Part shown: piece by piece, positions 1 to 64,000 of the stretch | Numbering within the stretch: position 1 is the stretch's first letter | How the letters are laid out: every line of letters starts with the position of its first letter | Notes under the pieces: model-generated | What the model was told of the DNA's origin: nothing | Seen by the model: only the letters and a program-made list of their open reading frames with translations | Databases searched by the model: none | NCBI GenBank assembly: GCA_016191105.1 | Contig: JACPPH010000002.1 | Location: 67,268 to 131,267, forward strand | DNA length: 64,000 nt | Direction: 5' to 3' | Source: Candidatus Saccharimonadota bacterium | GTDB taxonomy: Bacteria > Patescibacteriota > Saccharimonadia > CAILAD01 > BJGX01 | Program-made: the position numbers and the translations under genes

Positions 1-435
1 CTTCAAGGCCAGCTAGAGAAGGCCGGCGTCGACAAGCCCAAAGCAACCGCCCCTGCCGATGCTGCAGGTGGTAAGGTTATTGAGGGTCGATTTGATGGAC
101 AAAATATGATTGGTCCTGGGGATAAGGTTTACCCTGTACCAGCTAATTATGCTAGTAAGTCCAAGTTAGTTGAAGGCGATACCCTTAAACTTACCATTGC
201 TCAAGACGGTAGTTTTATCTATAAGCAGATAGGCCCAATAGAACGCAAAAAACTCATTGCCACAGTTGGTCTAGAAAACGGCCAGTATGTTGCTATCGCT
301 GGCGATAACCACTACCGAGTACTATATGCCAGCGTAACTTACTTTAAGGCTCAACCTGGCGACGAGGTAACGATTGTGATCCCTGCCCATGGCCAGGCTA
401 ATTGGGCGGCGATTGAAGCTGTAATTGGTAGCTAG
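1..435 (+). CDS. hypothetical protein (3' part; ORF open from the window edge)
   Basis: Frame 1 has no stop from nt 1 to the TAG at 433-435. I recognised no domain signature. Confidence 0.45.
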   Translation, partial: LQGQLEKAGVDKPKATAPADAAGGKVIEGRFDGQNMIGPGDKVYPVPANYASKSKLVEGDTLKLTIAQDGSFIYKQIGPIERKKLIATVGLENGQYVAIAGDNHYRVLYASVTYFKAQPGDEVTIVIPAHGQANWAAIEAVIGS

Positions 436-1008
436 TCAAATTTGTTTGTAGAACAAGACGGCCTGATAATTTCTTAGCCCGAATAAATCTATTGGTGGGT
501 GAGTACATGCCCTAGTAAAACCATTTTTGGTGTGCCAAATAATCGAGGCACAATTTGTTAGTGGCGCAGTGGCCACAATTGAGAATAAATGACTATATCC
601 TTCTTCTTTCAAGCTTTCAACGGCGTCCGTAAGCAGTTTCGTGGCTATGCCCCTACTCTACCTTTCAGAAGCAATATGATGAAGTGTTAATGCTGTGTCG
701 TCATTATAGTAGATGTTTTTTAGATCTTTACTAAACCACTCGATGTTATCGGCATCTTCTGGAAAATATTCTTCTTTGCTAATATCAATGTAGCCCACAA
801 CATCGCCGTCTTCTTCGGCGACTCTTAGCAACTTAGAGATTTTCATCCGATCACCAGCTGAAGCCTCCTCTGCACTGACAGTGAAACCTCTTTGCTGAAC
901 CTCAGCACCGTATGCAGGATCCCCACTCTTAGTCACGTCTAGGACATACTTATCGTGGAGCGCCTGTATATGATCAACGTCGTGAGCTTCTGCTGGTCGA
1001 ATAATCAT
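436..1008 (-). pseudogene. GNAT family N-acetyltransferase interrupted by an in-frame TAG (658-660)
   Basis: The 116-aa ORF 658..1008 has a GNAT N-terminal half. The same frame continues past the TAG to the TGA at 436-438 and encodes '...SRGIATKLLTDAVESLKEEGYSHLFSIVATAPLTNCASIIWHTKNGF', which matches GNAT motif A/B. The stop sits inside the Q/R-x-x-G-x-G/A region. Confidence 0.6.
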
Positions 1009-1100
1009 TCTTATATGTTATCACAGCCAATGTACTGTAAAATATGGCCGTAGTATAATGGATTTATGAGAGGGGGATTTTTTAGATTTCGCGCTTAGCA

Positions 1101-2528
1101 TTGTATCGCAAATATCGCCCAGCCGAGTTTAACGAGGTGGTTGGCCAGGAACACGTTACCAAAACCCTGCAGGCCGCTATTAAAAAGGGAGTGGTTTCGC
1201 ATGCCTATTTATTTGCTGGCCCGCGCGGTACCGGCAAGACTACTGTGGCTCGCAATCTGGCCCGCGGCGTAAACAAGCTCATGGGCGACCAAGAGCTAAG
1301 TAGCTATCTAGACGTAATAGAAATCGATGCTGCTAGTAACCGGGGAATTGACGAAATTCGAGCTCTGCGCGACACCATAGCAACCGCCCCCGCCCAACTT
1401 GATTACAAAGTTTATATAATCGACGAGGCACACATGCTAACTCGCGAGGCCTTTAACGCCCTACTTAAAACGCTAGAAGAGCCACCCAGCCATGTAATAT
1501 TTATATTGGCTACCACCGAGGCCCATAAGCTACCCGAGACCATTGTGTCGCGCACCCAGCGCTATGACTTTCGGCCAATCGGCCAAGCTGGCATGCTAAC
1601 TAGGCTTCGAGAAATTGCTCAAGCCGAGAGCATTAAAATTAGCCAGGACGGTCTAGAGGCGATCGCGGCTTTTAGCCACGGCGGCTTTCGCGATGCCATT
1701 GGTTTGCTCGACCAGTTGTCGGTTATGGATGAGGAGATTACGGCTGAACAGGTGGGGCAGTTTTTGGGTCGTGTTACTGAGGCTGATTTGAAGAAGTTAT
1801 TACTAAGTCTACAAGCTGGTGACGCCAATGGCGGCCTGGAACAGCTAAAGGCTATTTTAGCAGGTGGCTACGATGGCCTGGTGGTTACCCAGCAACTGCT
1901 AGATTTATTAAGGCTTCAGCTTTTGCAGGCCAGCCAGCAAGACAACAAAGTCAACCTGGCCTTTACAAGAACGGCTATAGAGGCCCTGGCCCAAGCCCTG
2001 GTCGGTTTTAAAATAACAACGCACCCGAGCCTACCGTTGGAACTGGCAATAGTGGAAATAGCTCTGGGGCCACTAGAGGCTAGACCCGTAGACGACCAAG
2101 CTCAGTCTGCGAATACCTCCCAAGCTACCACCAAAAGCTCAAGTCCAGCTACTGACCCTCAAAAATCAAAGCCGTCAGCTCCAACTAAAAACAATCCCGA
2201 GGCTGAGCGGCTTTGCACCAAGGCTCTTAGCCTTATTAAGCAGCACAACAACTCACTCTACGCTGTCTTGCGTTCGGCCAAGTACCATATGGATGGTGAT
2301 AATTTTGTAGTAACTTGTAGATTTAGCTTTCACAAAGAGCGCATAGAGGAACCTCGTAATAAGGCGCTAATAGAAAAAGCTATGACCAAAGCATTTGGGC
2401 GACCAATTGAATTGCAGTGTAAACTTGAGGATACTAGTATGTCTAATGTCGAACCCGACAGCAAAGACAGCGAGCTCATAAGTTCAGCCATGGCCATACT
2501 TGGAGGGGAGTTGGTTGATGGCGAATAA
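1101..2528 (+). CDS. dnaX: DNA polymerase III subunit gamma/tau
   Basis: N-terminus 'YRPAEFNEVVGQEHV..', Walker A 'GPRGTGKTT', 'IIDEAHML'. TTG start. Confidence 0.9.
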   Translation: MYRKYRPAEFNEVVGQEHVTKTLQAAIKKGVVSHAYLFAGPRGTGKTTVARNLARGVNKLMGDQELSSYLDVIEIDAASNRGIDEIRALRDTIATAPAQLDYKVYIIDEAHMLTREAFNALLKTLEEPPSHVIFILATTEAHKLPETIVSRTQRYDFRPIGQAGMLTRLREIAQAESIKISQDGLEAIAAFSHGGFRDAIGLLDQLSVMDEEITAEQVGQFLGRVTEADLKKLLLSLQAGDANGGLEQLKAILAGGYDGLVVTQQLLDLLRLQLLQASQQDNKVNLAFTRTAIEALAQALVGFKITTHPSLPLELAIVEIALGPLEARPVDDQAQSANTSQATTKSSSPATDPQKSKPSAPTKNNPEAERLCTKALSLIKQHNNSLYAVLRSAKYHMDGDNFVVTCRFSFHKERIEEPRNKALIEKAMTKAFGRPIELQCKLEDTSMSNVEPDSKDSELISSAMAILGGELVDGE

Positions 2529-3861
2529 ACCAGATAGCATGAGAATGCCGCCCCAAAACATTCAGGCCGAGTCGAGCCTGCTGGGCTCCTTACTGCTTGA
2601 CCGAGACGCTATTATCAAGGTGGCCGATCTAGTGGCGACCGATGATTTTTATGTCGAAAAAAACGGCATGATTTTTGCCGCTGTACTGTCTCTATACGAA
2701 AAACGTCAACCAGTCGATGTGGTAACGCTGTCCAGCTTCTTAGAAGACAAAAAGCAACTCGATACAGTGGGCGGGGCCACTTATCTGACAGAGCTTGTAA
2801 ACTCGGTGCCGTCGGCGGCGCATGTACAACAATACGCCCAAATTGTTGCTCAAAAGGCCACATTAAGGCGCTTGATAGTGGCTTCTAGCGAAATTAACAA
2901 ACTGGCCTACGACGAATCTGCGGTTCTGGAATCGGTGCTCGATACCGCCGAGCAAACACTGTTTAATGTTAGCCAAAAGCATCTCAAGCAGAACTTTACA
3001 CCCATAAAGGATGTGTTGGTTGAGAGTTTTGACCGCCTGGATAGTCTTCACAAAGACAAAAATAAACTACGTGGTGTGCCCACGGGCTTTAAAAGCTTAG
3101 ATAATTTGCTAGCCGGCCTGCAAAAGTCTGATCTGATAATCTTGGCAGCTAGACCAAGTTTAGGAAAGACCTCGCTGGCGCTTAACATGGCTCAGCATAT
3201 TGCTACAAAAGAGGGCGTGCCGGTTGGAATCTTCAGTCTCGAGATGAGCAAAGAGCAGTTGATTGACCGCTTGTTAGCAGCTGAGGCCGGCATAGACAGC
3301 TGGAAGCTGCGTACCGGGAACTTAGAGGATAGTGATTTTGAGCGAATTAATAAAGCCATGGGGATATTATCTGAGGCGCCAGTATATATTGACGACTCAG
3401 CCATGGCCAATGTTCTAGAAATGCGCACTAAAGCCAGGCGGCTTCAGGCCGAGCACGACTTGGGCCTGATAATCATTGACTATTTACAGCTTATGAGTGG
3501 CCGCCAAGCTTATGGTGAAAACCGAGTTCAGGAAATATCAGAAATTTCACGCGGGCTAAAAGGGCTAGCCCGCGAGCTCGATGTGCCGGTAATTGCCCTA
3601 AGTCAGCTTAGTCGGTCGGTCGAGATGCGCTCGCCCAAGATACCACAGCTGTCTGACCTGCGTGAATCAGGCAGTATTGAGCAAGACGCCGACGTGGTGA
3701 TGTTTATATATCGCGAGGATTATTATGAAACCGACACGGAGCGCAAAAACATTGCCGACATTTTGGTTAAAAAGCATCGCAATGGCCCAACTGGCGATAT
3801 CGAACTGTTCTTCAACAAAGAACAGATGCTGTTCAGAAGCTTAGATCGTACTCACAAGTAA
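2518..3861 (+). CDS. dnaB: replicative DNA helicase DnaB
   Basis: 'NIQAESSLLGSLL', Walker A 'ARPSLGKTSLALNMA', 'IIIDYLQLM'. The ATG at 2518 is preferred over the TTG at 2500. Confidence 0.9.
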   Translation: MANKPDSMRMPPQNIQAESSLLGSLLLDRDAIIKVADLVATDDFYVEKNGMIFAAVLSLYEKRQPVDVVTLSSFLEDKKQLDTVGGATYLTELVNSVPSAAHVQQYAQIVAQKATLRRLIVASSEINKLAYDESAVLESVLDTAEQTLFNVSQKHLKQNFTPIKDVLVESFDRLDSLHKDKNKLRGVPTGFKSLDNLLAGLQKSDLIILAARPSLGKTSLALNMAQHIATKEGVPVGIFSLEMSKEQLIDRLLAAEAGIDSWKLRTGNLEDSDFERINKAMGILSEAPVYIDDSAMANVLEMRTKARRLQAEHDLGLIIIDYLQLMSGRQAYGENRVQEISEISRGLKGLARELDVPVIALSQLSRSVEMRSPKIPQLSDLRESGSIEQDADVVMFIYREDYYETDTERKNIADILVKKHRNGPTGDIELFFNKEQMLFRSLDRTHK

Positions 3862-3909
3862 ATTTTTTGGCTATCGTCACAAAAGTCGTTATAATAAACA
3901 TTAATTCTT

Positions 3910-4446
3910 ATGCCTAAAAAGAAATCATCTAGTGAAGTAGCTCAATTAATTAGGTTCGTAGCGGTGGGCGTGGTTAACACGCTGGTTGATTTTGTGGTTC
4001 TAAATGTGCTGGTAGTCACGCTACTGCCCAAAACAGCTAGCTTTGGTAACCTTGTGGTATCTGGCCAAATGATTAGCTTGAATGGAGTGGTCGTGGCTGG
4101 TGTTATATCTGGCACTGTGGCCATGATTGTTAGTTTTTTGCTAAACTCTCGCTTTACTTTTCGTATTCGTCATGTGGCTCGCAAGAGGATAGTTTACTTT
4201 TTTACTATTACTGCTTTCGGGCTTTACATTATTAGACCGGCTATCTTAAAAATAATGACCGGTGCCTGGGTATGGCCATCGACAGTGGTTTATAAGATTA
4301 CAAGCTTTTTGCGCTTGCCATTTAGCCAAAGCTTTGATGAACGAAATACTGCCCTAGCAGCAGCTATTTTAATAGTACTGAGCTATAATTACCTAATGTA
4401 TAAATACTTTGTGTTTGTAGATGAAAAGCAAGTCAAACAAGCTTGA
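3910..4446 (+). CDS. GtrA-family polysaccharide-synthesis membrane protein (flippase-like)
   Basis: N-terminus 'VAVGVVNTLVDFVVLNVLV' is typical of GtrA. Four TM helices. Confidence 0.7.
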   Translation: MPKKKSSSEVAQLIRFVAVGVVNTLVDFVVLNVLVVTLLPKTASFGNLVVSGQMISLNGVVVAGVISGTVAMIVSFLLNSRFTFRIRHVARKRIVYFFTITAFGLYIIRPAILKIMTGAWVWPSTVVYKITSFLRLPFSQSFDERNTALAAAILIVLSYNYLMYKYFVFVDEKQVKQA

Positions 4447-5992
4447 GACCTTTAAGAAATATCTGCCGCTAATCCTGCTGCTGTTAGTTATTGGTTTGGC
4501 AGTGTTCTTTAGGTTCTGGCAGTTGTGGAAATTGCCGCCCGGGCTTCATCCCGACGAAGCTGCGAATGGCCTAGATATTTTCAAGATGTTCGATCGTTAT
4601 GACTTTCGGATTATTTATAACACCAATGGTCCTAGAGAAGCCCTGTTTTTTTATTTGCAAGCAATTTTTGTAGCCTTTATGGGCAGCACAACACTAGCCT
4701 TGCGAATGGCGCCGGCTCTTGGCGGAGTGGCAGCGGTGGTGGTTGTTTATTTCTTGGCCAAAGATTGGTTTGGTCGCCGTGCGGGCTTATTGGCGGCCTT
4801 TATTATGGCTGTAAACCCATGGGCCGTGATAATCACTAGAGATGGTTTTAGAGCCAGCCTGGTGCCTTTGTTTGTGGCTCTAACTGCGTTGCTGGCAGGC
4901 AAAGCCTACAAAACCTCGCGGATTGTGTATTTTGTGTTGGCCGGAGCTGTTTTTGGGCTTGGTTTTTATAGCTATACAGCCTTCTCGTTGTTTTCCCTGG
5001 TGCCTGCGGCTGGGTTGATTTATATGCTGCTTTTCAGGCGCCTCTGGCTAAGGGCAAATTTAAAAAAGCTTGGCATAGCCCTACTTACAACCTTGATAGT
5101 TCTAACACCACTTGTTGTTACAATTGTTCGGAATCCTGGCGATTCAGTTGCCCGGGCTGGCGGTACCAGCGTGCTTAATAGTCAGCTCAATGGTGGCCGG
5201 CCGCTGCAAGCGTTTGCTAGCGGTGTTGGTAAGACGTTGCTCCAATACAATCTGTTTGGCGATGAAAATCCGCGCCACAATGTACCGGGCGAACCACTGC
5301 TGAATACGTTTGTAGGTATTATGATGATTCTGGGCTTAGGCGTTTGTTTTTTACGTTTCAAGCGCATTGCTTACGCGGCCACTATAGCCCTGTTCTTTGT
5401 TATGATGTTGCCGGCGGTTTTAACGGCCGAAAGCCTGCCCCATGCCTTGCGCAGCGTTGGCACCGAAGTTGGAGCCTTTCTGCTAGCCGCCATTGGCATT
5501 AACTATTTACTTCAAAAGTGGTATAAAACATTTCCGGTTAATGCACCGGCTCGCAATTTGGGCCTGGTCTTGATTTGCGGCCTGCTGGTGTTGACCGCAG
5601 TTCAGGGCTACCGGGCCTATTTTGTGGCTTGGGCTCAGGACCCCGAAACATATTCTGCTTATTCAGAAAACATGACTTCAATCGCCAACTACCTTAACAG
5701 TTCTAAAGGCAGTGACCGCAAATATTTGGTAGCAGACGAATACAGCGCCAAACCTGTCGAATATCTAACTCACTATAAATCGTCTTATGATCTTTTAGAT
5801 CAAGCTTCTTTGCGCAGCCTACCGCTTACCAACGGCCAGAAATTGTTTATTATTCCGGCTGGTGACCAATCCAGCTCCGAAATCGATTTAATAAAAAGTA
5901 AATTTCCTGGTGGCACAATAACACCGCGCTATTCTGATTTTAGCGGAAAGGCTCTATTCTACACCTACGAGGTGAACTACAGTGGCAGTTGA
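4421..5992 (+). CDS. ArnT/PMT-like (GT39/GT83) membrane glycosyltransferase
   Basis: Multi-TM protein. 'HPDEAANG' resembles the aminoarabinose/mannosyltransferase DE motif in the first periplasmic loop. Confidence 0.7.
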   Translation: MKSKSNKLETFKKYLPLILLLLVIGLAVFFRFWQLWKLPPGLHPDEAANGLDIFKMFDRYDFRIIYNTNGPREALFFYLQAIFVAFMGSTTLALRMAPALGGVAAVVVVYFLAKDWFGRRAGLLAAFIMAVNPWAVIITRDGFRASLVPLFVALTALLAGKAYKTSRIVYFVLAGAVFGLGFYSYTAFSLFSLVPAAGLIYMLLFRRLWLRANLKKLGIALLTTLIVLTPLVVTIVRNPGDSVARAGGTSVLNSQLNGGRPLQAFASGVGKTLLQYNLFGDENPRHNVPGEPLLNTFVGIMMILGLGVCFLRFKRIAYAATIALFFVMMLPAVLTAESLPHALRSVGTEVGAFLLAAIGINYLLQKWYKTFPVNAPARNLGLVLICGLLVLTAVQGYRAYFVAWAQDPETYSAYSENMTSIANYLNSSKGSDRKYLVADEYSAKPVEYLTHYKSSYDLLDQASLRSLPLTNGQKLFIIPAGDQSSSEIDLIKSKFPGGTITPRYSDFSGKALFYTYEVNYSGS

Positions 5993-6752
5993 TTTAAGTA
6001 TAGTTATACCGACCTTAAACGAAGCCAAGCGAATAGACTCAGCTCTTAGGGAGTTGTCAGCTTATTTGCGCAAGCAAAAGCAATCAGTTGAGGTAATAAT
6101 TGTGGATCTACATAGCCCTGACGGCACGGCCGAGCTTGCCAAAAAACAGGCCAAGGCATTTGAGAGTCTAAAAGTTATTGATGCTGGGCCTAGGCCAAAG
6201 GGTAAGTTCCTTAAGGGCAAGCAGGTTAAATTGGGGGTAATGGCTGCCAAGGGTCGCTACATTATGTTTATGGATGCCGACCTGGCGACTCCACTCAAGT
6301 ATATCGACAATGTATTTGCGCTTATGAAAGAAGAGAAACCGATAGCCATTTGTGTGCGTGACTTGCAAAGTAGCCATACCGGACTGCGTAAGTTTATCTC
6401 TGGGGTAGGCAACTTTTTGGTTCAACTAATCCTGCTGCCGGGGATAAAAGACACCCAGTGTGGCTTTAAGGTTTTTGAGGCAGAGGCCGCTCGCCAAATA
6501 TTTAAACGACAACGGGTTGTTAGTTGGGGGTTCGACATGGAAGCTTTGGCTATTGCCCGCCGGCTGGGCTATAGAATAGATACTATCAGTGTGCCCGATT
6601 GGCACGATGTGGCCGGCGGTTCATTTGGCGGCAAGGCCATTAAATCTACCCTACAGACATTTTTTGATCTGGTAAGGATAAAGTGGTGGCTGATAACAGG
6701 TCGCTACAACAAGGCACGGGGCCATGGTGCAGAATCAGCCGAAATCGCTTAA
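5982..6752 (+). CDS. GT2 glycosyltransferase (polyprenol-phosphate sugar synthase-like)
   Basis: 'LSIVIPTLNEAKRI' and the 'FMDADL' DxD motif. Confidence 0.8.
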   Translation: MAVDLSIVIPTLNEAKRIDSALRELSAYLRKQKQSVEVIIVDLHSPDGTAELAKKQAKAFESLKVIDAGPRPKGKFLKGKQVKLGVMAAKGRYIMFMDADLATPLKYIDNVFALMKEEKPIAICVRDLQSSHTGLRKFISGVGNFLVQLILLPGIKDTQCGFKVFEAEAARQIFKRQRVVSWGFDMEALAIARRLGYRIDTISVPDWHDVAGGSFGGKAIKSTLQTFFDLVRIKWWLITGRYNKARGHGAESAEIA

Positions 6753-8214
6753 GCGGCCAATAATTAGACATTCGGCTATTGTGGTCGGTTTACTAACCCT
6801 GCTCGGCGTGGCTATAAGGTTTAGTTTTATTGCCAAGGCTAGCATTTGGCACGATGAGGCTTTCAGTATAATGCTGGCGAGCCGCAACCCGTTTAGTATT
6901 TGGGCATTGACGGCTCGCGATGTTCACCCGCCGCTTTATTATGAGCTGCTCCATCTATGGATTAATTTGTTTGGTCGCAGCGAGCTGGCAGTCCGCAGCT
7001 TGAGCGCTGTTGCTGGCGCGGCCGTAATCCCGATTGGTTATGTAGTGGCCAAAAAAGCTGCTGGTAGGAGAGCCGGCTATTTTGCACTAGTTTTTCTGGC
7101 TTTGGCGCCATTCCTGATTCGTTACTCGCAAGAGGCGCGCATGTATGGCTTGCTTGGTCTCGAACTGCTGCTAGCACTCTGGGCGGTTATGAATATTGTC
7201 AATAAACCAAGACAGTTTTGGGCTTATGCGGCCTTTGCCACAACCATCACCGCTGGTCTGTACACCCATTATTTTACGGTTTTGGCTGTTTTTAGCCTCT
7301 GGGCTTACCTGATTCTGTTACAGCCATTTAAGCAGTGGAGGCTCGAAAAAACCATTTGGCTAAGCTGGCGGTGGTGGGCGGCAAACATTGTAGCCTTAGT
7401 TTTGTTTCTACCTTGGCTGCCCAGTATGTTGGCGCAGCTCAAGCGCGGCCAAGGCCTAAGCTGGTTGCAACCAACCAGCACTAGAACCGCATTTGACACG
7501 GTGTGGCAATTTCTAACCTTTACCGATGGCCGCTTAACAAATATAGCTTATTGGCTAGTTGGCTTGGTCGTGGTCGCGATGATGGTATGGCTTTGGCAGG
7601 GCGATAAAACCAAACAACGGTTTACTCGCTTAGTAGTGCTGTACACGGCTCTGCCAATTACGATTGGCATTGTGGTGTCGTTGTTTAAGCCAGTGTTCCA
7701 TGAGCGTTATTTTGCCTTTGCAGCGATCGGCTTTTATATTTTACTGGCTTTAATGGTGGACAGGATTTACCGGCTCAATCTCTGGCTGGCCATAGTGGCG
7801 GGGCTGCTGATTTGTGCTGTTGAAGTTGTCGGCATTCGTAACGTTTATGCACAGAGCAATCACCAAATGCGAGCTGAAATGGCGGTGCTAAACGATGGCT
7901 TTCGACCGGGCGATATTATTGTTTCGGGCGAGCTCTACACTTATTTTGATAGTACCTACTACAACTCTACTGGCCAGCGTTTATTGCTTTATACGGGAGT
8001 TGCCGGCAGACCCAATGGCTATGGCGAGTCGAGTCTTATATACGATCAAAACGTCTATCTGGATAGTTATACAGAAATCCCAGTTGGTTCAAGGGTGTGG
8101 CTGGTGGGCAAAACCGGCGATCGCAGCTATTACAGCCAGGTGCCGGCCAGCTGGCAGCTGCAACAGCAGTCTGAGTCGGGCTATAGCGAAGTCCGACACT
8201 ACCTGGTAAAATAA
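6724..8214 (+). CDS. ArnT/PMT-like (GT39-type) membrane glycosyltransferase, second copy
   Basis: Multi-TM protein with 'WHDEAFS' and 'VHPPLYY' motifs. Confidence 0.65.
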   Translation: MVQNQPKSLKRPIIRHSAIVVGLLTLLGVAIRFSFIAKASIWHDEAFSIMLASRNPFSIWALTARDVHPPLYYELLHLWINLFGRSELAVRSLSAVAGAAVIPIGYVVAKKAAGRRAGYFALVFLALAPFLIRYSQEARMYGLLGLELLLALWAVMNIVNKPRQFWAYAAFATTITAGLYTHYFTVLAVFSLWAYLILLQPFKQWRLEKTIWLSWRWWAANIVALVLFLPWLPSMLAQLKRGQGLSWLQPTSTRTAFDTVWQFLTFTDGRLTNIAYWLVGLVVVAMMVWLWQGDKTKQRFTRLVVLYTALPITIGIVVSLFKPVFHERYFAFAAIGFYILLALMVDRIYRLNLWLAIVAGLLICAVEVVGIRNVYAQSNHQMRAEMAVLNDGFRPGDIIVSGELYTYFDSTYYNSTGQRLLLYTGVAGRPNGYGESSLIYDQNVYLDSYTEIPVGSRVWLVGKTGDRSYYSQVPASWQLQQQSESGYSEVRHYLVK

Positions 8215-8238
8215 CTAATTGTTTTAAGGAGACCCTAG

Positions 8239-8547
8239 ATGAGTATGATGGATAAGGCCAAAATGGCCCAAAAAGCTCTTAAACTGCAAAAAGAACTCAA
8301 GCGCCTAAGCATAGAAACCGAAGCTGGCGACGGCTTGGTGCACGTCACGGCCGGCATTGCTATTAGCTCCAGCAGTATGAATGTTGAGATTCGCGATATC
8401 AAGATCGATGAAAGCGCAACCGAAGACCTAGATAGATTGCAAGATCTGCTGGCTAGTGCTATCAACAAGGCCAACAAAGAGATTATGGCCGAAGCTACCG
8501 AGAAGATGCAGGCTATAGCTGGTGGGCTCGGCTTGCCTGGCATGTAG
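8239..8547 (+). CDS. ybaB: YbaB/EbfC nucleoid-associated protein
   Basis: 102 aa with a C-terminal 'GGLGLPGM'. SD 'AAGGAG'. Classical ybaB-recR linkage. Confidence 0.85.
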   Translation: MSMMDKAKMAQKALKLQKELKRLSIETEAGDGLVHVTAGIAISSSSMNVEIRDIKIDESATEDLDRLQDLLASAINKANKEIMAEATEKMQAIAGGLGLPGM

Positions 8548-8742
8548 CTGTCGGCTGTAAGCTGGAACGAATAGCTGCGTCTAATTTTTGACTTTCACTC
8601 ATCGTACCTTTTGTGCGATTCATTTCGAGTCTCAAATTATCCTTGCACTTCATTCCAATTTTTGAGCCTTAACATTTTCACTAAATCTGAAATACAATCG
8701 AGCTTATGGTATTATAAACAGAAGCTTTAAAAAGGTGGGTTT

Positions 8743-9336
8743 TTGGATATTTTGCCAGAGGGGGTAACCCAATTAATTGAAGAGTTTTCCAAATTACCAT
8801 CGGTTGGCCCGAAAACGGCCGAGCGGCTGGTTTTTTATTTGCTCAAAAGTGATGACTACGAGGGTTTGGGTCGGGCTGTGCTCGAGCTCAAACAGGGCCT
8901 ACAAAACTGCGAGGTCTGTCGTAACTTTGCCACCTCGAGCCGGTGCTCCATTTGCGCCAATCATAGCCGCGATCAAAAGTTGATATGTGTGGTGTCGCAG
9001 CCACTCGATATTGTGGCTATCGAAAAAACTAGCCTATACAAAGGCACCTACCATGTTTTACATGGCGTAATCAGTCCGGTAGAGGGTATTGGCCCCGACG
9101 ATTTAGAGCTTGAGAGCTTATTCGAGCGAGTGCGCAAGCTAAATCCAGAAGAAATTATTTTGGCCACCAACCCTAACCTAGAAGGCGAGACTACGGCGCT
9201 GTATATCTCTAAAAAACTTAATGATTTTGATGGTAAGATTACCAAGCTGGCTCATGGCTTACCGATCGGGGCTGATCTAGAGTACGCCGACCAAATGACG
9301 CTTGGCCGAGCGCTCAACAATCGATTGAGCTTTTAA
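8743..9336 (+). CDS. recR: recombination protein RecR
   Basis: HhH 'LPSVGPKTAERL', C4 zinc finger 'CEVCRN..CSIC', Toprim domain. Confidence 0.9.
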   Translation: MDILPEGVTQLIEEFSKLPSVGPKTAERLVFYLLKSDDYEGLGRAVLELKQGLQNCEVCRNFATSSRCSICANHSRDQKLICVVSQPLDIVAIEKTSLYKGTYHVLHGVISPVEGIGPDDLELESLFERVRKLNPEEIILATNPNLEGETTALYISKKLNDFDGKITKLAHGLPIGADLEYADQMTLGRALNNRLSF

Positions 9337-9413
9337 ATGCTAGATTTTCAGGTACTAATATGCTATTATAGTGTCCGAATCAATCCGCACCACCAAGAAA
9401 GTAGGTAAGAGTC

Positions 9414-9896
9414 ATGCTCCGAGGAATCCATCCGCTTCTGACGGGTGAGCTGTTGCATTGCATTAGCGACATGGGTCACGGTGACACCATAGTGATTGGC
9501 GATGGCAACTTCAGCTCCGATGCCGATGCCCGTGCGGGCAACTGTTTCACGGTCGAGCTGTGGGGCTACAACACACTCGAGATTGTACGCCAGATCCTTG
9601 GATACATGCCGCTCGACGACAAAGACGGGCCTAGCGTCCACTTCATTGCCGAGACAGGGGATGAGCCATGGGAAGCGCACGCCGTCTGGATCCGTGCCAA
9701 CTCCAACCTGGCCCACTGGGCCAGGCAGATGGGCAAGGAGCTCACAGACGTCGTGTCGATGCTGCCACGAGCCGAGTTCCACGAGCTAGCTCGCCGGGCT
9801 TACGCCATCGTGCTTACCAACGATCCGACCCACTACGCCTACTTTGCCCTACGCAAGGGTGCTCTGCCTGAGCCAGAACAGGTGAGCGTGGGTTGA
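9414..9896 (+). CDS. RbsD/FucU-family sugar mutarotase (high-GC islet)
   Basis: 'MLRGIHPLLTGELLHCISDMGHGDTIVIGD' aligns with the N-terminus of E. coli FucU, and the C-terminal 'RAYAIVLTND..YAYFALRKG' also matches. GC is about 60% against roughly 47% in the flanks. Confidence 0.75.
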   Translation: MLRGIHPLLTGELLHCISDMGHGDTIVIGDGNFSSDADARAGNCFTVELWGYNTLEIVRQILGYMPLDDKDGPSVHFIAETGDEPWEAHAVWIRANSNLAHWARQMGKELTDVVSMLPRAEFHELARRAYAIVLTNDPTHYAYFALRKGALPEPEQVSVG

Positions 9897-9973
9897 CCCC
9901 CACACAGTCCTTCACGCTGCGCGTCCTGCCCAGTATGGAGGACGCGTTGCATTAAAGGCACCCTCTCTTTACC

Positions 9974-9998
9974 AACCTAAGGGTACGACCCTTAGGTT
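9974..9998. repeat. perfect 10-bp inverted repeat AACCTAAGGG-tacga-CCCTTAGGTT
   Basis: Seen directly. It follows a second hairpin at 9920..9946 at the right edge of the high-GC islet. Confidence 0.8.
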
Positions 9999-10039
9999 AA
10001 GGTAGCATCATGTGCAGGAGATGCTCTATACTTATATGC

Positions 10040-10588
10040 ATGAAAGGTTTTGCCAAAGACATACTGTTGATGGACTTTGAATCGACCGGCATAGACCCGG
10101 TTGTTCACGAGCCAACTCAATTAGGCGCAATATTGCTCGATAAAGAGACTCTGCAAGAAAAAGATTCTTATCTTACATTTATCGGCGCAGACTTAAGCAA
10201 GGCCAGTAAAGAAGCGCTGGAGATTTCCGGAATTTCTCAAAAAGACCTAGAGGATGCCCCAGCCCAAGAAGAAGTAGCTAAAGAGTTCTTACAAAAATTT
10301 GGCACAGACGTGTTCTTGTCATCGTGGAATTCAATACTAGATAGAGGGTTGCTCGATAAAATGCTACGCATAATTGGCAAAACTATATTTGAATATGATT
10401 ATCACTACTTAGATGTATGGCCAATTTGCTATATGTACTTATGTCGCACCGGTCAAGGCGATAAACTCCGTGGTGATGCAACATTCAAAGCCTTAGGTCT
10501 ACCACAGCGCCAAAACCACGATGCGCTCGAAGATTGTCGGTACGCCGCCGAAGCACTCAAGGCCGTTTACGAAGGAAAAGAATACTAA
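10040..10588 (+). CDS. DnaQ-like (DEDDh) 3'-5' exonuclease
   Basis: 'LLMDFESTG' (Exo I) and 'HDALEDCRYAAEAL' (Exo III). The leaderless start at 10040 is supported by a TATACT -10 box 7 nt upstream. Confidence 0.75.
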   Translation: MKGFAKDILLMDFESTGIDPVVHEPTQLGAILLDKETLQEKDSYLTFIGADLSKASKEALEISGISQKDLEDAPAQEEVAKEFLQKFGTDVFLSSWNSILDRGLLDKMLRIIGKTIFEYDYHYLDVWPICYMYLCRTGQGDKLRGDATFKALGLPQRQNHDALEDCRYAAEALKAVYEGKEY

Positions 10589-11961
10589 TGCTAAAACTTT
10601 ATAATTCACTAACCAAGAAAAAAGAAGAATTTAAGCCCATTCACGCTGGTCATGCCAATATATATAGCTGCGGGCCAACGGTTTACGACCATGTGCACAT
10701 CGGCAACTTGCGTGCTTTTTTGTTGCCAGATCTGCTGCAGCGGGTTCTGCGCTACGTCGAACACCTCGATGTCACCTGGGTTATGAACATTACCGATGTC
10801 GACGACAAGATTATTGCTCGAGCCGCTCGAGACAACAAAAGTGATGAGCCAATTACTGCCCTAGGAAAGCTAGCCGATCGTTACACAGATGTGTTTATAA
10901 ATGATATTGAGAAGGTTGGAATTGACCGGGCCGACATAAGCCGTTTACCTCGAGCCACCGATAACATTGCCGAAATTCAGGAGCTAATTCGACATTTAGT
11001 AGCCAAACAAATTGCCTACATTAGCGATGGCAGTGTGTACTTTAGCCTAGAGCATTACAAAAAAGCCGGCCACAAATACGGTGTGCTAGCAAATGTGCAG
11101 TTCAATGCTCAAGCCAGAGTAATAGACGATCAAGATCAAAAAGAGGGAGTGGGTGATTTTGCGCTTTGGAAGGCTCAAAAAAGCGATGAGCCGGCATGGG
11201 ATTTCGAGATTGAAGGCCAAAACTTGCGTGGCCGGCCTGGCTGGCACATTGAGTGCTCAGTTATGAGCACCAAATACTTAGGCCAGCCCTTTGATATTCA
11301 TACTGGCGGCGTGGATCTTAAATTCCCGCATCACGAAAATGAGATTGCTCAGTGCGGCGGCGACCAAGCCCATTATTATTTGCACAATGAATTTGTTAAT
11401 GTCGAGAATAGTAAGATGGCCAAATCGGTCGGTAACTTCTTGACCATCGAAGATGTCAAAGACCCTATAGCTTTTCGATACCTGTGCCTGCAAGCCCACT
11501 ATCGTAGTGAAATGAACTACAGCAGTGAAGTTCTGGCGGCTGCCGGTGAAAGGCTAAAAAACTTGCGCAAGTACGCCGACCAACTAACTCTGGTAAAAGA
11601 GGATCAGCTGGCCGAAGATGACAAAAGTGGTAAGGTTGCTGAGTTCATGGAAAAGTTCAACCAGTCGCTACAAGATGATCTGAACAGTCCTGAAGCCTTA
11701 GCGGCTCTTAGCTTGCTTGAAGGTAAGGCTTACAATCAGCAGGCCAAAAAAGCCATGCAGTGGGCCGATTCGGTTTTGGGCCTAAGACTAGTAAATGATG
11801 AGCCTATAGCCAAGCCGGCTCAGGAGCTTATTAGCAACTACGAACGAGCTCGTGAGCGCAAAGACTATGAAGCCTCGGACAAACTGCGCGAAGAACTCGA
11901 AAAAGAATTTGGCCTCGGTGTGTCCGACACCGAGATAGGCACACTAATACATAGGCTATAA
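10588..11961 (+). CDS. cysS: cysteine--tRNA ligase
   Basis: HIGH motif 'HIGNLRAF', 'KMAKSVGN' (KMSKS), Zn ligands 'CGPT' and 'HIEC'. Confidence 0.92.
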   Translation: MLKLYNSLTKKKEEFKPIHAGHANIYSCGPTVYDHVHIGNLRAFLLPDLLQRVLRYVEHLDVTWVMNITDVDDKIIARAARDNKSDEPITALGKLADRYTDVFINDIEKVGIDRADISRLPRATDNIAEIQELIRHLVAKQIAYISDGSVYFSLEHYKKAGHKYGVLANVQFNAQARVIDDQDQKEGVGDFALWKAQKSDEPAWDFEIEGQNLRGRPGWHIECSVMSTKYLGQPFDIHTGGVDLKFPHHENEIAQCGGDQAHYYLHNEFVNVENSKMAKSVGNFLTIEDVKDPIAFRYLCLQAHYRSEMNYSSEVLAAAGERLKNLRKYADQLTLVKEDQLAEDDKSGKVAEFMEKFNQSLQDDLNSPEALAALSLLEGKAYNQQAKKAMQWADSVLGLRLVNDEPIAKPAQELISNYERARERKDYEASDKLREELEKEFGLGVSDTEIGTLIHRL

Positions 11962-11971
11962 ATGCGGTAGG

Positions 11972-11992
11972 GCGGGGGCTTTTGACCCCCGC
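11972..11992. terminator. bidirectional rho-independent terminator GCGGGGG-cttttga-CCCCCGC
   Basis: 7-bp GC stem immediately after the cysS stop, between convergent genes. Confidence 0.7.
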
Positions 11993-12009
11993 TTGTTCCT
12001 ACAGATTGC

Positions 12010-12675
12010 TTACAGGAATTCGACCTCTTTGCGGGCTTGATCGAGCGCGTTTTGGGCACGCACGCGTCCGGCCACAAAGTGCTTGGGCACCTTGCCGCCA
12101 GCCCAGAAGAAGTTCCAGGCGTACTCGCTGGGGTTGACCCACAGCAGCCGCACTGCGTGGCAGTGCTTGCCGTAAGCCACGCCACGATTGTAGTCGACGC
12201 CGGTTTTGACGTAGCCGACACCACAGAGAGCACGGTGACTGCCCTGGTTGACTAGGTCGGCACCGCTGTCGATGGCCACCAGGCCGAGCACGTCGACCGC
12301 ATAGAGGCAACGAGCACGGTGGATGGCACTGGCAATGCCCTTGCCCCACATGCCGCTGTCCCACAGCACGACGCCGCTGATGCCACGGTAGCTGCTGATG
12401 TTCTCGATGCCACTGGCGCCGATGAGGCGACCGCGACTGTCGGATCCGGGCTTGAACTCATAGATGCCCCAGCCCTGAGAATCAGGATCATCGTAGCGAG
12501 CCTTGAGCCAATCCAGCTCTTGCTGGTGGTTTTGAGCACCGCGCAAACTGAGATGGGCGCAGACTTCGTAGCGAGCCAACGGTTCGGGCACGGCTGCCAT
12601 TTCGCTTTCCAAGATGGGCTGCATGCGGATCACCAGCCCATCGGTGGTTTTGGTTTGCATAGGGAAGCCAAACAT
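12010..12675 (-). CDS. GNAT family N-acetyltransferase (RimJ/RimL-like), high-GC
   Basis: Motif A-like 'VNQGSHRALCGVGY'. About 62% GC. The frame was chosen among several overlapping shadow ORFs by the GNAT motifs. Confidence 0.6.
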   Translation of the reverse strand: MFGFPMQTKTTDGLVIRMQPILESEMAAVPEPLARYEVCAHLSLRGAQNHQQELDWLKARYDDPDSQGWGIYEFKPGSDSRGRLIGASGIENISSYRGISGVVLWDSGMWGKGIASAIHRARCLYAVDVLGLVAIDSGADLVNQGSHRALCGVGYVKTGVDYNRGVAYGKHCHAVRLLWVNPSEYAWNFFWAGGKVPKHFVAGRVRAQNALDQARKEVEFL

Positions 12676-13111
12676 GGCCTTTCCTTTCTGTAGGGAACGA
12701 ACCTCGACAACATTGTCGAGGGAGCCTTGATAATTCCAAGACTACTGTTGAGCGGATTTTGGGATTTCCAAAATCCGATAAGCCTCCAAGAATGGGTTAC
12801 AACCAGATTGTAAATTTAGCGTTTTAACCAAAAAGCCTCCATTTCGGAGGCTCATCGCATCTGAGAAATTAGTTCAATTTATGAGTTCAGTACACGATAA
12901 GCCATAGCGACACAAAGCTCGCCTTTATAATCCATAAAGGTGGGAGCGGAAATATTTGTGGTTGTATGACTATATCGGTTCATAGCGAAAGTAATAATAA
13001 CACCAACGCTTATGCTTTGTCAACAAAAATTGACAATAAAATGCAGGCGAGCCCCTCAACTCCAGCGTTAACTGGTGTCGAGGGGCTCTGGATGCGGCGG
13101 TTTGGGCAGTG

Positions 13112-13363
13112 CTAGTGAGGGCGGCGCTCTCCCTTGCCGCCTTCAAGGCACTTCCTGCAGACCTGGATCTTCTTGTTGCCAGGCTTGTACACCCATGTGG
13201 TGTAGCGGTGCTCGCTCTCGCGGCAAAGCGGCAACTTGGAGTTGTTGAGGATTTCAGCTGCAGCCAAGGTGGCTCCTTGGGGTAGGGCGCTCGAGTTGGC
13301 GCCAATGGGTGGGTGCGACAAGCGAAAACCAGGGGTCTTCGCAAGATCGCAGCCAGTATACAA
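13112..13363 (-). CDS. hypothetical small Cys/His-containing protein (high-GC)
   Basis: 83 aa with 'LCRESEHRYTTWVYKPGNKKIQVCRKCLEGG'. A long hairpin (13049..13088) lies downstream. Confidence 0.35.
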   Translation of the reverse strand: MYTGCDLAKTPGFRLSHPPIGANSSALPQGATLAAAEILNNSKLPLCRESEHRYTTWVYKPGNKKIQVCRKCLEGGKGERRPH

Positions 13364-13426
13364 TTTTAACCAAATTATATCAATAAGATTTTGCGTAAAC
13401 CCCTTAAGTTTCGGTACAATATGGTT

Positions 13427-14659
13427 ATGCTACAAGTAACCGAGTTCGATAACCACCAACTAGCTGATTACGAGGCCGACACCGACCCGATTGAGATAGA
13501 TAGGCTCAAGAGCATTGCCAAAACCCTAGAGGGTAAGAAGATTTATGAGATCAATGCCACCGCTATTGGCGGCGGGGTGGCTGAACTTTTGCATAGCCAG
13601 ATACCATTGTTTAGAGATCTCGGCTTATATGCCGACTGGCTAGTTCTACCTAGCAATAATCACTTCTTTACTATTACCAAAAACCTCCATAATTGTTTGC
13701 AAGGACACTGTGCGTTGCCAAACCAGTTCGAACTCGAGCATTACAGCAAGTATCTGCAAGAGGCAGCTGTCGATATTCCGCAAGACGGGGATCTGTATAT
13801 ACTGCATGATCCCCAGACACTCGGGCTGGCTCCGTATCTTAAAAACCACAAGCTAATCTGGCGCTGCCATATTGACCTAACCATGGCTGACCCCCATGTT
13901 CTTGCCTGGGTCCAAGACTACTACCAGTATTTTAGTAAGGTTGTATTTTCGCTCGAGGCATATGTATCGGGTTTGGAGCGCAAAAAAGTGGCCATTGTAC
14001 ACCCAGCAATCGACCCTTTGAGCGACAAAAACCGCCAGCTCAGTCAACGCGAAATAGATACCTACCTAGGCAAATATGAACTCGATATTACCAAGCCGTA
14101 CTTATTGCAGGTTTCGCGCTTCGACAGGTTTAAAAATCCTATTGGTGCTATAGAGATTTTCGCTGAGACCCGCAAATTAATTCCTAGCCTGCAGTGTGTG
14201 TTAATGGGTGATTACGCCACCGACGACCCAGAGGGGAAGCCGTACTTCGAAGAGGTACGCCAAATTGCTCGCGAGGCTGATCACGGCAACATCCATATAA
14301 TTACCCAAAAAGACGATCTGGCGGTCAATGCTCTGCAGCGCGGAGCAGCTGCGGTGTTGCAAAACTCTACCCAGGAGGGTTTTGGGCTAAGCGTAACCGA
14401 GGCTTTGTGGAAAGGCAAGTTTGTGTTTGCCAGACCAGTGGGGGGCATAGCCTTGCAAGTTATAAACGGCAAAACCGGCTTTTACCTAGCCGACAATAAC
14501 CATGATTCGGCCGAGAGTATCGCCAAGGTACTCAAAAACTCGCGCGACTACTTGCATGTCGAAGCCGATGCCAAAGAACAAGTTCGCCGCAAATTCTTGC
14601 TGCCCAAAATGGCCAATGACTATCTGCATGTCTATGCCGAAGCGCTCAAGCAGACTTAA
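13427..14659 (+). CDS. trehalose synthase TreT-like GT4 glycosyltransferase
   Basis: 'EINATAIGGGVAELLHSQIPLFRDLGLYADW' matches the TreT N-terminus, with a GT4 C-terminal domain. Leaderless: TACAAT at 13415-13420, then 6 nt, then the ATG at 13427. Confidence 0.7.
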   Translation: MLQVTEFDNHQLADYEADTDPIEIDRLKSIAKTLEGKKIYEINATAIGGGVAELLHSQIPLFRDLGLYADWLVLPSNNHFFTITKNLHNCLQGHCALPNQFELEHYSKYLQEAAVDIPQDGDLYILHDPQTLGLAPYLKNHKLIWRCHIDLTMADPHVLAWVQDYYQYFSKVVFSLEAYVSGLERKKVAIVHPAIDPLSDKNRQLSQREIDTYLGKYELDITKPYLLQVSRFDRFKNPIGAIEIFAETRKLIPSLQCVLMGDYATDDPEGKPYFEEVRQIAREADHGNIHIITQKDDLAVNALQRGAAAVLQNSTQEGFGLSVTEALWKGKFVFARPVGGIALQVINGKTGFYLADNNHDSAESIAKVLKNSRDYLHVEADAKEQVRRKFLLPKMANDYLHVYAEALKQT

Positions 14660-15096
14660 ATATTTTCAACTCGGTTGTGTTTGCGAAGTTTAATCAGCTC
14701 TTGTTCGACCTGTCGCAAGTTCGGTGGTTGCTCCTTTAGCGCCTCGAGATTTGGGCCTTTTTTGGATAAACTGATTATATGCATGCCCACCGGGGCGCCA
14801 AAGGTTAACCAAAACCACGAGAATATAAAGTTGTGGCGGTAAACCCGACCCAAGCGTGAGGCCACTGCGAACGAGTATATGCTGCCGGCATAGGGTATAA
14901 GCGCCATAAAGAACCAGCGCTTGGGCAAGTTTAGCGTCTTGATGAGGTAGTAGTAGTTATAGATCGGTACAAAGGCTCTCCAGCCGCGGGCCTGTAGCTG
15001 CCCGAGCACCCTCGATAGTCCCACCATGTAAACCAGATAAAGCACAACTAGCACTACGATAACCACGTAGCCCAAACTTAAGACGGCTTGAATCAT
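14656..15096 (-). CDS. DUF5684-like small membrane protein
   Basis: Signature 'GWRAFVPIYNYYYLIK' plus three TM helices. Confidence 0.5.
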   Translation of the reverse strand: MIQAVLSLGYVVIVVLVVLYLVYMVGLSRVLGQLQARGWRAFVPIYNYYYLIKTLNLPKRWFFMALIPYAGSIYSFAVASRLGRVYRHNFIFSWFWLTFGAPVGMHIISLSKKGPNLEALKEQPPNLRQVEQELIKLRKHNRVENI

Positions 15097-15193
15097 ATAG
15101 CTATGATAGCACGGTGAGGCTTTTACATTCTTAAGAAAGTCATAAGGTGTTAAACCGGGCAGGCCGACCGCAAAAAAACTTTCTAAAATTGTA

Positions 15194-15222
15194 TTGACAA
15201 TATCCAGTACCTGTGGTATAAT
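15194..15222 (+). promoter_or_regulatory. consensus sigma-70 promoter TTGACA-N17-TGgTATAAT
   Basis: Perfect -35 box, 17-nt spacer, and an extended perfect -10 box. The next + strand CDS is 565 nt downstream. Confidence 0.65.
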
Positions 15223-15673
15223 TCAACTATCATTATTTTTGAGCTACTGGACTCCCAAATAGTGCTCAAGCTACAACTAAATACACCGCCACCCCGACAC
15301 AAGGGTCCGAACTGTTAACTAATAGCCGGCAAGACATATGAGCTTACCGCTATCACTTTCGCGAGGTTATCGCTTTAAAACAACAAAACCGGGCCTTTAT
15401 GTGGGGATGGTGTTTTGCCTATAAATGAAGCCAAAGATCTAGTAACTTTTTCGTCATTTATAAGCAAAATAGCTTTTTTTGAAAAAAGTTGGCCAAATGT
15501 TGTTGACATCAGTTATGCTTATGTTATTATCAGAAGCACTATGTTAATCAACACAGTCAAGTTAATTACTCGCACTCGAGCAAAAACAGCGCCCACTTTT
15601 GGCGCGCTTAGCGCTACCCGTGTGCCCGGACTGAGTCGTTTTATTTCATAAACTTTAGAGAAATCATTCGCTA

Positions 15674-15702
15674 GAAGCTCGGGACCACACTCTCGAGCTT
15701 CT
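15674..15702 (+). terminator. hairpin AGAAGCTCG-N11-CGAGCTTCT followed by TTAGTT (attenuator or terminator) in the ABC-exporter leader
   Basis: 9-bp perfect stem, seen directly. Confidence 0.5.
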
Positions 15703-15786
15703 TTAGTTACGGCAACCCGTAGCTAGAAGCACCAATCACATCACGATCTTTCACAACCAAACCTACGACCCCTATAAGGAGGAAGA

Positions 15787-17568
15787 ATGGGAGTCAAAAT
15801 GATGCTGCAGATGTATCGTCTGCTGCTGGCTAAGCCAGAAGTACGAGCCAAATATCGTGCTATGCGCCAAAGCATTGTCAAGGCGCTAGCACTGGTGTTT
15901 GTGGTCGAGGCGCTGTCGGTGGCCGAGGTGTATCCGCTGCGGGGTATTTTTGACGGCATGTCTGTTAAGGCTCCTGCCAGCACCCTGGTGATCTGGGTGA
16001 TTGCCATGTTTGGCATTCGCCAGGTTCACACCGTGCTCGACCAGCACAAGGAGTATCACCAGATGACAACCGACTGGCAAAACCTGGGCAACATTCTTGG
16101 TCATGGTCACGAGCACCAGCTCAGCCAGGATCAAAAGTACCAGATCGATCATTCCACCGGAGAGAAGGAGTCCACGCTTTCAAAGAACATTTGGAAGATG
16201 GAAAACCTCATCGACGTAGTGATCTACCAGGTTACGCCCATGATCATCATGATCGGGTTCATCCTGGCGGCGCTGTCGATATTCGACTGGCGCTACAGTG
16301 CTATCACCGTCGTGACCATCGCCATCTACTGCCTGGTTACCAGGCACTTCGAGAAGGTGTTTGCTCCCAAGCGCATAGAAGAGCATGAGGAATGGAAGGC
16401 AATTGAACGGATGGCCAGCGAGCAGGTTAAGGGCTGGCGGACAATCAAGTCCAATGGCCTGGAGCTACAAAAGGCTCGCGAGCTCCAGTGTGCAATCGAG
16501 AAGTTCATGCAGGCCAACGCCAAACGCCGACGGATTCGCATTCGCCACTGGGTGGTACAGAACTCGGTGTTGAGCGTTTCGATCCTGTTTATCTGGGGGT
16601 TTTCCCTCTGGCTGTACAGCATCGACGCCATGAGTACCGGCGTGTTGGTGATCATCAATGGCTGGATAGCCAAGCTTTACAGCCACATGTTCCGCTATGC
16701 CAACTTTCAACGCGAGGCCTACGAAGGCGTGGCCAGTCTCAACGACATGGTTGAGTTGCTCTCTAGTAGCTCGGCTATCGACGGTATGCCGAATGCACTA
16801 CAACTGCCCGCCTCTGGCCTTGGCTGCGAGGTTGTGCTCGACGGTGTGGGCTTTCGCTACCACGACGACGGTGAGTACGCGCTACGCGACATAACCGCCA
16901 AGCTGCCAGCAGGCAGCACGGTGGCGATTATGGCGCCATCGGGTGGAGGCAAATCAACTCTGGCCGATCTGTTGATAAGGGCATACGACACCTGCGAGGG
17001 ATCCATTTACCTCGACGGTGTTGACCTGCGCGACATAGACCGCCAACACCTCATGCAGGTGGTTGCGGCCACAGTGCTGCAAGATGCCAATCTCTTCGAC
17101 GGCACCATTGCCAGCAACATCGGCTTTGGCTGCTTGCGCGAACTGAGCCAAGCAGAGGTAGAGGTAGCCGCAAAGCAGGCCTACGCCCACCAGTTCATCA
17201 TGGAGTTTCCTGAGGGATACGACACGATGGTGGGTGAGGACGGCGTGCGGCTCAGCGGCGGGGAAAGGCAAAGGATCGCCATTGCGCGAGCCCTTGCCAA
17301 GCAACCGCAGCTGCTGATCATGGACGAGGCCACTAGTGCTCTCGATGAACCGAGCCAACGCATGGTGAACCTCTCTATCCAGGCTAAGTCAGCTGAGCGG
17401 AGCTGCACCATTGTGCTGATAGCCCATCGGTTTAGTACGGTCGAACACGCCGACTTAGTGTTGGTGCTCGACCATGGCAAGCTGGTGGACTTGGGTACCA
17501 TTGCTGAGCTTGGTGAGCGCTGCGAGCTGTTTCGACGGCTCAGGAGCGGCGAGATCAGCATGGAGTAG
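15787..17568 (+). CDS. ABC exporter, fused permease/ATP-binding protein (type I, MsbA-like), moderately high-GC
   Basis: N-terminal TM domain. Walker A 'APSGGGKSTL', signature 'LSGGERQRIAIARAL', Walker B 'LLIMDEATSALD'. RBS AGGAGG. Confidence 0.88.
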   Translation: MGVKMMLQMYRLLLAKPEVRAKYRAMRQSIVKALALVFVVEALSVAEVYPLRGIFDGMSVKAPASTLVIWVIAMFGIRQVHTVLDQHKEYHQMTTDWQNLGNILGHGHEHQLSQDQKYQIDHSTGEKESTLSKNIWKMENLIDVVIYQVTPMIIMIGFILAALSIFDWRYSAITVVTIAIYCLVTRHFEKVFAPKRIEEHEEWKAIERMASEQVKGWRTIKSNGLELQKARELQCAIEKFMQANAKRRRIRIRHWVVQNSVLSVSILFIWGFSLWLYSIDAMSTGVLVIINGWIAKLYSHMFRYANFQREAYEGVASLNDMVELLSSSSAIDGMPNALQLPASGLGCEVVLDGVGFRYHDDGEYALRDITAKLPAGSTVAIMAPSGGGKSTLADLLIRAYDTCEGSIYLDGVDLRDIDRQHLMQVVAATVLQDANLFDGTIASNIGFGCLRELSQAEVEVAAKQAYAHQFIMEFPEGYDTMVGEDGVRLSGGERQRIAIARALAKQPQLLIMDEATSALDEPSQRMVNLSIQAKSAERSCTIVLIAHRFSTVEHADLVLVLDHGKLVDLGTIAELGERCELFRRLRSGEISME

Positions 17569-17585
17569 GCAAGTGAGTGATGTGA

Positions 17586-17624
17586 GACCCCGGCAATTCG
17601 CGAAAGCGGATCCGGGGTTTTCAC
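17586..17624 (+). terminator. rho-independent terminator CCCCGG..CCGGGG-TTTTCACTTT
   Basis: GC stem plus a T-tract just after the ABC exporter stop. Confidence 0.75.
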
Positions 17625-17746
17625 TTTGTAAAAAAACTTTTCTGGCAGTTGCTACCTGCAGAATCTTGAAAAATGCAGCGTTTTCGGCTATGATTATCAG
17701 GTTAAATTGCGTAACTGCAGCTTAAAACCCAGTTTTAGCTCGACGA

Positions 17747-17821
17747 TGGGGCGTAGCCAAGTGGTAAGGCACCGGTTTTTGGTACCGGCATTCGCAGGTT
17801 CGATCCCTGCCGCCCCAGCCA
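17747..17821 (+). tRNA. tRNA-Gln (anticodon UUG)
   Basis: Cloverleaf with a 7-bp acceptor stem UGGGGCG/CGCCCCA and a U1:A72 pair typical of bacterial tRNA-Gln. D-loop 'AGTGGTAA', anticodon loop 'tt-TTG-gt', T-arm 'GGTTCGATCC', encoded CCA. Very similar to E. coli tRNA-Gln. Confidence 0.9.
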
Positions 17822-17859
17822 GCGAAAAGTGCCCGAGCTTGTCTCGGGTGTTTTTCGCT
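17821..17859 (+). terminator. nested hairpin AGCGAAAA/TTTTCGCT around CCCGAG/CTCGGG with a T-tract
   Basis: Seen directly, immediately after the tRNA. Confidence 0.7.
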
Positions 17860-17967
17860 GGCGTGTGTGATATCGAACCGTAGAGCGTAGCGGAAGGTTC
17901 GGCGTAGCGAAATCCACGCACAGAAATATATTTCGAGCATGAATGAGTGAAGAAGGCGAGAGCCGCC

Positions 17968-17985
17968 TCCCTGCCGCCCCAGCCA
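17968..17985 (+). repeat. 18-bp perfect direct repeat of the tRNA-Gln 3' end (TCCCTGCCGCCCCAGCCA), att-like
   Basis: Identical to 17804..17821, 164 bp downstream, and followed by an A-tract/GACCC..GGGTC/T-tract hairpin. Confidence 0.8.
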
Positions 17986-18179
17986 TAGTGCCTATGCTCA
18001 AAATGACCCATTTGGGTCTTTTTTGATATTTACTCGCCAGGTGTGGCGATAGGCAGATCGGCAAATGGGCTAGAAACCAAGCAGAGTTACTAAGCAATCG
18101 CCCACGACAAGTCGAAATTAAGGCTTAAGAAAACTGGCTAGCTCCAGCAAAAATTAATCTTATATGTTACAATCTGACT

Positions 18180-18518
18180 ATGATTTCCGGGGTAAAAAGT
18201 AAGTTATTTACAACCTTGGTTACCATAGCGTTGCTGCTTGGTGGTTTAGCGATATTAAATTTCTACTCAATGTCAATGCAGCCCACCAGCGAACATTTCG
18301 ACTACAACACAACCTGTAAAATTGCTTGCTTTGGCCAGGCTATTGGTAATCTTGGTGCCGCTCCTACTAATCCTGAAAGTTTGGTACTAGTTTTATCGTT
18401 TGCAGGGCTGGTGGCTGGGTTTGCTGTCGGTACAACTAACACCGGGGTCTTTAACAAGGCCTTTCGTTATAGCCTAGGGCCGCCGCTCTACAAACGCTTT
18501 GAGTCTTATCGTGATTAA
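18180..18518 (+). CDS. hypothetical small membrane protein
   Basis: Two TM helices. Leaderless: TGtTACAAT at 18165-18173, then 6 nt, then the ATG. Confidence 0.4.
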   Translation: MISGVKSKLFTTLVTIALLLGGLAILNFYSMSMQPTSEHFDYNTTCKIACFGQAIGNLGAAPTNPESLVLVLSFAGLVAGFAVGTTNTGVFNKAFRYSLGPPLYKRFESYRD

Positions 18519-18564
18519 AAAAATCTCTTGTAGTAGAAAGTACTTTACAAATTAAGGAGATAAT

Positions 18565-19101
18565 ATGAAATCTAAAATATGGCCTGTAGTGATAGGCTTA
18601 AGCGTGCTCGCGGTTGCGCTGTTTATCGGATTCGCTATTACTCGCCCCGATGTACCGCCAGGGCAGGCAAAGACCTCAAACACCACAAATAAATCAACTG
18701 ACTCCAATATAGTCTCGAACAGTGAGATCCATTGGCACCCAAAATTAGCGGTATATATTAACGGACAAAAACAAGAGATTCCAGCCGAAACAGGAATTGG
18801 TCAGCAGTATGCCAAAAGCCGTTGGTATGATTCTATGATGCAAATGGCGAACATACATACTCACGACAATAGTGGTCAATTGCATTGGGAAGTAATGGAG
18901 GGCCCGGTTCGAAAAGACCAAGTTCGTTTGAGTGCGTTTTTTGACGTTTGGGACAAGAAGTTCAGCAAAATCCAGGTGTTCGACAAGACCGACCCTAAAG
19001 GGTCAAAAATCACCATGACTGTTAATGGCCAGCCTAACAGTGAATTCGAAAACTACATGGTGGCCGACAATGATCAGATTGAAATAAAGTATCAAGATTA
19101 A
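18565..19101 (+). CDS. membrane-anchored secreted protein with His motifs (HWH, HTHD)
   Basis: N-terminal TM/signal region, RBS AAGGAG, His-rich motifs. It sits at the head of the metal-homeostasis cluster. Confidence 0.45.
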   Translation: MKSKIWPVVIGLSVLAVALFIGFAITRPDVPPGQAKTSNTTNKSTDSNIVSNSEIHWHPKLAVYINGQKQEIPAETGIGQQYAKSRWYDSMMQMANIHTHDNSGQLHWEVMEGPVRKDQVRLSAFFDVWDKKFSKIQVFDKTDPKGSKITMTVNGQPNSEFENYMVADNDQIEIKYQD

Positions 19102-19111
19102 CAGGGAGATA

Positions 19112-19546
19112 ATGATGAAGCAGGAATCAATACTATATGGTGTGATTGGCTTACTAGTGGGTGTACTGTTGGCTATGTTTGTGTCAGCCATTGTTGCTAA
19201 TTCACAAAACCAAACAATGATGCGAGCGATGTGCATGAACACGGGCAACGGAATGAATGGCTCGTCGATGAGCATGGAGAATATGACGAACCAGCTCAAA
19301 GCCAAGTCTGGTAGTGAGTTTGAGAGGGCCTTCTTAGAACAAATGACTGTACACCACCAAGGGGCTATTGGTATGGCTAACCTGGTCTTACAAAAGTCCA
19401 CAAGACCGGAGTTGCGCAAACTTGCCGAAGACATCGTTGCTGCTCAGACCAAAGAAATCAACCAAATGAAAGAGTGGCAAACACAGTGGAGCTATGCAAC
19501 TAGTTCTAGCTCAAATAGTAGTAATATGGGTGGAATGGCTAATTAA
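19112..19546 (+). CDS. DUF305 family protein (often associated with metal resistance)
   Basis: 'VHHQGAIGMA..LRKLAEDIVAAQTKEINQM' is the DUF305 signature. N-terminal TM helix. Confidence 0.65.
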   Translation: MMKQESILYGVIGLLVGVLLAMFVSAIVANSQNQTMMRAMCMNTGNGMNGSSMSMENMTNQLKAKSGSEFERAFLEQMTVHHQGAIGMANLVLQKSTRPELRKLAEDIVAAQTKEINQMKEWQTQWSYATSSSSNSSNMGGMAN

Positions 19547-19637
19547 GTAAAAGTTTGCAGCTTTGTTGCCAACACAACTGAGCACTAACAGGTTAGCTGC
19601 TAGTTATAACGCCGATGCACAAGGCGGGGCTTGATTA

Positions 19638-19654
19638 ATACCCCTCAGGGGTAT
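19638..19654. promoter_or_regulatory. candidate CsoR/RcnR-type operator ATACCCC-tca-GGGGTAT overlapping the -10 region of the repressor gene
   Basis: Perfect 7-bp-arm palindrome with C/G tracts directly abutting the TACAAT -10 box (19654-19659). The ATG is at 19669. Confidence 0.6.
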
Positions 19655-19668
19655 ACAATAAAATCAAT

Positions 19669-19953
19669 ATGAATGCTGATATAAAAAAGCGCTATGTCCA
19701 TCGCACGAGGATTATCGAGGGTCAAATCCAAGGCCTACAAAAAATGATAGACAGTGAAGCCTATTGTATGGATGTATTGACGCAGAGCTTGGCTATTCAA
19801 CGGTCGCTCGCATCATTAAACAAGCTAGTGCTCGAGAACCATTTACGCACTCACATTACAGATATGTTTGGGGCCGGCGATAGCAAAGCCCAAAAAAAAG
19901 CGGTTGCTGAGCTGCTAAGCCTATACGAACTTAACAACATTCGGGGTAAGTAA
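19669..19953 (+). CDS. CsoR/RcnR/FrmR-family metal-sensing transcriptional repressor
   Basis: 94 aa. X-Y-Z residues C33, H58 and H62 with RcnR-like 25/4 spacing. Confidence 0.8.
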   Translation: MNADIKKRYVHRTRIIEGQIQGLQKMIDSEAYCMDVLTQSLAIQRSLASLNKLVLENHLRTHITDMFGAGDSKAQKKAVAELLSLYELNNIRGK

Positions 19954-20231
19954 TGTTAGGCAAGCGTTTGCGGGAGTTTATGCGGTGTCATCAGGGCAAA
20001 GTTAACCTATTGCTACATGTTGTTGGTTATTCTCTGGTTGGTGTTGGTATTTGGCAGAAGAGTTTCTGGTATGTGATTGCGGGTGCGATAGTTCAAGAGC
20101 TTGGTCATTTTTATCAGTACGTCAAGACCAAAAACTACAAAGACAGCCCACTTTATTGTCTAAGATCGCAGGTATTATTTGCGCTGCCGGCTTTAAGCTT
20201 AATACTTATTTACATTTGGATAGCACGGTAA
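19953..20231 (+). CDS. hypothetical small membrane protein co-encoded with the repressor
   Basis: 92 aa with 2-3 TM helices. Its start overlaps the repressor stop. Confidence 0.4.
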   Translation: MLGKRLREFMRCHQGKVNLLLHVVGYSLVGVGIWQKSFWYVIAGAIVQELGHFYQYVKTKNYKDSPLYCLRSQVLFALPALSLILIYIWIAR

Positions 20232-20376
20232 GTTGCCAAAAATGACTATAGCCAACCCCGTTCATCACGGCAGCCAACAAGATAGCGCTAAACATGCTGG
20301 CCGCCTAATAGCTATGTTTAGCAATAAGTTTTAGGAAGGTATTAACCAACAATTTAAGTCACAAAGATTAACAATA

Positions 20377-22533
20377 ATGGAGTCAAAAATGTCTAAACAT
20401 CAAATCAATTCTAATAACGAAGCCATGCAAGGCATGACAGAATCAGAACATCATATGCATCACATGTCTGAGGGAAACATGACACGGTGGCAGAAATTTA
20501 AAATGAGTATGACTATGACCATGGGTATGGATCATAGCGGACTGGCCGGCCGCGAAATGGCCAAAATGATGGAAATAGACATTCGCAATAAATTCTTTTT
20601 TGCTCTAATACTATCTGTGCCGATCATTGCTTATTCGCCACTCGGAACTAGCATTCTAAAGTTGAGCTTGCCCCAGCCGATCCCGGCAGCTTGGATACTG
20701 TTGATTCTTACGACACCGGTATTCTTCTATGCCGGCTGGATATTTTTGTACTCTAGCTATCATGCGCTAAAAGCCAGGACACTCAATATGGCTGTTTTGA
20801 TTGCGGTTGGTATATCGGCGGCGTATTTTGCAAGTATTTTGCTGACCTTGGTAGGCAGTTCGGAATCGTATTATGAGGCTGCTGCTCTGTTGATTACTTT
20901 CGTGTTGTTTGGTCACTGGATGGAAATGAAGTCTCGGCGCGGAACAACCGATGCCTTACAGGCTCTGTTTGATCTGGTGCCACCTCAGGCCCGGCTAATA
21001 CGGGGCAATAAAGAGGTTATGGTATCGACCAGCGAGGTGCGAGTTGGCGACATCTTGGTATTAAAACCGGGCGACAAAGTTCCGGTTGACGGCGAAGTGA
21101 TAAGTGGTCAAACGTCTATCGATGAAGCCCTTGTAACGGGCGAGTCGCTACCTGTTAGTAAACAAAAGGGTGACCCCGTAACCGGCGGATCTATCAATCA
21201 ATCTGGAACCGTCCGAATCAAGGCTACCAAGGTAGGATCAGATACGGTTTTGGCTCAAATTGTTAAAATGGTTGAAAACGCCCAAAACTCCAAGGCGCCT
21301 GGCCAGCGCCTGGCCGATAAATTTGCCGGCTATTTAGTAATCTTGGCCATATCGGCTGGGTTGCTAACCTTTGCGGCTTGGGCTGTGTTTTCTAATCAGG
21401 GTTGGCTATTTGCACTAACCCTAGCAATATCGGCTGTGGTAATAGCCTGCCCCGATGCACTTGGCCTAGCCACGCCCACCGCCGTAGCCGTGGGCACTGG
21501 TTTGGGTGCCAAACATAACATTCTTATAAAAGATGCTGCTACGCTTGAGCAAACTGCCAAGATCCAAGCCGTTGTACTCGACAAAACTGGCACTCTCACC
21601 GAAGGCAATCCCCAGGTTACCGATGTAGTAAGCGTGGCTGGTTTCAAAAAAGACCATCTTATAGAATTGGTTGCCGCCGCCGAGGCTGGCTCTAGCCACC
21701 CCTTGGCGCAAACCATCATCAACGAAGCTCATAAGCGCCGCCTTAAGTTGGTGGCCGTCAAGCGGTTTAATAATATTGCTGGGCTTGGTGTGGAAGCGGT
21801 GGTAGAAGGTAAGCGAGTACTGGTAGGAACCGAGCGGCTTATGAAAAATCGCAAGCTCTCAACTAAAGCCATTCAGGCCGACATCGACAGGTTGCTAGCA
21901 GAGGGCAAGACCCTCATGATTATTGCCATTAACGACAAGGTATCTGGTGTTATAGCGGCCTCGGACAAGATTAAGCCGACCGCCCAAAATGCCATTACCG
22001 CTATGCAGCAACTTGGTTTAGAGATTGTTATGATTACTGGTGATAATCAGAAGACCGCAGACATCGTTGCTAAGCAACTAGGTATTAAGCGTTATTTTGC
22101 CGAGGTCTTGCCTGCCCAAAAAGAAAGTTATGTAAAAAAACTTCAAAGCGAAGGCCGGTTTACGGCTATGGTTGGAGATGGGGTTAACGATGCGCCGGCG
22201 TTAGCCCAAGCCGATATTGGTATTGCTATCGGGGCGGGTACAGATGTGGCTATAGCAACAGCAAAAATTGTTTTAATGAAGTCTGATCCGACCGATATCA
22301 TAAGGGCTATTCGTTTGAGCAAAGCCACTATTCGTAAAATGAAGCAAAATTTAGGCTGGGCGAGTGTCTATAACATTGCTGCCATTCCTATTGCTGCCGG
22401 AGTATTATATCCAGCTTATGGCGTTTATCTTAGACCAGAGTTCGCGGCGCTTCTAATGTCGGTTTCGTCAATTTTTGTGGCCGTGAATGCGGTTATGCTA
22501 AAACGGGCCGAAAAGCAGCTGTTAACGGTGTAG
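20377..22533 (+). CDS. heavy-metal-translocating P1B-type ATPase (CopB-like) with an atypical CPD TM6 motif
   Basis: 'DKTGTLT', 'GDGVNDAPAL', TM7 'YN....P', TM8 'MSVSS.....N'. Met/His-rich N-terminus (HHMHHM, MSMTMTMGM) with no CxxC HMA domain. TM6 reads 'CPDALGLATPTA' (tgc ccc gat). Confidence 0.88.
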   Translation: MESKMSKHQINSNNEAMQGMTESEHHMHHMSEGNMTRWQKFKMSMTMTMGMDHSGLAGREMAKMMEIDIRNKFFFALILSVPIIAYSPLGTSILKLSLPQPIPAAWILLILTTPVFFYAGWIFLYSSYHALKARTLNMAVLIAVGISAAYFASILLTLVGSSESYYEAAALLITFVLFGHWMEMKSRRGTTDALQALFDLVPPQARLIRGNKEVMVSTSEVRVGDILVLKPGDKVPVDGEVISGQTSIDEALVTGESLPVSKQKGDPVTGGSINQSGTVRIKATKVGSDTVLAQIVKMVENAQNSKAPGQRLADKFAGYLVILAISAGLLTFAAWAVFSNQGWLFALTLAISAVVIACPDALGLATPTAVAVGTGLGAKHNILIKDAATLEQTAKIQAVVLDKTGTLTEGNPQVTDVVSVAGFKKDHLIELVAAAEAGSSHPLAQTIINEAHKRRLKLVAVKRFNNIAGLGVEAVVEGKRVLVGTERLMKNRKLSTKAIQADIDRLLAEGKTLMIIAINDKVSGVIAASDKIKPTAQNAITAMQQLGLEIVMITGDNQKTADIVAKQLGIKRYFAEVLPAQKESYVKKLQSEGRFTAMVGDGVNDAPALAQADIGIAIGAGTDVAIATAKIVLMKSDPTDIIRAIRLSKATIRKMKQNLGWASVYNIAAIPIAAGVLYPAYGVYLRPEFAALLMSVSSIFVAVNAVMLKRAEKQLLTV

Positions 22534-22675
22534 ATCGACTATTGGTAAGCGCCCTAGCTTAAGTAGTGTATCGCAACTTACGGCCAGATTTTTAGAGGAG
22601 TGCTTACCGATAGCTAACGATTGTGGTAGTAGCCAATGCCTAGGTGTTTTGTAAAACTAAGTTATAATTGTGGTT

Positions 22676-23551
22676 ATGCATAGCCACGACCGCCAGGCCT
22701 CAAGGTCTTTTAAGTTTGTAATTGGATTTATATTAAACACTGGCTTTACGGTGTTGGAGTTTGTTGTCGGCATAATGGCTGGCAGTTTGGCTCTTGTTTC
22801 AGATGCCTCGCACAATTTAACCGACTCGCTGAGTATAGCCATTGCCTTTGGTGGCGAGCGAGTGTCTAGTCGTCAGGCCAATGATAGCAAGAGTTATGGC
22901 TTTGGCCGGGTTTCGATTGTCACAGCTCTTATAAATGGCGTATTGCTATTCGCGGTGGCTGCCTATATTTTTTACGAAGCTTATTTACGAATCTTGAACC
23001 CCGAACCGGTCAAAGGGGGTTTAGTTGCAATTGTGGCCTTGGCTGGCATTCTTATAAATGGTGTAGTGGCTTTGCTGTTTTACAAAGACAAAGACGACCT
23101 CAATGTTAAAAGTACCTTCTTAAATATGGCCTTTGATACGCTTAGCTCGGTCGGCGCAATGATTGCTGGTCTTATTATACTCGTAACCGGCAATACGCTG
23201 GTCGATCCAATAATTGGCATCCTAATTGGCTGTATGCTTGTTTTTAGTGCCTATGGCGTGGTTCGGGATGCTTTACACATATTGTTAGAGGGTACCCCCA
23301 AAGATATCGATAGTTCTGAAATTGCTAATTTTATCTTGTCGTTCCCGCATGTCAAAGGAGTAGACGATCTACATATATGGTCGATCTCGTCGCATTATCT
23401 AGCTATGAGTTGCCATATTGTTATTGAAGAGGAAAATTTGCAGAGTAGCGTTGACCAAGTTAAGGCTATTAAAAAACAACTGCTAGGCAAATATCAAATC
23501 CAGCACGCCACGATTGAGACCGAGCTTAAGCATTGCGAGCCAAAGCACTAG
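22676..23551 (+). CDS. cation diffusion facilitator (CDF) family transporter
   Basis: TM1-2 'SLALVSDASHNLTDS' and the C-terminal cytoplasmic domain. Leaderless: TATAAT at 22663-22668, then 7 nt, then the ATG at 22676. Confidence 0.85.
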   Translation: MHSHDRQASRSFKFVIGFILNTGFTVLEFVVGIMAGSLALVSDASHNLTDSLSIAIAFGGERVSSRQANDSKSYGFGRVSIVTALINGVLLFAVAAYIFYEAYLRILNPEPVKGGLVAIVALAGILINGVVALLFYKDKDDLNVKSTFLNMAFDTLSSVGAMIAGLIILVTGNTLVDPIIGILIGCMLVFSAYGVVRDALHILLEGTPKDIDSSEIANFILSFPHVKGVDDLHIWSISSHYLAMSCHIVIEEENLQSSVDQVKAIKKQLLGKYQIQHATIETELKHCEPKH

Positions 23552-23647
23552 TTGGTCTGTTGGGGTAGCTATACGCCGAACCGGGGCTTGGGCGTATGGC
23601 TAATAAGTTATGGTCTAGCTCACAACGCTCAGCCGGTATACTTATAT

Positions 23648-23677
23648 CAAAAAAAGACCCAAGCAGGTCTTTTTTTG
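23648..23677. terminator. bidirectional terminator A7-AGACC-caagca-GGTCT-T7
   Basis: Seen directly between convergent genes. Confidence 0.75.
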
Positions 23678-23689
23678 AGTAATTTGAAC

Positions 23690-24307
23690 TTACTTATTTT
23701 TGCGTAGAGAACGGAGTTTGAGTGTAAGCCCTGTTAGGGCGCCGCCAGCCAACGCCACCGAAAGAGTGTCGGCTCCTCCGCCGGTGGTAGGTAGAGCAGG
23801 TGTGCTAAGAGCTACCGTGGGAGTTACGGGTGCTGGGGGTGGAGTTGGTTTGCATTCTGCGCCGCCATGGCTCGAAGACACAAACTGACCTGCAGTGTAG
23901 TCGTTGGTATTGCCACTTGGCCCAAATGGGCTTAAGCCGCGCAGCAAATCGATCTGGTAAAAGCACTGGGGCTTTTTGACTGTTAGACTACTAAAACCAG
24001 CTGGAAATGTTCCGCTTTTGGAATCTACAAACTTTTGCTGATCAAATGGCTTGCCGTCAACGCCATTGGGCGCGTCCCAGGCGGCTACAGTCACATCTTT
24101 AGTGCAAGCAGTGCTGTCGACTGTATTCTTTACCTCGAAGGTAGCGGTAACAGTATCGGCACCAACCGAATAGCTTCTGGCAAAAACTTCACATTTGTTA
24201 TTTGGTTGATCTGCAGCTTTGGCTACATTACCTGCATGAAAGCCAACCCCAACAACTGCGGCTGCAATTGTCAGGACTCCATAATTAACTATTTTACGAA
24301 CATTCAT
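23690..24307 (-). CDS. LPxTG-anchored cell-surface protein (sortase substrate)
   Basis: N-terminal signal peptide. C-terminal 'LPTTG', then a hydrophobic stretch, then 'KLRSLRKNK'. Pro/Ala/Thr-rich stalk. Confidence 0.75.
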   Translation of the reverse strand: MNVRKIVNYGVLTIAAAVVGVGFHAGNVAKAADQPNNKCEVFARSYSVGADTVTATFEVKNTVDSTACTKDVTVAAWDAPNGVDGKPFDQQKFVDSKSGTFPAGFSSLTVKKPQCFYQIDLLRGLSPFGPSGNTNDYTAGQFVSSSHGGAECKPTPPPAPVTPTVALSTPALPTTGGGADTLSVALAGGALTGLTLKLRSLRKNK

Positions 24308-24485
24308 ATAAGCTGTCCTTTCTTGTGCTAGCTGTATAATGTTGAGTGGAGTCTATCATATATTAATACAGATGTCAATAGCAATTTGCTTATGTTTATC
24401 TGGGCAGACCCAATTGGTGTATAATTAGGGCAGTTCTAACCTGGAACAACGCCCAACTAATTATAATTTCAATTAAGGAGAGAAC

Positions 24486-24986
24486 ATGTCGGAACTTCCA
24501 ATACGGCCAGAATCGACTCCGCCGAAGGCAGAGACTGGGCGGAAAGATGTAATAGTTAAACACTTATCTGGAAATGAAGATTTGACACAAGCTTTTGATG
24601 TTCGACGCACAGTTTTTCACGATGAACAGGGGATCTCTGAAGAAGACGATTTTGATGGCCTAGATATACAGGCAGACCACTTTATTGCTTTCGATGGAGA
24701 TAAGCCTGTTGGAACGGCACGTGTAAGATATATAGACGGGAAAGCGAAAGTTGAACGGGTTGCCGTTCTAAAGCCGTCTAGGGGTAAAGGTGTTGGCGAG
24801 GAGATGATGCGTGATATTTTGGATTTCATTGCCAAAAATGGAATAAATGAAGTTTACCTAGATTCGCAGACAAGTGCATCTCGCCTATATGAGAAAGTAG
24901 GGTTTGTTAAAGAGGGCGAAGAATTCGAAGAGGTTGGCATTCCGCATGTCAAAATGGTAGCTAAGCTTGATGAAAAAAGTAGTTAA
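24486..24986 (+). CDS. GNAT family N-acetyltransferase
   Basis: Motif A 'RGKGVGEEMM'. RBS AAGGAG. Confidence 0.8.
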   Translation: MSELPIRPESTPPKAETGRKDVIVKHLSGNEDLTQAFDVRRTVFHDEQGISEEDDFDGLDIQADHFIAFDGDKPVGTARVRYIDGKAKVERVAVLKPSRGKGVGEEMMRDILDFIAKNGINEVYLDSQTSASRLYEKVGFVKEGEEFEEVGIPHVKMVAKLDEKSS

Positions 24987-25407
24987 AACTGCCTCGGTAA
25001 TGATTTTAAATAACCACAAGATCCTACTCCTTTTAAGAGATGATAGGCCCGATTTGGTTAATCCCAACACCTGGTGTCTAATTGGGGGCTATGTAGAGAA
25101 CAAGGAAAGCGAAAAGGCTGCCGCACACCGTGAGGCCAAAGAAGAAACAGGACTGAGCTTAGATCGGCTCGACTATATAGGTACTCACGAATATACGAAA
25201 GGCTATACTACGGCCACCTTTTTATCAGTTGTTAGTGATTTACTGGCTAAAGAAGCGAAGCTCGGAGATGAGGGTCAAGAAATCCGCTTTTTCAGCTTTG
25301 ACGAGTTGTCTAAGGTCCCTTTGAGCGGCTCTATAAGAAAGTATTATAATGACTATCAAGAGGAGCTTAAGAGTTTAATGGAGACTGAAGAACCAAAACG
25401 GTTCTAA
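24967..25407 (+). CDS. NUDIX hydrolase
   Basis: Nudix box 'GGYVENKESEKAAAHREAKEETGL'. Confidence 0.85.
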   Translation: MMKKVVKTASVMILNNHKILLLLRDDRPDLVNPNTWCLIGGYVENKESEKAAAHREAKEETGLSLDRLDYIGTHEYTKGYTTATFLSVVSDLLAKEAKLGDEGQEIRFFSFDELSKVPLSGSIRKYYNDYQEELKSLMETEEPKRF

Positions 25408-25439
25408 CCCAGGGTGCAACGCCCAGCCAGGAAATTATT

Positions 25440-26030
25440 ATGAACACCGAGATAGAAGCAACATTTCTTGAAATAGATCATGACAAAATCAGACGTAAAC
25501 TCAAAGATCTAAACGCAAAGTTGATTAGTCCAGAGGTACTCACGCGGCGTACAATCTACGACTATGATGATTTGCGACTTGATAAAAAAGCAGCATGGAT
25601 TCGTATTCGGGACAACGGCGAGAAGATCACCATGGGCTTTAAGCAGAGGCAGACAGAAACAATAGAGGGAATGAAAGAAGTCGAGTTTGAGGTGTCTAGC
25701 TACGACGCTGCAAGAAAGTTTATGGAGTCGATTGGGCTGACCGTAAAAGCCGTGCAGGAATCTAAGCGAGAAATTTGGCAGTATGGTGATTGCGAAATTA
25801 TGCTAGATACTTGGCCATGGATTCCTCCATATGTGGAGGTAGAAGGCCCAAGTGAAGAAGCTGTTAAAGATTGCTCTAAGGATCTAGGCCTAAATTGGAA
25901 CCAAGCTATGTTCGATAGCACAGATGCTATTTACATGAAGTACTACAATGTTACAAGAACCGAGATTTCAACTATTCCAATAAAGTTTGGTGATTTGCCT
26001 AAGAGTATGAGGGCCAAAGAAATTTCTTAA
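25440..26030 (+). CDS. CYTH-domain protein (CyaB-like class IV adenylyl cyclase / triphosphate tunnel metalloenzyme)
   Basis: N-terminal 'TEIEATFLEIDHDKI' is the ExExK-type motif. Confidence 0.65.
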   Translation: MNTEIEATFLEIDHDKIRRKLKDLNAKLISPEVLTRRTIYDYDDLRLDKKAAWIRIRDNGEKITMGFKQRQTETIEGMKEVEFEVSSYDAARKFMESIGLTVKAVQESKREIWQYGDCEIMLDTWPWIPPYVEVEGPSEEAVKDCSKDLGLNWNQAMFDSTDAIYMKYYNVTRTEISTIPIKFGDLPKSMRAKEIS

Positions 26031-26044
26031 ACAATAATAAATTG

Positions 26045-26938
26045 ATGAAAAAAACAGTCAATCACAAAGCGCCGTTTGATCTGCGCAATCAAAACAGCTT
26101 TTTTGGCAGCTGGCCTGTAATTGACGACACAGATCAAAACTACGCTATTGCAATTGCTTTTCCAGTCGAGGGCTGGCAGGAGTCGGCTTGTGTCGTTGTG
26201 TCTCAAAACCAAGTTGGTGAACTGACCGCTGAAGCCAATGTCGTAAAAGATTCAAAACGAGCAATCGACCAAGCCCTAGCCACACTGTCGTTAGATGTTG
26301 ACGATACAGGTTGGGAGGGGGTCGGGCAGGCAGACAGAGTAATTGGTGAGCTGCAACACAAGTACAGCTATTTACGACCGGTGCTGTTTCACTCGCCATA
26401 CGAGGCTGCAGCTGGGTTTGTAATCGGGCAACGAATATCCGTTAAGCAGCGCCAAGCAATTCAGCAAAGGTTAGCCGAAGAGCTAGGCGATGAAATCGAA
26501 GTTGAGGGTAAGAAATACCACGCGTTTCCGCAACCACAGAAGTTATTGGAGGTAACTGAACACAAGGGTCTAAACGAAACTAAGCTAGAGCGTCTAAAAG
26601 GTGTTGCCCAGGCAGCGCTCGATGGTACGTTAACACGCGAACACTTGTTGGGCGTGAGCCCAGAGAAGGTACTCGAAAAGCTACAGGCCTTGCCTGGCAT
26701 TGGTCCATTTTATGCCAGCGGGATACTTTATCGTGGTGCCGGGGTTGTCGATGATATAACCGACGACAAGTTGACCAAGTATGTTATTAAAAAGGCCTAC
26801 AGGCTCGATAGCGAACCAAACCAAAAAGAGGCTTTGCAAATTGCCGAAAAGTGGAAGCCATATAGAATGTGGTGCGAAGTTTTATTGCATGTATGGTTGC
26901 GCCGCGAAGTTGGCATGCCTAAAATGGGGGAACGATGA
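26045..26938 (+). CDS. HhH-GPD DNA glycosylase (AlkA-like DNA-3-methyladenine glycosylase II)
   Basis: HhH 'LPGIGPFYASGI' followed by the catalytic 'GAGVVDD'. Confidence 0.7.
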   Translation: MKKTVNHKAPFDLRNQNSFFGSWPVIDDTDQNYAIAIAFPVEGWQESACVVVSQNQVGELTAEANVVKDSKRAIDQALATLSLDVDDTGWEGVGQADRVIGELQHKYSYLRPVLFHSPYEAAAGFVIGQRISVKQRQAIQQRLAEELGDEIEVEGKKYHAFPQPQKLLEVTEHKGLNETKLERLKGVAQAALDGTLTREHLLGVSPEKVLEKLQALPGIGPFYASGILYRGAGVVDDITDDKLTKYVIKKAYRLDSEPNQKEALQIAEKWKPYRMWCEVLLHVWLRREVGMPKMGER

Positions 26939-27357
26939 AAGTTTCGAATGATTTTAAAATGGTGATTGTGCTCGACGACGATTTGTCGTTGGGGCTTAAA
27001 ACCAACACAGCGGCAGTACTATCGCTCACCTTGGGCAGCAAGGTCGAGGGTTTAATTGGGCACGACCTGCACGACAAAGCTGGCAATAAACACACCAGCC
27101 TCACCAGGATTCCAGTGCCAATTCTAAGGTGTAGCCCAGAACAGCTAAAACAAACTTACGATCAGGCCTACGAACTAGATGGCGAGCTGCTGTTGGTTGA
27201 TATTACCGATGCTGCTCAAACCACCACAAATTACCAAGACTACCAGCAAAAACTAGAATTAACTGAGCCGAAAGATCTTAAATTGTTAGGAATTGCATTG
27301 GCAGGCTCCAAGAGTCTAGTAAACAAGCTGACCGGCAACATGGGCCTGGTTCGCTAG
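26935..27357 (+). CDS. hypothetical protein (possibly DUF2000-like)
   Basis: 140 aa, translationally coupled between the glycosylase and the ATL gene. Confidence 0.35.
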   Translation: MKVSNDFKMVIVLDDDLSLGLKTNTAAVLSLTLGSKVEGLIGHDLHDKAGNKHTSLTRIPVPILRCSPEQLKQTYDQAYELDGELLLVDITDAAQTTTNYQDYQQKLELTEPKDLKLLGIALAGSKSLVNKLTGNMGLVR

Positions 27358-27743
27358 TGACCGAATTTCAGCAAGCGGTTTTAAGTGTTACTAGAGTTAT
27401 CCCAAGCGGCAAGGTGGTTAGTTATGGGCAGGTGGCGGCCTATGTTGGCAGCCCAGGTGCGGCCCGGCAGGTTGGTTGGGTTTTGCGTAGCCTGGAGGGG
27501 GTCGATGATTTTCCGTGGTGGCGAGTGGTTAATAATACGGGTCGTATTACCATAAAGGGCAATCGCCTTAATACCCGCGAAATCCAGCGCGAACTGCTGC
27601 TAAGTGAAGGGGTTGAGGTGGGCGAAGATATGACGCTAGATATTGAGCACTACCGCTACTATGCTAAACCAGATCAACTCCGGGGCTTTGAGTTAAAGCC
27701 CGAACACATCGAGCAGCTCATGAGCCGCTACCAGCCAAACTAG
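27357..27743 (+). CDS. alkyltransferase-like protein (MGMT DNA-binding domain; active-site Cys replaced, 'PWWRVV')
   Basis: 'VIPSGKVVSYGQVAAYVG' and 'PWWRVV' in place of PCHRV. Confidence 0.75.
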   Translation: MTEFQQAVLSVTRVIPSGKVVSYGQVAAYVGSPGAARQVGWVLRSLEGVDDFPWWRVVNNTGRITIKGNRLNTREIQRELLLSEGVEVGEDMTLDIEHYRYYAKPDQLRGFELKPEHIEQLMSRYQPN

Positions 27744-27783
27744 GATCTGGGCGGAGCCAATCTGATATAATGTTTAAGTTACC

Positions 27784-28794
27784 ATGTTGGTGGAAAAAGC
27801 TCTCCAAGATATCGCGAATTACAATGGCAAGTTAGGGGAGACTTTTTATTTACGTGATATCAGGCTACCCAAAGTTGAAGTTAGCTCTAAGCTCAAACAA
27901 GAAGCAGGTAGGCGTCGATTTTTAACAAACCCAACCACCAAGCAGCGATTTGAGGCTAGGTTTTTGAACTGGCCCGACAAAGATAGCAGAGACATCGTGC
28001 CGGTTATAAACATCCTGCCCTGGGCGGCTTATTTTGCCTACCCGGCTATTCAGTATACTATGCGAGTAAGCGGCGCGTTTTACCCCATGCCCGTAGTCTT
28101 GATTGCCTCGCTTGGCGCTAGCCGATCTTCCAAACTAAAACAACACCAGCATAGCAAGATAAAATCTGATCGCAGCTTCCATATTCTGGCAGATCTTATG
28201 CTCGAATCGCTAAAAGCCGAGGGGTTTAAGAAGATTCATTTGTCGGGCTACTCAATGGGTGGCGGGGTGGCTGCGGCGCTGGCGGCCAGAGCGCATGAGT
28301 ATGGCATTGAGGTTGGGCTGGTTATGCTACCCGAACCAACCGGTCTACAAAACTTAACTCGAGCCGATTTGTGGCATGTGCTAACGGGTGGTGACCGCGA
28401 CGACATGTATGGCTACATCGACAAGGCTGGCGAACTGCGGTTTACACAAAACAAGTTTCGACAAATTGGCATTAAACTTTATAACAATGGCTACCTTATA
28501 AGGCGGGCTAAGGCTCATCTCTCCACCTATCCGGCAGCCATAGCAAACCAGAACATCGACAAAGACTTGTTTAATGCATTAGATCACCAGCCACATATGA
28601 GGGCGGTCGTTCTGCTGGCGCGCGAAAGCTCAGTCTCGCCTTATTCGGTTAGTCTAGAGTTGCGTGATCAGATTAAATTGAAGGGTTATAGTAAACGTTG
28701 CAAGGTAGTCGAAATTGTCGATGCTCACCATGCCGTAAAAGAAAACAACGCCAAATTCTGCTGGCTGTTGCCATACTATATGGTGAACTTGTAA
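27784..28794 (+). CDS. alpha/beta-hydrolase fold protein
   Basis: Nucleophile elbow 'GYSMGG', and a C-terminal 'DAHHA' candidate catalytic His. Confidence 0.55.
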   Translation: MLVEKALQDIANYNGKLGETFYLRDIRLPKVEVSSKLKQEAGRRRFLTNPTTKQRFEARFLNWPDKDSRDIVPVINILPWAAYFAYPAIQYTMRVSGAFYPMPVVLIASLGASRSSKLKQHQHSKIKSDRSFHILADLMLESLKAEGFKKIHLSGYSMGGGVAAALAARAHEYGIEVGLVMLPEPTGLQNLTRADLWHVLTGGDRDDMYGYIDKAGELRFTQNKFRQIGIKLYNNGYLIRRAKAHLSTYPAAIANQNIDKDLFNALDHQPHMRAVVLLARESSVSPYSVSLELRDQIKLKGYSKRCKVVEIVDAHHAVKENNAKFCWLLPYYMVNL

Positions 28795-28834
28795 TTCTTT
28801 AGCGCTCCTAAATCTTAGAATGTTCTAAAACTTG

Positions 28835-28877
28835 GGAACGCGCTGCAGGGTTGAAACCCTGCAGCGTTGCACGTTCC
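28835..28877. terminator. bidirectional hairpin CGCTGCAGGG-ttgaaa-CCCTGCAGCG with an outer GGAACG/CGTTCC
   Basis: Perfect 10-bp stem between convergent genes. Confidence 0.7.
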
Positions 28878-28880
28878 TTG

Positions 28881-29696
28881 TCAGTCAACGCTGTAGCAGC
28901 CGTTGATCGGGTTGCGAGGGCGGTACTCGTGCAGCATCCACGATGGCAGCATGGCCTCCATGAGGTCGAGCACCAACGGTTCGATCGCCTCGATCGGCGT
29001 GGACCGGCCGTACTGGTCGCGCCTGACATATGGCTGGCTGTAGACCGAATAGCTGGTCTCGCCACCCACCCGTGGATAGTGCTCCACGTAGTAGGCGCAA
29101 CCGGCGTTGACGGCAGCGGTGCTGAACACCATCTTGGTGACCTCGAGCTCGTTGTTCTGGAGGATGTTCAGCCCCTGGTGCGCGATGTTGCCACCGGAGT
29201 TGCTGTTGTGCCACCAGAACGTCAGCTCATTGCGGGTGCCGTAGCGTCCGAAGGCCTCCATGCTCCAGATGTCTCGCCTCCAGAAGCACCTGATGTCGCG
29301 CCAGGGCTGCATCGGACACAGGGAGTTGAGCACGCAGTTGTAGCACTGCATGTCTGCCCCCAGGTAGCACGCCCTGAATGACTTGCCGCAGCTCGAGCAG
29401 TGCTGCTTGGGCATGTCGATCGGCAGGCTGTCCGGGTTGCCAGGGAAGTAGGCAGTGCCGGCACCTGTACGCTCGACCACGCCCAGCTGTCGCTCGAACT
29501 CCGCATGTTGCTCGGGCGTGTAGGCGCCCGAGAGCAGACGCGCGGTGTTGCGATCGGCTTGCTCGACTTGAACCCGGCCTGGCTTGCCCAACTTGATGTT
29601 GGTGGGCTTGCTCCAGCCGTCGCTTCCTTCGCCCCAAGCCTTCTCGGGGTCGGCCACGAAGTTCAGAAGGGTCTTGAGTAGGGTATCCAGTTGCAT
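28881..29696 (-). CDS. hypothetical Cys-rich protein (high-GC islet)
   Basis: About 62% GC. The frame is supported by the RBS AAGGAGG 8 nt before the ATG and by the downstream terminator. Cys cluster 'CSSCGKSFRACYLGADMQCYNCVLNSLCP'. Confidence 0.5.
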   Translation of the reverse strand: MQLDTLLKTLLNFVADPEKAWGEGSDGWSKPTNIKLGKPGRVQVEQADRNTARLLSGAYTPEQHAEFERQLGVVERTGAGTAYFPGNPDSLPIDMPKQHCSSCGKSFRACYLGADMQCYNCVLNSLCPMQPWRDIRCFWRRDIWSMEAFGRYGTRNELTFWWHNSNSGGNIAHQGLNILQNNELEVTKMVFSTAAVNAGCAYYVEHYPRVGGETSYSVYSQPYVRRDQYGRSTPIEAIEPLVLDLMEAMLPSWMLHEYRPRNPINGCYSVD

Positions 29697-29921
29697 ATCT
29701 GGCTCCTCCTTGAGGGTGGTTGATTGCGTTGGACTTGCTAATCAGATAAGCTATCTGGCAAAAAACCCAACACAATCATGAGGAAATATTGACAAGGAAC
29801 GATAGGTGTCATACTAGCATAAAAGCTATTAAAAGTCAATAGCTATGGAGATCTTTCGTCTTTTCTGTTTACAGAAGCGTTCAAGATGACAAAGGTGGAG
29901 CGAAATGATAAAGTATAAGGC

Positions 29922-30644
29922 ATGCAAGCAAAACGACTAGTATTCGATATCGAGATGACAGGTGAGGACTTTGATAGTTTTGATGAGATTACTCAAAAAG
30001 ACCTAGCCAAAAAACTACCAGATAAAAAACTTGAACCAGCTAAATACAAGCAAGCTTTAGAAGATCTTAAGACCAATCTAGTTTTTAGCCCCCTAACAGG
30101 TAAGATAGTAGCAATTGGGGTGTACGACATCGATGCCGAAAAAGGTGCTATTTACTACGATACCGATGGCAATAAGGCCGAAGAGTCTGAAGACGAGACT
30201 TTTAAATACGTGCCTATGAGCGAGGCTGAGATGCTGGTTAAATTCTGGGCATTGGCCGAAGTTACCGACGAGTTTATAAGCTTTTTTGGCCGCCGCGCCG
30301 ATGTGCCCTATATGATGATCCGCTCAGCCATAAACGGCATTCGGCCTACGCGCGATCTGGTAAGCAATCGCTATAATTCAACCGGCATTCGTAGCGCTAA
30401 ACATGTTGACTTGTTTGATAGCCTAACCTTTTACGGCGGGGCGATGTACAAGGGTAGCCTGCACCGTTGGTGCCGAGCCTTTGGTATTGACAGCCCTAAG
30501 GGCAATGGCATGAGTGGCGCCGATGTAGAACCAGCCTATCGAGCCGGCAAATACCTAGATATCGCCAAATACAACAGCCAAGATTTAATAGCTACCGCCA
30601 AGCTTTATCACCATTGGGATCAATATTTACGTGAAAGGAACTAA
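29922..30644 (+). CDS. RNase H-like 3'-5' exonuclease (PolB-exonuclease-like, COG3298 type)
   Basis: 'LVFDIEMTG', 'ISFFGRRADVPYM', 'YNSQDLIAT'. Confidence 0.65.
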   Translation: MQAKRLVFDIEMTGEDFDSFDEITQKDLAKKLPDKKLEPAKYKQALEDLKTNLVFSPLTGKIVAIGVYDIDAEKGAIYYDTDGNKAEESEDETFKYVPMSEAEMLVKFWALAEVTDEFISFFGRRADVPYMMIRSAINGIRPTRDLVSNRYNSTGIRSAKHVDLFDSLTFYGGAMYKGSLHRWCRAFGIDSPKGNGMSGADVEPAYRAGKYLDIAKYNSQDLIATAKLYHHWDQYLRERN

Positions 30645-31115
30645 ATGAGCATAGAAGCCGGCAAAAAGGCGCCAGATTTTAACTTGCCTGACCAAGACGG
30701 TAAAAACCACAAGCTGAGCGATCTAAAAGGCAACATAACCTTAATTTACTTCTACCCCAAAGATGAAACACCCGGCTGTACCATCCAAGCTTGCAGCTTG
30801 CGAGATAATTTTGAACTCCTGCAAAAAGACGGTGTAAATGTGGTTGGTGTAAGTAAAGACGACGTAGCCAGCCACGCCAAGTTTTCGAAGCATCACAAGC
30901 TGCCGTTTCCAATATTGGCTGATCCAGATAAAAAAATGATTGAGGCTTACGAGGCCTGGGGCGAGCGCAATTTGTATGGCCGCAAATTTATGGGCACAGT
31001 GCGTTCGGCTGTGCTAGTGGGGCCAAAACTAACTGTATTAAGGCATTGGCCCAAGATTTCGCCGCTTAAGACTGTACCCGAAGTTCGAAAGTGGCTTAAA
31101 CAGCAAACCACATAG
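30645..31115 (+). CDS. bcp: thiol peroxidase Bcp (peroxiredoxin Q/BCP)
   Basis: 'YFYPKDETPGCTIQACSLRD'. Confidence 0.88.
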   Translation: MSIEAGKKAPDFNLPDQDGKNHKLSDLKGNITLIYFYPKDETPGCTIQACSLRDNFELLQKDGVNVVGVSKDDVASHAKFSKHHKLPFPILADPDKKMIEAYEAWGERNLYGRKFMGTVRSAVLVGPKLTVLRHWPKISPLKTVPEVRKWLKQQTT

Positions 31116-31248
31116 CTCACGAATTTCTTTGTTAAAACCTGCAGCCCTCGCCCAACCTAGACTGACTGTGCCTTGTTTCCGGGCTTTGGTTTTGCCTTGA
31201 GCTTCATCGATCTATGATGTTCTCGATAACTAGGTTACAATTAAAAGC

Positions 31249-31764
31249 ATGTTGCAAGCATTTAGCGCCTTACTTGTAGCTGTTGTGGCCGCAGTGCTGA
31301 TGGCGGTAATAGCCTGTTTTGGCTTGATTTTTGTTTTCTGGCGCGGCGCGCCTTATTTGCCAACTTTTCAAACCGAGATCGATAGGCTGTTTAAAAGCAT
31401 CAAACTGCCCAAAAGGGCTTTAGTGGTTGATTTGGGCAGTGGCGACGGGCGATTGTTAAAAACCGCCGCCGAGAATGGCTTCGCGGCAGTTGGCTATGAG
31501 ATCAATCCAGTGTTGTGGTTGCTCTCAAGTTGGCGGCTGCGTAAGCTCAAAAATGTAAAGGTTAGGTTCCGGAGCCTGTGGAAAGCCGATTTGGCAGAGG
31601 CCGATATGGTATTCATATTTGGTATTACCCGCATTATGTCTAAGCTCGAGGTCAAGTTAGATTGCGAGTTAAAGTCTGGTGCGACTTTAGTTTGTAATAC
31701 CTTTGAGCTAAAAAAAGCCAAGCAAACGAGGCATTTGGGTACTCTGCATTTGTATAAATTTTGA
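31249..31764 (+). CDS. small class I SAM-dependent methyltransferase-like protein
   Basis: Motif I 'VVDLGSGDGRL'. Leaderless: TACAAT at 31236-31241, then 7 nt, then the ATG. Confidence 0.55.
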   Translation: MLQAFSALLVAVVAAVLMAVIACFGLIFVFWRGAPYLPTFQTEIDRLFKSIKLPKRALVVDLGSGDGRLLKTAAENGFAAVGYEINPVLWLLSSWRLRKLKNVKVRFRSLWKADLAEADMVFIFGITRIMSKLEVKLDCELKSGATLVCNTFELKKAKQTRHLGTLHLYKF

Positions 31765-31820
31765 CTGCAAGGTAGCTAATTGATTACAATAATAGTTAAG
31801 CAAAAAGGAGATCGGCACTA

Positions 31821-32414
31821 ATGAGCTTAGAAGCAACCCCCCTAAAATATAAGTCTTTACCTGGCTTAAGCGAAAAACAACTAAGCGAGCACCACGATGT
31901 GCTGTACGCCGGCTATGTTAAAAAATACAATGAGATTGTCGAAAAGCTTCAAACAGTTGATTTGGATAGTACCAATGGCACATATTCTAATATTCGAGAA
32001 CTACAGCTCGAAAAGAGCTTTGCCTTAAACGGCATAAAACTGCACGAGTATTACTTCGACAACATGACAGATAAGCCGAACCAGTGTAGTGGCAAAGTTA
32101 AAGAGTTAATCGAAAAACAATGGGGTAGCGTCGATAAGTGGGCGGCTGAATTTTCGGCCATGGGTATTGCCTCGCGCGGTTGGGTGGTGCTTGGTTGGAA
32201 CTACGATACTGAAAAACTCGAAAACTACCTTTGCGACATGCACAACCAGGGTGGGGTTTGGAACACTCAAACCTTACTAGTTATGGATGTCTATGAGCAC
32301 GCCTATTTTCTGGACTACGCAACAGCTCGCAAGGATTATGTAGCGGCCTTTATGAAGTTAATTGATTGGGACGAGGTGAACACCCGAGCCACAATCAATC
32401 ATATCGGTCAATAA
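31821..32414 (+). CDS. Fe/Mn-family superoxide dismutase (divergent)
   Basis: 'LHEYYFDNM', 'SRGWVVLGW', 'DVYEHAYFLDY'. Metal ligands are conserved. Confidence 0.75.
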   Translation: MSLEATPLKYKSLPGLSEKQLSEHHDVLYAGYVKKYNEIVEKLQTVDLDSTNGTYSNIRELQLEKSFALNGIKLHEYYFDNMTDKPNQCSGKVKELIEKQWGSVDKWAAEFSAMGIASRGWVVLGWNYDTEKLENYLCDMHNQGGVWNTQTLLVMDVYEHAYFLDYATARKDYVAAFMKLIDWDEVNTRATINHIGQ

Positions 32415-32429
32415 TAGAAAGGAATAAAT

Positions 32430-32960
32430 ATGTTAAAACTTAATCAACCAGCACCAGACTTTACACAGCCGGCCTACGAAAAAGGCCTAAAGGAAGATTA
32501 TAAAGAGATAAGCCTCAAGGACTATCGGGGTAAGTGGGTGGTGCTGTTCTTTTACCCACGCGACTTTACTTTTGTGTGCCCTACCGAGATTCAAGGCTTT
32601 GCCAAGCACGAAGCCGAGTTCAAAAAAGCCAACACTGTGGTTTTAGCGGCCAGCACTGATAGTGTATACAGCCATAAGGCGTGGTTTGAGCGTGATTTAG
32701 CTGACGTTGGGTTTTCGGTTTTGGCCGATGCCTCACATACACTGGCTCGTGACTACGAAGTTTTGAATGAACTTAACGGTGAGGCTGAGCGTGGCACCTT
32801 TGTGATCGACCCAGATGGCAATCTGCGTTATGTGGTGCTCTCTGATAGCAACGTTGGTCGTAGCGTCGAAGAGACTCTGCGTGTAGTCAAGGCTCTACAG
32901 ACCGGGGGTTTATGCCCCATGGACTGGAGGCCAGGCGACCCAAATCTTAAAAAAGATTAA
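32430..32960 (+). CDS. peroxiredoxin (AhpC/Prx1 family)
   Basis: 'FFYPRDFTFVCPTEI'. Confidence 0.88.
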   Translation: MLKLNQPAPDFTQPAYEKGLKEDYKEISLKDYRGKWVVLFFYPRDFTFVCPTEIQGFAKHEAEFKKANTVVLAASTDSVYSHKAWFERDLADVGFSVLADASHTLARDYEVLNELNGEAERGTFVIDPDGNLRYVVLSDSNVGRSVEETLRVVKALQTGGLCPMDWRPGDPNLKKD

Positions 32961-32964
32961 CCGA

Positions 32965-33717
32965 GTGGAATCAGGAGGGAACTTGCAAAACGAATCACCG
33001 GCCCCACTGCCAAATAGTGAAGCTCCAGAGTCAGAAAAGCACACAGATTTGTCAGTAAATTCGCCAAAAAGCAGTCAGGCCAAATACAAACGCATGCGTC
33101 TTGTCGCAATGGTACTAGGGGGGGTGTGCTTTGTTTTGCTTATTTTGGTGGCGGTGTTTGCTACCCGCGCCAGCGTAAACGATGCCACCATCCAGGCTGC
33201 AGTCAAAAAAGGGGAGGCTCAAGGTCGCGATGCTCAAAAGGCCGAAGACGACAAGAATTATGCCTTGCAACAAAACAAAGACACGCGGGTGTATAAGGCT
33301 CCAGATGCCTATGGTGCTTATGAGTTAAGTCTGCCAAAATACTTTAGCCTTTCACTGACTCCAGGCACAAACGGCGCTCTCAGTTCACTGGCCGATCCAG
33401 ATGTGGTAGATGTCAAGGCTGCTCAGCATGCCCTGCGCATGGATATTCAAACCACAACATATGATCAAGTCAAAAAGAATTACGATAGCCTGGTCAAAGA
33501 TAAGCGCAATGGCATTACAGCAGAGGAGGTAACCGTTTCTGGCATTAAAGGTATTAAATACACGGGTATAATCGATAAAAGCAACAATAACAGCGTTGCT
33601 GGTACTGTCGTTTTACTGCCGGTACGTGACAAAACATATATCTTGCGAACCGATAACAACGAAAAATACCAGGCCGTGTATCAGCAGATACTAGATCAGA
33701 TCAAAATTAACCCATAA
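32965..33717 (+). CDS. hypothetical membrane-anchored extracytoplasmic protein
   Basis: A single TM helix around residue 45. No domain recognised. Confidence 0.4.
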   Translation: MESGGNLQNESPAPLPNSEAPESEKHTDLSVNSPKSSQAKYKRMRLVAMVLGGVCFVLLILVAVFATRASVNDATIQAAVKKGEAQGRDAQKAEDDKNYALQQNKDTRVYKAPDAYGAYELSLPKYFSLSLTPGTNGALSSLADPDVVDVKAAQHALRMDIQTTTYDQVKKNYDSLVKDKRNGITAEEVTVSGIKGIKYTGIIDKSNNNSVAGTVVLLPVRDKTYILRTDNNEKYQAVYQQILDQIKINP

Positions 33718-33989
33718 CTCTTTAACTGGCATTCGAAAATCAGAAAGCCAGCAAGGCTAAGTACTTCTATCCGAGCATCCGCCAGCCGGCGAACCGTCTC
33801 TGCCGCAGGATAGAAAACGAGGCCCAAGCTGGCGCTTCTAGATTTGAGCACATGTCGGAAGCTTTGATAATTCTTGGCTGCAAAGAAGTGCTGGCCGCAG
33901 GCCATAGTTTAAAGGGTTTCACCAGAGCAACTCAATAACAAAGATGCTTATGGTTGTATGCCACAGGCAGTCTCTAGTAGTCTAGAGGG

Positions 33990-34625
33990 GTGGGTGAGTT
34001 TAACAGCAGTTTTAATTTAACATTTGCCAGCGCCGATATTATTTTGCTCAAGGCGATAGTGAATAATCTAGCTCAAACCAATTTGGCAATTGGCGGCTAT
34101 GTTCAGCTAATCGAGGAGGACTCGGGCAAACAATCTCGAGAGCTGAATAGGCAGCTAGCGAGAGCCACGAAGCTTCAGCTTAAGTGTTTGCAGCAAGCCA
34201 AGTTGCTTATAAGGATAATCGAAAACTTAAAGCACGAAGATTGTGCTGGCATTGACTTGGCTGCCATTATATCCGAAAAGTGCTCATTTACCCGAAGTTA
34301 CCGATTGCCCGAAGTTGTTGCCTGTCCCGAGCTTATGCAATTATCCTTTGAACTAATCGCTGGCCTTTCGCTTGGCAAACCAAAGCTCAACTTTCGCCGC
34401 CGGCCGGGCTATATTGTAATAAGATTTGCTGGCCCGCGTGGCTGGTTGAACAAACTAAAAACAAGTAGTGTGGTCCGCTACTCCGATGATCTTAACCAAC
34501 TAACATTGTTTTTTTTGCAAAAAGTAGCATCGAAGTGTGGCGGCCGCTTGCACATTGCTGGCAACCCAGCCAAGCTGTATTTGCGCTTACGCCTTAGCAC
34601 TCAGCTTACAATTGATATACAATAG
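33990..34625 (+). CDS. hypothetical protein, possibly a degenerate histidine-kinase-like (HATPase-like) partner of the adjacent receiver
   Basis: Coiled-coil N-terminus without an H-box. C-terminal 'GGRLHIAGNPAKLYLRLRL' resembles a G2 box. Its stop abuts the RR gene. Confidence 0.3.
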   Translation: MGEFNSSFNLTFASADIILLKAIVNNLAQTNLAIGGYVQLIEEDSGKQSRELNRQLARATKLQLKCLQQAKLLIRIIENLKHEDCAGIDLAAIISEKCSFTRSYRLPEVVACPELMQLSFELIAGLSLGKPKLNFRRRPGYIVIRFAGPRGWLNKLKTSSVVRYSDDLNQLTLFFLQKVASKCGGRLHIAGNPAKLYLRLRLSTQLTIDIQ

Positions 34626-34629
34626 CAAT

Positions 34630-35031
34630 ATGAGTGCTAAAACCCAAAAAACCATATTTTTGATCGAAGACGACAACCTATTGGCCACCATGTACAAGAC
34701 AAAGTTTGAGATGATGGGCTACGGGGTGCAAACCTGTGAAAATGCCGAAATGTGCCTGCTAGATCTCAAAAAAGGTGCTAAGCCAGATATCTTCTTGGTA
34801 GATATTTTGTTGCCCGGTATGAATGGGTTGCAACTAATCAAAGAAATTCGCAAGCAACCACAGTACAACGAAGTGCCGATCGTGATTTTAACTAATCTCC
34901 ATCCGGCCGAGGTCGATCTTAAACATGAGTTGTCGCAGAGTCTGGGTATTGTTGGCTTTTATGTTAAATCGCAAATTTCGCCTCGTGAGTTGGTCGGCCA
35001 GGTTACGGCAATTCTTGAAGAACCGAAGTGA
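34630..35031 (+). CDS. stand-alone response regulator receiver (CheY-like)
   Basis: 'IFLIEDD', phospho-acceptor 'FLVDILLPGMNG', 'KEIR', 'PIVILT'. Confidence 0.85.
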   Translation: MSAKTQKTIFLIEDDNLLATMYKTKFEMMGYGVQTCENAEMCLLDLKKGAKPDIFLVDILLPGMNGLQLIKEIRKQPQYNEVPIVILTNLHPAEVDLKHELSQSLGIVGFYVKSQISPRELVGQVTAILEEPK

Positions 35032-35735
35032 GGGATTTCTTAGCAACCGGTTTTGTGCTGCGTCGCTACAACCAAGCCGAAACTAACCGCATACTAATCT
35101 TTTTTAGCCAACAGCAGGGCAAGCTTAAACTTATGGCCAAGGGGGTGCGCAAAGTTGGCAGCCGACGAGCTGGGCATTTGGAGCCATTTGTACTAACACG
35201 CCTCCATCTGCACCGAGGTCGAACTTTCGATATTGTAACCACCGCCGAAGCTCAAAAGGTTTACGATTTAGACTTTAGCAACCTCGAGCAAATCAGCTTG
35301 GGCTATCTGTTTTTAGAGATGGTCGACAAAACTGCCGTTGAACACCAAAAGAACCAAGCTATTTTTGAGTTGTTACAGGAAAGTTTTGGCTGGTTGTCGA
35401 GCCGAGACGATAGCAAGCTGCTACGAATCTACTTTTGTGTTAAACTTTTGCAGGCCCTGGGCAACCAGCCCAATCTAGATGTTCAACAGGGCCAAAAACA
35501 CTATCTGTCGTACGACGATGGCCGGGTGTTGGCCACCAAGCCCGCTGGTCCGGCTGGCGAGATATCAATCGAGGTCATTAAGCTGTGGCGACTGGTGTAT
35601 AGCCATAACTTTTCGGTGGTTAAACGAGTGAGCGTGGACTCGAAGCAACTGGACTTGGCCCAGAATCTGCTCGACAAGTACTTTCAGTATCACTTTGGGC
35701 TCAGTTTTCGCTCTAGCTCGATCTTAAAACAATAA
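35028..35735 (+). CDS. recO: DNA repair protein RecO
   Basis: N-terminal OB fold 'GFVLRRYNQAETNRILIFFSQQQGKLKLMAKGVRK'. Confidence 0.8.
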   Translation: MRDFLATGFVLRRYNQAETNRILIFFSQQQGKLKLMAKGVRKVGSRRAGHLEPFVLTRLHLHRGRTFDIVTTAEAQKVYDLDFSNLEQISLGYLFLEMVDKTAVEHQKNQAIFELLQESFGWLSSRDDSKLLRIYFCVKLLQALGNQPNLDVQQGQKHYLSYDDGRVLATKPAGPAGEISIEVIKLWRLVYSHNFSVVKRVSVDSKQLDLAQNLLDKYFQYHFGLSFRSSSILKQ

Positions 35736-35831
35736 GCTTGCTTATTGTCCTGAGCGAAGCGAAGGATCTGGGAGATTCCTCACAAAGTTCAGAATGACAA
35801 CTACAGGTTTAGTACGGTATAATATAGCATT

Positions 35832-37187
35832 ATGGCCACAGAGAAAAACAAAATCACTATGGAGGAGCTGGTAAGTTACTGCAAGCGCCGTGGCTTTGTG
35901 TTTCAGGCTAGTGAGATCTATGGTGGCGTGGCTGGTATGTACGACTTTGGCCCATACGGGGTTGAGCTCAAAAACAATCTCAAGCGAGCTTGGTGGACTG
36001 AAATGGTCTACAAAAACCCAAACATCTATGGTTTAGACAGTGCGATTATTCAACACCCCAAAGTCTGGGAGGCTTCTGGGCACACGGAGCGCTTTAATGA
36101 TCCTATGGTTGATTGTCGCAACTGTAAGCACCGTTACCGAGCCGACAAGCTGGCCGAGGTCGATGATGTTACCAACGAAGAGCTTGTTGAGCTGTTAGCA
36201 AACATCAAATGCCCTAATTGCGGTAAGATCGACTGGACAGAACCTAAAGCCTTCAACTTGTTGGTTGAAGCACACATGGGTTCAATTGAGGGGGAAAAGA
36301 ACATTGTGTATCTGCGGGGTGAAACCTGCCAGGGGATTTACACCGACTACAATAGCGTGCGCGAAACTATGCGGGCCAAGATTCCGTTCGGCATTGCGCA
36401 AATCGGCAAGGCCTTTCGTAACGAGATTACCCCAGGAGATTTCCTGTTCCGGCAACGTGAGTTTGAGCAGGCCGAGTTGCAAGTATTTGTGCATCCCGAT
36501 ATGGCCAATGAAGTGTTTGCGCACTGGAAAGAAGCACGCATGGCTTGGCACCAGAAGTTCTTAACCAAAGACAACTTACGTTTTCGAGAGCATGGCGAAA
36601 AAGAACGAGCTCACTATGCCAAGGCAGCCTGGGACATTGAATACAAATTCCCATTTGGCTTTAAAGAAATGGAAGGTATTCATAACCGGGGTGATTGGGA
36701 CCTTAGTCGACATAGCAAATATAGTGGCAGTGATCTACAATACTTCGACGAAGAATCGGGCAAAAAATACATACCCTGGATTGTGGAAACCTCGGTTGGA
36801 GTGGACCGAATGTTCCTAGCCACACTAATAGATGCTTATACCGAAGAAGAAGTAAAAGGTGAAGCACGCGTGGTATTAAAACTACCAAAAGAGCTAGCGC
36901 CGGTCAAAGTTGCCGTACTACCGCTGAGTAAGAAGCCCGAACTTAACAAGGTTGCTACAGAAGTATTTAGCTCAATCGCTGGTGAATATAATGTAGAATA
37001 CGACGAAACTCAAAGCATTGGTAAGCGCTACCGCCGCCAAGATGAGATCGGCACACCATACTGCGTAACCGTCGACTTCGAAAGCCTAGACGATCAGGCT
37101 GTAACCGTTCGCGAACGCGATAGCATGAAACAAGAGCGCGTGAAGATTGAAGAACTCAAGGGCTATCTCGAGGACAAACTCAAGTGA
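35832..37187 (+). CDS. glyQS: glycine--tRNA ligase (dimeric class II type)
   Basis: 'RRGFVFQASEIYGG', motif 2 'FRNEI', Zn knuckle 'CRNCKHRYRAD..CPNC'. Leaderless: TATAAT at 35818-35823, then 8 nt, then the ATG. Confidence 0.9.
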   Translation: MATEKNKITMEELVSYCKRRGFVFQASEIYGGVAGMYDFGPYGVELKNNLKRAWWTEMVYKNPNIYGLDSAIIQHPKVWEASGHTERFNDPMVDCRNCKHRYRADKLAEVDDVTNEELVELLANIKCPNCGKIDWTEPKAFNLLVEAHMGSIEGEKNIVYLRGETCQGIYTDYNSVRETMRAKIPFGIAQIGKAFRNEITPGDFLFRQREFEQAELQVFVHPDMANEVFAHWKEARMAWHQKFLTKDNLRFREHGEKERAHYAKAAWDIEYKFPFGFKEMEGIHNRGDWDLSRHSKYSGSDLQYFDEESGKKYIPWIVETSVGVDRMFLATLIDAYTEEEVKGEARVVLKLPKELAPVKVAVLPLSKKPELNKVATEVFSSIAGEYNVEYDETQSIGKRYRRQDEIGTPYCVTVDFESLDDQAVTVRERDSMKQERVKIEELKGYLEDKLK

Positions 37188-37561
37188 AAAAACAAGTTAA
37201 AACCGACAAGGCGCCAAAAGCTGATCATATTTTGTCCCAGGCCCTCATAAGCGGCAGTACTATTTATGTAGCTGGCCAGGTACATGTTAAGCCTGATAAT
37301 TCCTTGGTTGAAGGCTCAACGGCCGATAAGATGAAGCAGATTATGAATAACATCGAAGAAATTCTAAAGGCTGCGGGTTCAAGTTTGAACGATGTAGCGA
37401 AAGTTGTTATTTATGTTACCGATATGGCGACCATGCCAGAACTAAACGAAGTTTATCCAAGCTACTTTAGTGAGCCATACCCGGTCCGCGAAGCCGTGTG
37501 TGTGAGTTCATTGCCACTCGGTGCTAGCATTGAAATTAGTGTAATTGCGGAGGCTAAATGA
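37184..37561 (+). CDS. ridA: RidA/YjgF family protein
   Basis: 'APKADHILSQALISGSTIYVAGQV'. Confidence 0.85.
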   Translation: MKKQVKTDKAPKADHILSQALISGSTIYVAGQVHVKPDNSLVEGSTADKMKQIMNNIEEILKAAGSSLNDVAKVVIYVTDMATMPELNEVYPSYFSEPYPVREAVCVSSLPLGASIEISVIAEAK

Positions 37562-38280
37562 AAAGAGCATTTGTAACAGGCGCGTCAAAAGGAATTGGGC
37601 TGGCCATTATAGATAAACTAGCATTAGGGGGGGGCTGCGAGGTTGTTGGCACTTATAATTCGACCAAGCCAAAAGAGCAGGATAATATAAAGTACGTCAA
37701 AGTTGATCTTTCCAATCGAACAGAGTTACTTGAAGCCCTAGAGAGCCTAAAACCAGAAAAATTTGATTATATTGTAAATTGTGCCGGACTGTTCGGGTAA
37801 GAAAGCGTGGAACTATTTGATCTTAATAAATGGGATCGATCACTAGAGGTTATGCTAACGGCTCCATATATTGTGGTTGAAGCTCTTAACCACAATATGC
37901 CATGGGGCAGTGCGGTAGTTAACATTGTTAGTAATGACGCAGCGACAGGTGCTTTTGTTGGCTTTGCTTACTCTGCCGCAAAGTCAGGGCTAATCAGCCT
38001 GACCAAAAGTCTAGGTAATGTACTGGGCTATAAAGGAATACGCGTAAATGCTATCGCGCCAGGCTGGATTGATACTGACATGGGGCCTGAGAACGATGTT
38101 ATTAAGAAAGCTGCTGAAGAAGTCACTCCTCTTGGTAGGATTGGCAGACCCGAAGAGATTGCAGAGACTGCGACATTTCTTTTGTCTGACAAGGCCTCTT
38201 TTATAAATGGAGCAGTTATTTTTGAGGATGGCGGGCAGAGCAACGTTGACTACACTCTTTATAAAGAATGGAAAAGCTAG
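37558..38280 (+). pseudogene. SDR-family oxidoreductase interrupted by an in-frame TAA (37798-37800)
   Basis: ORFs 37558..37800 and 37807..38280 are in the same frame. Together they read as a continuous SDR: 'TGASKGIGLAI', '..NCAGLFG*ESVELFDLNKWDRS..', 'YSAAKSG', 'IRVNAIAPGWIDTDM'. Confidence 0.65.
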
Positions 38281-39020
38281 TACAGTCTACTGTAATATCT
38301 CAGCTGTTCGTAGTAGCGGTCACCAATCTTAGTTTCATCAACATATTCTTGCACGTGTTCAGATTCGATAACGCTAGGGCAGCAGTTGAGAGCCTCGGCC
38401 TTTTTATCGACATAATCTGTAACATCAAAGTAAACCCGACAAGGGTGCTCGTATGAGTCGGCGTAGAGCACCTCTGTAACGGTGTGAGGCTCAAGCTTTT
38501 GGAGTTGGTCTGGAAAGAAGGCTCGGTCGCGAGAGTAGGGGTAGATGGCATCGGTTGTAACTAGGGCAGTGTCTCGGTGATCGCGATGGTTAACCCAGCG
38601 CACGCCGTCTTTGCTCGAGAAAGTGTTAATAACCTCGTCTGGATTGTGGGTGATTACAATATCTGGTTTAAATTCGCGTATATGCCAAGCAATTTTCTCG
38701 ATGTTATTTAGGCTATTCTCGAATTCGCCATCGGGTACATCCAAATTAAAGTTTTCGCCCACAGGAATTCCTAGCACGGCGGCAGCTTTTTGCTGTTCTT
38801 GCTTGCGGCCTTCGCCAAAAGCTGTGGGATCGGTTTTAGAGGCGCCAACGCCTTTCTCGCCATTGGTTGTAACCACTAAGCGGACTTTTTTACCGTCAGT
38901 GGTTAATCTAGCTACCAAACCACCACAAATAACCTCGTTATCATCGGGGTGGGCGGCTACAACCAAAATTCGCTTTTTATGTTTGAACACATCATTGTAG
39001 GAATCTTTAATCTCGCTCAT
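38277..39020 (-). CDS. PIG-L/LmbE family deacetylase
   Basis: 'ILVVAAHPDDNEVICGG' and 'HRDHRDT'. Confidence 0.8.
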   Translation of the reverse strand: MSEIKDSYNDVFKHKKRILVVAAHPDDNEVICGGLVARLTTDGKKVRLVVTTNGEKGVGASKTDPTAFGEGRKQEQQKAAAVLGIPVGENFNLDVPDGEFENSLNNIEKIAWHIREFKPDIVITHNPDEVINTFSSKDGVRWVNHRDHRDTALVTTDAIYPYSRDRAFFPDQLQKLEPHTVTEVLYADSYEHPCRVYFDVTDYVDKKAEALNCCPSVIESEHVQEYVDETKIGDRYYEQLRYYSRLY

Positions 39021-39022
39021 AG

Positions 39023-39514
39023 CTATACCTTAAATACTATCCCGGCGATGATGCCCACTGCGGCCGAAAGTCCACCAATAACTATAACCTCTAGGCTAGC
39101 GCGCAGGGCACTCTTGTGGGTAATCACGCCTTTGTAAACGCCAAGCAAGGCAAGGGCAACAAGCGCCAGGCCAACACTGGCATAAATAGCGTGCGGATGC
39201 GGCAAAAAAAGATAGGGCAGCAGTGGCAAAAAACCAGCCACAACATATGCTATAGCGATTACTAGGGCGCTTAGGTAGGGGTTGGCCGGATGTTTGGAGT
39301 GTTCAATATCGTCGTCAATTTGGGCGCTAATAAACTCGCTGGCACTTCCCGAAATACTCTGGACAGCTATTACTACGACGGCGCTCAAAAGCAAGGCTGC
39401 CTTATCTGACGTACCAACAGCCATGCCAGCCAGCACCCCGGTTGTGCTTACCAAGCTATCTTCGAATCCGAAGAAGCTGCTACGTACGTATTCGCCCGAT
39501 ACGATCGTCTTCAT
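39023..39514 (-). CDS. VIT1/CCC1-family membrane protein (putative Fe/Mn transporter)
   Basis: 'GFEDSLVSTTGVLAGMAVG' and 'SGSASEFISAQ'. Confidence 0.6.
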   Translation of the reverse strand: MKTIVSGEYVRSSFFGFEDSLVSTTGVLAGMAVGTSDKAALLLSAVVVIAVQSISGSASEFISAQIDDDIEHSKHPANPYLSALVIAIAYVVAGFLPLLPYLFLPHPHAIYASVGLALVALALLGVYKGVITHKSALRASLEVIVIGGLSAAVGIIAGIVFKV

Positions 39515-39744
39515 ACATTCTAAGTATACGTGAACACTAGTTTGTCGTCATCCTCGAATCGATACGAAGTATTCGATGTCGGAGATCCAGAACGATATTA
39601 GCTAGATCTTCGCCTACAGGGGAATGATGGGGTGTTGAATAAATAAAATGCATTCGTGTTTTGTCCGGTAAATAGATATTATGCTTATATTAAAGCAAAA
39701 GTAAGCATAAGAAAATACTAAAAAAGTAGTGAAAAAGGGTTTAC

Positions 39745-39796
39745 AGTGGGTAAGTGCGGGTAGTATACTGGATGTAGTGGGTAACAGTGGGTAAGG
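39745..39796 (+). promoter_or_regulatory. phased direct repeats AGTGGGTAA (x3, plus degenerate copies, period about 12 bp) upstream of mraZ: candidate MraZ operator
   Basis: Copies at 39745, 39775 and 39787, with a GCGGGTAG variant at 39757. E. coli MraZ binds GTGGG direct repeats. Confidence 0.5.
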
Positions 39797-39811
39797 AAAA
39801 CACAGCAACAG

Positions 39812-40180
39812 ATGGACTACTTCGAACGCAAACTTGACGACAAAAATAGGTTGACCATCCCCAAAGAAATTCGCCTAGAGCTAGGCGAGAAAATTGTAGT
39901 TACCCGGGGATTTGGAAAATACCTGCACCTTTACTCTGAACGGGTCTGGAACACCGAAATGGAAAATGCCTTAAAAGGCGACATATTAGATGAGCGCACA
40001 GCTGATCTGAACGTTCGCTTCCGAATGGGCAAGTCCGAACCGGTAATGGATCAAAAGCAAGGGAGAATCACCCTAGAAGCTCATCAACTGGCCTACGCAG
40101 GCATCGCTCGCGATGTTGTAGCCGTGCGAGTTGGCAACTACTGGCGCTTAACAGCCGCCGAAACCGCCGCTCAAGTCTAG
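39812..40180 (+). CDS. mraZ: transcriptional regulator MraZ
   Basis: Two DxxxR motifs: 'KLDDKNRLTIPKEIR' and 'DQKQGRITL'. Confidence 0.8.
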   Translation: MDYFERKLDDKNRLTIPKEIRLELGEKIVVTRGFGKYLHLYSERVWNTEMENALKGDILDERTADLNVRFRMGKSEPVMDQKQGRITLEAHQLAYAGIARDVVAVRVGNYWRLTAAETAAQV

Positions 40181-40486
40181 TTGATGAGGTTTTAGGCAAA
40201 AGCTTAAAACAGTACTTTCAAAACCAAAACAAAAATTCAAAACCAAAAATCAAAGTTAGCTATTTGGCAGTCAGTGAGCGTTCCACGGAGGGTGACGCTT
40301 GATATAAAATACTCCTAGAACCTATGACCAAACACAAAACTCCACCTCACAAACTCTATAAGGACTTATTTACAAGTCCTTGCCACAAAATGCTAGTGCC
40401 AATCGGACTTTTTGGCTCTAGCGCTTTAAATTACCAAAAAACAAACACAAAAACCAACAACTGGCTGCTAAATAGGTAACCTTGAC

Positions 40487-41386
40487 ATGAAAAAGATGCA
40501 ACACATACCGGTGTTATTAGGTGAAGTCTTAGAAGTTTTGAAGCCAAAAGCAGGTAACAGATTTGCAGATTTTACGGCTGGATATGGTGGGCACAGCACC
40601 AAGCTACTAAAAGCCGTTGGCAAACATGGCTTTGGCTATCTGTTCGATCAAGACCCGGCCGCAATCCAGCACTTGGCGCAGCAGCTTAAAGACCATCAGA
40701 ATGTGGTGATCAAGCAAGCCAACTTTGGCGATCTAGATTGGGTGAACGATCTGCCAACCGTCGATATAATGCTAGTTGATCTGGGCGTAAGTTCGCCTCA
40801 GCTCGATACGCCGCGGCGCGGCTTTAGCTTTCGGCAAGACGGCCCGCTCGATATGAGAATGGACACTCAACAAAGCTTAACCGCAGCCGAGATTGTAAAC
40901 ACTTATCGCGAAAGGGAACTAGCTGATCTGATTTATTGCTATGGCGAGGAGCGCCGATCACGACAAATTGCCAAGGCAGTTGTCGAGGCACGGACCGAAG
41001 CACCAATTGAGACTACTCTACAGCTAGCCGACATTGTTCATGCGGTAATGCCGAAGGGCAAGATCGATTCAGCCACCCGAACCTTTCAGGCCTTGCGAAT
41101 AGCCGTAAACGACGAAATCGGCGCTTTAGAAAGTTTTTTGCAGAACTTCCCGGCCAAATTAGCACCCGGTGGTAGAATTGCGATCGTAAGTTTTCATAGC
41201 CTAGAAGATAGGCTAGTAAAACAAACTTTTAAAATTCTAAGCACACCAACCCAGGATCAATTCGGACAAGTTGCATCAAAACCCCAGTTTAAGCTGGTTA
41301 CCAAGAAGCCAATAGTGGTCAATGAATATGATTTGAACCCACGAGCTCGCTCTGGCAAGTTGCGAGCCGTCGAAAAGATTAATTAA
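40487..41386 (+). CDS. rsmH: 16S rRNA (cytosine1402-N4)-methyltransferase RsmH
   Basis: 'HIPVLLGEVLE', 'DFTAGYGGHS', 'DLGVSSPQLD'. Confidence 0.9.
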   Translation: MKKMQHIPVLLGEVLEVLKPKAGNRFADFTAGYGGHSTKLLKAVGKHGFGYLFDQDPAAIQHLAQQLKDHQNVVIKQANFGDLDWVNDLPTVDIMLVDLGVSSPQLDTPRRGFSFRQDGPLDMRMDTQQSLTAAEIVNTYRERELADLIYCYGEERRSRQIAKAVVEARTEAPIETTLQLADIVHAVMPKGKIDSATRTFQALRIAVNDEIGALESFLQNFPAKLAPGGRIAIVSFHSLEDRLVKQTFKILSTPTQDQFGQVASKPQFKLVTKKPIVVNEYDLNPRARSGKLRAVEKIN

Positions 41387-41643
41387 ACAAAAACAAAAGG
41401 AGGGCATATGACCTTAGTCATCAAAAACCGCACCCCACACGCACGCAAAGTCAAAGTGCGCGTAAAGTAACTCTTAGTTAAGAATTAAACGCTAGACGAT
41501 AGGGAAGAGAAGAGTATGACAGGACTTAAAACTTGAGATTGTCATTAAAGAAAGACCGAAAGATTAGACGCAACAGACCTGAATCACAACAGCCAAAAAT
41601 AAAAACAAACACAAAATTTTAAAAAACAAAAAAGGAGAACCAA

Positions 41644-41979
41644 GTGAGCACAGCAACAGCAACGCTTAGGCGCAATCAAAATCTAACCCGCACCAGTACC
41701 CAATTACAGTCTGGACCAGTAACTACCACGCTTCTTCTAATTGGACTTATCATTGTTTTGGCGCTACTATATCTAAATCAGGTAACCAAGACGTCGACTT
41801 TTAATTATCGGATTTCGAACTTAACTCAGAAGCAGCAACAATTGCAGGGTGAAAAAGAAAACTTACAAATCCAAGCCGCGAGATTGCAGTCAATTTCCGA
41901 AGCTAAGGCTTCGGCCGTGGCCAGCAAGCTCACACCAACCGATACCAAGGCTGTTAGCTTCGCCGACACTAGTCGTTAG
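41644..41979 (+). CDS. ftsL: cell division protein FtsL-like (single TM plus coiled coil)
   Basis: Positioned between rsmH and ftsI. TM helix and a Leu/Gln-rich coiled coil. RBS AAGGAG, GTG start. Confidence 0.6.
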   Translation: MSTATATLRRNQNLTRTSTQLQSGPVTTTLLLIGLIIVLALLYLNQVTKTSTFNYRISNLTQKQQQLQGEKENLQIQAARLQSISEAKASAVASKLTPTDTKAVSFADTSR

Positions 41980-41993
41980 GGAGCGAGGGGGCG

Positions 41994-43739
41994 TTGAGCG
42001 TTAGCGTCTCCGTCCAAACAAACCGCCGCATAATAGTGCTGGCGGCTTTGTTTGTATTATTGGGTCTGCTAATTATTGGTAAGCTAATTTACATACAGGC
42101 TTTTCTAAATCGCAAATATTTAACCCAAGCCAATCAGCAACAATCGCGCAAGTTCGAAATCCCAACCAACCGGGGAGAAATATTTGTACGAGATAGCAAT
42201 GGCTTATACCCAGTGGCGCTCAATCAACGTTTACAAGTTGTAGCGGTTGACCCCAAATTTGTTAAAGACGCTGGTGAAGTGGCCAGTAAATTAGCCCCCA
42301 TACTGGGCCTAAATAGCAACGACATATACGCTAAAATTCGCAATGCAGATAGTCGTTATGTTGAAGTTAAGCAGAGGGTTTCAGATTCTGATGCCAGTAA
42401 AATTCGAGACCTGAATATAGCCGGCGTAATATTGGCTACCAAGGCTTACCGCTATTACCCTGAAGCCAACCTGTTTTCGCATGTACTTGGTTATGTTAAT
42501 GCCGATGGCGAGGGTCAATATGGGTTGGAGCAATATATCAACGAGGACTTAAGTGGTCAAGTTGGGCAGCTTAAGGCCGTAACTGACAGCTTGGGGGTAC
42601 CAATTTCCAGCACTGAAAACACTGCTGTCCAGCCGATTGATGGTACCAGCTATGTACTAACCCTTGACCGCAATATTCAAAATGTGGCTCGCGATGCTTT
42701 AGTCAAAGCGGTCACCGATAACAGGGCTGAATCGGGTAGCATTATAGTTATGGATCCTAAGACTGGCGCTATTAAAGCCATGGTAAGCTACCCCGACTAC
42801 GACCCCAATAACTTTAGCACTGTCGGTGACTATAAGACCTTTGTAAACACGGCCATAACCAGTCTCTACGAACCTGGTTCGGGGTTTAAGATATTCACCA
42901 TGTCGGCCGGGATCAATACCGGCAAGGTTAAGCCAGACACGACATACAATGACACGGGCGAAGTTAAGCTCGGCGACAAGGTGATACGCAATGCCGAAAA
43001 TGGTAAGTTTGGTGTTCAGACTATGGCCGATGTAATCCAGCGCTCACTTAATACTGGTGTGGTGTTTGTATTGCGCCAGCTCGGCGGCGATCCCGATAAG
43101 ATAACCTTAAAGGCTAAACAAACATTAGCCGAATACTTTAAAAAGTTCGGCTTTGGTGAACGCACTGGCATAGAGCTTGCCGACGAGGCTAACTCACCAA
43201 TTAAGCGACCCGAAAAAAGCGCCGATATTGATTATGCTAACATGGCCTTCGGGCAGGGTATTTCGGTCACCAGCATTCAGATGATTACAGCGGCAGCCGC
43301 GATTGCAAATGGTGGCAAGCTCTACCAGCCGCAGATAATTGCCGAATCAATCGCGCCCAACGGCACTATCAAGAAGACTCAACCTAAGCTGATCGACAGT
43401 AACGTCGTTAGTCCTCAAACAGCAGCCCAGGTAGCCCAAATGATGACCCGAGTGGTGCAAAACGGTTCAGGCTGGATGGCTCGCACGACCGGCTACAGTA
43501 TAGCCGGTAAAACAGGGACGGCTCAGGTGCCAAAAGCCGATGGCAGTGGCTACGAAGAAAGCAAAAACATCGGCAGCTTTGTAGGTTTTGCGCCGGTTGA
43601 TGATCCTAAGTTCGTAATGTTGGTTAGAATCGATTACCCGAAAGTTTCGGGATTTGCCGAAACCACAGCTGTGCCGGCCTTTGCGGCTATCGAGCGCACC
43701 CTGTTTGATTATTACAACATCCCGCCAAGGGCGAATTAA
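41994..43739 (+). CDS. ftsI: penicillin-binding protein (FtsI/PBP2-class D,D-transpeptidase)
   Basis: N-terminal TM helix. 'SGFK' (SxxK), 'SLN', 'KTGT'. Confidence 0.85.
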   Translation: MSVSVSVQTNRRIIVLAALFVLLGLLIIGKLIYIQAFLNRKYLTQANQQQSRKFEIPTNRGEIFVRDSNGLYPVALNQRLQVVAVDPKFVKDAGEVASKLAPILGLNSNDIYAKIRNADSRYVEVKQRVSDSDASKIRDLNIAGVILATKAYRYYPEANLFSHVLGYVNADGEGQYGLEQYINEDLSGQVGQLKAVTDSLGVPISSTENTAVQPIDGTSYVLTLDRNIQNVARDALVKAVTDNRAESGSIIVMDPKTGAIKAMVSYPDYDPNNFSTVGDYKTFVNTAITSLYEPGSGFKIFTMSAGINTGKVKPDTTYNDTGEVKLGDKVIRNAENGKFGVQTMADVIQRSLNTGVVFVLRQLGGDPDKITLKAKQTLAEYFKKFGFGERTGIELADEANSPIKRPEKSADIDYANMAFGQGISVTSIQMITAAAAIANGGKLYQPQIIAESIAPNGTIKKTQPKLIDSNVVSPQTAAQVAQMMTRVVQNGSGWMARTTGYSIAGKTGTAQVPKADGSGYEESKNIGSFVGFAPVDDPKFVMLVRIDYPKVSGFAETTAVPAFAAIERTLFDYYNIPPRAN

Positions 43740-43769
43740 AGTAAGTTTTTTGTTAAAATAAGGAAAGAT

Positions 43770-44798
43770 ATGTTTGATAAAGCCCTAGCTATAAGCAGCC
43801 TAACATTTGTACTCACCCAAGCCTTCGTGGCTTTTGTAGTTGCTATGGCATTTACACCGCTTTACACTCACTTTGCTTATAAGTACAAACTCTGGAAGCA
43901 GATCCGCGAAACGGCCGTAACTGGTGAGAAAGCTCCGGTTTTTCACGCCCTGCATGCTGCCAAGCACAAAAAGCCATTTCCAACCATGGCTGGCATCATA
44001 ATGGTTTTAGCTATCACCTTGGTGACAGTAACCCTCAACTGGAGCCGGTCTCAAACCTACTTGCTGGTGTTTGGGTTGGTAGCAGCCGGCAGCGTGGGTT
44101 TGCTCGACGACATTATCAACATTCGCGGCCGTGGTGGTGGGGTGGCCGGCTTGCGTTCGGTAATTAAGTTTTTGTTGATCTTGGGGGTAGCCGCTGTAGG
44201 TGCGTTATATTTCTTCTTTAAGCTCGGCTTTAGCCATATTCATGTACCCGCTGTTGGCAATTTCGACATCGGCTGGCTATATATTCCGCTATTTATTGTG
44301 GTGATAGTAGCAACCTCAAACGCCGTTAATATTACCGATGGGCTCGATGGCCTTTCGGGAGGCCTTCTGTCGCTGGCATTCTTGGCTTATGGCGGGATTG
44401 CCTTCGTTCAGGGCAATATAGGCATAGCTGGTTTTTGCTTGGCAACTGTTGGTGCTGTGTTGGCATACACCTGGTTTAATATCTTTCCGGCCCGCTTTAT
44501 GATGGGCGATGTTGGCTCCTTTGCACTTGGCACAGCGCTTGGCATTGTGGCTATGCTGACCAACTCAGTCTTTGTATTGCCTATAATAGGTGGTGTATTC
44601 GTGCTCGAGGCTGGCTCGAGTTTATTACAAATTTCTTCCAAGAAGTTATTTAGGCGTAAAATCTTTCGCTCTGCGCCGATTCATCATCATCTGGAAGCTC
44701 TAGGCTGGCCAGAAACAAAAGTCACTATGCGGCTTTGGATTGTTGGTGCAGTTTTGGCGTCGCTTGGGCTAGTAATAGGCTTAATTGCGCGTGGCTAA
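43770..44798 (+). CDS. mraY: phospho-N-acetylmuramoyl-pentapeptide transferase
   Basis: 'NAVNITDGLDGL', 'FMMGDVGS', 'PIHHHLE'. Confidence 0.9.
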   Translation: MFDKALAISSLTFVLTQAFVAFVVAMAFTPLYTHFAYKYKLWKQIRETAVTGEKAPVFHALHAAKHKKPFPTMAGIIMVLAITLVTVTLNWSRSQTYLLVFGLVAAGSVGLLDDIINIRGRGGGVAGLRSVIKFLLILGVAAVGALYFFFKLGFSHIHVPAVGNFDIGWLYIPLFIVVIVATSNAVNITDGLDGLSGGLLSLAFLAYGGIAFVQGNIGIAGFCLATVGAVLAYTWFNIFPARFMMGDVGSFALGTALGIVAMLTNSVFVLPIIGGVFVLEAGSSLLQISSKKLFRRKIFRSAPIHHHLEALGWPETKVTMRLWIVGAVLASLGLVIGLIARG

Positions 44799-44808
44799 AT
44801 TTGACACT

Positions 44809-46062
44809 ATGTTTAGCAAGCGGCCGATCAGTGCTAGCCACCACAGCCGCTCGCCGGTTCAGCTAGCTCACCGGCCCGACTATGTAATAAGTGTGCTGGT
44901 TTTGTGCTTAATTGCCATTGGCATGGTTATGATTTACTCTACGGGCTGGATCGCAATTCTAAAACAGACTGGTGGCAGCAACGACACCAACAGCCTGTTT
45001 TATACTCAGCTGGTAACCTTTGCTATCGGTATTTTGCTTTGGTATTCAGCTAGCAAGGTTCACTATAGTGTTTGGCAAAAATACGCCGCTTATATTTTTT
45101 ATGGTTCAGCCGTCCTAATGTTTCTGGTGCTAATACCAGGTATCGGTGTTCAGGTAAATGGGGCATCACGCTGGGTGCGTTTTGGGCCGCTCAACTTTCA
45201 ACCGGTAGAGTTTTTTAAGCTCGGCATAGTACTATATATGGCGGCTTGGGTCGAAAAGAATCGTGGTCATTTGAGCAGCTTATTTGAGGGGTTAGTGCCA
45301 TTTTTGGTTATTATTAGCCTAACAGCCTTTTTGGTGGTTTTGCTGCAAAAAGACATGGGCAGCGCCATGGTGATAGTGGCGGCATGTTTAAGCATATACT
45401 TCGTGTCGGGCGTTAGGCTGCCGATTTTTGCGGCTGGTGTTGGCATTTTGACAAGCTTGAGCGGGCTGCTCATAGTGTTCTTTCCATATCGTTTAAGCCG
45501 ATTTTTAACCTTTTTAAACCAAGCCAACGATACCTCGGGCTCGGCCTATCATATCAACCAGGCTCTTATAGCCCTAGGTTCTGGCGGAATTTTTGGCCGG
45601 GGCTTGGGTAAAAGCTTACAAGCTTATGGTTATTTGCCTGAGTCGACTAACGATTCAATTTTTGCAATCATTGGCGAAGAATTCGGCTTGTTAGGCTGTC
45701 TGGTGGTTGTGTCTTTGTATGGTGGGCTATTGTATAGGGGCTATCGCGTGAGTCGATCTGCGCCCGACAACTTTGCTAAGCTGGTAGCCGTGGGCATTAC
45801 TGCCTGGATTGGTTTTCAGGCCGTATTTAACGTGAGCGCAATGATTGGTTTGATTCCGCTAACGGGCATTACTTTACCATTTGTAAGCTATGGCGGCACT
45901 AGCTTAATTGCCTTGTTGATCGGCATTGGAATCTTGCAAAATATTTCTAAATTTACTCACAAGGAGGTTCGAAGTGAAGATCGTAGTGTCGGGCGGGGGG
46001 ACAGGCGGACATATCGCGCCGATTTTGGCGGTTCTCGAGCAACTGCAAAAACTCGAACCTAA
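44809..46062 (+). CDS. ftsW: SEDS-family peptidoglycan glycosyltransferase FtsW/RodA
   Basis: 10-TM protein with 'GASRW', 'QPVEFFK' and 'IPLTGITLPFVSYGGTS'. The ATG at 44809 is preferred over the TTG at 44785. Confidence 0.85.
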   Translation: MFSKRPISASHHSRSPVQLAHRPDYVISVLVLCLIAIGMVMIYSTGWIAILKQTGGSNDTNSLFYTQLVTFAIGILLWYSASKVHYSVWQKYAAYIFYGSAVLMFLVLIPGIGVQVNGASRWVRFGPLNFQPVEFFKLGIVLYMAAWVEKNRGHLSSLFEGLVPFLVIISLTAFLVVLLQKDMGSAMVIVAACLSIYFVSGVRLPIFAAGVGILTSLSGLLIVFFPYRLSRFLTFLNQANDTSGSAYHINQALIALGSGGIFGRGLGKSLQAYGYLPESTNDSIFAIIGEEFGLLGCLVVVSLYGGLLYRGYRVSRSAPDNFAKLVAVGITAWIGFQAVFNVSAMIGLIPLTGITLPFVSYGGTSLIALLIGIGILQNISKFTHKEVRSEDRSVGRGDRRTYRADFGGSRATAKTRT

Positions 46063-47131
46063 TCTCAAAGTATTATTCGTTGGTTCGGGCAATGAGCTCG
46101 AGAAGAAGATTCTACAAAGCAGTGGCTTTGAATATGTTGCTATTCCGTCGGGTAAGTTTCGGCGCTATGGTCGGGGGTTGGTGCGAGAGGTTTTAGATAT
46201 TAAAACAACTAGTCAAAATATTAAAGATGCCACTCGAGTGGTGCGTGGAATTCGGCAAGCTCGCAAAATATTGAATGGCTTTAAGCCCGATGTGGTATTC
46301 ACCAAGGGCGGCTATGTTGGGTTACCAGTCGGTTTGGCGGCCGCCAAACTGGGCTATCCACTGGTTATTCATGAATCAGATTCGATTTTCGGCAAAGCCA
46401 ATCAAGTTTTGGCTACCAAGGCCACAAAAATAGCCGTAAGTTTTCCGGTCGAAACCTACCAGCTACCAGACAGAGTTGATCGATCTAAACTGATCTACAC
46501 CGGCAATCCAATACGTGGTTCAATATTAAGCGCCTCGCCCGCAGCTGCAGAAAAATTTTTCCCGTTCGACAAAAATAAACCAGTAGTTTTGATTACCGGG
46601 TCTTCACAAGGCGCCCAAGCTATCAACCAGGTAATATTTTCATCGCTAGAAAACCTTTGTAAACATTACAACATTATTCATCTAACGGGTGAGCGCGATA
46701 TTGAGCGAGCCCGCTTTATGCATCACAAACTGCCGGCCGGGCTCAAAACTAGCTATCTACCATTTGGTTTTTTGCAATCAGAAATGGGGCTGGCTTACCA
46801 AAGAGCAGAGGTAGTTGTTGCAAGAGGCAGCATGTCAACACTAACCGAGGTTGCAGCAGTTGGCCGCCCAGCTATCATAATACCACTACCAAGTTCAGCA
46901 GATCAGCCATCTAATGCACGTATATTGGCCAGGTTTGGAGCTATCCGCCTGCTAGAACAAGCCGATCTAACCGAGCTTCGGTTGCGCTCAGAAATTGATC
47001 AGATACTCGAGCACCCCGAAGCAACAAACTACTTGATAAAAACATTTCACAAGTTCTACAAAGCCTATGCTTCAGAACATGTCGCTACGATTCTGCATAA
47101 ATGCGCAACAAAAACTGGAGTAGAAAACTAA
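45974..47131 (+). CDS. murG: undecaprenyldiphospho-muramoylpentapeptide beta-N-acetylglucosaminyltransferase
   Basis: 'KIVVSGGGTGGHIAP'. RBS AAGGAGG, GTG start at 45974. Confidence 0.88.
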   Translation: MKIVVSGGGTGGHIAPILAVLEQLQKLEPNLKVLFVGSGNELEKKILQSSGFEYVAIPSGKFRRYGRGLVREVLDIKTTSQNIKDATRVVRGIRQARKILNGFKPDVVFTKGGYVGLPVGLAAAKLGYPLVIHESDSIFGKANQVLATKATKIAVSFPVETYQLPDRVDRSKLIYTGNPIRGSILSASPAAAEKFFPFDKNKPVVLITGSSQGAQAINQVIFSSLENLCKHYNIIHLTGERDIERARFMHHKLPAGLKTSYLPFGFLQSEMGLAYQRAEVVVARGSMSTLTEVAAVGRPAIIIPLPSSADQPSNARILARFGAIRLLEQADLTELRLRSEIDQILEHPEATNYLIKTFHKFYKAYASEHVATILHKCATKTGVEN

Positions 47132-47941
47132 GTGTCCAAAGATACTCGACGACTCGGCCGGACTCGGCGCGTGGTTTATCAGCCACATTATGAAACGCCA
47201 AAAACTAAGCGCCAATGGCGTGTTTCGGCTTTTGTTCGGCCACTGATTTACATTCTTTTATTTCTAGGTGCTGCCTATGTGGTTATCATTTCACCACTGT
47301 TTCAGATTCGCAAAATAACTATTAGGGGAAACAGCGTAGTGGTGGCAGGGGAAGTTCAAAAAGCCGTAGAACAGGCACTGAGCGAGACACCGCTAAGCCG
47401 TAATATTATATTCCTCAATACGACCCAAATAAGCGACTTAATAAAGAGCCAAAATCAGCAGGTGGCTAGTGTTCGGGTGGATCGCAGCCTGCCAAATGGG
47501 ATCGTGGTGATCATTCGCGAGCAAGACCCGGCGCTGCTTTGGCGTAGCGCCACCAAAGCCTATGTCGTTAGTAACGACGGCTATGCCTACAGTCAAACCA
47601 CAAATAATATTAACAATCTAATCACTGTGATCGATACCTCGAATCTGCCAGTTCGGCTGGGTCAGCCTATAGTGCCAGCATCGTTTGTAAGTTTCGTGAA
47701 AGACTTGCAGACAAAGCTGCCGAGCCTTGGTATTAAACTAGCACAGTTGAATGTCGGCGAGACGACCTCTGAGATAGTCGTGGCTACCAACTCTGGTTAT
47801 AGCATACGACTCGATACTACCAGGAGTTCAGACGATCAGCTCAATGACCTAAAATCGACTCTCGATGCCCTTAAAAAGCAAAATAAGAAAATTACTGAAT
47901 ATGTAGATTTGAGAGTACCGGGCAAAGCCTTTTATAAATAG
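47132..47941 (+). CDS. ftsQ: cell division protein FtsQ/DivIB-like (POTRA)
   Basis: TM helix followed by 'IRKITIRGNSVV' (POTRA). Confidence 0.65.
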   Translation: MSKDTRRLGRTRRVVYQPHYETPKTKRQWRVSAFVRPLIYILLFLGAAYVVIISPLFQIRKITIRGNSVVVAGEVQKAVEQALSETPLSRNIIFLNTTQISDLIKSQNQQVASVRVDRSLPNGIVVIIREQDPALLWRSATKAYVVSNDGYAYSQTTNNINNLITVIDTSNLPVRLGQPIVPASFVSFVKDLQTKLPSLGIKLAQLNVGETTSEIVVATNSGYSIRLDTTRSSDDQLNDLKSTLDALKKQNKKITEYVDLRVPGKAFYK

Positions 47942-48588
47942 CATTCGTTTTTTGTTCATATGACAAAGCTAAGTTAGCCAGGAAATTCCAGAAGTCTAGA
48001 AGGTAGCAGATTTTTACGGTCGGGTCACAAAAAATAGAATAGTACAAAGTCAAATAAAGTAGTGCTTAAAGGCCGAGAAGAGTCGAAGCAGGCGAAAAGC
48101 AGTTATTAATTGGCGCTTCAGCTAAGCTATTTAGCTTTGAGCAAGATATCATTTCACGACTAGTTTCACAATAATATTACTTGCAGGTAGAATTTGGTCT
48201 TCTGTTCTATGTTCGGTTTCTATTCACCCTTAACTCACGCCTATGATTGCCCAGAAGTGGCTGTACTTTTACGTATAGATTTCGCGTTTACACTATTAAA
48301 AAGTTAAGAAATAGCCAAAAAATATAAAAATCGTTAAATTACGCTTATACTCAATAGTCATAGATGCATGACGCAAAAGGTATATTGTGCGACATATGAC
48401 ATTAGTACTTGTAGGCGTATTAACCAGCATCTTTTGAGGTACGGATTGCGGCAGCACGGCCACATTTCTTCGCTGCAAGTAGCTATATACTAACATACCT
48501 TAGATCATCGCCTGTGAGATTTATTTATAACAACTAATTACCACGGCGCAGCTGCTTTTTATATGGCTAGCTAGCCACCAGCCAAGAC

Positions 48589-51240
48589 CTATCTGTTACT
48601 CTTGCTACGGCGCTTGCGCGAACGTGAACTAGAACCAGATCCGCCGTGCTCTCTTCGGGATTTTAGCTGCTCGCTATATTTCTTAGGCTCAATCCCGGCT
48701 AAGTTCGGTTTGTGTTCATAGACGGGGATTTGAGGCTGCTTAGGCTTTTCGGAGTTTTCGCTCCCCCGGCTTTCGGTCTCGTCTTTTTTGCCAAAACCAC
48801 TCCACTTGGCGATATCGGTCTCAACCTCAGCTTTAGATTTACTATAATGCGCCCTGGACTGCTCAATAATGGTCCGGGTAAAGTCGTGTGGCGGCTTGGG
48901 GCCATTAAGGGTTCGGGCACTAAATGGTAGCGAAGTTTCGCCGTCGATACTCATGGTTACATAGACGTTCTGAATGCCCAAATTTACCAGATCGGCTGGT
49001 TCAAAGACTGGCTCAAAGTATTTAGCCAAATAAGTGGCGTCGTCGGCTCCGACTCTGAAGGTTATCATACTGCCAACGTTGCCAAACACGGCATCTTTGA
49101 CCTCATCGGGCATTTGAGCAATGTACTGGTTGGCCATGGTTAAATACAGCCCATATTTGCGGGCTTCAGACAGAATTACAGCAAAACTCTCGGTGGCAAA
49201 GTTCTGGAACTCATCGACATATAAATAGAATGGTCGGCGCTCTTCAATATCGGCAATGTCAGCCCGACTCATAGCCTCAAGCTGGATTTTGGTGATCATC
49301 AAGGCGCCCAATATTCCCGCATTGTCCTCACCAATTTTACCGCGGCTTAAATCGACCACCAGTATCTTACCTTCGTCCATCATTTTTCGTATATTAAAAC
49401 TTGAGCTGCTCTGACCAAGCACGTTACGCACCAGCGGGTTGGCGGTAAAGGCACCAACCTTGTTTAGCACCGGTGCAACTGCCTCCGAGGCGAACTTGTC
49501 GTTCCAGCTAGCAAATTCATTGACCCAAAAGGCCTTAACCACTGGATCCTTCACGTTGTCAACCACCTGTTTGCGATAAGCTTTATCGGTCAGCATGCGG
49601 GTTATACCGAGCATGGTGGAGTCGGGCGATTCTAGTAGCGCCAACAGCGTAAAGCGCAAAATGTGCTCGAGCCTCGGGCCCCAGCTGTCACCAAACATTT
49701 TTTTGAGTACACCCACTATTTCGCTGGCCACACTGTTGCGCTTGTTTTCGTCGTGTACCTCCATCGGGTTAAACCCGATCGGGAATTCGGTGTCAGCTGG
49801 ATTAAAGTAAACTACATCGCCAATCCGGCTTTCGGGTATAAACTTCATAATGTTCTGAGCAAAATCACCGTGCGGGTCGACGACCGCAAAGCCCTGATTT
49901 TGATATAAATCCGACAAGGTTAGCAATTCTAGCAAATAAGACTTGCCCACGCCCGATTTACCAACTATGTAGAGGTGGCGCTTACGATCGTCACGCTTGA
50001 TGCCAAACTTAACGTGAGCCTGACGAAACGTGGTGCTACCTATTAGGCTTAGATTGTCGGCACTAGTGTTTTGTAGGGTTGGCAGATTAGCAGGCGGCTC
50101 CCCCACCTTGGTGGATGTATAGACTACGCCTGGTGTCTCAACTGAAACATGTGGTAAGTGGTACAGGCTGGCTAGCTCCTCGATGTTTAAGACATAACCA
50201 CTGCCCTCAAATAGCCTAGCTTGGTAGGCTTTAAGACCATCCTCCCCGGCCCGTATGCCATTGTTGGTAAAGCCATTTAGGTTTATGGTGTTAAACTGTT
50301 TAAAACCGCCAATTAAAGCCTGCATACGTGATTTGGCAGCAGCATCATTATCGCCTAGATAGCAGATACGGATCTTCACACCATAGCCTAATTTTTGAGC
50401 CTTGGTTTCAACAGCCGTATTAATGGTAGTCTGGCCAGGGCTAAGCTCTTTTTTGTCTTTTTTCTCTTCCTTTTTGCTCTCGGCTGGCGGTTTGAAGGCA
50501 GCGTTAAATAGTGCGCCTACAAATGCAAATGGTGCACTCAAGGCCTTTTGTTGCCAGTTATCAAAAAACTTAGCTGCCTTGCCATTGCGTATCTCGTCGA
50601 CATAGGCAATTGAGCGAGCGTGCCAGCCGTCATCAATTGGCTTTAGCAAGAACTGGACCCACATTTCTTCGGTTTCACTCAAGGAGGCCAAGACGGTTGT
50701 TAGGCCGGCCAGTGGATCTACCTCGAAGGTTAGAAAGGTGCGAATTGGAAAAATGTCGTCTTTGGTAAGTACAGCCTCTGTGGTATAGGCAGTTCGTTCT
50801 CTCACGTCGGCTCGCGAGTAGTCGGCGTCCATAGTAAAGATTTGAACGGTTGGGTATTGAGCGTAGATTTGGCTCTCGACATAATCCTTCAGCTGTTTGG
50901 GCACCCAAACATAGAAGTGAATCATATTGCCTTGGCTGGCAAACTCAAAGCTAATGTGGTCTTGGATGGTGTTCTCTTTGTTAATCTCGGCAGAGGGGCG
51001 CAATATGCCGTGCAAACTAGCAAACATTTGCTCGGCCGAGAGTTCCTTTTTCTCGTTGTTTTTCGGCACTATTATCTGCAGCACAACGTGCTCGGTATTG
51101 ATAATGTTTTCGGCTTTGCGATTATTGCGCCAAATCAAATACATCAGGAAGGCTGCTATCAGAGTCCAGCCCCAGTATGTAAATAAGACGGCGCCAATTA
51201 CACCGAAAATATTAGAGATGATGGTTGTAATGGCTGACAT
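48589..51240 (-). CDS. membrane-anchored P-loop ATPase of the TraD/VirD4 (type IV coupling protein)-like, FtsK/HerA superfamily
   Basis: Two N-terminal TM helices. Walker A 'VGKSGVGKS', Walker B 'YLYVDEFQNF'. Basic C-terminal tail 'SRSRKRRSKSNR'. Confidence 0.6.
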   Translation of the reverse strand: MSAITTIISNIFGVIGAVLFTYWGWTLIAAFLMYLIWRNNRKAENIINTEHVVLQIIVPKNNEKKELSAEQMFASLHGILRPSAEINKENTIQDHISFEFASQGNMIHFYVWVPKQLKDYVESQIYAQYPTVQIFTMDADYSRADVRERTAYTTEAVLTKDDIFPIRTFLTFEVDPLAGLTTVLASLSETEEMWVQFLLKPIDDGWHARSIAYVDEIRNGKAAKFFDNWQQKALSAPFAFVGALFNAAFKPPAESKKEEKKDKKELSPGQTTINTAVETKAQKLGYGVKIRICYLGDNDAAAKSRMQALIGGFKQFNTINLNGFTNNGIRAGEDGLKAYQARLFEGSGYVLNIEELASLYHLPHVSVETPGVVYTSTKVGEPPANLPTLQNTSADNLSLIGSTTFRQAHVKFGIKRDDRKRHLYIVGKSGVGKSYLLELLTLSDLYQNQGFAVVDPHGDFAQNIMKFIPESRIGDVVYFNPADTEFPIGFNPMEVHDENKRNSVASEIVGVLKKMFGDSWGPRLEHILRFTLLALLESPDSTMLGITRMLTDKAYRKQVVDNVKDPVVKAFWVNEFASWNDKFASEAVAPVLNKVGAFTANPLVRNVLGQSSSSFNIRKMMDEGKILVVDLSRGKIGEDNAGILGALMITKIQLEAMSRADIADIEERRPFYLYVDEFQNFATESFAVILSEARKYGLYLTMANQYIAQMPDEVKDAVFGNVGSMITFRVGADDATYLAKYFEPVFEPADLVNLGIQNVYVTMSIDGETSLPFSARTLNGPKPPHDFTRTIIEQSRAHYSKSKAEVETDIAKWSGFGKKDETESRGSENSEKPKQPQIPVYEHKPNLAGIEPKKYSEQLKSRREHGGSGSSSRSRKRRSKSNR

Positions 51241-51291
51241 AAGAATTTTGGGTGATCAAACGGCCCCCTAGCAGCCTATAGCTATTAAGCT

Positions 51292-52314
51292 TTAAGCTGA
51301 TTTTTTGAGACCGTAAATGCCCTTACCGACACGCTCGAACTGCGGTTTTTCCTGCAGGTTGAGCACAATGGTGCTGGGCTTAACCTGGCGACGGGCCAAA
51401 ACCCGCTCAATGATTTGGTCTTTTGGTAATGGCGACTCAGCCTTCAATACCTCTTCTATGATATCAGCAACAGTGCCGGCTTTGTAGCCCCACTCTGAGA
51501 GCGCATAAATGCCTCGACCAATCAGTACGAATCGGCTATCTTTAATTAGCTCGTTGTGTACAGCCTGGGTTGTAACAGATTTAGGGTTGGCCTTGAGCTT
51601 GCCGATAGAATGAGCGATCTCGGTGAAGTGCATAGGTCGACTGGCCTTTTTGAGCACCAGATATATCTTGTCGCGGATACTACGAGGATTTACCTCGGGC
51701 CACTGGCTCAGGCCCCACAGGTCATCTAGGTTGGAAATGTTGTGAGCTGTTAAAGCTAATTGCTGCATAGCTTCAGATTTATGTGGGCCATCAATTCGAG
51801 CCATCACCTTGTCGAACTTAACTGGCTTACCTAGATCGGTTACGACATCTACTAATTGACTATACAGCTTTGCCAAGTCACGTTCTGAATAGATTGAGGC
51901 GTCGAGCACCAGATGAATATGATGATCAGTTTTGTCAACAAAGTAAAACCCCGGGTTCAAACGGATTAAGAAACTGACACGTGGGGCTGATCCACTGGCA
52001 GCTTGGAGTTGGTTTAGTAAGACGTCAAAACTGATTATGCCACCGTAGTTAGCCATAATCTGTTGGAGCCGGGCTGTTAGCTCGTGATCATGCTGACCCT
52101 GCTCGCGAATTCGCATGAGAGCAGCCTTCTCTATCTGGCGGACGCGCTCACGAGTAATACCCAGATCCTGACCAATTTCTTCAAGAGTTTGAATTCGACC
52201 GCCAGTAATACCAAACCGACGCCGCAAAATCTCTCGATCGCGATCCTTCTTGAGTGCTTTAAGTGACTGTTCAATTAAGGCGTTAAGCTGTTCGGGCTGA
52301 ATACGATTGTTCAT
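51292..52314 (-). CDS. sigma-70 region-4-like HTH fused to tandem HARE-HTH-like domains (unusual architecture)
   Basis: N-terminal 'DREILRRRFGITGGRIQTLEEIGQDLGITRERVRQIEKAAL' is region 4.2-like. 'DSRFVLIGRGIYALSEWGY' and 'FERVGKGIYGL' resemble the RFxxxGxGxWxL signature of the HARE-HTH / RNAP delta N-domain. Confidence 0.5.
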   Translation of the reverse strand: MNNRIQPEQLNALIEQSLKALKKDRDREILRRRFGITGGRIQTLEEIGQDLGITRERVRQIEKAALMRIREQGQHDHELTARLQQIMANYGGIISFDVLLNQLQAASGSAPRVSFLIRLNPGFYFVDKTDHHIHLVLDASIYSERDLAKLYSQLVDVVTDLGKPVKFDKVMARIDGPHKSEAMQQLALTAHNISNLDDLWGLSQWPEVNPRSIRDKIYLVLKKASRPMHFTEIAHSIGKLKANPKSVTTQAVHNELIKDSRFVLIGRGIYALSEWGYKAGTVADIIEEVLKAESPLPKDQIIERVLARRQVKPSTIVLNLQEKPQFERVGKGIYGLKKSA

Positions 52315-52428
52315 AGTTGTATCACTCTAAATTATGAATGTCGGCCAAAACTTGTAGCAGACAAAAACTTAAGACAGTTAAGATTATAACATCTAAAGCG
52401 CTTTTGGTCAATGATTTTTATAATGTTT

Positions 52429-54714
52429 TTACTTTTTTCCAAATCGTTTAGGTTTGGTCTTGGCTTCGGCAACCAGTTTTTGGCATTCCTTAAGGCTAAG
52501 TTTTTTAGGGTCTTTGTCTTTTGGTACCTTGGCATTGGTATTGCTATCGGTTACATATGGCCCATAACGGCCGTTCAACACCTGCAAGCCTTCGTCAGCG
52601 AAATCCTGGATAATTCGCTCGCGCTCCTGTTTTTGCTTGGCGGCAATAAGCTTGCGGGCCGTAGTCTCATCTATTTGAAACGGATCTTCACCTTTAATCG
52701 ACACAAACATCTCACCAACCTTTACGTAGGGTCCAAAACGGCCAATATTGGCAGTAATCTCTTCGCCCTTGGCAGTTGCACCGACTTTTCTGGGCAACTT
52801 AAACATTTCTAAGGCTTCTTTTAGGCTTACCTCGTCGATTTTTTTACCTTCTGGCATTGGCGCAAACTTAGGCTTTTCGTCGTCTTCGGCTTGGCCTATC
52901 TGGATCATGGCGCCATAGCGGCCCATTCTGGCAATTACTGGCTTGCCAGTTTTGGGGTCATTGCCAAGCTTTCGACCCTGGTTGGCCTCGTGTCGGCTGA
53001 TATCTTCAGATTGCTTGATTAATTTGTGAAACGGCTTATAAAAGTCCGCGATCATCTTGTTCCACTGTTCTTGGCCTGTGGCAATTTCGTCGAACTCCTT
53101 CTCGACCTTGGCGGTAAAGCCATAATCGACAACTTCTGGGAAAAATTTAACCAAAAAGTCGGTTACTACCAACCCGGTATCTGTTGGCACCAACTTATTT
53201 TTGTCGGCACCATAAGTTTCTTCGACTTGTGTTCGGTTTATATTCTTGGCCTTGAGCTCCAGTTCCACTACCTCGCGAATTTTACCCTCTATTTCGCCCT
53301 TTAGCACGTATTCACGAGCTTGAATGGTTGAGATGGTTGGTGCATAGGTGCTAGGTCGGCCTATGCCCTCCTCCTCGAGTTTTTTAACCAGGCTAGCTTC
53401 GGTATAGCGAGCGGCTGGCCGTTCAAAGCTCTGGCGCCCCACAATCCTTATTAGTTTTAGGGTTGCGCCTTCTTTGAGTGGCGGTAGTAATTTATCTTCT
53501 TTTTTATCGCCATAAACTTTCAGAAAACCATCAAACAGCACGATCTCCCCTTTGGCCACAAAGCTTTTATCGGTTTTGTCGGTAGTGATAGTTACAATAG
53601 TGCGTTCCAGCTTGGCATCGGCCATCTGAGTAGCTAGGGCTCGAGCCCGGATAAGCTTGTATAGCTTGGTTTGGCGCTCATCAGCTCCAGCCGTCTCTAA
53701 GCTCATATCGGTTGGGCGAATGGCCTCGTGGGCTTCTTGAGCGCCAGCTGACTTAGTTTTGAAAGCCCGCTGCTCTACGTAATCCTTGCCATATTTCTTT
53801 TCTATATAACCGGCAGCCTGCTTAACCGCAATAGCCGAAAGATTGACCGAGTCGGTACGCATGTAGGTAATGTGGCCAGCCTCATACAATCGCTGCGCTA
53901 AGGTCATGGTTTGGCGCACCGAAAAGCCTAGGCGGGTGCTGGCAGTTTGCTGCAACGTTGAGGTGGTAAATGGCGCGCTGGGTGATTTTTTACCAGGCTT
54001 TTGCTCGAGTCCAGATATCTTCCAGCTGGCATCTTTTACCGACTCCAGAAACTTTTGAGTAGCCTTTTCATCTGGCAGCTTTTCGCTGAGTTCGGCTTGC
54101 AGCACGCCATCTTTACCTAGATCGAACTCAGCTGTAACCTTAAAAAAGTCCTTGCTCTCGAACTTCTCGATCTCGCGTTCGCGCTCGACTATTAAGCGCA
54201 CCGCGACCGATTGCACTCTACCGGCGCTTAAGCCCGGTCGGATCTTCTTCCACAGTACGGGGCTGAGCTCGTAACCTACCAGTCTATCTAATACTCTACG
54301 GGCCTGCTGTGCGTCTACCAGGTGTAGATCAACCTTGCGGGGGTTTTTTATGGCCTCTTCAATAGCTGGTTTAGTAATTTCATGAAATACAATCCGTTTG
54401 GTGGTCTTTTCGCTCAAGCCCAAGGCTTTGCACAAATGCCAAGCTATAGCCTCACCTTCGCGGTCTTCGTCGGTGGCCAGCCAGGCGGTAGTGTTTTTAT
54501 CAATAGCCTTTTTAAGTTTGGCTACCACCTCGGCTTTATCTTCTGGCACCACATAGGTTGGCTCGAAATCTTTTTCGACATCGATCTCTAACCCACTTTT
54601 GGGCAGATCGCGTATGTGGCCGTAGCTCGAAAGCACCTGGTAATCTTTACCTAGGTACTTCTCGATGGTTTTGGCTTTGGCGGGACTCTCTACTATTACA
54701 ACGTTTTTTGGCAT
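52429..54714 (-). CDS. topA: DNA topoisomerase I
   Basis: Toprim 'VVIVESPAKAKTIEKYLG', the active-site Tyr region, and C-terminal Zn-ribbon-less repeats. Confidence 0.92.
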   Translation of the reverse strand: MPKNVVIVESPAKAKTIEKYLGKDYQVLSSYGHIRDLPKSGLEIDVEKDFEPTYVVPEDKAEVVAKLKKAIDKNTTAWLATDEDREGEAIAWHLCKALGLSEKTTKRIVFHEITKPAIEEAIKNPRKVDLHLVDAQQARRVLDRLVGYELSPVLWKKIRPGLSAGRVQSVAVRLIVEREREIEKFESKDFFKVTAEFDLGKDGVLQAELSEKLPDEKATQKFLESVKDASWKISGLEQKPGKKSPSAPFTTSTLQQTASTRLGFSVRQTMTLAQRLYEAGHITYMRTDSVNLSAIAVKQAAGYIEKKYGKDYVEQRAFKTKSAGAQEAHEAIRPTDMSLETAGADERQTKLYKLIRARALATQMADAKLERTIVTITTDKTDKSFVAKGEIVLFDGFLKVYGDKKEDKLLPPLKEGATLKLIRIVGRQSFERPAARYTEASLVKKLEEEGIGRPSTYAPTISTIQAREYVLKGEIEGKIREVVELELKAKNINRTQVEETYGADKNKLVPTDTGLVVTDFLVKFFPEVVDYGFTAKVEKEFDEIATGQEQWNKMIADFYKPFHKLIKQSEDISRHEANQGRKLGNDPKTGKPVIARMGRYGAMIQIGQAEDDEKPKFAPMPEGKKIDEVSLKEALEMFKLPRKVGATAKGEEITANIGRFGPYVKVGEMFVSIKGEDPFQIDETTARKLIAAKQKQERERIIQDFADEGLQVLNGRYGPYVTDSNTNAKVPKDKDPKKLSLKECQKLVAEAKTKPKRFGKK

Positions 54715-54971
54715 ACTATTCGATAATGCTAATGGTTAATTAAAAATTATGCAAGCACTTGAGGGCATACAAGCCTGTCCCGCATACGATGCTGCTGTAA
54801 TAACAGGATGGAATTCGTTTTACAGCAAATTGATGTGCGGCGATACAGCACTATATATGAATGTGTATATTTTTGTCAAATTAATGGCCTAAAATGCGAA
54901 CACCCCACAACGGGGCGGGATGTCCGCAGGTCGTGGGGCGTATGTTGGTGCGGCACGGTGTCGCGTGCTGG

Positions 54972-55523
54972 CTACTCGCCGGCTAGCTTGAGGCCTCGGC
55001 CCCCCAAGACGTAGACGATGGTGTCGATGTCTTCGTTGAGGAAGCCAAGGTTCAGCATGTCCTCGGAGGTGTGAGCTCGCAACTGATCGATGCTGCCGAT
55101 GCAGTTGTGGTGTAGCCGACGATGGACGACCCTGAGGGAGCTGTCCGGCACGCTTGGGTTGTCCTCGGCGCTGAACAGCTCGTCGATCTCGGCGAAGGCT
55201 TCGACGTAGACCACGGCGTTCAGGAAGTCGGCGTAGCGCTTAGCGATTGGTAGGCAGTCCGTGCCGGCCTGGAGTACGACCTCGGGGTCCTCGTGCTGGA
55301 CTCGAACCTCGAACCAGTCCAGTTGTACCTGGGCGAGACTGAAGCCTTCGATGTCGGCCAGTTCGTCGCGCAAGGCCTTGACCTTGTCGTTGAGCCGCGC
55401 CGTCTGACGCTCAGGGTCTTGGTAGATCCATGGCCGCCCAGAGTGAAGGCCGGGCTTGGTTTCGCTCAGCAGGCGCCAGAACGGGCCCGGGACCTGAAGC
55501 TTTGCTTCACTTTCTGTGTCCAT
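54972..55523 (-). CDS. hypothetical protein (high-GC islet between topA and dprA)
   Basis: About 62% GC, 183 aa, no recognised domain. Confidence 0.4.
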   Translation of the reverse strand: MDTESEAKLQVPGPFWRLLSETKPGLHSGRPWIYQDPERQTARLNDKVKALRDELADIEGFSLAQVQLDWFEVRVQHEDPEVVLQAGTDCLPIAKRYADFLNAVVYVEAFAEIDELFSAEDNPSVPDSSLRVVHRRLHHNCIGSIDQLRAHTSEDMLNLGFLNEDIDTIVYVLGGRGLKLAGE

Positions 55524-55689
55524 TCGCGGTCTCTCTTTCTTTGAGTAGTTGGTTTGATGGCGCGAATCTTGTACAGCGTACCATATAAGCGTTAAAAAGT
55601 CAATAGTTTGTCATCCTGAACTGTCTCAGAATTTCTAGATTCCGGATCCTGAGCATAGATTTCCGGTCCGGAATGACGCTATGGGCTAG

Positions 55690-56541
55690 CTACACAGCCA
55701 GCCACTGACCGGCACCCATGGAGCGGATTTTGCCGGTGATCTCCATAAGGCTTAGTATTGTGGCGACTTGGGCGGCCTCTAGCCCTGTAGTGTCTATAAG
55801 TTCAGCTGTGCTGCAGCTATGTTCGGCTAGAATATCGAGTATTTGAGCTTCCTCTTTGCTATCAGCTTTGACGGTCGGTTTTTTGAGCAAGCCACTTTGT
55901 AGGCCCAAAAGGTCTAGTACATCGGTAGCGTCGGTAATGGCATGGGCACCGTGCTTTATTAGATTATTAGGTCCGGCCGAACGTGGACTGGTAATGTTGC
56001 CGGGCACAGCAAACACATAGCGATTGTTGGTTAAAGCAAAATTAGCGGTTATGAGGGTGCCCGATTTGGCATCGGCCTCGGTAATAATTACCCCAAGAGA
56101 TATGCCTGCTAGTATGCGATTGCGAGCTGGAAAGTTAAACTTTTGGGTGGCTAATCCTGGCTCATATTCCGAGATAATGGCTCCGCCCTGCTCTAATATC
56201 TGCTCGCCAAGCTTTTGATTGCCAGCCGGATAAATACTATCAATGCTGTTGCCAAGCACGGCAATGGTCTTGCCCTTGGCATCGAGCGCAGCTTTGTGGG
56301 CTACGGCGTCGAGGCCATAAGCCAGACCACTAACAATGCAAAAGCCGGCCTTGGCTAGATCATGAGCAATTCTATAGGTTTGCTGGCGACCGTAATCACT
56401 GGGCTTGCGGGTGCCCACCACCGTAATCATTGGCAGTTCAGGGATTTGCCCACGTACATAGAGTTTTTTGGGCACGCTTGCAATATCACGCAAAAGTGGC
56501 GGAAAGTACTTGCTTTTATAATCTACTTCTTGTATATTCAT
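55690..56541 (-). CDS. dprA: DNA-processing protein DprA (Smf)
   Basis: 'ITVVGTRKPSDYGRQ', 'IVSGLAYGLDAVAHKAAL'. Confidence 0.85.
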   Translation of the reverse strand: MNIQEVDYKSKYFPPLLRDIASVPKKLYVRGQIPELPMITVVGTRKPSDYGRQQTYRIAHDLAKAGFCIVSGLAYGLDAVAHKAALDAKGKTIAVLGNSIDSIYPAGNQKLGEQILEQGGAIISEYEPGLATQKFNFPARNRILAGISLGVIITEADAKSGTLITANFALTNNRYVFAVPGNITSPRSAGPNNLIKHGAHAITDATDVLDLLGLQSGLLKKPTVKADSKEEAQILDILAEHSCSTAELIDTTGLEAAQVATILSLMEITGKIRSMGAGQWLAV

Positions 56542-56598
56542 ATTCTACCGCTAACCTGCATAGCATAAGCGTCATTAAATTTCTTGTGGTTAGAGCTA

Positions 56599-56627
56599 TT
56601 GACAAAGTAGTGCTTGTGTGATACCAT
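56599..56627 (+). promoter_or_regulatory. promoter TTGACA-N17-TGaTACCAT
   Basis: Consensus -35 box, 17-nt spacer, extended -10 box. Confidence 0.5.
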
Positions 56628-56633
56628 ACTTGC

Positions 56634-56850
56634 GATCTTGAAATCAGATATTTCCTTCGTAAAGGGAGTACTCTGCTACTCGAGAGTCAACCTAAAACTC
56701 ACCCTCCTTTTAGGTTCTCGGTAGCAGATTACTCCCTTTAATTGCCACGGTCTATAGAATAATTTTTGAGGCCGCAAAATCCCATTCGGGGGCATTAAAG
56801 GGTGTGTAAAACAGACTAGTTCGATTCGTACGGCTAGTCTGTTTTATTTT
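56634..56850 (+). ncRNA. candidate structured small RNA (about 215 nt) with an 80-nt nested hairpin and a strong intrinsic terminator
   Basis: The nested hairpin at 56660..56740 has about 32 bp paired: AAAGGGAGTA / CTGCTAC / CGAG / AACCTAAAA arms with a 'CUCACCCUCC' loop. The terminator has a 12-bp stem at 56808..56845 followed by T-rich sequence. No CDS fits. Confidence 0.4.
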
Positions 56851-57241
56851 GTGTTGTTTTTCATTTTTAAAAATACACACATAAATTACTCATGGCTGCA
56901 GATACTGCAGCGCAATATATTTACCATACCCCACTTTGTTAACAACATGCGAGCATGGAGCGTTTTTAAATTTTGATTTTGTTTGCGCCAGCGGCGCCAA
57001 GGTGCTACGATCGCTACATTTTTAGTATAAATTATAGCCGAACAAAAAGCAAACAGTTTATAGCAACAAATTCGAAGGAGCCCACAAAGTGAGTTCCTTC
57101 GTGAGCCAATCGATAGTCGGCTACCAGGGTGAGTTCGAGATCCAGCGACCGGTGGTGAACAAGGTGGTTTGCAAGCTATGGCAGTAGTGATACCATAGCC
57201 CCGAGCGGGCGTGGCTGGGCCGCCACAGCCGGCCGCACCAC

Positions 57242-57571
57242 CTACAAGGGCTGTTCACGCAGCTGGTCGAATCCGACGACGTTGGCGCATGGCTGTCCGT
57301 GGAACTGAACAATGGCTGACTCCTCTCCTGCTTGGGGGTATTCCCCGGCTTGGGTGTAGCGCACCAAGTTGGCGTTAAGGATGCTCTCTCCTAAAGACGG
57401 TTCGAGCTGTAGCTGACAATTGGGCTGCCACATCTTCTGAGTCTCCTCACCCTCGCAGGTTCTTACCTTCACACTGACCAGCACGTGCCCGGGGCTGGTG
57501 AGCATGACTGTGCAGAGCACGCCAGTGGTGAGTGGAAGGCAGTCAACTGCCTCGTGTACGGCCGCTTTCAT
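57242..57571 (-). CDS. hypothetical protein (high-GC islet)
   Basis: About 60% GC, 109 aa. Confidence 0.3.
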   Translation of the reverse strand: MKAAVHEAVDCLPLTTGVLCTVMLTSPGHVLVSVKVRTCEGEETQKMWQPNCQLQLEPSLGESILNANLVRYTQAGEYPQAGEESAIVQFHGQPCANVVGFDQLREQPL

Positions 57572-57680
57572 GAGTGCCTCCTGGTTGTTTGGTACGACTT
57601 CTTAACTAGCATAACTACCAGCAGGTAAAAAAATAAGTAATACGTTTTGACTCAACGCGGTTTGAGTGAAAAATATTTAA

Positions 57681-58238
57681 CTATAGCGAGCTAGAGGTGT
57701 GTTCCACGCCTTCGGCAAAAGCTTTTTTGATTAGCCCTTCGGTTTGGGCAATTACACCTGGTAGCTGTTCCTCTTCGGCCTGGCCAAAGCGTTGCAACAC
57801 ATAGTCGTGAGCGCCAATCTTGGCTAAATTATTGGTCTTAATACCGATTCGAAAACGCACAAAGCTCTCGCCAACTTTGTCGATAATGCTTTTAAGCCCA
57901 TTGTGGCCACCACTGCTGCCACCAATTCTTACCCTGACTTTGCCGAATTCCAGGTCTAGATCGTCAGAAACTACCCAAGTATCGGTATGGGTTAGTTTAT
58001 AAAAATGGCTTAGAGCTTGCACGGCCTGGCCAGAGTCGTTCATAAAGGTTGTTGGTTTAGCTAAAACAACTTTTTCGTCGCCGACTTGAAATTCAGAGAT
58101 TTCGGCCGAAAACTTAGAGCGCTCGTAGAATTCAAGCTCTTTTAGTTTGGCAATATGATCGACCACCATAAATCCCAGGTTGTGGCGAGTTTTGGCGTAT
58201 TCAGTTCCGGGGTTGCCGAGTCCGACGATTAATTTCAC
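57681..58238 (-). CDS. pth: peptidyl-tRNA hydrolase
   Basis: 'LIVGLGNPGTEYAKTRHNLGF'. Confidence 0.9.
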   Translation of the reverse strand: MKLIVGLGNPGTEYAKTRHNLGFMVVDHIAKLKELEFYERSKFSAEISEFQVGDEKVVLAKPTTFMNDSGQAVQALSHFYKLTHTDTWVVSDDLDLEFGKVRVRIGGSSGGHNGLKSIIDKVGESFVRFRIGIKTNNLAKIGAHDYVLQRFGQAEEEQLPGVIAQTEGLIKKAFAEGVEHTSSSL

Positions 58239-59557
58239 TTAGCTTCCTTATACTTACTCTTGTACTCTATTGTAATTGGTACGCCGTTAAGATCATAGCC
58301 AGAGCGCAGGCGATTCTCTAAGAACCTGGTATAGCTCCAGTGCATGAGCTTAGGATGGGTGGCAAAAATTGTAAATATTGGCGGTCTAGTGCCCGTTTGG
58401 GTAATGTAGTTCACCTTGGGCCGCCTGGTTTTTACCGCTACCGGTGGTTGCTTGGCGTTGGCCTCAGCCAAGAATTTATTAAGAGTCGAGGTGGTTAACT
58501 TAAAGTCGAGGCGTTTGTGAATGTCTAATATCATATCTTGCAGCTGATTAAGATTTTGCTTTTCGTGGGCCGAGGTGAAAATAAGTGGTGCCCACCACAC
58601 AAACTGTAGCCGCTTAGCAATTACGCGCGACAGGCGTGCCATGGTGGTGCTGTCTTTGTCTTGCACAGAATCCCACTTGGTTACAACCACAATCAGACCT
58701 TTCTTGGCTTCTTTTACGATGCCTAATATGTGTTGGTCTTGAGCTGTGGCTGGTTCGTTGGCATCTATCAATGCAAGACAGATATCGGCCTGCTCAACGG
58801 CTTTTTTGCTACGCAAACTTGAATAATACTCAATGTCGCGACCAATTTTGCCAGGTTTACGAAGCCCGGCGGTATCGAAATAATGAATTTTTTGACTGTG
58901 ATAAGTTAGCTCAAAGTTATTAACATCGCGAGTGGTACCGGCTGTGCTGCTAGTAATAGCCAGTTTATTGCCGGCTAGCGCGTTCAAAAGACTACTTTTA
59001 CCAACGTTTGGGCGACCCAAGATAGCTACCTGGATAGTTGGCTTTTCGGCCTTTTTAGCTTTGGGTATCTTGCTAGCAATGTAATCAAGCAAGTCCCCCG
59101 TTCCCTGCCCATTTAGGGCTGAAACTTTGAATTCAACATCAAAACCAAGCCTGTTAAATCTGTCTTGACTCACTAACTTTTTATCCGACTCCGCCTTGTT
59201 GATTGCCAAAACCTTCGGTTTACCTGTCTTATGAACTGTTTTAGCCAAGGTTTGATCGGCTTGCCCCGGCTCAACCGTGCCGTCTACCAGTAATAAAACC
59301 AGATCCACCTCGCCCAAGGTTTTCTCCAGTTGTTCCATAGCGGCAATTTTGATTTCACCGTCGGGCTTGGTGTAGCCGGCGGTATCGATTACCTCAAACT
59401 GTTGATTTTGCCATTCTGCCACGCCGCGGTTTAGATCGCGCGTAGTATGGGCCGTATCCGAGATTACCGCTTGATTACTGTGCGTTAAGCGGTTAAATAG
59501 TGTAGATTTGCCAACATTGGGCAGACCCACGATGGCAACTTTTGGCAACGACTTCAT
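58235..59557 (-). CDS. der: ribosome-associated GTPase Der/EngA (tandem GTPase)
   Basis: Two G1 motifs, 'GLPNVGKST' and 'GRPNVGKSS', plus a KH-like C-terminus. Confidence 0.9.
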   Translation of the reverse strand: MKSLPKVAIVGLPNVGKSTLFNRLTHSNQAVISDTAHTTRDLNRGVAEWQNQQFEVIDTAGYTKPDGEIKIAAMEQLEKTLGEVDLVLLLVDGTVEPGQADQTLAKTVHKTGKPKVLAINKAESDKKLVSQDRFNRLGFDVEFKVSALNGQGTGDLLDYIASKIPKAKKAEKPTIQVAILGRPNVGKSSLLNALAGNKLAITSSTAGTTRDVNNFELTYHSQKIHYFDTAGLRKPGKIGRDIEYYSSLRSKKAVEQADICLALIDANEPATAQDQHILGIVKEAKKGLIVVVTKWDSVQDKDSTTMARLSRVIAKRLQFVWWAPLIFTSAHEKQNLNQLQDMILDIHKRLDFKLTTSTLNKFLAEANAKQPPVAVKTRRPKVNYITQTGTRPPIFTIFATHPKLMHWSYTRFLENRLRSGYDLNGVPITIEYKSKYKEAK

Positions 59558-60684
59558 TGTGCAACCCTCCCAGCCGTTGCAAGATCAGCCGTCATTGAGC
59601 TTATTCTGGCATTAAAGCAATCAGCAAGTGAAGATAGCTTTGATACTCGGTGTTCGAGGACTGTTTGAGCCCCGACGGCACCGTCGGGGCGAGTTCCACA
59701 AGAACCCGAAGTTAAAGCCATCTGAATGCTGCTGAATTGTGTCCATGCCGGCAGTTTTGGCTTAACTTTTTGCTGCCAAAAAGTAAGTCGGCCGTTCAGG
59801 CCGAAAGCTGAGTCTTGTCCTGTGCGGACAGCACTTCTTTGTGGCCAAAGAAGCAAAGCCTCCGACATAGGCTCAAAGATCAAACACTGCCCGGCCTTGT
59901 CTGTAAACCCCGTTTTAATACCATATATATAGGGCACGCTCAGGTCTTGATTGGTAGTGGTTAGTTTGTACTGTTTGCCACTCTGAGCGGTGATTGTACT
60001 TTTTTGGGACTTTATAGTATCGCGAAACATCTTGCTATTCAAAAGTATACTGCTTAGCTTTTGCAGATCTTTGGCTGAGGCATAGTGGTTGGGCGTGTCT
60101 AGACCGCTAACGCTATTAAACTGACTATTTTCTAAGTCCCAGGCTTTGGCTGACTGGTTCATTTTGGCCGTAAAACCCTCGATCGAGCCAGCATCCCAGA
60201 CAGCCAAAGCATTGGCGCTGTCGTTGGCTGATTGGATTAGCAGCGCTTGTAACATCTGCTCAACTGTAAACTTCTCGCCCGGCTGAAACCCTAGAGCCTC
60301 ATCAGCCGCGCCCAGAGCTGGTAAGCCGTCTGGAATTGTAACTACATCATCTGGTTTGTGCGATTGCATTATTACCAGTGCGGTCATAAGCTTGGTTAGC
60401 GAAGCCATGGGCAGCTTGGCGTTGTCGTTTTTTTGGTACAGATATTTGCCACTACCTACATCGTAAACAAGGGCGGCCTTGGCGGCAACGGCTGGATCGG
60501 TAGCACTGGCTTTGCGCTCAGGCATGGGCTGGTATTTAGCGGCCTCAAAAACTTGGCTGTAGTTAAGCTTGCCAGCCGAAGACAGCGAGGTCAACCAATC
60601 TTGAGCTTTAGCTATCAGCCCGTTGGGGCTAATTTGAACCTGCACAACTATCAGTAGCAACACCAACCAACTAACAACAAACAC
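59554..60684 (-). CDS. D-alanyl-D-alanine carboxypeptidase (S11 peptidase, PBP5-like)
   Basis: 'ASLTKLMT' (SxxK), 'SGL', 'KTGFT'. Confidence 0.8.
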   Translation of the reverse strand: MFVVSWLVLLLIVVQVQISPNGLIAKAQDWLTSLSSAGKLNYSQVFEAAKYQPMPERKASATDPAVAAKAALVYDVGSGKYLYQKNDNAKLPMASLTKLMTALVIMQSHKPDDVVTIPDGLPALGAADEALGFQPGEKFTVEQMLQALLIQSANDSANALAVWDAGSIEGFTAKMNQSAKAWDLENSQFNSVSGLDTPNHYASAKDLQKLSSILLNSKMFRDTIKSQKSTITAQSGKQYKLTTTNQDLSVPYIYGIKTGFTDKAGQCLIFEPMSEALLLWPQRSAVRTGQDSAFGLNGRLTFWQQKVKPKLPAWTQFSSIQMALTSGSCGTRPDGAVGAQTVLEHRVSKLSSLADCFNARISSMTADLATAGRVAQ

Positions 60685-61394
60685 TACAAAACCTCATTGG
60701 GCTTAATAATTTTGTGTTTCCCTGTGCCCAAATTACTCAAGCTCAACCCCCCCAAAGACACTCGCTCCAGAACCTTTACGGTGTAACCCAGGTCGGCTAA
60801 GGTGCGGCGGATTTGGCGATTACGACCCTCATGCAGGCTAAGCCGCCAGCGCGTAGAGGTGATTTTGCTCAAACTATCAAACTTGCTAATTCCGTCATTG
60901 AGCTTAACACCCATAACTAGCCTTTTTTGGTCACCGGCCGCCAGTGGCTTATCGAGGCCTACTACATATTCCTTGGGCTTTTGGGTTGAGGGGTGGCTAA
61001 GCTTTTGCACCAAGTCTCCATCGGAGCTTAAAATCACCAAGCCAGAGCTATCTTTGTCGAGACGACCGGCGATCTTAAGGTGCGCAAAATTCCGAGGCAG
61101 CAGGCTAAAAATAGTTGGACTATCGCCCTGTTGGGCGTGCGAGCAAATATAACCAACCGGCTTATTGAGAGCCACAACTAAACCACTATCGTGAAACTTG
61201 GCCCCACGGCCAGTTACAGAAACAATATTATTGCTAGTTACGGTGGTGGCTAGGTTATTGATGGTTTTGCCGCCAACTCGAACCTTGCCAGAGCTAATTA
61301 ACTCATCGCCAGCCCGCCGGGAGTTTACAAAACCTAGTTGCACCAAGCGCTTATTAAGTCGAATTTTTTCTGGCTCGCTCAACCTACCCTCCAA
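60684..61394 (-). CDS. pseudouridine synthase (RsuA/RluB family) with an S4 domain
   Basis: S4 'RLNKRLVQLGFVNSRRAGDELI', catalytic 'GRLDKDSSGLVIL'. Confidence 0.85.
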   Translation of the reverse strand: MEGRLSEPEKIRLNKRLVQLGFVNSRRAGDELISSGKVRVGGKTINNLATTVTSNNIVSVTGRGAKFHDSGLVVALNKPVGYICSHAQQGDSPTIFSLLPRNFAHLKIAGRLDKDSSGLVILSSDGDLVQKLSHPSTQKPKEYVVGLDKPLAAGDQKRLVMGVKLNDGISKFDSLSKITSTRWRLSLHEGRNRQIRRTLADLGYTVKVLERVSLGGLSLSNLGTGKHKIIKPNEVL

Positions 61395-61400
61395 TTTTAA

Positions 61401-62738
61401 CTAGGGAGTCAAACGATTAATATCGCGCGGGAACAGGGTGGCTTCTTTGACGTTCTTGAGACCCAGTGTTAACTGGACAAAACGGTCTATGCCAAAACCA
61501 AACCCACCATGCGGTGGCAATCCAAATTCAAATGCGCTCAGATAATGTCTAAACCCAGGATGCTTGGGATCTATGCCAGCAGCCGTGATCTGTTCCACGA
61601 GCTTTTCATGGCGATGTTCTCGCTGTGGTACGGTTGCAATCTCGACACCTCTAAATAGCAGGTCAGAGCTTAGGGCGGTTTTGTCATTTTCGGGATTTTC
61701 CATGTGGTAGAACTTCATAGCCTCTTTTGGCAGATCGGTTACAAATACTGCCTCACAGCCATCGTTCTTTTTGGCATATTCACAGATCCAGCGTTCTTCG
61801 TCTGGGCGCAGATCTTTTTCGCCCACAGTATTTTCGTTGTTGGCCTTGCTGTACATTTCGTGCACCTGCGCTACCGTGTAGCGAGGAAATTCCCTGGTTA
61901 GTTTTAGCTCAGGAGAATTTAACTTTTTGAGAAGTTCGGCCTGTTCTTTGTATAGCTTTTCGAGTGTATCACGAACTAGGTCTTGAGCCAAATCCAGAAC
62001 ATCTTTGTAAGAGTCTATAAACCCAACCTCAACATCTAGCATTGTAACCTCGCTCATATGTCGGGTAGTAGCACTTGGTTCGGCACGATAGGCTTGACCA
62101 ATCTCAAAGACTCGCTCAAACACACCAACCATCATTTGCTTGTAAAGCTGCGGACTTTGAGCCAAAGTAGCCTCCTGGCCAAAGTAGTCTAGCTTAAATA
62201 CCTCGGCGCCACCTTCGGCCGATCCTGCCACTAGCTTGGGTGTTTGGATCTCGACAAAGTCATTGTTGGTCAGGTATTCACGTAAGAGTTGATTGATATG
62301 TGAACGAGCCTTAAAAATAGCCTGTTCTTGTAAGTTGCGTAAGCTCAGTGCCCGGTGTTCAAATAGAGTGTCTAAATGCTCTGGCTTGTGGCTAATGGGC
62401 TTGTCAATTTCAATTAATGGTTCGGCAGTTACCGGAACCAACACTTCGATTCTAGGGTCGTGGATCTCTACACCGCCCTGTGCTCGCTCTTCTTTTACAA
62501 CTTTACCTTCAATTTTCAAAACCGTGCCGATTTGTAGGCTGCGCAGCTTTTCAACTTCGTCTTTTTGTTCGACCACAATCTGAACTAAGCCGCCACGGTC
62601 GCGTAAACTAATAAAATTAAGGCCGCCAAGCAAACGCTTTTTATGCAACCAACCCTCTATCATCACCGACTTGCCAACAGCTTTGGCAAGTTCACTTGTT
62701 AGAGTTCTCATTGCATACATTTTAACAGATAAGGACAT
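61401..62738 (-). CDS. aspS: class IIb aminoacyl-tRNA synthetase, most likely an archaeal/eukaryal-type aspartate--tRNA ligase (AsnRS not excluded)
   Basis: Motif 2 'YRAE', motif 3 'GGFGFGIDRFV', C-terminal 'FPRDINRLTP'. 445 aa. Confidence 0.65.
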   Translation of the reverse strand: MSLSVKMYAMRTLTSELAKAVGKSVMIEGWLHKKRLLGGLNFISLRDRGGLVQIVVEQKDEVEKLRSLQIGTVLKIEGKVVKEERAQGGVEIHDPRIEVLVPVTAEPLIEIDKPISHKPEHLDTLFEHRALSLRNLQEQAIFKARSHINQLLREYLTNNDFVEIQTPKLVAGSAEGGAEVFKLDYFGQEATLAQSPQLYKQMMVGVFERVFEIGQAYRAEPSATTRHMSEVTMLDVEVGFIDSYKDVLDLAQDLVRDTLEKLYKEQAELLKKLNSPELKLTREFPRYTVAQVHEMYSKANNENTVGEKDLRPDEERWICEYAKKNDGCEAVFVTDLPKEAMKFYHMENPENDKTALSSDLLFRGVEIATVPQREHRHEKLVEQITAAGIDPKHPGFRHYLSAFEFGLPPHGGFGFGIDRFVQLTLGLKNVKEATLFPRDINRLTP

Positions 62739-62820
62739 GGTTGATCAAACCAATAATAACGAAGAAGAGCCCGAAGGACTCTCCCTCGAGCTCGGTTGTT
62801 GCACCGATCTTGGATGTTGA

Positions 62821-63516
62821 TCACGCTGGTTCGAGCACTTGGTCTCGCTTGCCGTCGACGGCCTCTTGTTCGAGGCGAGCGACTATCTGCGGTGAGACCA
62901 GTGGTTCGAACATGGGCTCTGCCTCTGGTGCTGCCACCTGTTCCTCTGTGGCGATCACCACTAACGGACAGATGCTGTGCTTCTTGGCAACTGCCGTACG
63001 TCCGATGAGCTGGATTGTGTCGCGGATTGGCCGGTTGTGCTGTTGACCAATGCTCTCACGGCTCAACTTCTTGGCTTTCCTCTTCGTGTCGAGCGCCTCC
63101 ATGGCATAGAAGGTCCCCCATAGGGCCGCAAGACTGGCGGTTGAGATACCGACCATTTCGAGAATGGCGAGGAAGTTGACGATCGCCCCAATCAGTACGG
63201 CGACCGTGCCCATACCGACCCCCCAGATGAAGAAGATTCTGCCGGTCACGCTGAGGCTCTTCTTGTGTCGACGACCCCATTTGCCGCAACGACGACTCAC
63301 ATCGCCGACGAAGCTTCCTACCGCTTCTGCCGCGTCGTTGTTGAAGACCCAGGCGATCGGCACCCAGATAACCACGACCCGCCAGTAGTGGCACAGGTTC
63401 TCGCGGTAGTCCGGTTGGTTCTTGTACTCTCCGTGCTGCTGCCAGTATTGGTAGGCTCGGGCGTGCCAGGCGTTGGGCTGCACTGTCCAGGTACCCCTGT
63501 AACTCTGACTCATGTT
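62821..63516 (-). CDS. hypothetical membrane protein (high-GC islet)
   Basis: High GC with TM helices. The internal ATG at 63516 carries the RBS GGGGAAG. The longer ORF to 63570 extends into low-GC DNA. Confidence 0.4.
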   Translation of the reverse strand, partial: NMSQSYRGTWTVQPNAWHARAYQYWQQHGEYKNQPDYRENLCHYWRVVVIWVPIAWVFNNDAAEAVGSFVGDVSRRCGKWGRRHKKSLSVTGRIFFIWGVGMGTVAVLIGAIVNFLAILEMVGISTASLAALWGTFYAMEALDTKRKAKKLSRESIGQQHNRPIRDTIQLIGRTAVAKKHSICPLVVIATEEQVAAPEAEPMFEPLVSPQIVARLEQEAVDGKRDQVLEPA

Positions 63517-63632
63517 GCTTCCCCTTGTTGGGTCGGTACTTCTACGAATAGATCTAGGCTTATTAAACACCCAAAACCATTAAAGGGCAACAAAAAAGAC
63601 CCTTGCGGGTCTTTTGAACTTTCTAAAACGAT

Positions 63633-64000
63633 TTAGCTAGCCGGTGCGGCGGGCTCTTCGGGCTTCTTTTCGTCTTTACCGCCCACAACTGGCTCGGTCT
63701 TGGTTTGAGTATCGGCTGGGCCCGATAGTATGCGCTTAATGGCGGCTACCACGTCTTCGAGTGTAACTTGAGATTTTACTAAGTATTGATCAACACCCAG
63801 CTTTTCACCACGTTCGCGATCCTCGGGCGAGCTTAAGGCGGTCATCATAATTACTCGGGTGTGGGCAATCTCGGGTGTGGTACGAATAATGTCTAATACA
63901 TCGAAACCAGAAATTCGCGGCATCATAATGTCTAGTAGTACAAGGTCGGGGCGCTCTTTTACGGCTACAGCTAAGGCCTCTTCGCCATTGCTAGCAGTTA
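63633..64000 (-). CDS. response regulator receiver domain protein (5' end beyond the window)
   Basis: The frame stays open upstream to the window edge ('..PDLVLLDIMMPRISGFDVLD', 'VIMMTA'). Lys/Pro/Glu-rich C-terminal tail. Confidence 0.7.
   Translation of the reverse strand, partial: TASNGEEALAVAVKERPDLVLLDIMMPRISGFDVLDIIRTTPEIAHTRVIMMTALSSPEDRERGEKLGVDQYLVKSQVTLEDVVAAIKRILSGPADTQTKTEPVVGGKDEKKPEEPAAPAS

Follow-up and report, generated by a model that had tools for sequence, protein, structure and literature searches.

Eight GC-rich units between core genes

The window, the whole 64,000-nucleotide stretch of a Saccharibacteria genome analyzed here, has an overall GC content of 47.5% and carries eight short islets (0.3 to 1.8 kb each) with 56 to 63% GC, compared to 46% elsewhere in the window (Table 1). 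Together, they make up 9.3% of the window and have a GC content of 59.9% inside versus 46.2% outside. Islet borders were set by log-odds segmentation of window GC, which returned nine high-GC segments. Eight of these held up by segmentation, GC3 outliers, and border jumps as the discrete, sharply bordered islets described in the initial annotation, and at each border GC changes by 15 to 25 points over no more than 150 bp. The ninth, also listed there as an islet at the C terminus of an LPxTG-like protein, was rejected: it has a GC3 of 0.435, and its observed GC of 0.581 does not exceed the 0.602 expected from its amino acids and core codon usage.

Table 1. Positions of the high-GC segments, islets, and associated features in the window
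Feature	Position	Strand	Segment GC	Description
High-GC segment	9416-9946		0.606	Log-odds segmentation
High-GC segment	11964-12647		0.618	Log-odds segmentation
High-GC segment	13043-13354		0.615	Log-odds segmentation
High-GC segment	16254-17617		0.577	Log-odds segmentation
High-GC segment (rejected as islet)	23728-23874	-	0.646	Log-odds segmentation; Pro/Ala/Gly/Thr-rich C-terminal stalk of LPxTG-like protein 23690-24307
High-GC segment	28834-29658		0.630	Log-odds segmentation
High-GC segment	54896-55494		0.636	Log-odds segmentation
High-GC segment	57118-57565		0.603	Log-odds segmentation
High-GC segment	62769-63497		0.593	Log-odds segmentation
Islet 1	9414-9955	+		RbsD/FucU-family gene 9414-9896 (160 aa, GC3 0.71); 3' GC-rich hairpin 9911-9955; recR (8743-9336) on one side, RNase T-like exonuclease gene (10010-10588) on the other
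Islet 2	11964-12675	-		GNAT (Acetyltransf_3) gene 12010-12675 (221 aa, GC3 0.74); 3' hairpin about 11966-12003; directly downstream of cysS (10534-11961)
Islet 3	13043-13354	-		Small Cys/His ORF 13112-13267 (about 51 aa); 3' hairpin 13049-13088; upstream of TreT-like GT1 gene (13391-14659)
Islet 4	15200-17627	+		2.4-kb module around MsbA-like ABC exporter gene 15787-17568 (GC3 0.71)
Islet 4, AT-rich promoters	15194-15222, 15503-15530			
Islet 4, conserved ORF	15542-15652			36 aa
Islet 4, two conserved hairpins	about 15674-15733			
Islet 4, terminator	about 17585-17620			
tRNA-Gln	17747-17821			After islet 4
Islet 5	28834-29696	-		Cys-rich gene 28881-29696 (271 aa, GC3 0.85); 3' hairpin 28841-28866
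Promoter-like site upstream of islet 5	29839-29811			TTGACT-17-TAGTAT in AT-rich DNA
Islet 6	54896-55523	-		ORFan o183, 54972-55523 (183 aa, GC3 0.80); 3' hairpin about 54901-54940; between topA (52429-54714) and dprA (55690-56541)
Islet 7	57118-57571	-		ORFan o109, 57242-57571 (109 aa; NCBI, 76 aa; GC3 0.69); 124-bp GC-rich structured region 3' of o109; between conserved ncRNA beside dprA and pth (57681-58238)
Islet 8	62760-63516	-		Membrane ORFan o249/o231, 62821-63516 (GC3 0.70); terminator hairpin 62760-62793; between class II aaRS gene (61401-62738) and response-regulator fragment (63633-63926)

The codon-usage check suggested in the initial annotation showed per-gene GC3 to be bimodal over the 75 window ORFs (median, 0.493; MAD, 0.037), with values of 0.69 to 0.85 in seven ORFs and of at most 0.61 in all others. 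Given their own amino acids and core codon usage, the islet ORFs would be expected to have a GC of 0.48 to 0.53, whereas the observed values are 0.56 to 0.62, i.e., 0.06 to 0.11 higher. Amino acid composition, which the initial annotation had raised as a possible sole cause of the shift, accounts for only about one third of the GC excess; synonymous usage accounts for most of it, and at synonymous sites every unit has a foreign composition. Ribosomal-protein, SodA, and AhpC genes, which served as proxies for high expression, have no elevated GC3, and expression-linked codon bias is therefore not the cause.

The proteins encoded by these units are diverse. By sequence, the islet 1 product is a member of the RbsD/FucU mutarotase family, with a full-length match to Pfam RbsD_FucU (PF05025; E = 6.7e-21; 75.6 bits versus a cutoff of 25; residues 4 to 150) and matches to PDB FucU chains (E = 4.7e-16 and about 1e-16); as it scores below the NCBIfam equivalog cutoff (49.5 versus 141), this is a family-level assignment that implies no substrate. 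The GNAT protein matches Pfam Acetyltransf_3 and has 14 homologues, each of 221 aa and 52 to 61% identical. For the small Zn-ribbon-like ORF that had been noted beside the GNAT gene, the best reading is the 51-aa ORF of islet 3, which has an AAGGAG SD, a TTG start, a CxxxxH...CxxC pattern, and a GC3 of 0.73 in that frame; no family match was found for it, and the same ORF is absent from the public annotation. The ABC exporter was identified by both Pfam and NCBIfam. The Cys-rich gene has the most extreme GC3 of the islets and belongs to a conserved 13-protein family in which cysteines are invariant; its AF2 model (pLDDT, 87) gave no specific PDB fold match. Among the ORFans, o183 is a singleton cluster with a coding-like GC1/2/3 pattern (0.68/0.36/0.80), and o249 has a remote match over 99 residues to phrog_944, "membrane protein, moron" (E = 1.6e-7), with no match among GenBank phages or in IMG/VR and no phage genes nearby.

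Layout of the units and search for cassette features

The units share a simple layout. In each islet, one stable GC-rich hairpin lies 3' of the stop codon, and the 5' border is near the start codon or SD. The hairpins are 20 to 45 nt long, differ in sequence, and are terminator-like. The islets had initially been described as bounded by hairpins and mostly equipped with their own SD; a single 3' hairpin is present in every islet and none is bounded by hairpins on both sides, while five or six of the eight genes have a clear SD-like motif and the FucU-like gene and o183 have a weak one. The AT-rich DNA upstream of some islets contains a promoter-like site. In the favored reading, each unit is an ORF that brings along its ribosome-binding region and, on its 3' side, a GC-rich hairpin resembling a terminator; it is placed in an intergenic slot between core genes and is probably transcribed from AT-rich sigma-70-like promoters directly outside the GC-rich segment.

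An ORF followed by a 3' hairpin, with the 5' border near the start codon, is also what a dedicated cassette mechanism for promoterless units might leave, whether integron-like, based on terminal inverted repeats, or targeted to tRNA genes. The ABC module abuts tRNA-Gln; outside the window, a homologue of the Cys-rich gene on contig L106 lies beside tRNA-Ala between perfect inverted repeats of 140 to 144 bp and was assembled in both orientations, and a homologue on L010 is bracketed by a 14-nt perfect inverted repeat. However, the islet borders in the window share no motifs or repeats, no slot holds an attC RYYYAAC-N40-130-GTTRRRY pair (0.8 expected by length), no long-range or terminal inverted repeats bracket the islets, the L106 repeat has no homologue in the window, and none of the genes given a Pfam call there has an integrase or transposase domain. 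Moreover, the 3' hairpins are unlike each other, the units are dispersed over 54 kb rather than arrayed, and only the ABC module adjoins a tRNA gene. We therefore consider the cassette-like insertion floated in the initial annotation to be quite unlikely. The units are like integron cassettes in that a promoterless-looking ORF is followed by a 3' structured element and an outside promoter serves for expression, and they are unlike them in that the window has no attC boxes, intI, attI, or array and the hairpins of the window genes are short, diverse, and terminator-like. They also differ from classical genomic islands, as neither flanking repeats nor, in the Pfam-annotated genes, mobility domains were found in the window.

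Slots and homologues in other genomes

Relatives allowed a comparison of five slots; the Cys-rich slot, covered by none, was left out, and the cysS/GT1 slot (GNAT gene plus 51-aa ORF) was covered only by L012, the closest relative of the source genome, so that acquisition at the latter slot rests mainly on composition. The synteny comparison called for in the initial annotation showed that, for four of the five, relatives with conserved flanking synteny lack the islet gene, and that the fifth, cysS/GT1, holds different cargo in L012 (a 64-aa Zn-finger ORF plus a 113-aa ORF). The FucU-like gene is absent in L013 to L015, where recR abuts the RNase T gene, and a CYTH gene occupies this slot in L012 instead. 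The ORFans o183, o109, and o249 are all absent in L001 to L003, with flanking synteny retained, and two of these slots are likewise without them in L004/L005. The topA/dprA gap, 133 bp in L001, holds other cargo in L004 to L006; the pth-dprA gap is 326 to 408 bp in L001, L004, and L005 and contains only the ncRNA where aligned (L001 to L005); and the genes flanking islet 8 are about 90 to 270 bp apart in L001 and L003 to L005 (tblastn). Since three slots hold other cargo among relatives, these slots behave as hot spots.

Given that the window is part of a MAG and that its islets are short, foreign reads joined into a Saccharibacteria contig during assembly or binning might produce such a pattern. 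However, an NCBI contig of 214 kb and separate Logan contigs (41.8 and 62 kb) show the same islet-plus-flank layout, the ABC module sits at the same locus in L012, which derives from another sample, unrelated assemblies display this pattern as well, and the SDs and terminators of the ORFs are fitted to their slots. An artifact is hardly credible.

The initial annotation had put forward one-at-a-time uptake of genes from the high-GC Actinobacteria that carry the epibiont. Saccharibacteria are known epibionts of Actinomycetota, and a GC3 of 0.7 to 0.85 would suit a donor genome of about 60 to 70% GC. Among 125 aquifer Patescibacteria genomes, one transfer from Actinomycetota to Patescibacteria was inferred, whereas most single-gene transfers (109 events) were from Patescibacteria to Patescibacteria (PMC12455944). 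The window itself derives from a groundwater rather than an oral MAG. Searches of 5.8 and 1.8 billion sequences with the Cys-rich, GNAT, and FucU-like proteins returned only metagenomic homologues of 39 to 61% identity (best, 51%, 61%, and 51%, respectively), and top matches in Actinomycetota, as initially predicted, did not appear: none of the matches bears an Actinomycetota name, in a database in which about one quarter of the proteins are named. The sole organism named is a Saccharibacteria-related Patescibacteria MAG, the one that contains L001 and also encodes a GNAT homologue. At 90% identity or higher, the only relative or cluster mate of any islet protein is the ABC copy in L012. Nothing closer than 37% was found in plasmid and viral collections; for the four proteins queried against the plasmid collection, two had no match and the others had at most 37% identity. 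The homologue contigs have 39 to 58% GC and CPR-like gene content, with the organisms of L009, L010, L093, L097, L098, L100, and L106 assigned from gene content only. A donor was identified for none of the eight islets, and host-derived acquisition appears highly improbable.

The homologues lie at loci other than those in the window, and these loci differ between clades; of the alternative that CPR relatives carry the same genes with the same GC at the same places, the GC-elevated homologues were found but the shared loci were not. Members of the islet families are GC3-elevated in all 14 gene-genome pairs (+0.07 to +0.35; mean, +0.20), and their GC3 tracks that of the host (Spearman, 0.75). 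Because the homologues that could be detected all lie on contigs resembling Patescibacteria, away from the loci of the window and with GC3 values 0.07 to 0.35 above the local level, the source may be a GC-richer accessory gene pool circulating mainly among Patescibacteria rather than the actinobacterial host, a proposal for which we put the chances at about even.

Gene histories and proposed acquisition from a GC-richer pool

Discordance of gene histories was tested for the ABC exporter and the GNAT gene, the islets with a second copy. The ABC block aligns with positions 9400 to 11810 of L012 with defined ends and at 84% nucleotide identity, reaching 99% at 15603 to 15702. The exporter has a pS of 0.46, whereas the flanking core genes are saturated (pS, 0.71 to 0.85); likewise, its amino acid identity is 92% versus 57 to 85% for the flanks, and its third-position identity is 0.70 versus 0.36 to 0.48. 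The common ancestor of the exporter in the two genomes is thus much younger than that of the flanks, and exchange of the module between these two Saccharibacteria lineages postdates their split. The GNAT gene is discordant in the opposite direction, with a pS of 0.74 between L101 and L104 compared to 0.40 to 0.66 for its flanks. Its protein and the one encoded in the genome of L001 share 58% identity, within the core range of 49 to 70%, and vertical descent with relocation is possible for this family.

More generally, the islet genes might have belonged to the Saccharibacteria pangenome for a long time, passed on by vertical descent with some relocation and loss, while a force specific to these genes (mRNA selection or GC-biased gene conversion at recombination hot spots, for example) holds their GC3 high. 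The tracking of host GC3 from above agrees with this, as do the GNAT divergence just mentioned and the single GNAT locus in L101 and L104, where the offset is still +0.07 to +0.12. However, several relatives have empty slots, loci differ between clades, and dS is discordant for both genes tested. Recombination-linked GC3 shifts are reportedly far smaller than the offsets of 0.2 to 0.35 seen here with borders of 150 bp or less, and the proxies of high expression are not GC3-elevated. Long-standing residence is improbable as the general explanation.

As a whole, the following proposal is reasonably probable: the islets are accessory units of one gene each that were gained horizontally from a GC-richer pool circulating mainly among Patescibacteria and were inserted via uptake and flank recombination. 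Lineage-specific acquisition is the strongest part of this proposal and very probable: the piecemeal gain suggested in the initial annotation is borne out by syntenic absence, the alternative cargo in L012, and the pS discordance of the ABC exporter. With no dedicated cassette or integrase system visible in the window, insertion and allele replacement would most likely have proceeded by DNA uptake followed by recombination through conserved flanks, although we advance this mechanism only tentatively.

Acquired bacterial genes are reportedly AT-richer than their hosts as a rule, and hence a GC-rich pool needs its own explanation; the kind of event is ordinary, and its compositional direction is unusual. 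Candidates for the lasting high GC of these families are incomplete amelioration after repeated import and a GC-biased process tied to frequent recombination. Transferred genes are said to ameliorate toward the composition of their hosts, and the graded GC3 offsets (+0.07 to +0.24 for GNAT) are as expected for varied residence times, whereas 5.8 billion protein clusters show no GC-rich donor lineage and the offset persists in the clade where the gene kept its locus. More speculatively, and with a rather low probability, the units may form a distinct class of mobile single-gene modules (ORF, short 5' leader, and 3' hairpin) common to Saccharibacteria and other Patescibacteria, kept at a GC3 0.1 to 0.35 above that of any carrier genome by a GC-biased process tied to recombinational exchange or by an unrecognized GC-rich vehicle, and turning over at fixed intergenic hot spots without a classical mobility gene.

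The window offers a base-pair-scale view of gene gain in a streamlined epibiont genome, in which single genes enter a few slots that separate essential genes and lineages have exchanged at least one module, while the appealing story of gene theft from the host is left without support. It also poses a puzzle that is testable on public genomes, namely, accessory families that are GC-richer than every carrier genome, opposite to the usual AT bias; if general, this would bear on composition-based detection of horizontal gene transfer in CPR genomes as well as on bacterial GC-biased gene conversion. Genomic islets are reportedly hot spots of horizontal transfer between core genes without mobility genes. 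The window units are like them in being short lineage-specific insertions at fixed intergenic core positions, with varied cargo in relatives, no integrase, and turnover presumably by flank recombination, and unlike them in being single-gene units that are GC-richer than the host rather than AT-richer, with families GC-elevated in every genome examined. Horizontal transfer described for groundwater Patescibacteria (Gios et al. 2025, PMC12455944) matches in habitat, phylum, mostly Patescibacteria donors, and the transfer of ABC transporters; a GC-rich compositional class and slot-level turnover are not described in the available parts of that study, to which the window adds a case of single-locus dS discordance.

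Composition and anatomy of the islets

The window has a GC content of 47.5%, and log-odds segmentation divides off nine high-GC segments, eight of which coincide with ORFs having a third-position GC content (GC3) of 0.69 to 0.85 (0.73 for the small ORF). Across 75 ORFs, the median GC3 is 0.493 (MAD, 0.037), and none besides the islet ORFs exceeds 0.61. The islets cover 9.3% of the window and have a GC content of 59.9%, versus 46.2% outside them, and GC shifts by 15 to 25 points inside 150 bp at every border. Recoding the islet proteins with core codon usage gave an expected GC of 0.48 to 0.53 versus the observed 0.56 to 0.62; therefore, most of the excess is synonymous, and the largest rise is in third-position C (C3, from 0.26 to 0.44). 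The mosaic of high-GC islets described in the initial annotation thus stands for eight segments on the basis of segmentation, GC3, and sharp borders, but not for the ninth, in an LPxTG-like protein, which has a GC3 of 0.435 and whose GC is fully explained by amino acid composition (a Pro/Ala/Gly-rich sequence).

Each islet unit consists of a single ORF followed, 5 to 40 nt downstream, by a stable GC-rich hairpin; these 3' hairpins have no sequence in common. The high-GC segment begins near the start codon and ends past the hairpin, and promoter-like sites lie just upstream in AT-rich DNA, as seen for the Cys-rich gene (TTGACT-17-TAGTAT) and for o183, which is preceded by a similar element. Near the GNAT gene, the small ORF is read as 51 aa, starting at TTG behind an AAGGAG Shine-Dalgarno sequence. 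Three of the islet products are ORFans, and no paralogy was found among the islets or between the islets and the slot cargo of relatives. Membership in a defense system was rejected, as PADLOC returned generic ABC ATPase matches only, and a phage origin gained no support from IMG/VR, which gave no match for two family alignments or o249; GenBank phages likewise gave no match for o249, whose remote match in PHROGs is the only one among the islets. The sequence CCTACAGAAAG, common to the window GNAT leader and a FucU homologue on contig L100, was considered as a recurrent motif but did not recur.

Coordinates of the islet genes and associated features (window positions unless a contig or locus is named; GC3 offsets are ranges for each gene family across the genomes read, relative to the local median)
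Feature	Location	Strand	Description	GC3 offset
FucU-like gene	9414-9896		RbsD/FucU-family protein	+0.12 to +0.33
GNAT gene	12010-12675		GNAT (Acetyltransf_3)	+0.07 to +0.24
Small ORF	13112-13267			
Conserved ABC block	~15200 to 17600			
Upstream element	15503-15733	+	Promoter, 36-aa ORF, two hairpins	
ABC exporter gene	15787-17568		MsbA-like ABC exporter	+0.16 to +0.22
Metal-homeostasis cluster	19112-23551		DUF305, CsoR-like repressor, P-type ATPase, cation-diffusion facilitator	
Cys-rich gene	28881-29696		Conserved Cys-rich protein of unknown fold	+0.21 to +0.35
o183	54972-55523			
ncRNA gene	56599-56850	+	pth-dprA gap	
o109	57242-57571			
o249	62821-63516		Membrane protein with remote PHROG "moron" match	
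Acidic ORF	L012 11962-12603	+	ABC exporter-tRNA-Gln gap	
Slot ORF	L005 10910-11413	-	dprA-topA slot	
Slot ORF	L006 2138-3277	+	dprA-topA slot	
GNAT homologue	L101 and L104 8001-8666		Same locus in two close relatives	
Cys-rich homologue P0010	L106 1803-3356		Segment with the repeat-flanked gene; also in L107-L109	
High-GC segment	L093 9601-10400			
High-GC segment	L097 8801-10200			
High-GC segment	L098 5201-6400			
High-GC segment	L098 13400-14600			
High-GC segment	L100 2401-3700			

Slot occupancy and exchange of islet genes

The window is part of an NCBI MAG named Candidatus Saccharibacteria bacterium (a 214-kb contig; locus tags HYX70_00605 to HYX70_00865), and the same DNA was also assembled from run SRR12113392. 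Because a DprA scan of species genomes matched solely environmental Saccharibacteria/Patescibacteria MAGs (59 to 64% identity; 36 to 40% GC), the organism is assigned to an environmental, groundwater-type lineage rather than an oral one. The genes around the islets are core genes, including dnaX, dnaB, glycosyltransferase genes, ybaB, recR, the RNase T gene, cysS, a TreT-like GT1 gene, the dcw cluster, and genes for a T4SS-like ATPase and a sigma factor, as well as topA, dprA, pth, engA, and genes for a D-Ala-D-Ala carboxypeptidase, a pseudouridine synthase, and a class II aaRS. A metal-homeostasis cluster of normal GC lies between islets 4 and 5. The closest relative found, L012 (CysS 77% identical; 50% GC), was recovered as a member of the ABC exporter's 90% cluster; scanning metagenomes with CysS returned no relative above 61% identity.

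The FucU slot is empty in relatives L013 to L015, where recR directly adjoins the RNase T gene. The dprA-topA gap is 133 bp in L001 to L003, the pth-dprA gap measures 326 to 408 bp in L001, L004, and L005, the relatives checked, and in the L001-to-L005 alignment contains a conserved ncRNA and nothing else, and in L001 and L003 to L005 the tblastn match to the aaRS is separated by ~90 to 270 bp from that to the response-regulator-like gene upstream. Hence, o183, o109, and o249 are lineage-specific. Elsewhere the slots carry other cargo: in the dprA-topA slot, L004 has a 974-aa gene of normal GC, L005 a 167-aa ORF of elevated GC, and L006 two ORFs, and in L012 the recR-RNase T slot holds a CYTH gene and the cysS-GT1 slot a 64-aa DnaJ-like Zn-finger ORF plus a 113-aa ORF at 60% GC. 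Between its ABC exporter and tRNA-Gln, L012 has an acidic ORF at 65% GC, encoding 213 aa of low-complexity sequence rich in Asp, Glu, Ala, and Thr; in the window this gap is only 180 bp long. The tabulated dprA-topA-slot ORFs of L005 and L006 are of unrelated length, yet both end in a helix-hairpin-helix domain similar to the C-terminal domain of RpoA (BLASTP E = 4e-6 for the shared domain; weak PglW match). Kinship of o183 with these ORFs was rejected, as BLASTP found no similarity.

The ncRNA gene of the pth-dprA gap has a TTGACA-17-TACCAT promoter and a predicted transcript of ~215 nt terminated by a hairpin and a T-run. The structured RNA is conserved in L001 to L005, where a long stem shows compensatory changes; the apical loop, CUCACCCUCCUUUUAG, resembles an anti-Shine-Dalgarno sequence, and no Rfam family matched it.

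The ABC exporter module is the only islet common to the window and L012. Between the two, its amino acid identity is 92% versus 57 to 85% for flanking core genes, its third-position identity 0.70 versus 0.36 to 0.48, and its pS 0.46 (dS 0.71) versus a saturated 0.71 to 0.85, and the conserved block ends abruptly on either side. The two copies thus have a common ancestor much younger than that of the flanks. Slots that are empty or differently filled in relatives, together with this discordance, support the piecemeal acquisition proposed in the initial annotation. Upstream of the exporter, the 36-aa ORF (MLINTVKLITRTRAKTAPTFGALSATRVPGLSRFIS) differs from its L012 counterpart at 10 positions, 7 of them synonymous, and the two hairpins that follow are nearly invariant, with 99% identity across 15603-15702 (fold z = -3.35); the element may be a leader-peptide attenuator or encode an exported peptide. 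The GNAT gene is discordant in the opposite direction: the L101 and L104 copies have a pS of 0.74 versus 0.40 to 0.66 for the eleven flanking genes compared, and no gene of the neighborhood diverges more (82% amino acid identity versus 84 to 95%), a pattern that suggests replacement by a divergent allele.

Homologues, donors, and mechanism

Except for the ABC copy in L012, no islet protein has cluster mates at 90% identity or above. The Cys-rich family comprises 12 homologues (39 to 51% identity), all unnamed and metagenomic, and the GNAT family comprises 14, each exactly 221 aa (52 to 61% identity), one of which is named Patescibacteria group bacterium and comes from the same MAG as L001, at a different locus. 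For the FucU-like protein, the best match among 1.84 billion representatives is 51%, and the top matches are metagenomic singletons. The homologue-bearing contigs have CPR-like gene sets at 39 to 58% GC; their gene content does not overlap that of the window, so shared genes give no placement. Plasmid collections gave islet-protein matches of at most 37% identity or none, and viral collections gave none. The proposed donation by Actinobacteria hosts therefore found no backing, with nothing toward Actinomycetota among the Cys-rich, GNAT, and FucU-like homologues or in the plasmid and viral searches. These results agree with a survey of aquifer Patescibacteria, among whose listed donor events 109 trace to Patescibacteria and 1 to Actinomycetota (PMC12455944).

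The other proposal, a cassette-like mechanism, is not supported within the window, where we found no shared motifs at islet borders, no attC-like boxes in the slots, and no bracketing inverted repeats, and where none of the annotated genes has an integrase or transposase domain. The most economical mechanism would be DNA uptake followed by recombination via the conserved flanks. One lead points away from uptake and flank recombination: in L106 to L109, Cys-rich homologue P0010 immediately follows tRNA-Ala(tgc) and is enclosed by perfect inverted repeats of 140 to 144 bp, and the 1.27-kb segment carrying it was assembled in opposite orientations across samples. This segment may be an invertible or mobile cassette, or may reflect assembly ambiguity.

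GC3 elevation across genomes

The islets belong to known phenomena, namely, hot-spot islets of horizontal origin and HGT among Patescibacteria; what is unusual, and reproducible, is that the mobile genes exceed in GC content every genome carrying them. Homologues are GC3-elevated over their neighbors in every readable genome (14 of 14 pairs, which are not independent; mean offset, +0.20), and the GC3 of the gene is correlated with that of its host (Spearman 0.75 across the 14 nonindependent pairs). Expression-linked codon bias is an unlikely cause because the genes for ribosomal proteins, SodA, and AhpC show no elevation. The offsets form a gradient that fits amelioration of genes imported from GC-richer sources, but no GC-rich lineage is seen that could be the source, and at the retained GNAT locus of L101 and L104 the offset persists; therefore, a GC-biased process linked to frequent exchange is a possible cause. 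Other Patescibacteria-like contigs (L093, L097, L098, and L100) also carry, beside the homologues, short segments 10 to 20 GC points over background, and hence the islet pattern is not unique to the window genome.

Follow-up and report, generated by a model that had tools for sequence, protein, structure and literature searches.

The only tRNA gene in the window (the whole 64-kb stretch of DNA analysed here) encodes tRNA-Gln(UUG) and is followed by an exact copy of its own last 18 nucleotides. We lean towards reading this arrangement as the scar of a site-specific integration at the 3′ end of this single tRNA-Gln(UUG) gene, left by an element that has since been reduced to 146 bp.

Repeat and spacer at the tRNA-Gln gene

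The tRNA gene was identified by ARAGORN on the + strand at 17747-17821 and scored 64.7 bits against Rfam RF00005, for which the gathering score is 29. The 18-mer TCCCTGCCGCCCCAGCCA at its 3′ end has exactly two exact copies in the window, at 17804-17821 and 17968-17985, both on the + strand, as the sequence-only reading had reported. The features of the locus are as follows.

17666-17694, + strand: sigma-70-like promoter of tRNA-Gln (TTGAAA, 17-nt spacer, TATGAT; 10/12 in a consensus scan)
17747-17821, + strand: tRNA-Gln(UUG) gene, intact, with CCA encoded (ARAGORN, Rfam); under the integration model, the regenerated target on the attL side
17804-17821, + strand: repeat copy 1, the 18-nt 3′ end of the tRNA, from T-loop bases 59-60 through CCA
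17822-17967, no strand: spacer of 146 bp between the repeat copies, without an ORF; putative remnant of an integrated element
17822-17862, + strand: perfect 16-bp hairpin with a U-run, intrinsic-terminator-like, abutting the tRNA 3′ end (inverted repeat; MFE and centroid folds)
17863-17921, + strand: second hairpin, imperfect, with a nested CGAACC/GGTTCG stem and two GCGTAGCG motifs (centroid fold, direct repeat)
17968-17985, + strand: repeat copy 2, an orphan 18-nt tRNA-Gln 3′ fragment; under the integration model, displaced to the attR side
18005-18024, + strand: terminator-like hairpin GACCCATTTGGGTC with T6, 20 nt 3′ of copy 2; presumed original tRNA terminator (terminator scan, fold)

The repeat covers the last two T-loop bases, the 3′ strand of the T-stem, the 3′ acceptor strand, the discriminator and CCA. 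Copy 2 thus equals positions 58-75 of the 75 tRNA-Gln positions and is located in intergenic sequence without a credible gene. The two copies start 164 bp apart. Outside them identity is at the random level, with 13/57 bases identical upstream and 15/57 downstream, and no tRNA body is present 5′ of copy 2. Shuffled sequences contained on average 0.02 TCCCTGCCGCCCCAGCCA matches, with two or more matches in 0 of 100 shuffles, and the number of extra 18-mer copies expected by chance from base composition is 4e-7 per window and 6e-9 within 1 kb. An independent assembly, the Logan contig L002 (run SRR12113392), contains 17822-18180 at 100% identity with both 18-mer copies present, so an assembler-specific artefact is unlikely. 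The repeat is real, correctly placed and beyond chance.

The T-loop of the window tRNA-Gln reads TTCGATC (17802-17805 region), as against TTCGAAT in the related contigs L017, L019 and L022 described below, and the differences fall precisely on the two bases that open the 18-nt repeat. It was also observed that Logan contigs break within tRNA-Gln in four of five samples, as at the ends of contigs L017, L020 and L022. In run SRR12113392, two Logan contigs overlap by exactly 30 nt (17774-17803) and stop one base before the 18-mer. These breaks may reflect only tRNA sequence common to co-occurring species; alternatively, they could be caused by strain variants that diverge from 17804 onward.

The spacer had been described as holding hairpins only, and this was confirmed, as no credible ORF was found in it. 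The GCGTAGCG motifs of its second hairpin are located at 17885-17895 and 17902-17912, 17 bp apart, and it is speculation to regard them as arm sites of a recombinase. An A/T-rich stretch runs into copy 2. No Rfam match at E ≤1 was obtained for the spacer. Both 18-mer copies have a terminator-like hairpin 0-20 nt downstream, and joining 17821 to 17986, with 17822-17985 removed, restores a tidy promoter-tRNA-terminator unit. The layout TTGAAA...TATGAT/TACAAT...CAGGT is likewise present 5′ of tRNA-Gln in L017 and L019.

Gene neighbourhood and synteny

Upstream of the tRNA gene the window carries dnaX, dnaB, glycosyltransferase genes, ybaB-recR, the gene for RNase T, cysS, a GT1 gene and an MsbA-like ABC exporter gene; CysS (10588-11961) is identical to MBI2797786.1 from a Candidatus Saccharibacteria (TM7) MAG. 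Downstream are genes for two hypothetical proteins, a CopM-like DUF305 protein, a CsoR/RicR-like repressor, a CopA-type P-type ATPase and a ZitB-like CDF transporter, and after the latter a 205-aa ORF, GNAT, NUDIX and CYTH proteins, a 298-aa HhH-GPD-like protein, a DUF2000 protein and an MGMT-like protein. From approximately 35 kb on, housekeeping genes follow (recO, an aaRS gene and mraW-ftsI-mraY-ftsW-murG-ftsQ). Further along, on the minus strand at 48589-52314, an 883-aa TrwB/TraG-like type IV coupling-protein ATPase is encoded upstream of topA and dprA; its gene adjoins that of a protein with sigma-70 region 4 and HARE-HTH domains. In this genome of approximately 1 Mb, their functions may relate to conjugation or DNA uptake.

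Relatives were sought by homologue searches with CysS, the ABC exporter and the DUF2000 protein, after which 12 contigs were looked up. Against the genome collection, the best matches of the ABC exporter showed at most 45% identity, and the species is absent from the GTDB representative set. Among the contigs looked up, synteny was kept only in L017, L019/L030/L031 and L022; other gene contexts were found in L018, L029, L032, L033, L138 and L139-L142. In the Logan contig L017, CysS is 77% and the ABC exporter 92% identical to the window at the amino acid level, and the order is GT1, ABC exporter and tRNA-Gln, the contig stopping within the tRNA. L022 also stops within tRNA-Gln. These two are closer relatives than L019, for which the identities are 52% aa for the ABC exporter, 62% for RecR and 41% aa for CysS. 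The orthologous tRNA-Gln comes after the ABC exporter in all three.

In L019 the whole upstream synteny is kept, and the DUF2000 gene lies within 250 bp 3′ of tRNA-Gln, with a 299-aa gene next. The tRNA end is in single copy in this distant contig, as it is in the similarly distant L030/L031. The sequence-only reading had named a duplicated 18-mer in relatives without the island as the observation that would speak against integration; L019 was found to lack both the downstream segment of approximately 8 kb and the duplicate. In the window, the DUF2000 orthologue (26935-27357, 71% aa identity with L019) is located approximately 8-9 kb 3′ of tRNA-Gln, and the orthologue of the 299-aa gene product, the 298-aa protein encoded at 26042, shares 50% aa identity with its L019 counterpart. 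Because these two genes lie directly 3′ of tRNA-Gln in L019, the segment from 17986 to approximately 26000 may be lineage-specific at this site. The case for this is weak, because DUF2000 is found in unrelated contexts in other relatives and because another lineage has two P-type ATPases directly after the ABC exporter, with no tRNA. The DUF2000 gene is 62-73% identical at the amino acid level among Saccharibacteria-like contigs (L029, L032, L033), and it is itself mobile or often rearranged, since its neighbourhood differs in almost every contig examined.

Within this segment, a copper/zinc homeostasis cluster occupies 19112-23551 (DUF305, repressor, an unknown 92-aa protein, CopA-type P1B ATPase and CDF), and 5′ of it 18180-18518 and 18565-19101 encode two proteins without a Pfam, NCBIfam or PHROG match. 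The copper/zinc segment is genome-typical in both GC and GC3 and gave no PHROG signal except for the CsoR-like repressor; nothing ties it to the 18-mer repeat. Of the earlier description of a metal-resistance island, the gene content was therefore right. The status of the metal genes as an island rests on a single distant comparison (L019), because their composition is typical and no att boundary delimits them.

The ABC exporter had been taken for a foreign gene, but it is no recent import, as it is syntenic (between GT1 and tRNA-Gln) in L017 and L019. Its GC3 is 0.71, 0.70 and 0.68 in three lineages, compared with 0.40-0.60 for neighbouring genes. The block containing it, 15173-17627, is 84% identical to L017 at the nucleotide level and 92% at the amino acid level, whereas the flanks show 69-76% nucleotide and 77% amino acid identity (CysS, GT1). 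The block consists of a promoter with a perfect consensus (TTGACA, 17-nt spacer, TG-TATAAT; 15194-15222), a leader of approximately 565 nt with a conserved small ORF (15415-15651, 73% aa identity in L017), the MsbA-like ABC exporter gene (15787-17568) and a terminator. Such features suggest that Saccharibacteria have exchanged the module repeatedly or that it is under unusual selection. In L017, an additional ORF (16669-17310) is located between the ABC exporter and tRNA-Gln; it encodes a highly acidic 213-aa protein (D/E/A/P-rich) at 65% GC, and upstream of it is a second promoter-like site, TTGAAG...TATGAT, that resembles the tRNA promoter. The ORF is a further sign of an insertion-prone intergenic region.

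Searches for an integrase, a parent element and an empty site

No integrase or recombinase domain, PF00589 included, was found in the Pfam-scanned large ORFs of the window, and the precomputed Pfam labels of the upstream genes at 4421-11961 contain no integrase. A tblastn search of the window with a tRNA-Gln-associated integrase did not reveal the remnants that the sequence-only reading had suggested looking for; its statement that the window contains no integrase thus stands. A third copy of the core was not found in the window at up to 3 mismatches, nor was a shared 12-mer, and the best TCCCTGCCGCCCCAGCCA-like match between 17986 and 36000 agrees at 13/18 positions. The earlier proposal that the repeat is the proximal att of a larger island therefore finds no distal counterpart in the window, where the housekeeping genes begin at approximately 35 kb.

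Neither junction, i.e., the core with its left or its right flank, was found in IMG/VR, and BLASTN of 17822-18180 against phages and plasmids returned nothing meaningful. No homologue of the spacer was present in phages, plasmids, IMG/VR or the relative and viral loci compared. The predicted empty site (attB) consists of the tRNA-Gln end joined to 17986 onward, i.e., directly TAGTGCCTATGCTCAAAATGACCCATTTGGGTC, and this junction was not found in JGI metagenomes. An empty or occupied site in a close relative was not available, because the lineage is barely sampled. The JGI metagenome scan gave 104 matches to 18-mers not preceded by A. Many of these look coding by their flanks (ORFs not called), the same flanks recurring across loci, and no tRNA-Gln is present in the loci of the 104 orphan 18-mers.

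The 18-mer alone has six matches in IMG/VR, two of which are true tRNAs. One match, L028 (IMGVR_UViG_3300006928_000345, region 3932-5331), contains the 3′ half of a tRNA-Gln(UUG) adjoining a gene for a 432-aa tyrosine integrase (PF00589, E 9e-23), and the 3′ end of this tRNA equals the window 18-mer. The anticodon arm of this fragment, ACGGGTTTTGATCCCGT, exactly matches those of the Saccharibacteria relatives L019 and L022. L028 is a candidate for a temperate element that inserts at the anticodon loop in a Saccharibacteria-like host. Its example demonstrates that integrases elsewhere use tRNA-Gln genes with an identical 3′ end, though at the anticodon-loop sublocation. Three other IMG/VR matches were set aside: in L025 the 18-mer is inside a 904-aa ORF; L027 matches at 23/24 bases with flank, but apparently, as judged by eye, in a long reading frame running off the locus; and L024 is likely coding, as judged from sequence appearance only.

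Proposed integration model

If the repeat is an integration scar, the incoming element would have carried in its attP the last 18 nt of the tRNA together with its own terminator, and recombination with the gene would have taken place in the T-loop / T-stem region. An intact tRNA would thereby have been regenerated (17747-17821), now adjoining element DNA and the hairpin at 17822-17862, and the original 18-nt 3′ end and original terminator would have been shifted to the far side (17968-17985 and 18005-18024). Later deletion of the integrase and cargo would have left 146 bp between two intact att cores, the end product being a minimal, gene-less remnant resembling a cis-mobilizable element. Both the making of the repeat by a tyrosine recombinase and the shrinkage by deletion are inferred. 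One terminator-like hairpin per copy is expected under this model, because incoming DNA would bring a replacement tRNA end and terminator; past integration and deletion would therefore explain why each core has a terminator of its own. The geometry fits the integrase-mediated footprint proposed earlier, and a decayed element is its best reading, although the window and the collections searched yielded neither a cognate element or integrase nor an empty site. Against the scar stand the additional deletion that it needs, which has to have spared both cores, the absence of a known parent element for the spacer, and the fact that illegitimate replacement of the tRNA region, without an integrase, predicts the same picture.

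Comparison with known systems

The pairing of a regenerated tRNA gene with a displaced 3′ fragment, known as the Islander signature, is reportedly associated with the name of Williams (2002). This signature is described for tDNA islands and prophages (Hudson et al. 2015, PMC4383910), with which the locus shares an intact tRNA gene whose 3′ end recurs exactly and co-oriented further downstream, a fragment starting in the T-loop / T-acceptor junction region and a replacement end with a terminator. In the configuration tests of Islander, the fragment proved to be 3′-terminal, downstream, in the same orientation and outside any CDS domain or other tRNA, and a full-length tRNA/tmRNA gene, here tRNA-Gln(UUG), is present at one end. 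Its 5′ edge in the T-loop places it in the T-loop / T-acceptor junction class, which makes up 1836 of 3919 Islander islands (PMC4383910). Islander additionally asks for a tyrosine integrase between tDNA and fragment and for a length of 2-200 kb, whereas here the interval is 146 bp long and has no ORF. The locus further differs from tDNA islands in lacking cargo and in its host, a member of the Saccharibacteria (CPR). No description of tDNA-integrating elements in Saccharibacteria was found in literature titles and abstracts.

CIMEs are decayed ICEs or IMEs that have kept attL and attR and lost the genes for integration and transfer (PMC5704250). The locus resembles them in that both att-like repeats are intact and identical, as two 18-bp cores that presumably served as att sites, and that no recombination or transfer genes, indeed no ORF, lie between them. 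Unlike CIMEs, which derive from recognisable ICEs or IMEs, it consists of 146 bp of non-coding hairpins without an identifiable parent, as the spacer has no homologue in the collections compared. By analogy, the closest described category for the locus would nevertheless be the CIME, i.e., a decayed, att-flanked, gene-less remnant (PMC5704250), its mobilisation being putative.

A third parallel is offered by the ssrA island arrays of Dehalococcoides, whose boundaries are 20-bp direct repeats derived from the 3′ end of the tmRNA gene (PMC3146451). Both cases involve a 3′-end repeat of approximately 20 bp from a single-copy RNA gene with a T-loop, an insertion point in the T-loop and a small streamlined genome, and the Dehalococcoides arrays include members without integration genes. 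Those arrays, however, have many repeats, kb-scale islands and a serine-recombinase module, in contrast to the one extra repeat and no recombinase seen here (PMC3146451).

Alternative explanations

Among the alternatives, illegitimate or homology-facilitated replacement is rather unlikely. According to it, DNA of a related Saccharibacterium, with a tRNA-Gln and its own hairpins, replaced most of the resident tRNA gene, and a non-homologous right join left the resident last 18 nt and terminator orphaned, an integrase never having been involved. It also predicts two modules of tRNA end plus terminator and needs no lost integrase. Inter-lineage exchange has left signs nearby in the block at 15173-17627 with its elevated identity to L017, the GC-rich 213-aa ORF of L017 is located between the ABC exporter and the tRNA, and the window contains a gene for DprA, which fits with DNA uptake and recombination. 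However, the high-identity block ends at 17627, before the tRNA promoter, so it gives no evidence that the tRNA travelled along. With its start in the T-loop and its end precisely at CCA, the orphan fragment has the canonical footprint of a tDNA integrase (PMC4383910); nothing would direct an arbitrary illegitimate junction to the T-loop. In addition, no donor sequence matching 17822-17967 was found in phages, plasmids or the loci compared. Tandem accretion, which we regard as quite improbable, would make copy 2 the left att of a second, larger island extending from 17986 to approximately 26000, with copper/zinc efflux genes, GNAT, NUDIX and CYTH as its cargo and its integrase and distal att lost; the 146-bp remnant would have joined the array before or after it. 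tDNA sites commonly harbour tandem arrays in which some members have decayed (PMC5704250, PMC3146451), the terminator 3′ of copy 2 might just as well mark the left end of a second element, and the position of DUF2000 at most 250 bp after tRNA-Gln in L019, as against 9 kb in the window, makes the intervening segment appear lineage-specific. Set against these points, the window offers neither a third core nor an integrase, and the segment has genome-typical GC and GC3 with the CsoR-like repressor as its sole PHROG signal. The comparison genome is distant, DUF2000 occurs elsewhere in unrelated contexts, P-type ATPases directly follow the ABC exporter in another lineage that has no tRNA there, and two integrations and three losses would be required.

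The 164-bp unit, i.e., the spacer with one core, could be a live gene-less miniature integrative cassette and not a dead scar, an idea to which we give little credence. An integrase from elsewhere in the genome, or from a visiting element, would still excise such a unit, insert it again or treat it as a landing pad for accretion, and the tRNA-Gln site would be a population-level integration hotspot in Saccharibacteria; the branching of Logan graphs inside tRNA-Gln in four of five samples is consistent with such a hotspot. Still harder to credit is an origin of copy 2 as a decayed tandem tRNA duplicate (pseudo-tRNA), as a chance match or as part of a selected RNA element reusing the tRNA 3′ end. 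An 11-mer, GGCGTAGC(C/G)AA, that is like a tRNA 5′ end occurs at 17901-17911, 67 nt before copy 2, but neutral decay cannot give 18/18 identity beside 13/57, and neither ARAGORN nor Rfam detected a second tRNA-like structure. A pseudo-tRNA at 17899-17985 was accordingly rejected, its interior and flanks being at random identity. Chance is opposed by the expectation for the window given above. As for an RNA element, 17822-18030 as a whole folds better than shuffles (z = -2.67), but the 123-nt segment 17863-17985 alone folds no better than shuffles (z = -0.62), and on this ground, with Rfam also negative, the structured-RNA reading of the spacer was rejected.

Significance

The feature is a fresh instance of a well-known type of footprint, and the main point of note is its host, a CPR bacterium. 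As the locus has no genes and the phenomenon is a textbook one, its practical value is modest. Saccharibacteria are episymbiotic, have genomes of approximately 1 Mb and are hard to manipulate as a group. If the integration-scar reading is true, these reduced genomes would have been visited by integrative elements that target tRNA genes. The exact att core, TCCCTGCCGCCCCAGCCA, would then be known and could provide a handle for finding such elements, and genetic tools for Saccharibacteria might use it as a landing site.

Follow-up and report, generated by a model that had tools for sequence, protein, structure and literature searches.

A likely accessory copper resistance cluster with a CPD-type P1B-ATPase following the tRNA-Gln gene of a Candidatus Saccharibacteria genome

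Gene content of the cluster

The window (the whole stretch of 64,000 nucleotides that was analysed) comes from a Candidatus Saccharibacteria genome and contains seven ORFs in the variable region that follows tRNA-Gln. We consider them likely to form an accessory resistance cluster for copper and a second metal. The original prediction had placed seven contiguous same-strand genes at 18180-23551, and all of these ORFs were recovered, on the + strand. HMM annotation also upheld the predicted DUF305, Trns_repr_metal, E1-E2 ATPase, and CDF assignments. The 112-, 178-, and 92-aa proteins matched no Pfam or NCBIfam family above threshold. The features are as follows.

17747..17821, +, tRNA-Gln (anticodon TTG), putative insertion hot spot (ARAGORN; Rfam RF00005, 64.7 bits)
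17804..17821, +, att-like core copy 1, last 18 nt of the tRNA, TCCCTGCCGCCCCAGCCA (exact repeat)
17968..17985, +, att-like core copy 2, 164 nt downstream of copy 1 (exact repeat)
18000..18024, +, terminator-like hairpin GACCC-ATTT-GGGTC with a T run, between repeat copy 2 and the cluster
18180..18518, +, 112-aa protein with a CKIAC (CxxxC) motif (ORF)
18565..19101, +, 178-aa membrane-anchored extracytoplasmic protein (ORF; founds an unannotated family)
19112..19546, +, membrane-anchored single-repeat DUF305 (CopM-like) protein, 144 aa (PF03713, E=1.8e-36)
19631..19659, +, promoter-like site, -35 TTGATT and -10 TACAAT, enclosing the CsoR operator (promoter scan)
19638-19654, putative CsoR operator ATACCCCTCAGGGGTAT, between the -35 and -10 hexamers, 15 nt before the csoR ATG
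19669..19953, +, CsoR/RcnR-family repressor, 94 aa, x-C-H-H sensor triad C33/H58/H62 (PF02583)
19953..20231, +, 92-aa hydrophobic ORF, ATG overlapping the csoR stop codon (TAATG)
20377..22533, +, copper-type P1B-ATPase of the CPD subtype, 718 aa (E1-E2_ATPase and Hydrolase; TIGR01511)
22670..23551, +, CDF transporter of the Zn-CDF clade, 293 aa (PF01545 Cation_efflux and PF16916 ZT_dimer)
23650..23675, bidirectional terminator-like hairpin GACCC-AAGCA-GGTC with A/T runs on either side, closing the cluster against a converging 205-aa gene
23690..26938, remainder of the segment variable relative to L102: 205-aa LPTTG surface protein (-), GNAT, NUDIX, CYTH, and a 298-aa HhH-like gene (Pfam)

The cluster had been described as a complete sensor plus two efflux systems. 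These components are present, but the wiring was overstated. The window has a single CsoR operator, located before csoR. Control of the ATPase would depend on read-through, and control of the CDF transporter by CsoR is unsupported.

Variability at tRNA-Gln

The cluster had been called probably accessory because of its position next to a tRNA att footprint. The call was borne out, not by the footprint, but by a presence/absence comparison of L002 and L102 from a sister lineage. These two related assemblies are 94.7% identical over 7003 bp, and the identity ends at the last base of tRNA-Gln. After the tRNA, L002 carries a variant metal cluster, a serine recombinase, and a terminase, while L102 carries unrelated genes and lacks the metal cluster. 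When L102 was compared with the window by blastn, the match through the tRNA stopped at 17825 and the next match was at 26935-27350, homology picking up again at 26935 with DUF2000. The segment that varies relative to L102, about 17826-26934, is larger than the span first predicted.

As for the footprint itself, the exact 18-nt repeat of the tRNA end is there, but it does not flank the cluster. None of 100 shuffles yielded two matches (chance expectation, 0.02 matches per window), and the identical contig L001 holds both copies too. The two copies enclose only 146 bp, and no third copy was found in the window with up to 3 mismatches allowed. Since copy 2 lies upstream of the metal genes, it is a scar or a left boundary. 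The evidence for an empty site is from the sister lineage L002/L102 and not from a close relative of the window organism, since the contig of such a relative, L101, ends at the tRNA. In keeping with accessory status, three assemblies (L001, L101, and L103) break within tRNA-Gln.

Like tRNA-targeted genomic islands and integrative elements, the cluster is found immediately 3' of a tRNA gene whose 3' end is duplicated nearby, is cleanly present or absent at the tRNA end in the sister lineage, and has metal resistance as cargo. Unlike such islands, its repeat pair does not enclose the cargo, no integrase or recombinase was found in the window, and its composition is not foreign-looking (GC 0.449 vs 0.475; tetranucleotide usage z about 1.2). 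Integrases that target tRNA genes are usually tyrosine integrases, whereas the recombinases in the relatives are large serine recombinases. We propose that horizontal transfer brought the cluster to tRNA-Gln, which would be an insertion hot spot. Since the window has no recombinase, the cluster would now be immobile.

It is improbable that the cluster is instead ancestral and vertically inherited at this locus, with lineage differences such as that of L102 reflecting loss and not gain. Vertical inheritance would suit the shared upstream order CysRS-GNAT-TreT-ABC-tRNA-Gln, after which two lineages with just 40-57% protein identity both carry a related metal cluster, and it fits the composition, the missing integrase, and the finding that relatives of the 178-aa family were not found on viral contigs. 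However, the break between L002 and L102 exactly at the tRNA 3' end, with unrelated genes in L102, is a signature of site-specific insertion. Between the window and L002, the CDF transporters are 84% identical and the DUF305 proteins 65%, against 40-57% for the flanking CysRS, GNAT, TreT, and ABC proteins, and the central cassettes differ (csoR-92aa-CPD pump in the window, 134aa-355aa-CPH pump in L002). Moreover, related serine recombinases adjoin the related clusters of L002 and L006, with the terminase also beside that of L002. These observations argue for horizontal arrival.

The upstream unit

Three proteins with N-terminal hydrophobic segments (112, 178, and 144 aa) are encoded upstream of csoR. 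The first was predicted to be a small membrane protein and has two hydrophobic segments (residues 7-32 and 65-87). In L002, L003, and L006, homologues with 40-50% identity to it directly precede the 178-aa homologue. The 178-aa protein has the membrane anchor and both histidine motifs predicted for it, HWH at 56-58 and HTHD at 98-101, and the histidines of these motifs are invariant in 21 homologues. Invariant residues of the family are H56-W-H58-P59, H98-T-H100, H107, and E109, forming HWHP, HTH, and H-x-E motifs, and its fold is predicted to be a beta-grasp. We found 66 homologues in one search and at least 373 in JGI metagenomes, and all source-named members are from Patescibacteria. Among the long metagenome loci that carry the 178-aa gene (28 loci, each 6 kb or more), 14 also encode a P1B-ATPase, 8 a CsoR, and 5 a DUF305 protein.

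The DUF305 protein has Synechocystis CopM (5fej, E=1.1e-29) as its best solved relative, and scored 73 bits against the CopM model NF049983, under the 90-bit cut-off. CopM is a copper-binding periplasmic or extracellular resistance protein (PMC4335983). Like CopM of Synechocystis PCC 6803, the protein has the DUF305 fold signature with an HH motif, is Met/His-rich (8 Met in the 34-residue linker at 29-62) and exported, and is encoded in a copper-resistance locus. Unlike CopM, it has one repeat instead of two, is membrane-anchored in a cell that probably has no outer membrane, and is not under CopRS two-component control. The most likely role of the three membrane-anchored proteins is to bind or buffer copper, whether exported or incoming, at the cell surface.

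We give little weight to the possibility that this unit lies outside the resistance system and serves extracytoplasmic metal acquisition or redox chemistry, such as copper delivery to a surface enzyme, while being carried along with the efflux genes. Such a module would fit the absence of a CsoR operator upstream of the unit, as well as the long 178-aa loci, half of which show no ATPase within 10 kb, and a membrane-anchored cytochrome b5 gene that precedes the unit in L002, L003, and L006 hints at redox chemistry. On the other hand, CopM-type DUF305 proteins serve copper resistance (PMC4335983), and the 178-aa family appears to be linked to CsoR and P1B pumps far more often than chance would give in a 1-Mb genome.

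The CsoR regulator and its operator

The predicted RcnR/CsoR-type repressor matched PF02583 Trns_repr_metal at 78.5 bits (E=5.3e-22), and its best PDB matches are the CsoR proteins of S. lividans, M. tuberculosis, Geobacillus, and T. thermophilus. C33, H58, and H62 align on Cu(I) ligand positions, with H62 replacing the second Cys, as in TtCsoR (3aai). T. thermophilus CsoR is a validated repressor of copZ-csoR-copA (PMC10318464). All 17 positions of the operator ATACCCCTCAGGGGTAT agree with positions 3-19 of ATATACCCCTNAGGGGTATAT, the type 2 CsoR consensus published for streptomycetes (PMC3902906). No second CsoR operator was found in the window, including before the ATPase, the CDF transporter, or the upstream unit. 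An identical TACCCC-N3-GGGGTA lies directly upstream of csoR homologues in L004 and L096, and it also occurs in L029, L052, L070, and L097, where csoR-like ORFs overlap or adjoin the palindrome. The loci sharing the palindrome before csoR homologues are other candidate-phyla loci.

Since a C-H-H triad is combined with an exact operator match, the system is probably copper-responsive. The regulator is most likely copper-sensing and not RcnR-like, as suggested by its CsoR-type operator and the copper-type pump.

A membrane protein of 92 aa had been predicted after csoR. The hydrophobic ORF is in place, but its status as a real gene is unproven, since it has no homologues: its sole match among 5.8 billion proteins is itself, and it matches the Mpo1-like family PF06127 weakly (E=0.063). 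It is an orphan, putative gene and may not be a gene.

As in cso operons (B. subtilis, S. lividans, T. thermophilus csoR-copZ-copA; M. tuberculosis), csoR is immediately upstream of a copper-type P1B-ATPase and has a G-tract palindrome in its own promoter, here identical to the streptomycete consensus core. The C-H-H triad is shared with TtCsoR. The M. tuberculosis operon is csoR-Rv0968-ctpV and likewise has a small gene between regulator and pump, but the small ORF here is an orphan. Unlike cso operons, the entire window lacks a CopZ chaperone and an HMA domain, the pump is CPD and not CPC, and extra extracytoplasmic genes and a CDF transporter are attached.

Apo-CsoR would bind its single palindrome, and since this fills the csoR promoter spacer, we propose that binding blocks transcription. 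Cytoplasmic Cu(I) would bind CsoR and release the operator, derepressing csoR and the translationally coupled 92-aa ORF. No operator precedes the ATPase and a 145-nt gap follows the 92-aa ORF, and thus co-transcription is assumed: read-through would derepress the pump, which would remove copper from the cytoplasm.

The P1B-ATPase and the CDF transporter

The predicted P1B-type ATPase scored 596 bits against TIGR01511, copper-translocating P-type ATPase (cut-off 397). Its true start is likely at about 20389 (714 aa), 4 codons later, where the gene caller placed it on L001. Among PDB structures it is closest to A. fulgidus CopA (3j08, E=3e-161), in which ACPCAFGLATP aligns with its ACPDALGLATP. 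The copper-type motifs YNIAAIP (YN(x)4P) and MSVSS are present, but CPD stands where CPC or CPH is expected. The Met/His-rich N-terminus was found as predicted, residues 1-75 having 15 Met, 6 His, and no Cys. With neither CopZ nor an HMA domain, this tail is the likely copper-capture site.

The CPD pump is a rare, uncharacterised subtype. CPC is found in 132 of the best 150 library relatives, while the closest library representatives (P0067, P0068, P0070, P0075, and P0097) are also CPD. The subtype has been recorded in silico in Rhizobiales (cluster VIc, 'P1B-3a'; PMC5552934), and those ATPases likewise combine CPD, YN(x)4P, and MSxSS without a CxxC HMA domain. The published CPD ATPases are from Alphaproteobacteria, are longer, and have a histidine-poor N-terminus (PMC5552934), whereas the pump here is 714-718 aa, has a Met/His-rich tail, and is from a candidate-phyla genome. 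With CPD, the transport site no longer has its second thiolate, and the transported ion or its oxidation state may therefore differ from that of CopA.

The predicted CDF transporter has both the Cation_efflux and ZT_dimer domains and scored 255 bits against TIGR01297 (cut-off 82). The gene caller on L001 places its likely true start 2 codons later, at about 22676 (291 aa). Like Zn-CDF transporters (CzcD, ZitB, and ZnT8), it combines six-helix Cation_efflux and a C-terminal ZT_dimer domain with H-x3-D in TM2 (HNLTD, matching the H/D of ZnT8), but its TM5 has N-x3-D instead of H-x3-D (NMAFD, N where ZnT8 has H). This atypical H-D/N-D site and a score of 198 bits against the ZitB model, under the 408-bit equivalog cut-off, make its substrate uncertain. 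It would export another divalent cation, probably Zn(II), although the site would also be compatible with Mn, Cd, or Co, and it is probably expressed independently of CsoR.

By sequence alone, the C-H-H triad and H-x3-H spacing are also RcnR-like and thus compatible with Ni/Co sensing. It is nevertheless very doubtful that the regulator senses Ni/Co or a broad range of metals in the manner of RcnR/InrS, with the ATPase and CDF transporter mainly exporting Ni, Co, or Zn and not copper: the H58-x3-H62 spacing, the missing second Cys of canonical CsoR, weak matches to the RcnR and FrmR NCBIfam models, the harder ligand set of CPD compared with CPC, and a CDF match to DmeF all lean that way, but the best matches of the regulator are CsoR/RicR, its operator fits the CsoR consensus exactly, its N-terminal region lacks a His corresponding to His3 of RcnR, the pump has the YN and MxxSS motifs of copper pumps but not the HEGxT and SPC of Co/Zn pumps, the neighbouring DUF305 protein is CopM-like, and Met-rich tails favour Cu(I), which is established chemistry.

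Copper resistance is thus the reading we prefer. The original observation was correct but largely ordinary, and the kind of system it described is ordinary too. What stands out is a histidine-rich protein family that is uncharacterised, together with a rare variant of the pump.

Gene content of the metal cluster

The original prediction was that seven contiguous genes on one strand, downstream of tRNA-Gln, form a metal-homeostasis island. All seven ORFs are present on the + strand, and HMM searches with Pfam and NCBIfam confirmed the DUF305, Trns_repr_metal, P1B-ATPase, and CDF assignments.

Features of the tRNA-Gln locus (window positions)
17747-17821: tRNA-Gln(TTG)
18180-18518, + strand: 112-aa protein
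18565-19101, + strand: 178-aa protein
19112-19546, + strand: DUF305 protein (PF03713, E=1.8e-36, 125.9 bits)
19669-19953, + strand: CsoR/RcnR repressor (PF02583, E=5.3e-22)
19953-20231, + strand: 92-aa ORF
20377-22533, + strand: heavy-metal P1B-ATPase (TIGR01511 copper subfamily, 596 bits)
22670-23551, + strand: CDF transporter (TIGR01297, 255 bits)

The 112-, 178-, and 92-aa proteins had no Pfam or NCBIfam match above threshold with the cut-off relaxed to E 10, and a plasmid megablast with the entire region matched the tRNA alone. We consider it likely that the locus is a CsoR-controlled copper-efflux operon, together with surface proteins that bind copper and a CDF transporter independent of the operon, carried in the flexible part of the genome. 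Gene content, motifs, the operator sequence, and presence or absence of the cluster in a sister lineage were observed directly, while the metal, read-through from csoR to the pump, the functions of the 112-, 178-, and 92-aa proteins, and the CDF substrate are inferred.

Occupied and empty sites at tRNA-Gln

The locus L001 comes from the same population as the window (100% protein identity), and its contig begins inside tRNA-Gln. An NCBI protein with 100% identity is assigned to a Candidatus Saccharibacteria MAG (locus tags HYX70_). L002, from the related assembly GCA_964610335.1, has flanking proteins 40-57% identical to those of the window and shares the gene order CysRS-GNAT-TreT-ABC-tRNA-Gln. 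On the 3' side of the tRNA, L002 encodes cytochrome b5, homologues of the 112-aa and 178-aa proteins, DUF305, two unknown genes, a CPH (CopB-type) pump, a CDF transporter 84% identical to that of the window, PAP2, a large serine recombinase, and a terminase. The locus L102 matches L002 at 94.7% identity across 7003 bp, with homology ending at the last base of tRNA-Gln; DUF2000 and unrelated genes follow, and the metal cluster is absent. L002 and L102 are thus a clean occupied/empty pair in a sister lineage of the window organism and part at the tRNA 3' end; the comparison supports the proposed accessory status of the cluster. The match between the window and L102 runs through the tRNA to 17825 and restarts at 26935-27350 (DUF2000), so the variable segment in the window is about 9.1 kb. 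It additionally holds an LPTTG surface protein, GNAT, NUDIX, CYTH, and an HhH-like gene. The surface protein (205 aa, 23690-24307, - strand) is encoded by a gene that converges on the CDF gene and has no Pfam match; it has an N-terminal hydrophobic segment, and its C-terminus, with LPTTG, a hydrophobic stretch, and the basic tail RSLRKNK, looks like a sortase-type cell-wall sorting signal.

The cluster is otherwise conserved between the window and L002, but one cassette has been swapped, which is among the less ordinary features of the locus. Where the window has csoR and the 92-aa ORF, followed by a CPD pump, L002 (8980-10414) and the related locus L006 (8932-10366) encode a 134-aa protein with weak DUF305 resemblance (E=0.034) and a 350-355-aa protein, and then a CPH (CopB-type) pump. 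The 350-355-aa protein is His-rich and membrane-anchored and belongs to no known family.

In L002, a large serine recombinase (Resolvase/Recombinase/Zn_ribbon_recom) and a terminase large subunit (13871-16400) lie 38 nt past PAP2, the last gene of the metal cluster, and thus a prophage or phage-like element adjoins this cluster. A related recombinase (66.6% nucleotide identity) lies beside the related cluster of L006 in a different context (4758-5960), on the opposite side of the cluster compared with L002.

Three independent assemblies break inside tRNA-Gln (the start of L001, the end of L101 at 12838-12909, and the end of L103), which suggests strain-level heterogeneity or repeats at this tRNA in several populations. 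Contig ends such as those of L101 and L103 would be expected where strains differ in the DNA 3' of the tRNA. L101 is the closest relative found (ABC transporter 92% identical). It has an extra 213-aa gene of no family between the ABC transporter and tRNA-Gln (11962-12603) and lacks the GNAT gene after CysRS, so the upstream flank is also somewhat fluid. A scan of the genome collection anchored on the upstream ABC transporter used over-specific patterns and returned unrelated ABC transporters only, and a metagenome scan with a two-sequence TreT alignment returned no relatives. Distant relatives of the ABC transporter (L104 and L105, for P0227, and the contig of P0224) are not syntenic and were uninformative on the hot spot; tRNA-Gln is absent from L104 and L105, and the P-type ATPases of L104 are not copper-type.

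The tRNA-end repeat and signs of mobility

The att footprint proposed beside the tRNA held up only as a repeat. The last 18 nt of tRNA-Gln (ATCCTGCCGCCCCAGCCA, 17804-17821) are repeated exactly at 17968-17985, far beyond chance, but the copies do not flank the cluster. They enclose just 146 bp, and since both lie upstream of the first metal gene, the pair is ruled out as the limits of an island. No third copy and no recombinase or terminase was found in the window. The composition of the metal cluster is ordinary (GC 0.449 versus 0.475, tetranucleotide z about 1.2), and the compositional test for foreign origin was negative. Flanking tRNA-end repeats, an integrase, and atypical composition, by which an island is recognized, are thus all missing from the cluster in the window. 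On the most parsimonious view, the cluster was acquired at a tRNA-Gln hot spot, either long ago or from within the phylum, and the repeat pair would be a scar left by a different integration or excision event.

By composition, it is not the metal cluster that stands out in the region but the ABC transporter gene just 5' of tRNA-Gln (15787-17568). This gene has a GC of 0.561 and a GC3 of 0.714, compared with 0.475 GC for the window, and the tetranucleotide z for 13001-18000 is 3.65. Despite this composition, the gene is still syntenic in L002, L101, and L102. An inverted repeat at 17818-17862 (20-nt arms, 85% complementary, 5-nt loop) begins inside the tRNA CCA end and is probably the tRNA terminator, inside the segment between the att-like copies.

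A CsoR regulator and its candidate operator

The repressor belongs to the CsoR family (PF02583, 78.5 bits versus a cut-off of 22.8), with RicR as its best NCBIfam match. In alignments with PDB structures, C33 and H58 align with the Cu(I) ligands of Streptomyces lividans and Mycobacterium tuberculosis CsoR, while H62 occupies the position of their second cysteine. The regulator carries C-H-H and not the x-C-H-C triad of copper-sensing CsoR sensu stricto. The same C-H-H triad is found in Thermus thermophilus CsoR (3aai), a validated copper-operon repressor that acts on copZ-csoR-copA (PMC10318464). Among csoR homologues adjoining 178-aa family genes in metagenome loci (L027-L097), the third sensor position is His in eight and Cys in three. 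C-H-H may therefore be the prevailing form of CsoR in candidate-phyla bacteria.

A candidate operator, ATACCCCTCAGGGGTAT, is at 19638-19654, fifteen bases 5' of the csoR ATG. It is flanked by TTGATT and TACAAT hexamers and is the sole copy within the window. It equals positions 3-19 of ATATACCCCTNAGGGGTATAT, the type 2 CsoR consensus of streptomycetes (PMC3902906). TACCCC-N3-GGGGTA is also found directly 5' of csoR homologues in L004 (Doudnabacteria GCA_016182875.1) and L096, and in four more loci it overlaps or adjoins csoR-like ORFs. By its sequence, the site appears to be the G-tract pseudopalindromic operator that characterizes the promoter of an operon regulated by copper-sensing CsoR. 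Its placement is direct sequence evidence for control that would be autoregulated and of the CsoR type. It favours copper over Ni or Co as the metal that this CsoR would sense.

The start of the 92-aa ORF overlaps the csoR stop codon (TAATG). A homologue search with its product matched only itself, and its role in the cluster is putative. Transcription from csoR would read through into the pump gene.

A CPD-type pump and a CDF transporter

The ATPase is of the P1B type (DKTGT present; TIGR01525 616 bits, TIGR01511 596 bits), and its nearest PDB structures are CopA of Archaeoglobus fulgidus and Legionella. It retains YNIAAIP and MSVSS, corresponding to the YN(x)4P and MxxSS motifs, and CPD replaces the transmembrane CPC (ACPDALGLATP aligned with ACPCAFGLATP of 3j08). 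The first 75 residues contain 15 Met, 6 His, and no Cys; the HMA domain is absent, and no CopZ-like or HMA-like motif was found in any ORF of the window. The pump thus differs from P1B-1 CopA, which has CPC and one or more CxxC HMA domains at the N-terminus. It also differs from P1B-3 CopB, which has CPH, MSxST, and a His-rich N-terminus, in having CPD, MSVSS, and a Met-rich N-terminus with 6 His. The pumps of the neighbouring lineages L002, L004, and L006 fit CopB.

Judged by its motifs (CPD, YN(x)4P, MSxSS, and no CxxC domain), the pump would belong to the CPD subtype of Rhizobiales cluster VIc. A CPD/YN/MSGSS subtype has been seen in silico in three Rhizobiales genomes and is uncharacterised (PMC5552934). 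Among 1.84 billion cluster representatives, searched exhaustively, the five closest motif-bearing matches (51-61% identity) have CPD with MSxSS. CPC occurs in 132 of the best 150 matches and CPH in 6, so CPD would be a small clade beside CopA. An exact look-up of the ATPase returned no record. CPD pumps also adjoin 178-aa family genes in four metagenome loci (L043, L069, L082, and L085). This rare, uncharacterised CPD pump, without a chaperone or an HMA domain, is another of the less ordinary features.

The CDF protein carries Cation_efflux and ZT_dimer domains and falls in the TIGR01297 superfamily, but it scored 198 bits for ZitB against a cut-off of 408 bits. When aligned with ZnT8, it has H-x3-D in TM2 and N-x3-D in TM5, where Zn transporters have His. 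The L002 orthologue has the same H-D/N-D site. Asparagine in place of histidine in TM5 makes the substrate uncertain. The locus was originally proposed to be a complete module of a sensor and two efflux systems; the sensor and a copper pump that it would control through the read-through stand, while the CDF transporter is better read as independent of CsoR.

The extracytoplasmic unit

In the DUF305 protein, a hydrophobic anchor at the N-terminus and a Met-rich linker (8 Met in 34 residues) accompany a single DUF305 repeat. Its closest solved relative is CopM of Synechocystis (5fej, E=1.1e-29), a periplasmic/extracellular resistance protein that binds copper (PMC4335983). The single repeat aligns with either half of CopM, which is defined by two repeats, and the NF049983 CopM score is 73 bits against a 90-bit cut-off.

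The 178-aa protein has 66 indexed homologues, and all those with a named source are from Patescibacteria (Saccharibacteria, Doudnabacteria, or 'Patescibacteria group'). At least 373 further members of the family were found in JGI metagenomes. H56, H58, P59, H98, T99, H100, H107, and E109 are invariant in the family alignment. The AlphaFold2 model is confident (mean pLDDT 85.8; blocks of 10 residues average 94-98 from about residue 50 on) and predicts a helical anchor at the N-terminus and a domain resembling a beta-grasp fold. In metagenome loci of at least 6 kb, a P1B-ATPase lies within 10 kb of the 178-aa gene in 14 of 28, CsoR in 8 of 28, and DUF305 in 5 of 28, which we infer to be far above chance for genomes of about 1 Mb. 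Also less ordinary is the family itself, an unannotated beta-grasp group with a His cluster and a linkage to copper genes. Searching the IMG/VR viral contigs with the family alignment found no relatives, so a phage-borne module is without support in that collection. In L004 (3060-12688), the family gene is within a larger metal/redox island with CsoR, DUF305, DUF5676, a CPH pump, DUF3105, ArsR, glutaredoxin, DUF3179, thioredoxin-fold proteins, DsbD, and DsbA.

The 112-aa protein has two hydrophobic segments and a CKIAC motif, and its homologue sits 5' of the 178-aa gene in L002, L003, and L006. In these three loci, the extracytoplasmic unit is preceded by a membrane-anchored cytochrome b5 gene (7184-7585, 215-616, and 7210-7596, respectively), which is missing from the window. 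This neighbour hints at redox chemistry tied to the unit.

A bolder reading is possible, although we hold it only tentatively. The 112-aa CxxxC protein, the 178-aa protein, and the single-repeat DUF305 protein might be an undescribed extracytoplasmic copper-handling system specific to candidate phyla, with a cytochrome b5 ahead of it in some lineages. On this view, the 178-aa protein would represent a new family of metal-binding proteins, and the CPD pump beside it would transport copper by a chemistry unlike that of CPC or CPH pumps, for example for another oxidation state or ion. The architecture in the window is a further member of the well-known cso-type copper-resistance systems, and full-text literature searches turned up no published account of a system of this type in Saccharibacteria. 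The CsoR-controlled copper-efflux operon remains our preferred reading.

Significance

None of these findings overturns current understanding. The 178-aa family, conserved and uncharacterised and with its many metagenome relatives, is a target for copper-binding studies, and a natural CPD variant of the metal site of a copper pump could inform how CPx controls ion selectivity. The locus also provides a concrete tRNA-Gln insertion hot spot at which gene flow in Saccharibacteria and other candidate phyla can be tracked. Because the genomes of Saccharibacteria and other candidate-phyla bacteria are tiny and the cells live attached to a host bacterium, an accessory copper/zinc defence that can be exchanged reveals the stresses that they have to meet on their own.

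Follow-up and report, generated by a model that had tools for sequence, protein, structure and literature searches.

A predicted CsoR type-2 operator in the promoter of a Saccharibacteria metal-repressor gene

Genes and promoter elements at the locus

We analysed a 64-kb stretch of Saccharibacteria DNA (the window) in which a small repressor gene lies between a DUF305 gene and a heavy-metal ATPase gene. The top protein hit, at 100% identity, comes from Saccharibacteria. A palindrome stands in front of the repressor gene. The features that concern us are as follows:

19112..19546, + strand: DUF305/CopM-like gene, directly upstream of the predicted operator (PF03713, 125.9 bits)
19631..19636, + strand: -35-like hexamer TTGATT (promoter scan: TTGATT-17-TACAAT)
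19638..19654, no strand: predicted CsoR type-2 operator (sequence, match to the Streptomyces consensus, 80/80 orthologous loci)
19654..19659, + strand: -10-like hexamer TACAAT (promoter scan; begins at the last T of the palindrome)
19669..19953, + strand: csoR-family repressor gene, 94 aa (Pfam PF02583, 78.5 bits)
19953..20231, + strand: 92-aa hydrophobic ORF (from the ORF list; its ATG overlaps the csoR stop codon, TAATG)
20377..22533, + strand: P1B-type heavy-metal ATPase, 718 aa, CopB-like (TIGR01511, copper-translocating, 596 bits)

Read directly from the sequence, the site at 19638-19654 is ATACCCCTCAGGGGTAT, which occurs once in the 64-kb window. Spelled in parts it is ATA-CCCC-TCA-GGGG-TAT, and the full local context of operator and promoter is cTTGATTaATACCCCTCAGGGGTATACAATaaaatcaatATG. 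The original prediction had placed the palindrome at 19638-19654 and a TACAAT at 19654-19659; the sequence agrees, and the two elements have one base, T19654, in common. The palindrome is perfect, as had been claimed, but its description as 7+3+7 is by itself too short. The true extent is 8+1+8, ATACCCCT-C-AGGGGTAT, with C19646 at the centre. Within the palindrome, a TAC-X9-GTA dyad spans 19639-19653, with TAC at 19639-19641, GTA at 19651-19653 and 9 nt between them.

The palindrome occupies the whole 17-nt spacer between the -35-like and -10-like hexamers and also adjoins TTGATT. The proposal that the operator sits at the promoter -10 of the repressor gene is therefore supported: the site fills the spacer and shares a base with TACAAT. 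It lies in the csoR promoter, 14 nt 5' of the csoR ATG, and type-2 operators are located in just such promoters of csoR or copper-efflux genes. The 94-aa ORF starts with an ATG at 19669, 9 nt past the -10, and no Shine-Dalgarno sequence precedes it.

The product of the upstream DUF305 gene scores 73 bits against the NCBIfam CopM model, under the cut-off of 90. This gene is outside the operator-controlled unit in the window and within the csoR operon in 23 orthologous loci. On the other side of csoR, the 92-aa hydrophobic ORF presumably encodes a membrane protein. Profile searches with this ORF gave no family match, and a homologue lies directly 3' of csoR in one orthologous locus (L002). The ATPase, which has a His/Met-rich N-terminus, CPD replacing CPH, YN(x)4P and MSVSS, is presumed to be the regulated efflux pump. 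It is separated from the 92-aa ORF by a 145-nt gap, which counts against taking co-transcription as established; the terminator scan found no terminator-like site on the + strand between csoR and the ATPase gene.

A ZitB-like CDF gene follows 140 nt 3' of the ATPase gene. We observed a perfect TATAAT at 22663-22668 and an in-frame ATG at 22676, 7 nt after it, without a Shine-Dalgarno sequence, so by its sequence the CDF gene may be leaderless and have its own promoter. We also observed that a tRNA-Gln(ttg) gene (17747-17821) ends in 18 nt, TCCCTGCCGCCCCAGCCA, of which a perfect repeat lies at 17968-17985, 164 nt downstream and just before the metal-gene cluster at 18180-23551. This repeat looks like the att-type duplication left by an integrating element. 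Two similar terminator-like hairpins, AAAATGACCCATTTGGGTCTTTTTT (18000-18024) and AAAAAGACCCAAGCAGGTCTTTTTT (23651-23675), flank the metal-gene cluster.

Inverted repeats are frequent in the window. Perfect 7+3+7 repeats number eight, compared to about four in shuffled sequences, and there are 83 perfect 7-bp inverted repeats with loops of 0-8 nt. For this reason we rejected palindromy per se as evidence for an operator. The specific motif ATACCCCNNNGGGGTAT (ATACCCC-N3-GGGGTAT) occurs once, and the next-best match in the window, at 24406, has three mismatches. Because 14 bases of this motif are specified, about 2e-4 occurrences are expected per 64 kb. No second copy of the operator turned up in the 64 kb, and the ATPase gene has none upstream. 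A search upstream of the CDF gene had been suggested; no CsoR-type site is found there (22663-22678 region).

The repressor and its operator compared with known systems

The 94-aa ORF had been taken for a CsoR/RcnR-family repressor, and both profile and fold bear this out. Its PF02583 score of 78.5 bits stands against a cut-off of 22.8, and the AlphaFold model (pLDDT 91) has three helices. The top fold matches, 2HH7, 4UIG and 4M1P, are all CsoRs, from M. tuberculosis, S. lividans and Geobacillus. By sequence, the closest solved relative is S. lividans CsoR (50.6 bits, the best match in the PDB), followed by the CsoRs of M. tuberculosis, Geobacillus and T. thermophilus.

The ligand residues of the window protein are Y32-C33, H58 and H62, an x-C-H-H set. 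Tyr-Cys at X, His at Y, His at Z and an invariant His11 were present in all 81 regulators examined. The protein is therefore not a canonical Cu(I) CsoR (x-C-H-C), since Z is His62 rather than Cys in all 81. It agrees with the Thermus-type Cu CsoRs (x-C-H-H) in its ligand set, in having no N-terminal W ligand and in its copper-efflux neighbours. We base this assignment on ligand set and gene neighbours, following the definition of the x-C-H-H Thermus-type Cu sensors (SSN cluster 17) in PMC8643695.

Three other members of the family were considered as candidates and rejected. The Ni/Co sensor RcnR does not fit, as the N-terminus, MNAD, has no His3, the operator is type 2 and rcnA is missing; against the NCBIfam RcnR model the protein reaches 38.5 bits, where the cut-off is 138. 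CstR, the x-C-x-C persulfide sensor, does not fit either: only C33 is conserved and Z is His, and with one conserved Cys the protein cannot work as a dithiol CstR. The formaldehyde sensor FrmR (P-C-H-x) has a Pro2 that is missing here, where position 2 is taken by N, I, R or K, and the NCBIfam FrmR model gives 40 bits against a cut-off of 133.

The best-matching known operators are those of streptomycetes. The consensus of the streptomycete CsoR type-2 operator, which has been defined experimentally, is ATATACCCCTNAGGGGTATAT (PMC3902906). S. lividans CsoR needs the TAC-X9-GTA dyad, and an operator with those bases exchanged was no longer bound (PMC3902906). The window site agrees with the type-2 definition of that study and matches every specified base of the conserved 17-nt Streptomyces core, in keeping with the original reading of the site as a CsoR-type operator. 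The type-2 operators of S. lividans csoR, copZA1 and copZA2 have a 17-nt core, ATACCCCTNAGGGGTAT, and a TAC-X9-GTA dyad identical to those in the window, and in both cases the regulator's own csoR carries one such operator.

R54 and Q81 of S. lividans CsoR are conserved in the window protein as R12 and Q39. In contrast, the Z ligand is His62 and not Cys, the equivalent of R57 is Ile15, and the window protein is a minimal one of 94 aa without the N-terminal extension. Where S. lividans has a copZA operon, the window has a CopB-like pump (CPD), and we recognised no gene for a CopZ-type chaperone in its vicinity. We also observed that Ile15 is invariant in a 30-sequence alignment; it replaces the second Arg of the S. 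lividans RLxR DNA-binding motif, with the operator unchanged. An Ala mutant of R57 in S. lividans CsoR gave no detectable binding.

The other known systems resemble the window in part. The window regulator shares its Cys-His-His ligand set with T. thermophilus CsoR (TTHA1719), which has been validated as a repressor of the copZ-csoR-copA operon and is counted among the Cu(I) sensors. However, the Thermus protein is less similar (36 bits) and its own operator, CCCCACCCCACCTGGGGTGGGG, lacks the TAC/GTA dyad. RicR is the best NCBIfam model match, but at 63 bits it falls far short of the cut-off for that model, 175 bits. In M. tuberculosis the ricR promoter contains the palindromic TACCCCGCTGGGTA (PMC3944814), so that a TACCC...GGGTA-type palindrome in the promoter and autoregulation of RicR are points of likeness. 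The RicR regulon differs in having five loci and in being restricted to pathogenic mycobacteria.

E. coli RcnR had been said to bind a TACCC..GGGTA-like site, which was mistaken: its site is type 1, TACT-G6-N-AGTA. RcnR is of the same protein family and has the C-H-H part of the ligand set in common with the window protein. RcnR needs His3 (H-C-H-H), recognises one uninterrupted G-tract and has rcnA as its target, none of which is true of the window. Mesorhizobium NreA is similar in that the compact promoter of its own gene has the operator between -35 and -10, but that operator is type 1 (G7 tract) and NreA controls a nickel system.

The CstR persulfide sensor uses a near-identical operator, ATATACCCTTATGGGGTATAT (PMC8643695), and the architecture of the cst operator is nearly the same as that in the window. 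The motif therefore identifies the repressor family and not the effector. CstR itself needs two Cys (x-C-x-C) and adjoins sulfide-detoxification genes, whereas the window has one conserved Cys and copper genes.

Conservation of the site and a model for autoregulation

A scan of GTDB species genomes yielded 80 loci with repressor relatives at 60-79% identity. These loci come from Saccharibacteria and, unexpectedly, from Microbacteriaceae. In 80 of 80, TACCC-N5-GGGTA is found at most 130 nt upstream of the orthologous gene, and in 78 it is perfect. The TAC-X9-GTA dyad, present in the window, is likewise invariant in 78 of the 80 orthologous sites. A palindrome missing from orthologous loci had been named as a result that would speak against the operator; all 80 loci carry the site, and they carry it in promoter register. 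When the sites are aligned on their centres, positions -8 to +8 are nearly invariant. The flanks are almost without information, except for a TTGACA-like -35 in Saccharibacteria at the position equivalent to the TTGATT of the window.

Extra perfect sites within 515 kb of loci were found only in L018 and L025. In L018 (2567-2626 and 2636-2923), we observed two operator copies, 45 bp apart, that precede a second, N-terminally divergent csoR about 0.9 kb upstream of the main copy.

Promoter geometry is conserved along with the site. Among the 53 Saccharibacteria loci analysed, most have their best -10-like hexamer beginning at the last T of the palindrome. The gap between the -10 and the ATG is exactly 6 nt in 43 of the 53, and a Shine-Dalgarno-like tetramer is missing in 52. 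This is the geometry of a leaderless mRNA, and the term leaderless is well supported for the family. The window gap is 9 nt, where a transcript start at about position 19666 would leave a 3-nt leader. The operon had been called leaderless; this stands for the family, and for the window it should read as a predicted leader of at most about 3 nt.

We propose, with a probability of about 0.85, that the palindrome serves as operator for the CsoR-family repressor whose gene starts 14 nt further downstream. Metal-free repressor would bind the TAC-X9-GTA dyad and the two C/G tracts, presumably as tetramers by analogy with S. lividans CsoR. Repressor sitting there would keep RNA polymerase off the promoter, given that the site takes up the full -35/-10 spacer and has one base in common with the -10. 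The transcript thereby silenced would have no leader or nearly none, and it would code for the repressor itself (negative autoregulation), for the presumed small membrane protein and most probably for the CopB-like P1B ATPase. Binding of metal at Cys33/His58/His62 would reduce affinity for DNA, so that the repressor gene would be derepressed together with the small ORF and, probably, the ATPase gene. Sequence, position and uniqueness of the site, the family of the protein, the conservation of site and promoter register and the association with copper-type ATPases come directly from the analysis, while repressor binding to this DNA, the transcription start, co-transcription of the ATPase gene and the effector metal are inferred. 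Counting against the canonical picture are His at Z, Ile15 at the R57 position and the longer -10-to-ATG spacing in the window.

The pumps that accompany the orthologous regulators are largely of one type. In 55 of the 80 loci csoR is followed, on the same strand, by a P1B ATPase gene, and the ATPase motifs found in the loci were CPH (47), CPD as in the window (3), CPC (2) and SPC (1). The CPH ATPases have His-rich N-termini and are of the CopB/P1B-3 type. A CDF gene is almost never linked to csoR in these loci. As a separate observation, the CPD variant of the ATPase is also present in L019, L044 and L050, with identities of 73-78% in the two that were compared (L044, L019). A CPD subtype has been noted in a few Rhizobiales pumps (PMC5552934).

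We observed that the cassette of operator, csoR (x-C-H-H) and CopB-type ATPase gene is common to Saccharibacteria and Microbacteriaceae (Actinomycetota), the latter represented by L026, L029, L031, L033, L037, L041, L043, L045, L048 and others. Across phyla, median identity is 64% for the regulator (maximum 76%) and 56% for the ATPase (maximum 65%), which about equals the divergence within Saccharibacteria. The sequence comparison suggests lateral exchange of the cassette between epibiont and host lineages.

A literature search found nothing relevant on CsoR in Saccharibacteria and no described transcription-factor sites in this candidate-phylum lineage. The operator reading gives Saccharibacteria a confident, directly testable cis-regulatory annotation, and it shows that the classical CsoR operator and its promoter geometry are conserved to nearly every base in both Saccharibacteria and Microbacteriaceae. 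No new mechanism emerges, and the operator is a further instance of a well-known type.

Effector metal, alternative readings and the motif in metagenomes

Copper is with good probability the signal for this repressor, and Cu(I) is the most likely effector metal. The x-C-H-H set, together with orthologues that are followed by CopB-type (CPH, here CPD) P-type ATPases, makes copper the likely effector. Of the three metals named originally, ligand set and neighbouring genes favour Cu over Ni and Co.

An effector other than Cu(I), acting on this repressor at this operator, is improbable; on this reading a Cys-His3 site formed by His11, Cys33, His58 and His62 might be tuned to Cu(II), Ni, Co or Zn. 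His at Z and His11 are present in all 81 regulators; however, x-C-H-H defines the Thermus-type Cu sensors, and the top sequence and fold matches are Cu(I) CsoRs. The C-H-H set is also part of the H-C-H-H of RcnR, but there is no His near the N-terminus at the RcnR W position, and the operator is type 2, unlike the type 1 of RcnR. A different effector would suit the unusual CPD/CPH pumps, and CPH pumps have been classified as Cu(II) transporters in some work. It would also suit the CDF transporter, whose ZitB-like gene is 140 nt past the ATPase gene. Nevertheless, the partners of the regulator are copper-type ATPases and a CopM-like DUF305 protein, while a CDF gene is almost never linked, and the one in the window has no operator.

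We regard as speculative the broader idea that regulators with x-C-H-H and His11 form a distinct sensor class for CopB-type (CPH/CPD) pumps. Such a class would sense another copper state or another metal through the Cys-His3 site and would have kept the type-2 operator despite the lost RLxR Arg, the whole cassette having been laterally exchanged between Saccharibacteria epibionts and their actinobacterial hosts.

The palindrome might instead act as RNA, as a terminator or attenuator hairpin for read-through from the DUF305 gene, rather than as protein-binding DNA. RNA folding does predict that the palindrome forms a stem of 7 bp closed by a 3-nt loop, but the fold is no better than that of shuffled sequences (z = -1.29), no U-tract follows it, the terminator scan made no call and there is no Rfam match. 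Across the 80 loci the stem bases are invariant and not covarying, which argues for sequence-specific recognition, and the site is kept although most orthologous loci show no upstream DUF305 gene. We therefore rejected the hairpin as extremely unlikely.

Two points speak for a palindrome that is bound by a different regulator or stands in the promoter spacer by chance: the window has many perfect 7-bp inverted repeats (8 with a 3-nt loop; 83 with loops of 0-8 nt), and paralogues of the CstR type recognise sites that are near-identical. Against this, a match to all 14 bases of the CsoR consensus would be expected only about 2e-4 times per window, the single conserved Cys rules out a dithiol CstR, and the site travels with csoR in 80 of 80 loci in two phyla. 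We regard this reading as practically excluded.

As the predicted operator of a CsoR-family repressor, the site offers a simple motif by which copper regulons can be sought in metagenomes. An exact motif scan of metagenome contigs gave 122 occurrences in 120 loci, with GC from 0.34 to 0.74. The motif adjoined a CsoR-family ORF in 43 of the 122 occurrences and a P1B ATPase or DUF305 gene in 9; a csoR-like ORF stood elsewhere in the locus in 11, and none of these contexts was found in the other 59. Since many metagenome contigs are short, the counts of associated sites are lower bounds. Genomes carry only a few CsoR genes, and therefore 43 of 122 would represent a very large enrichment.
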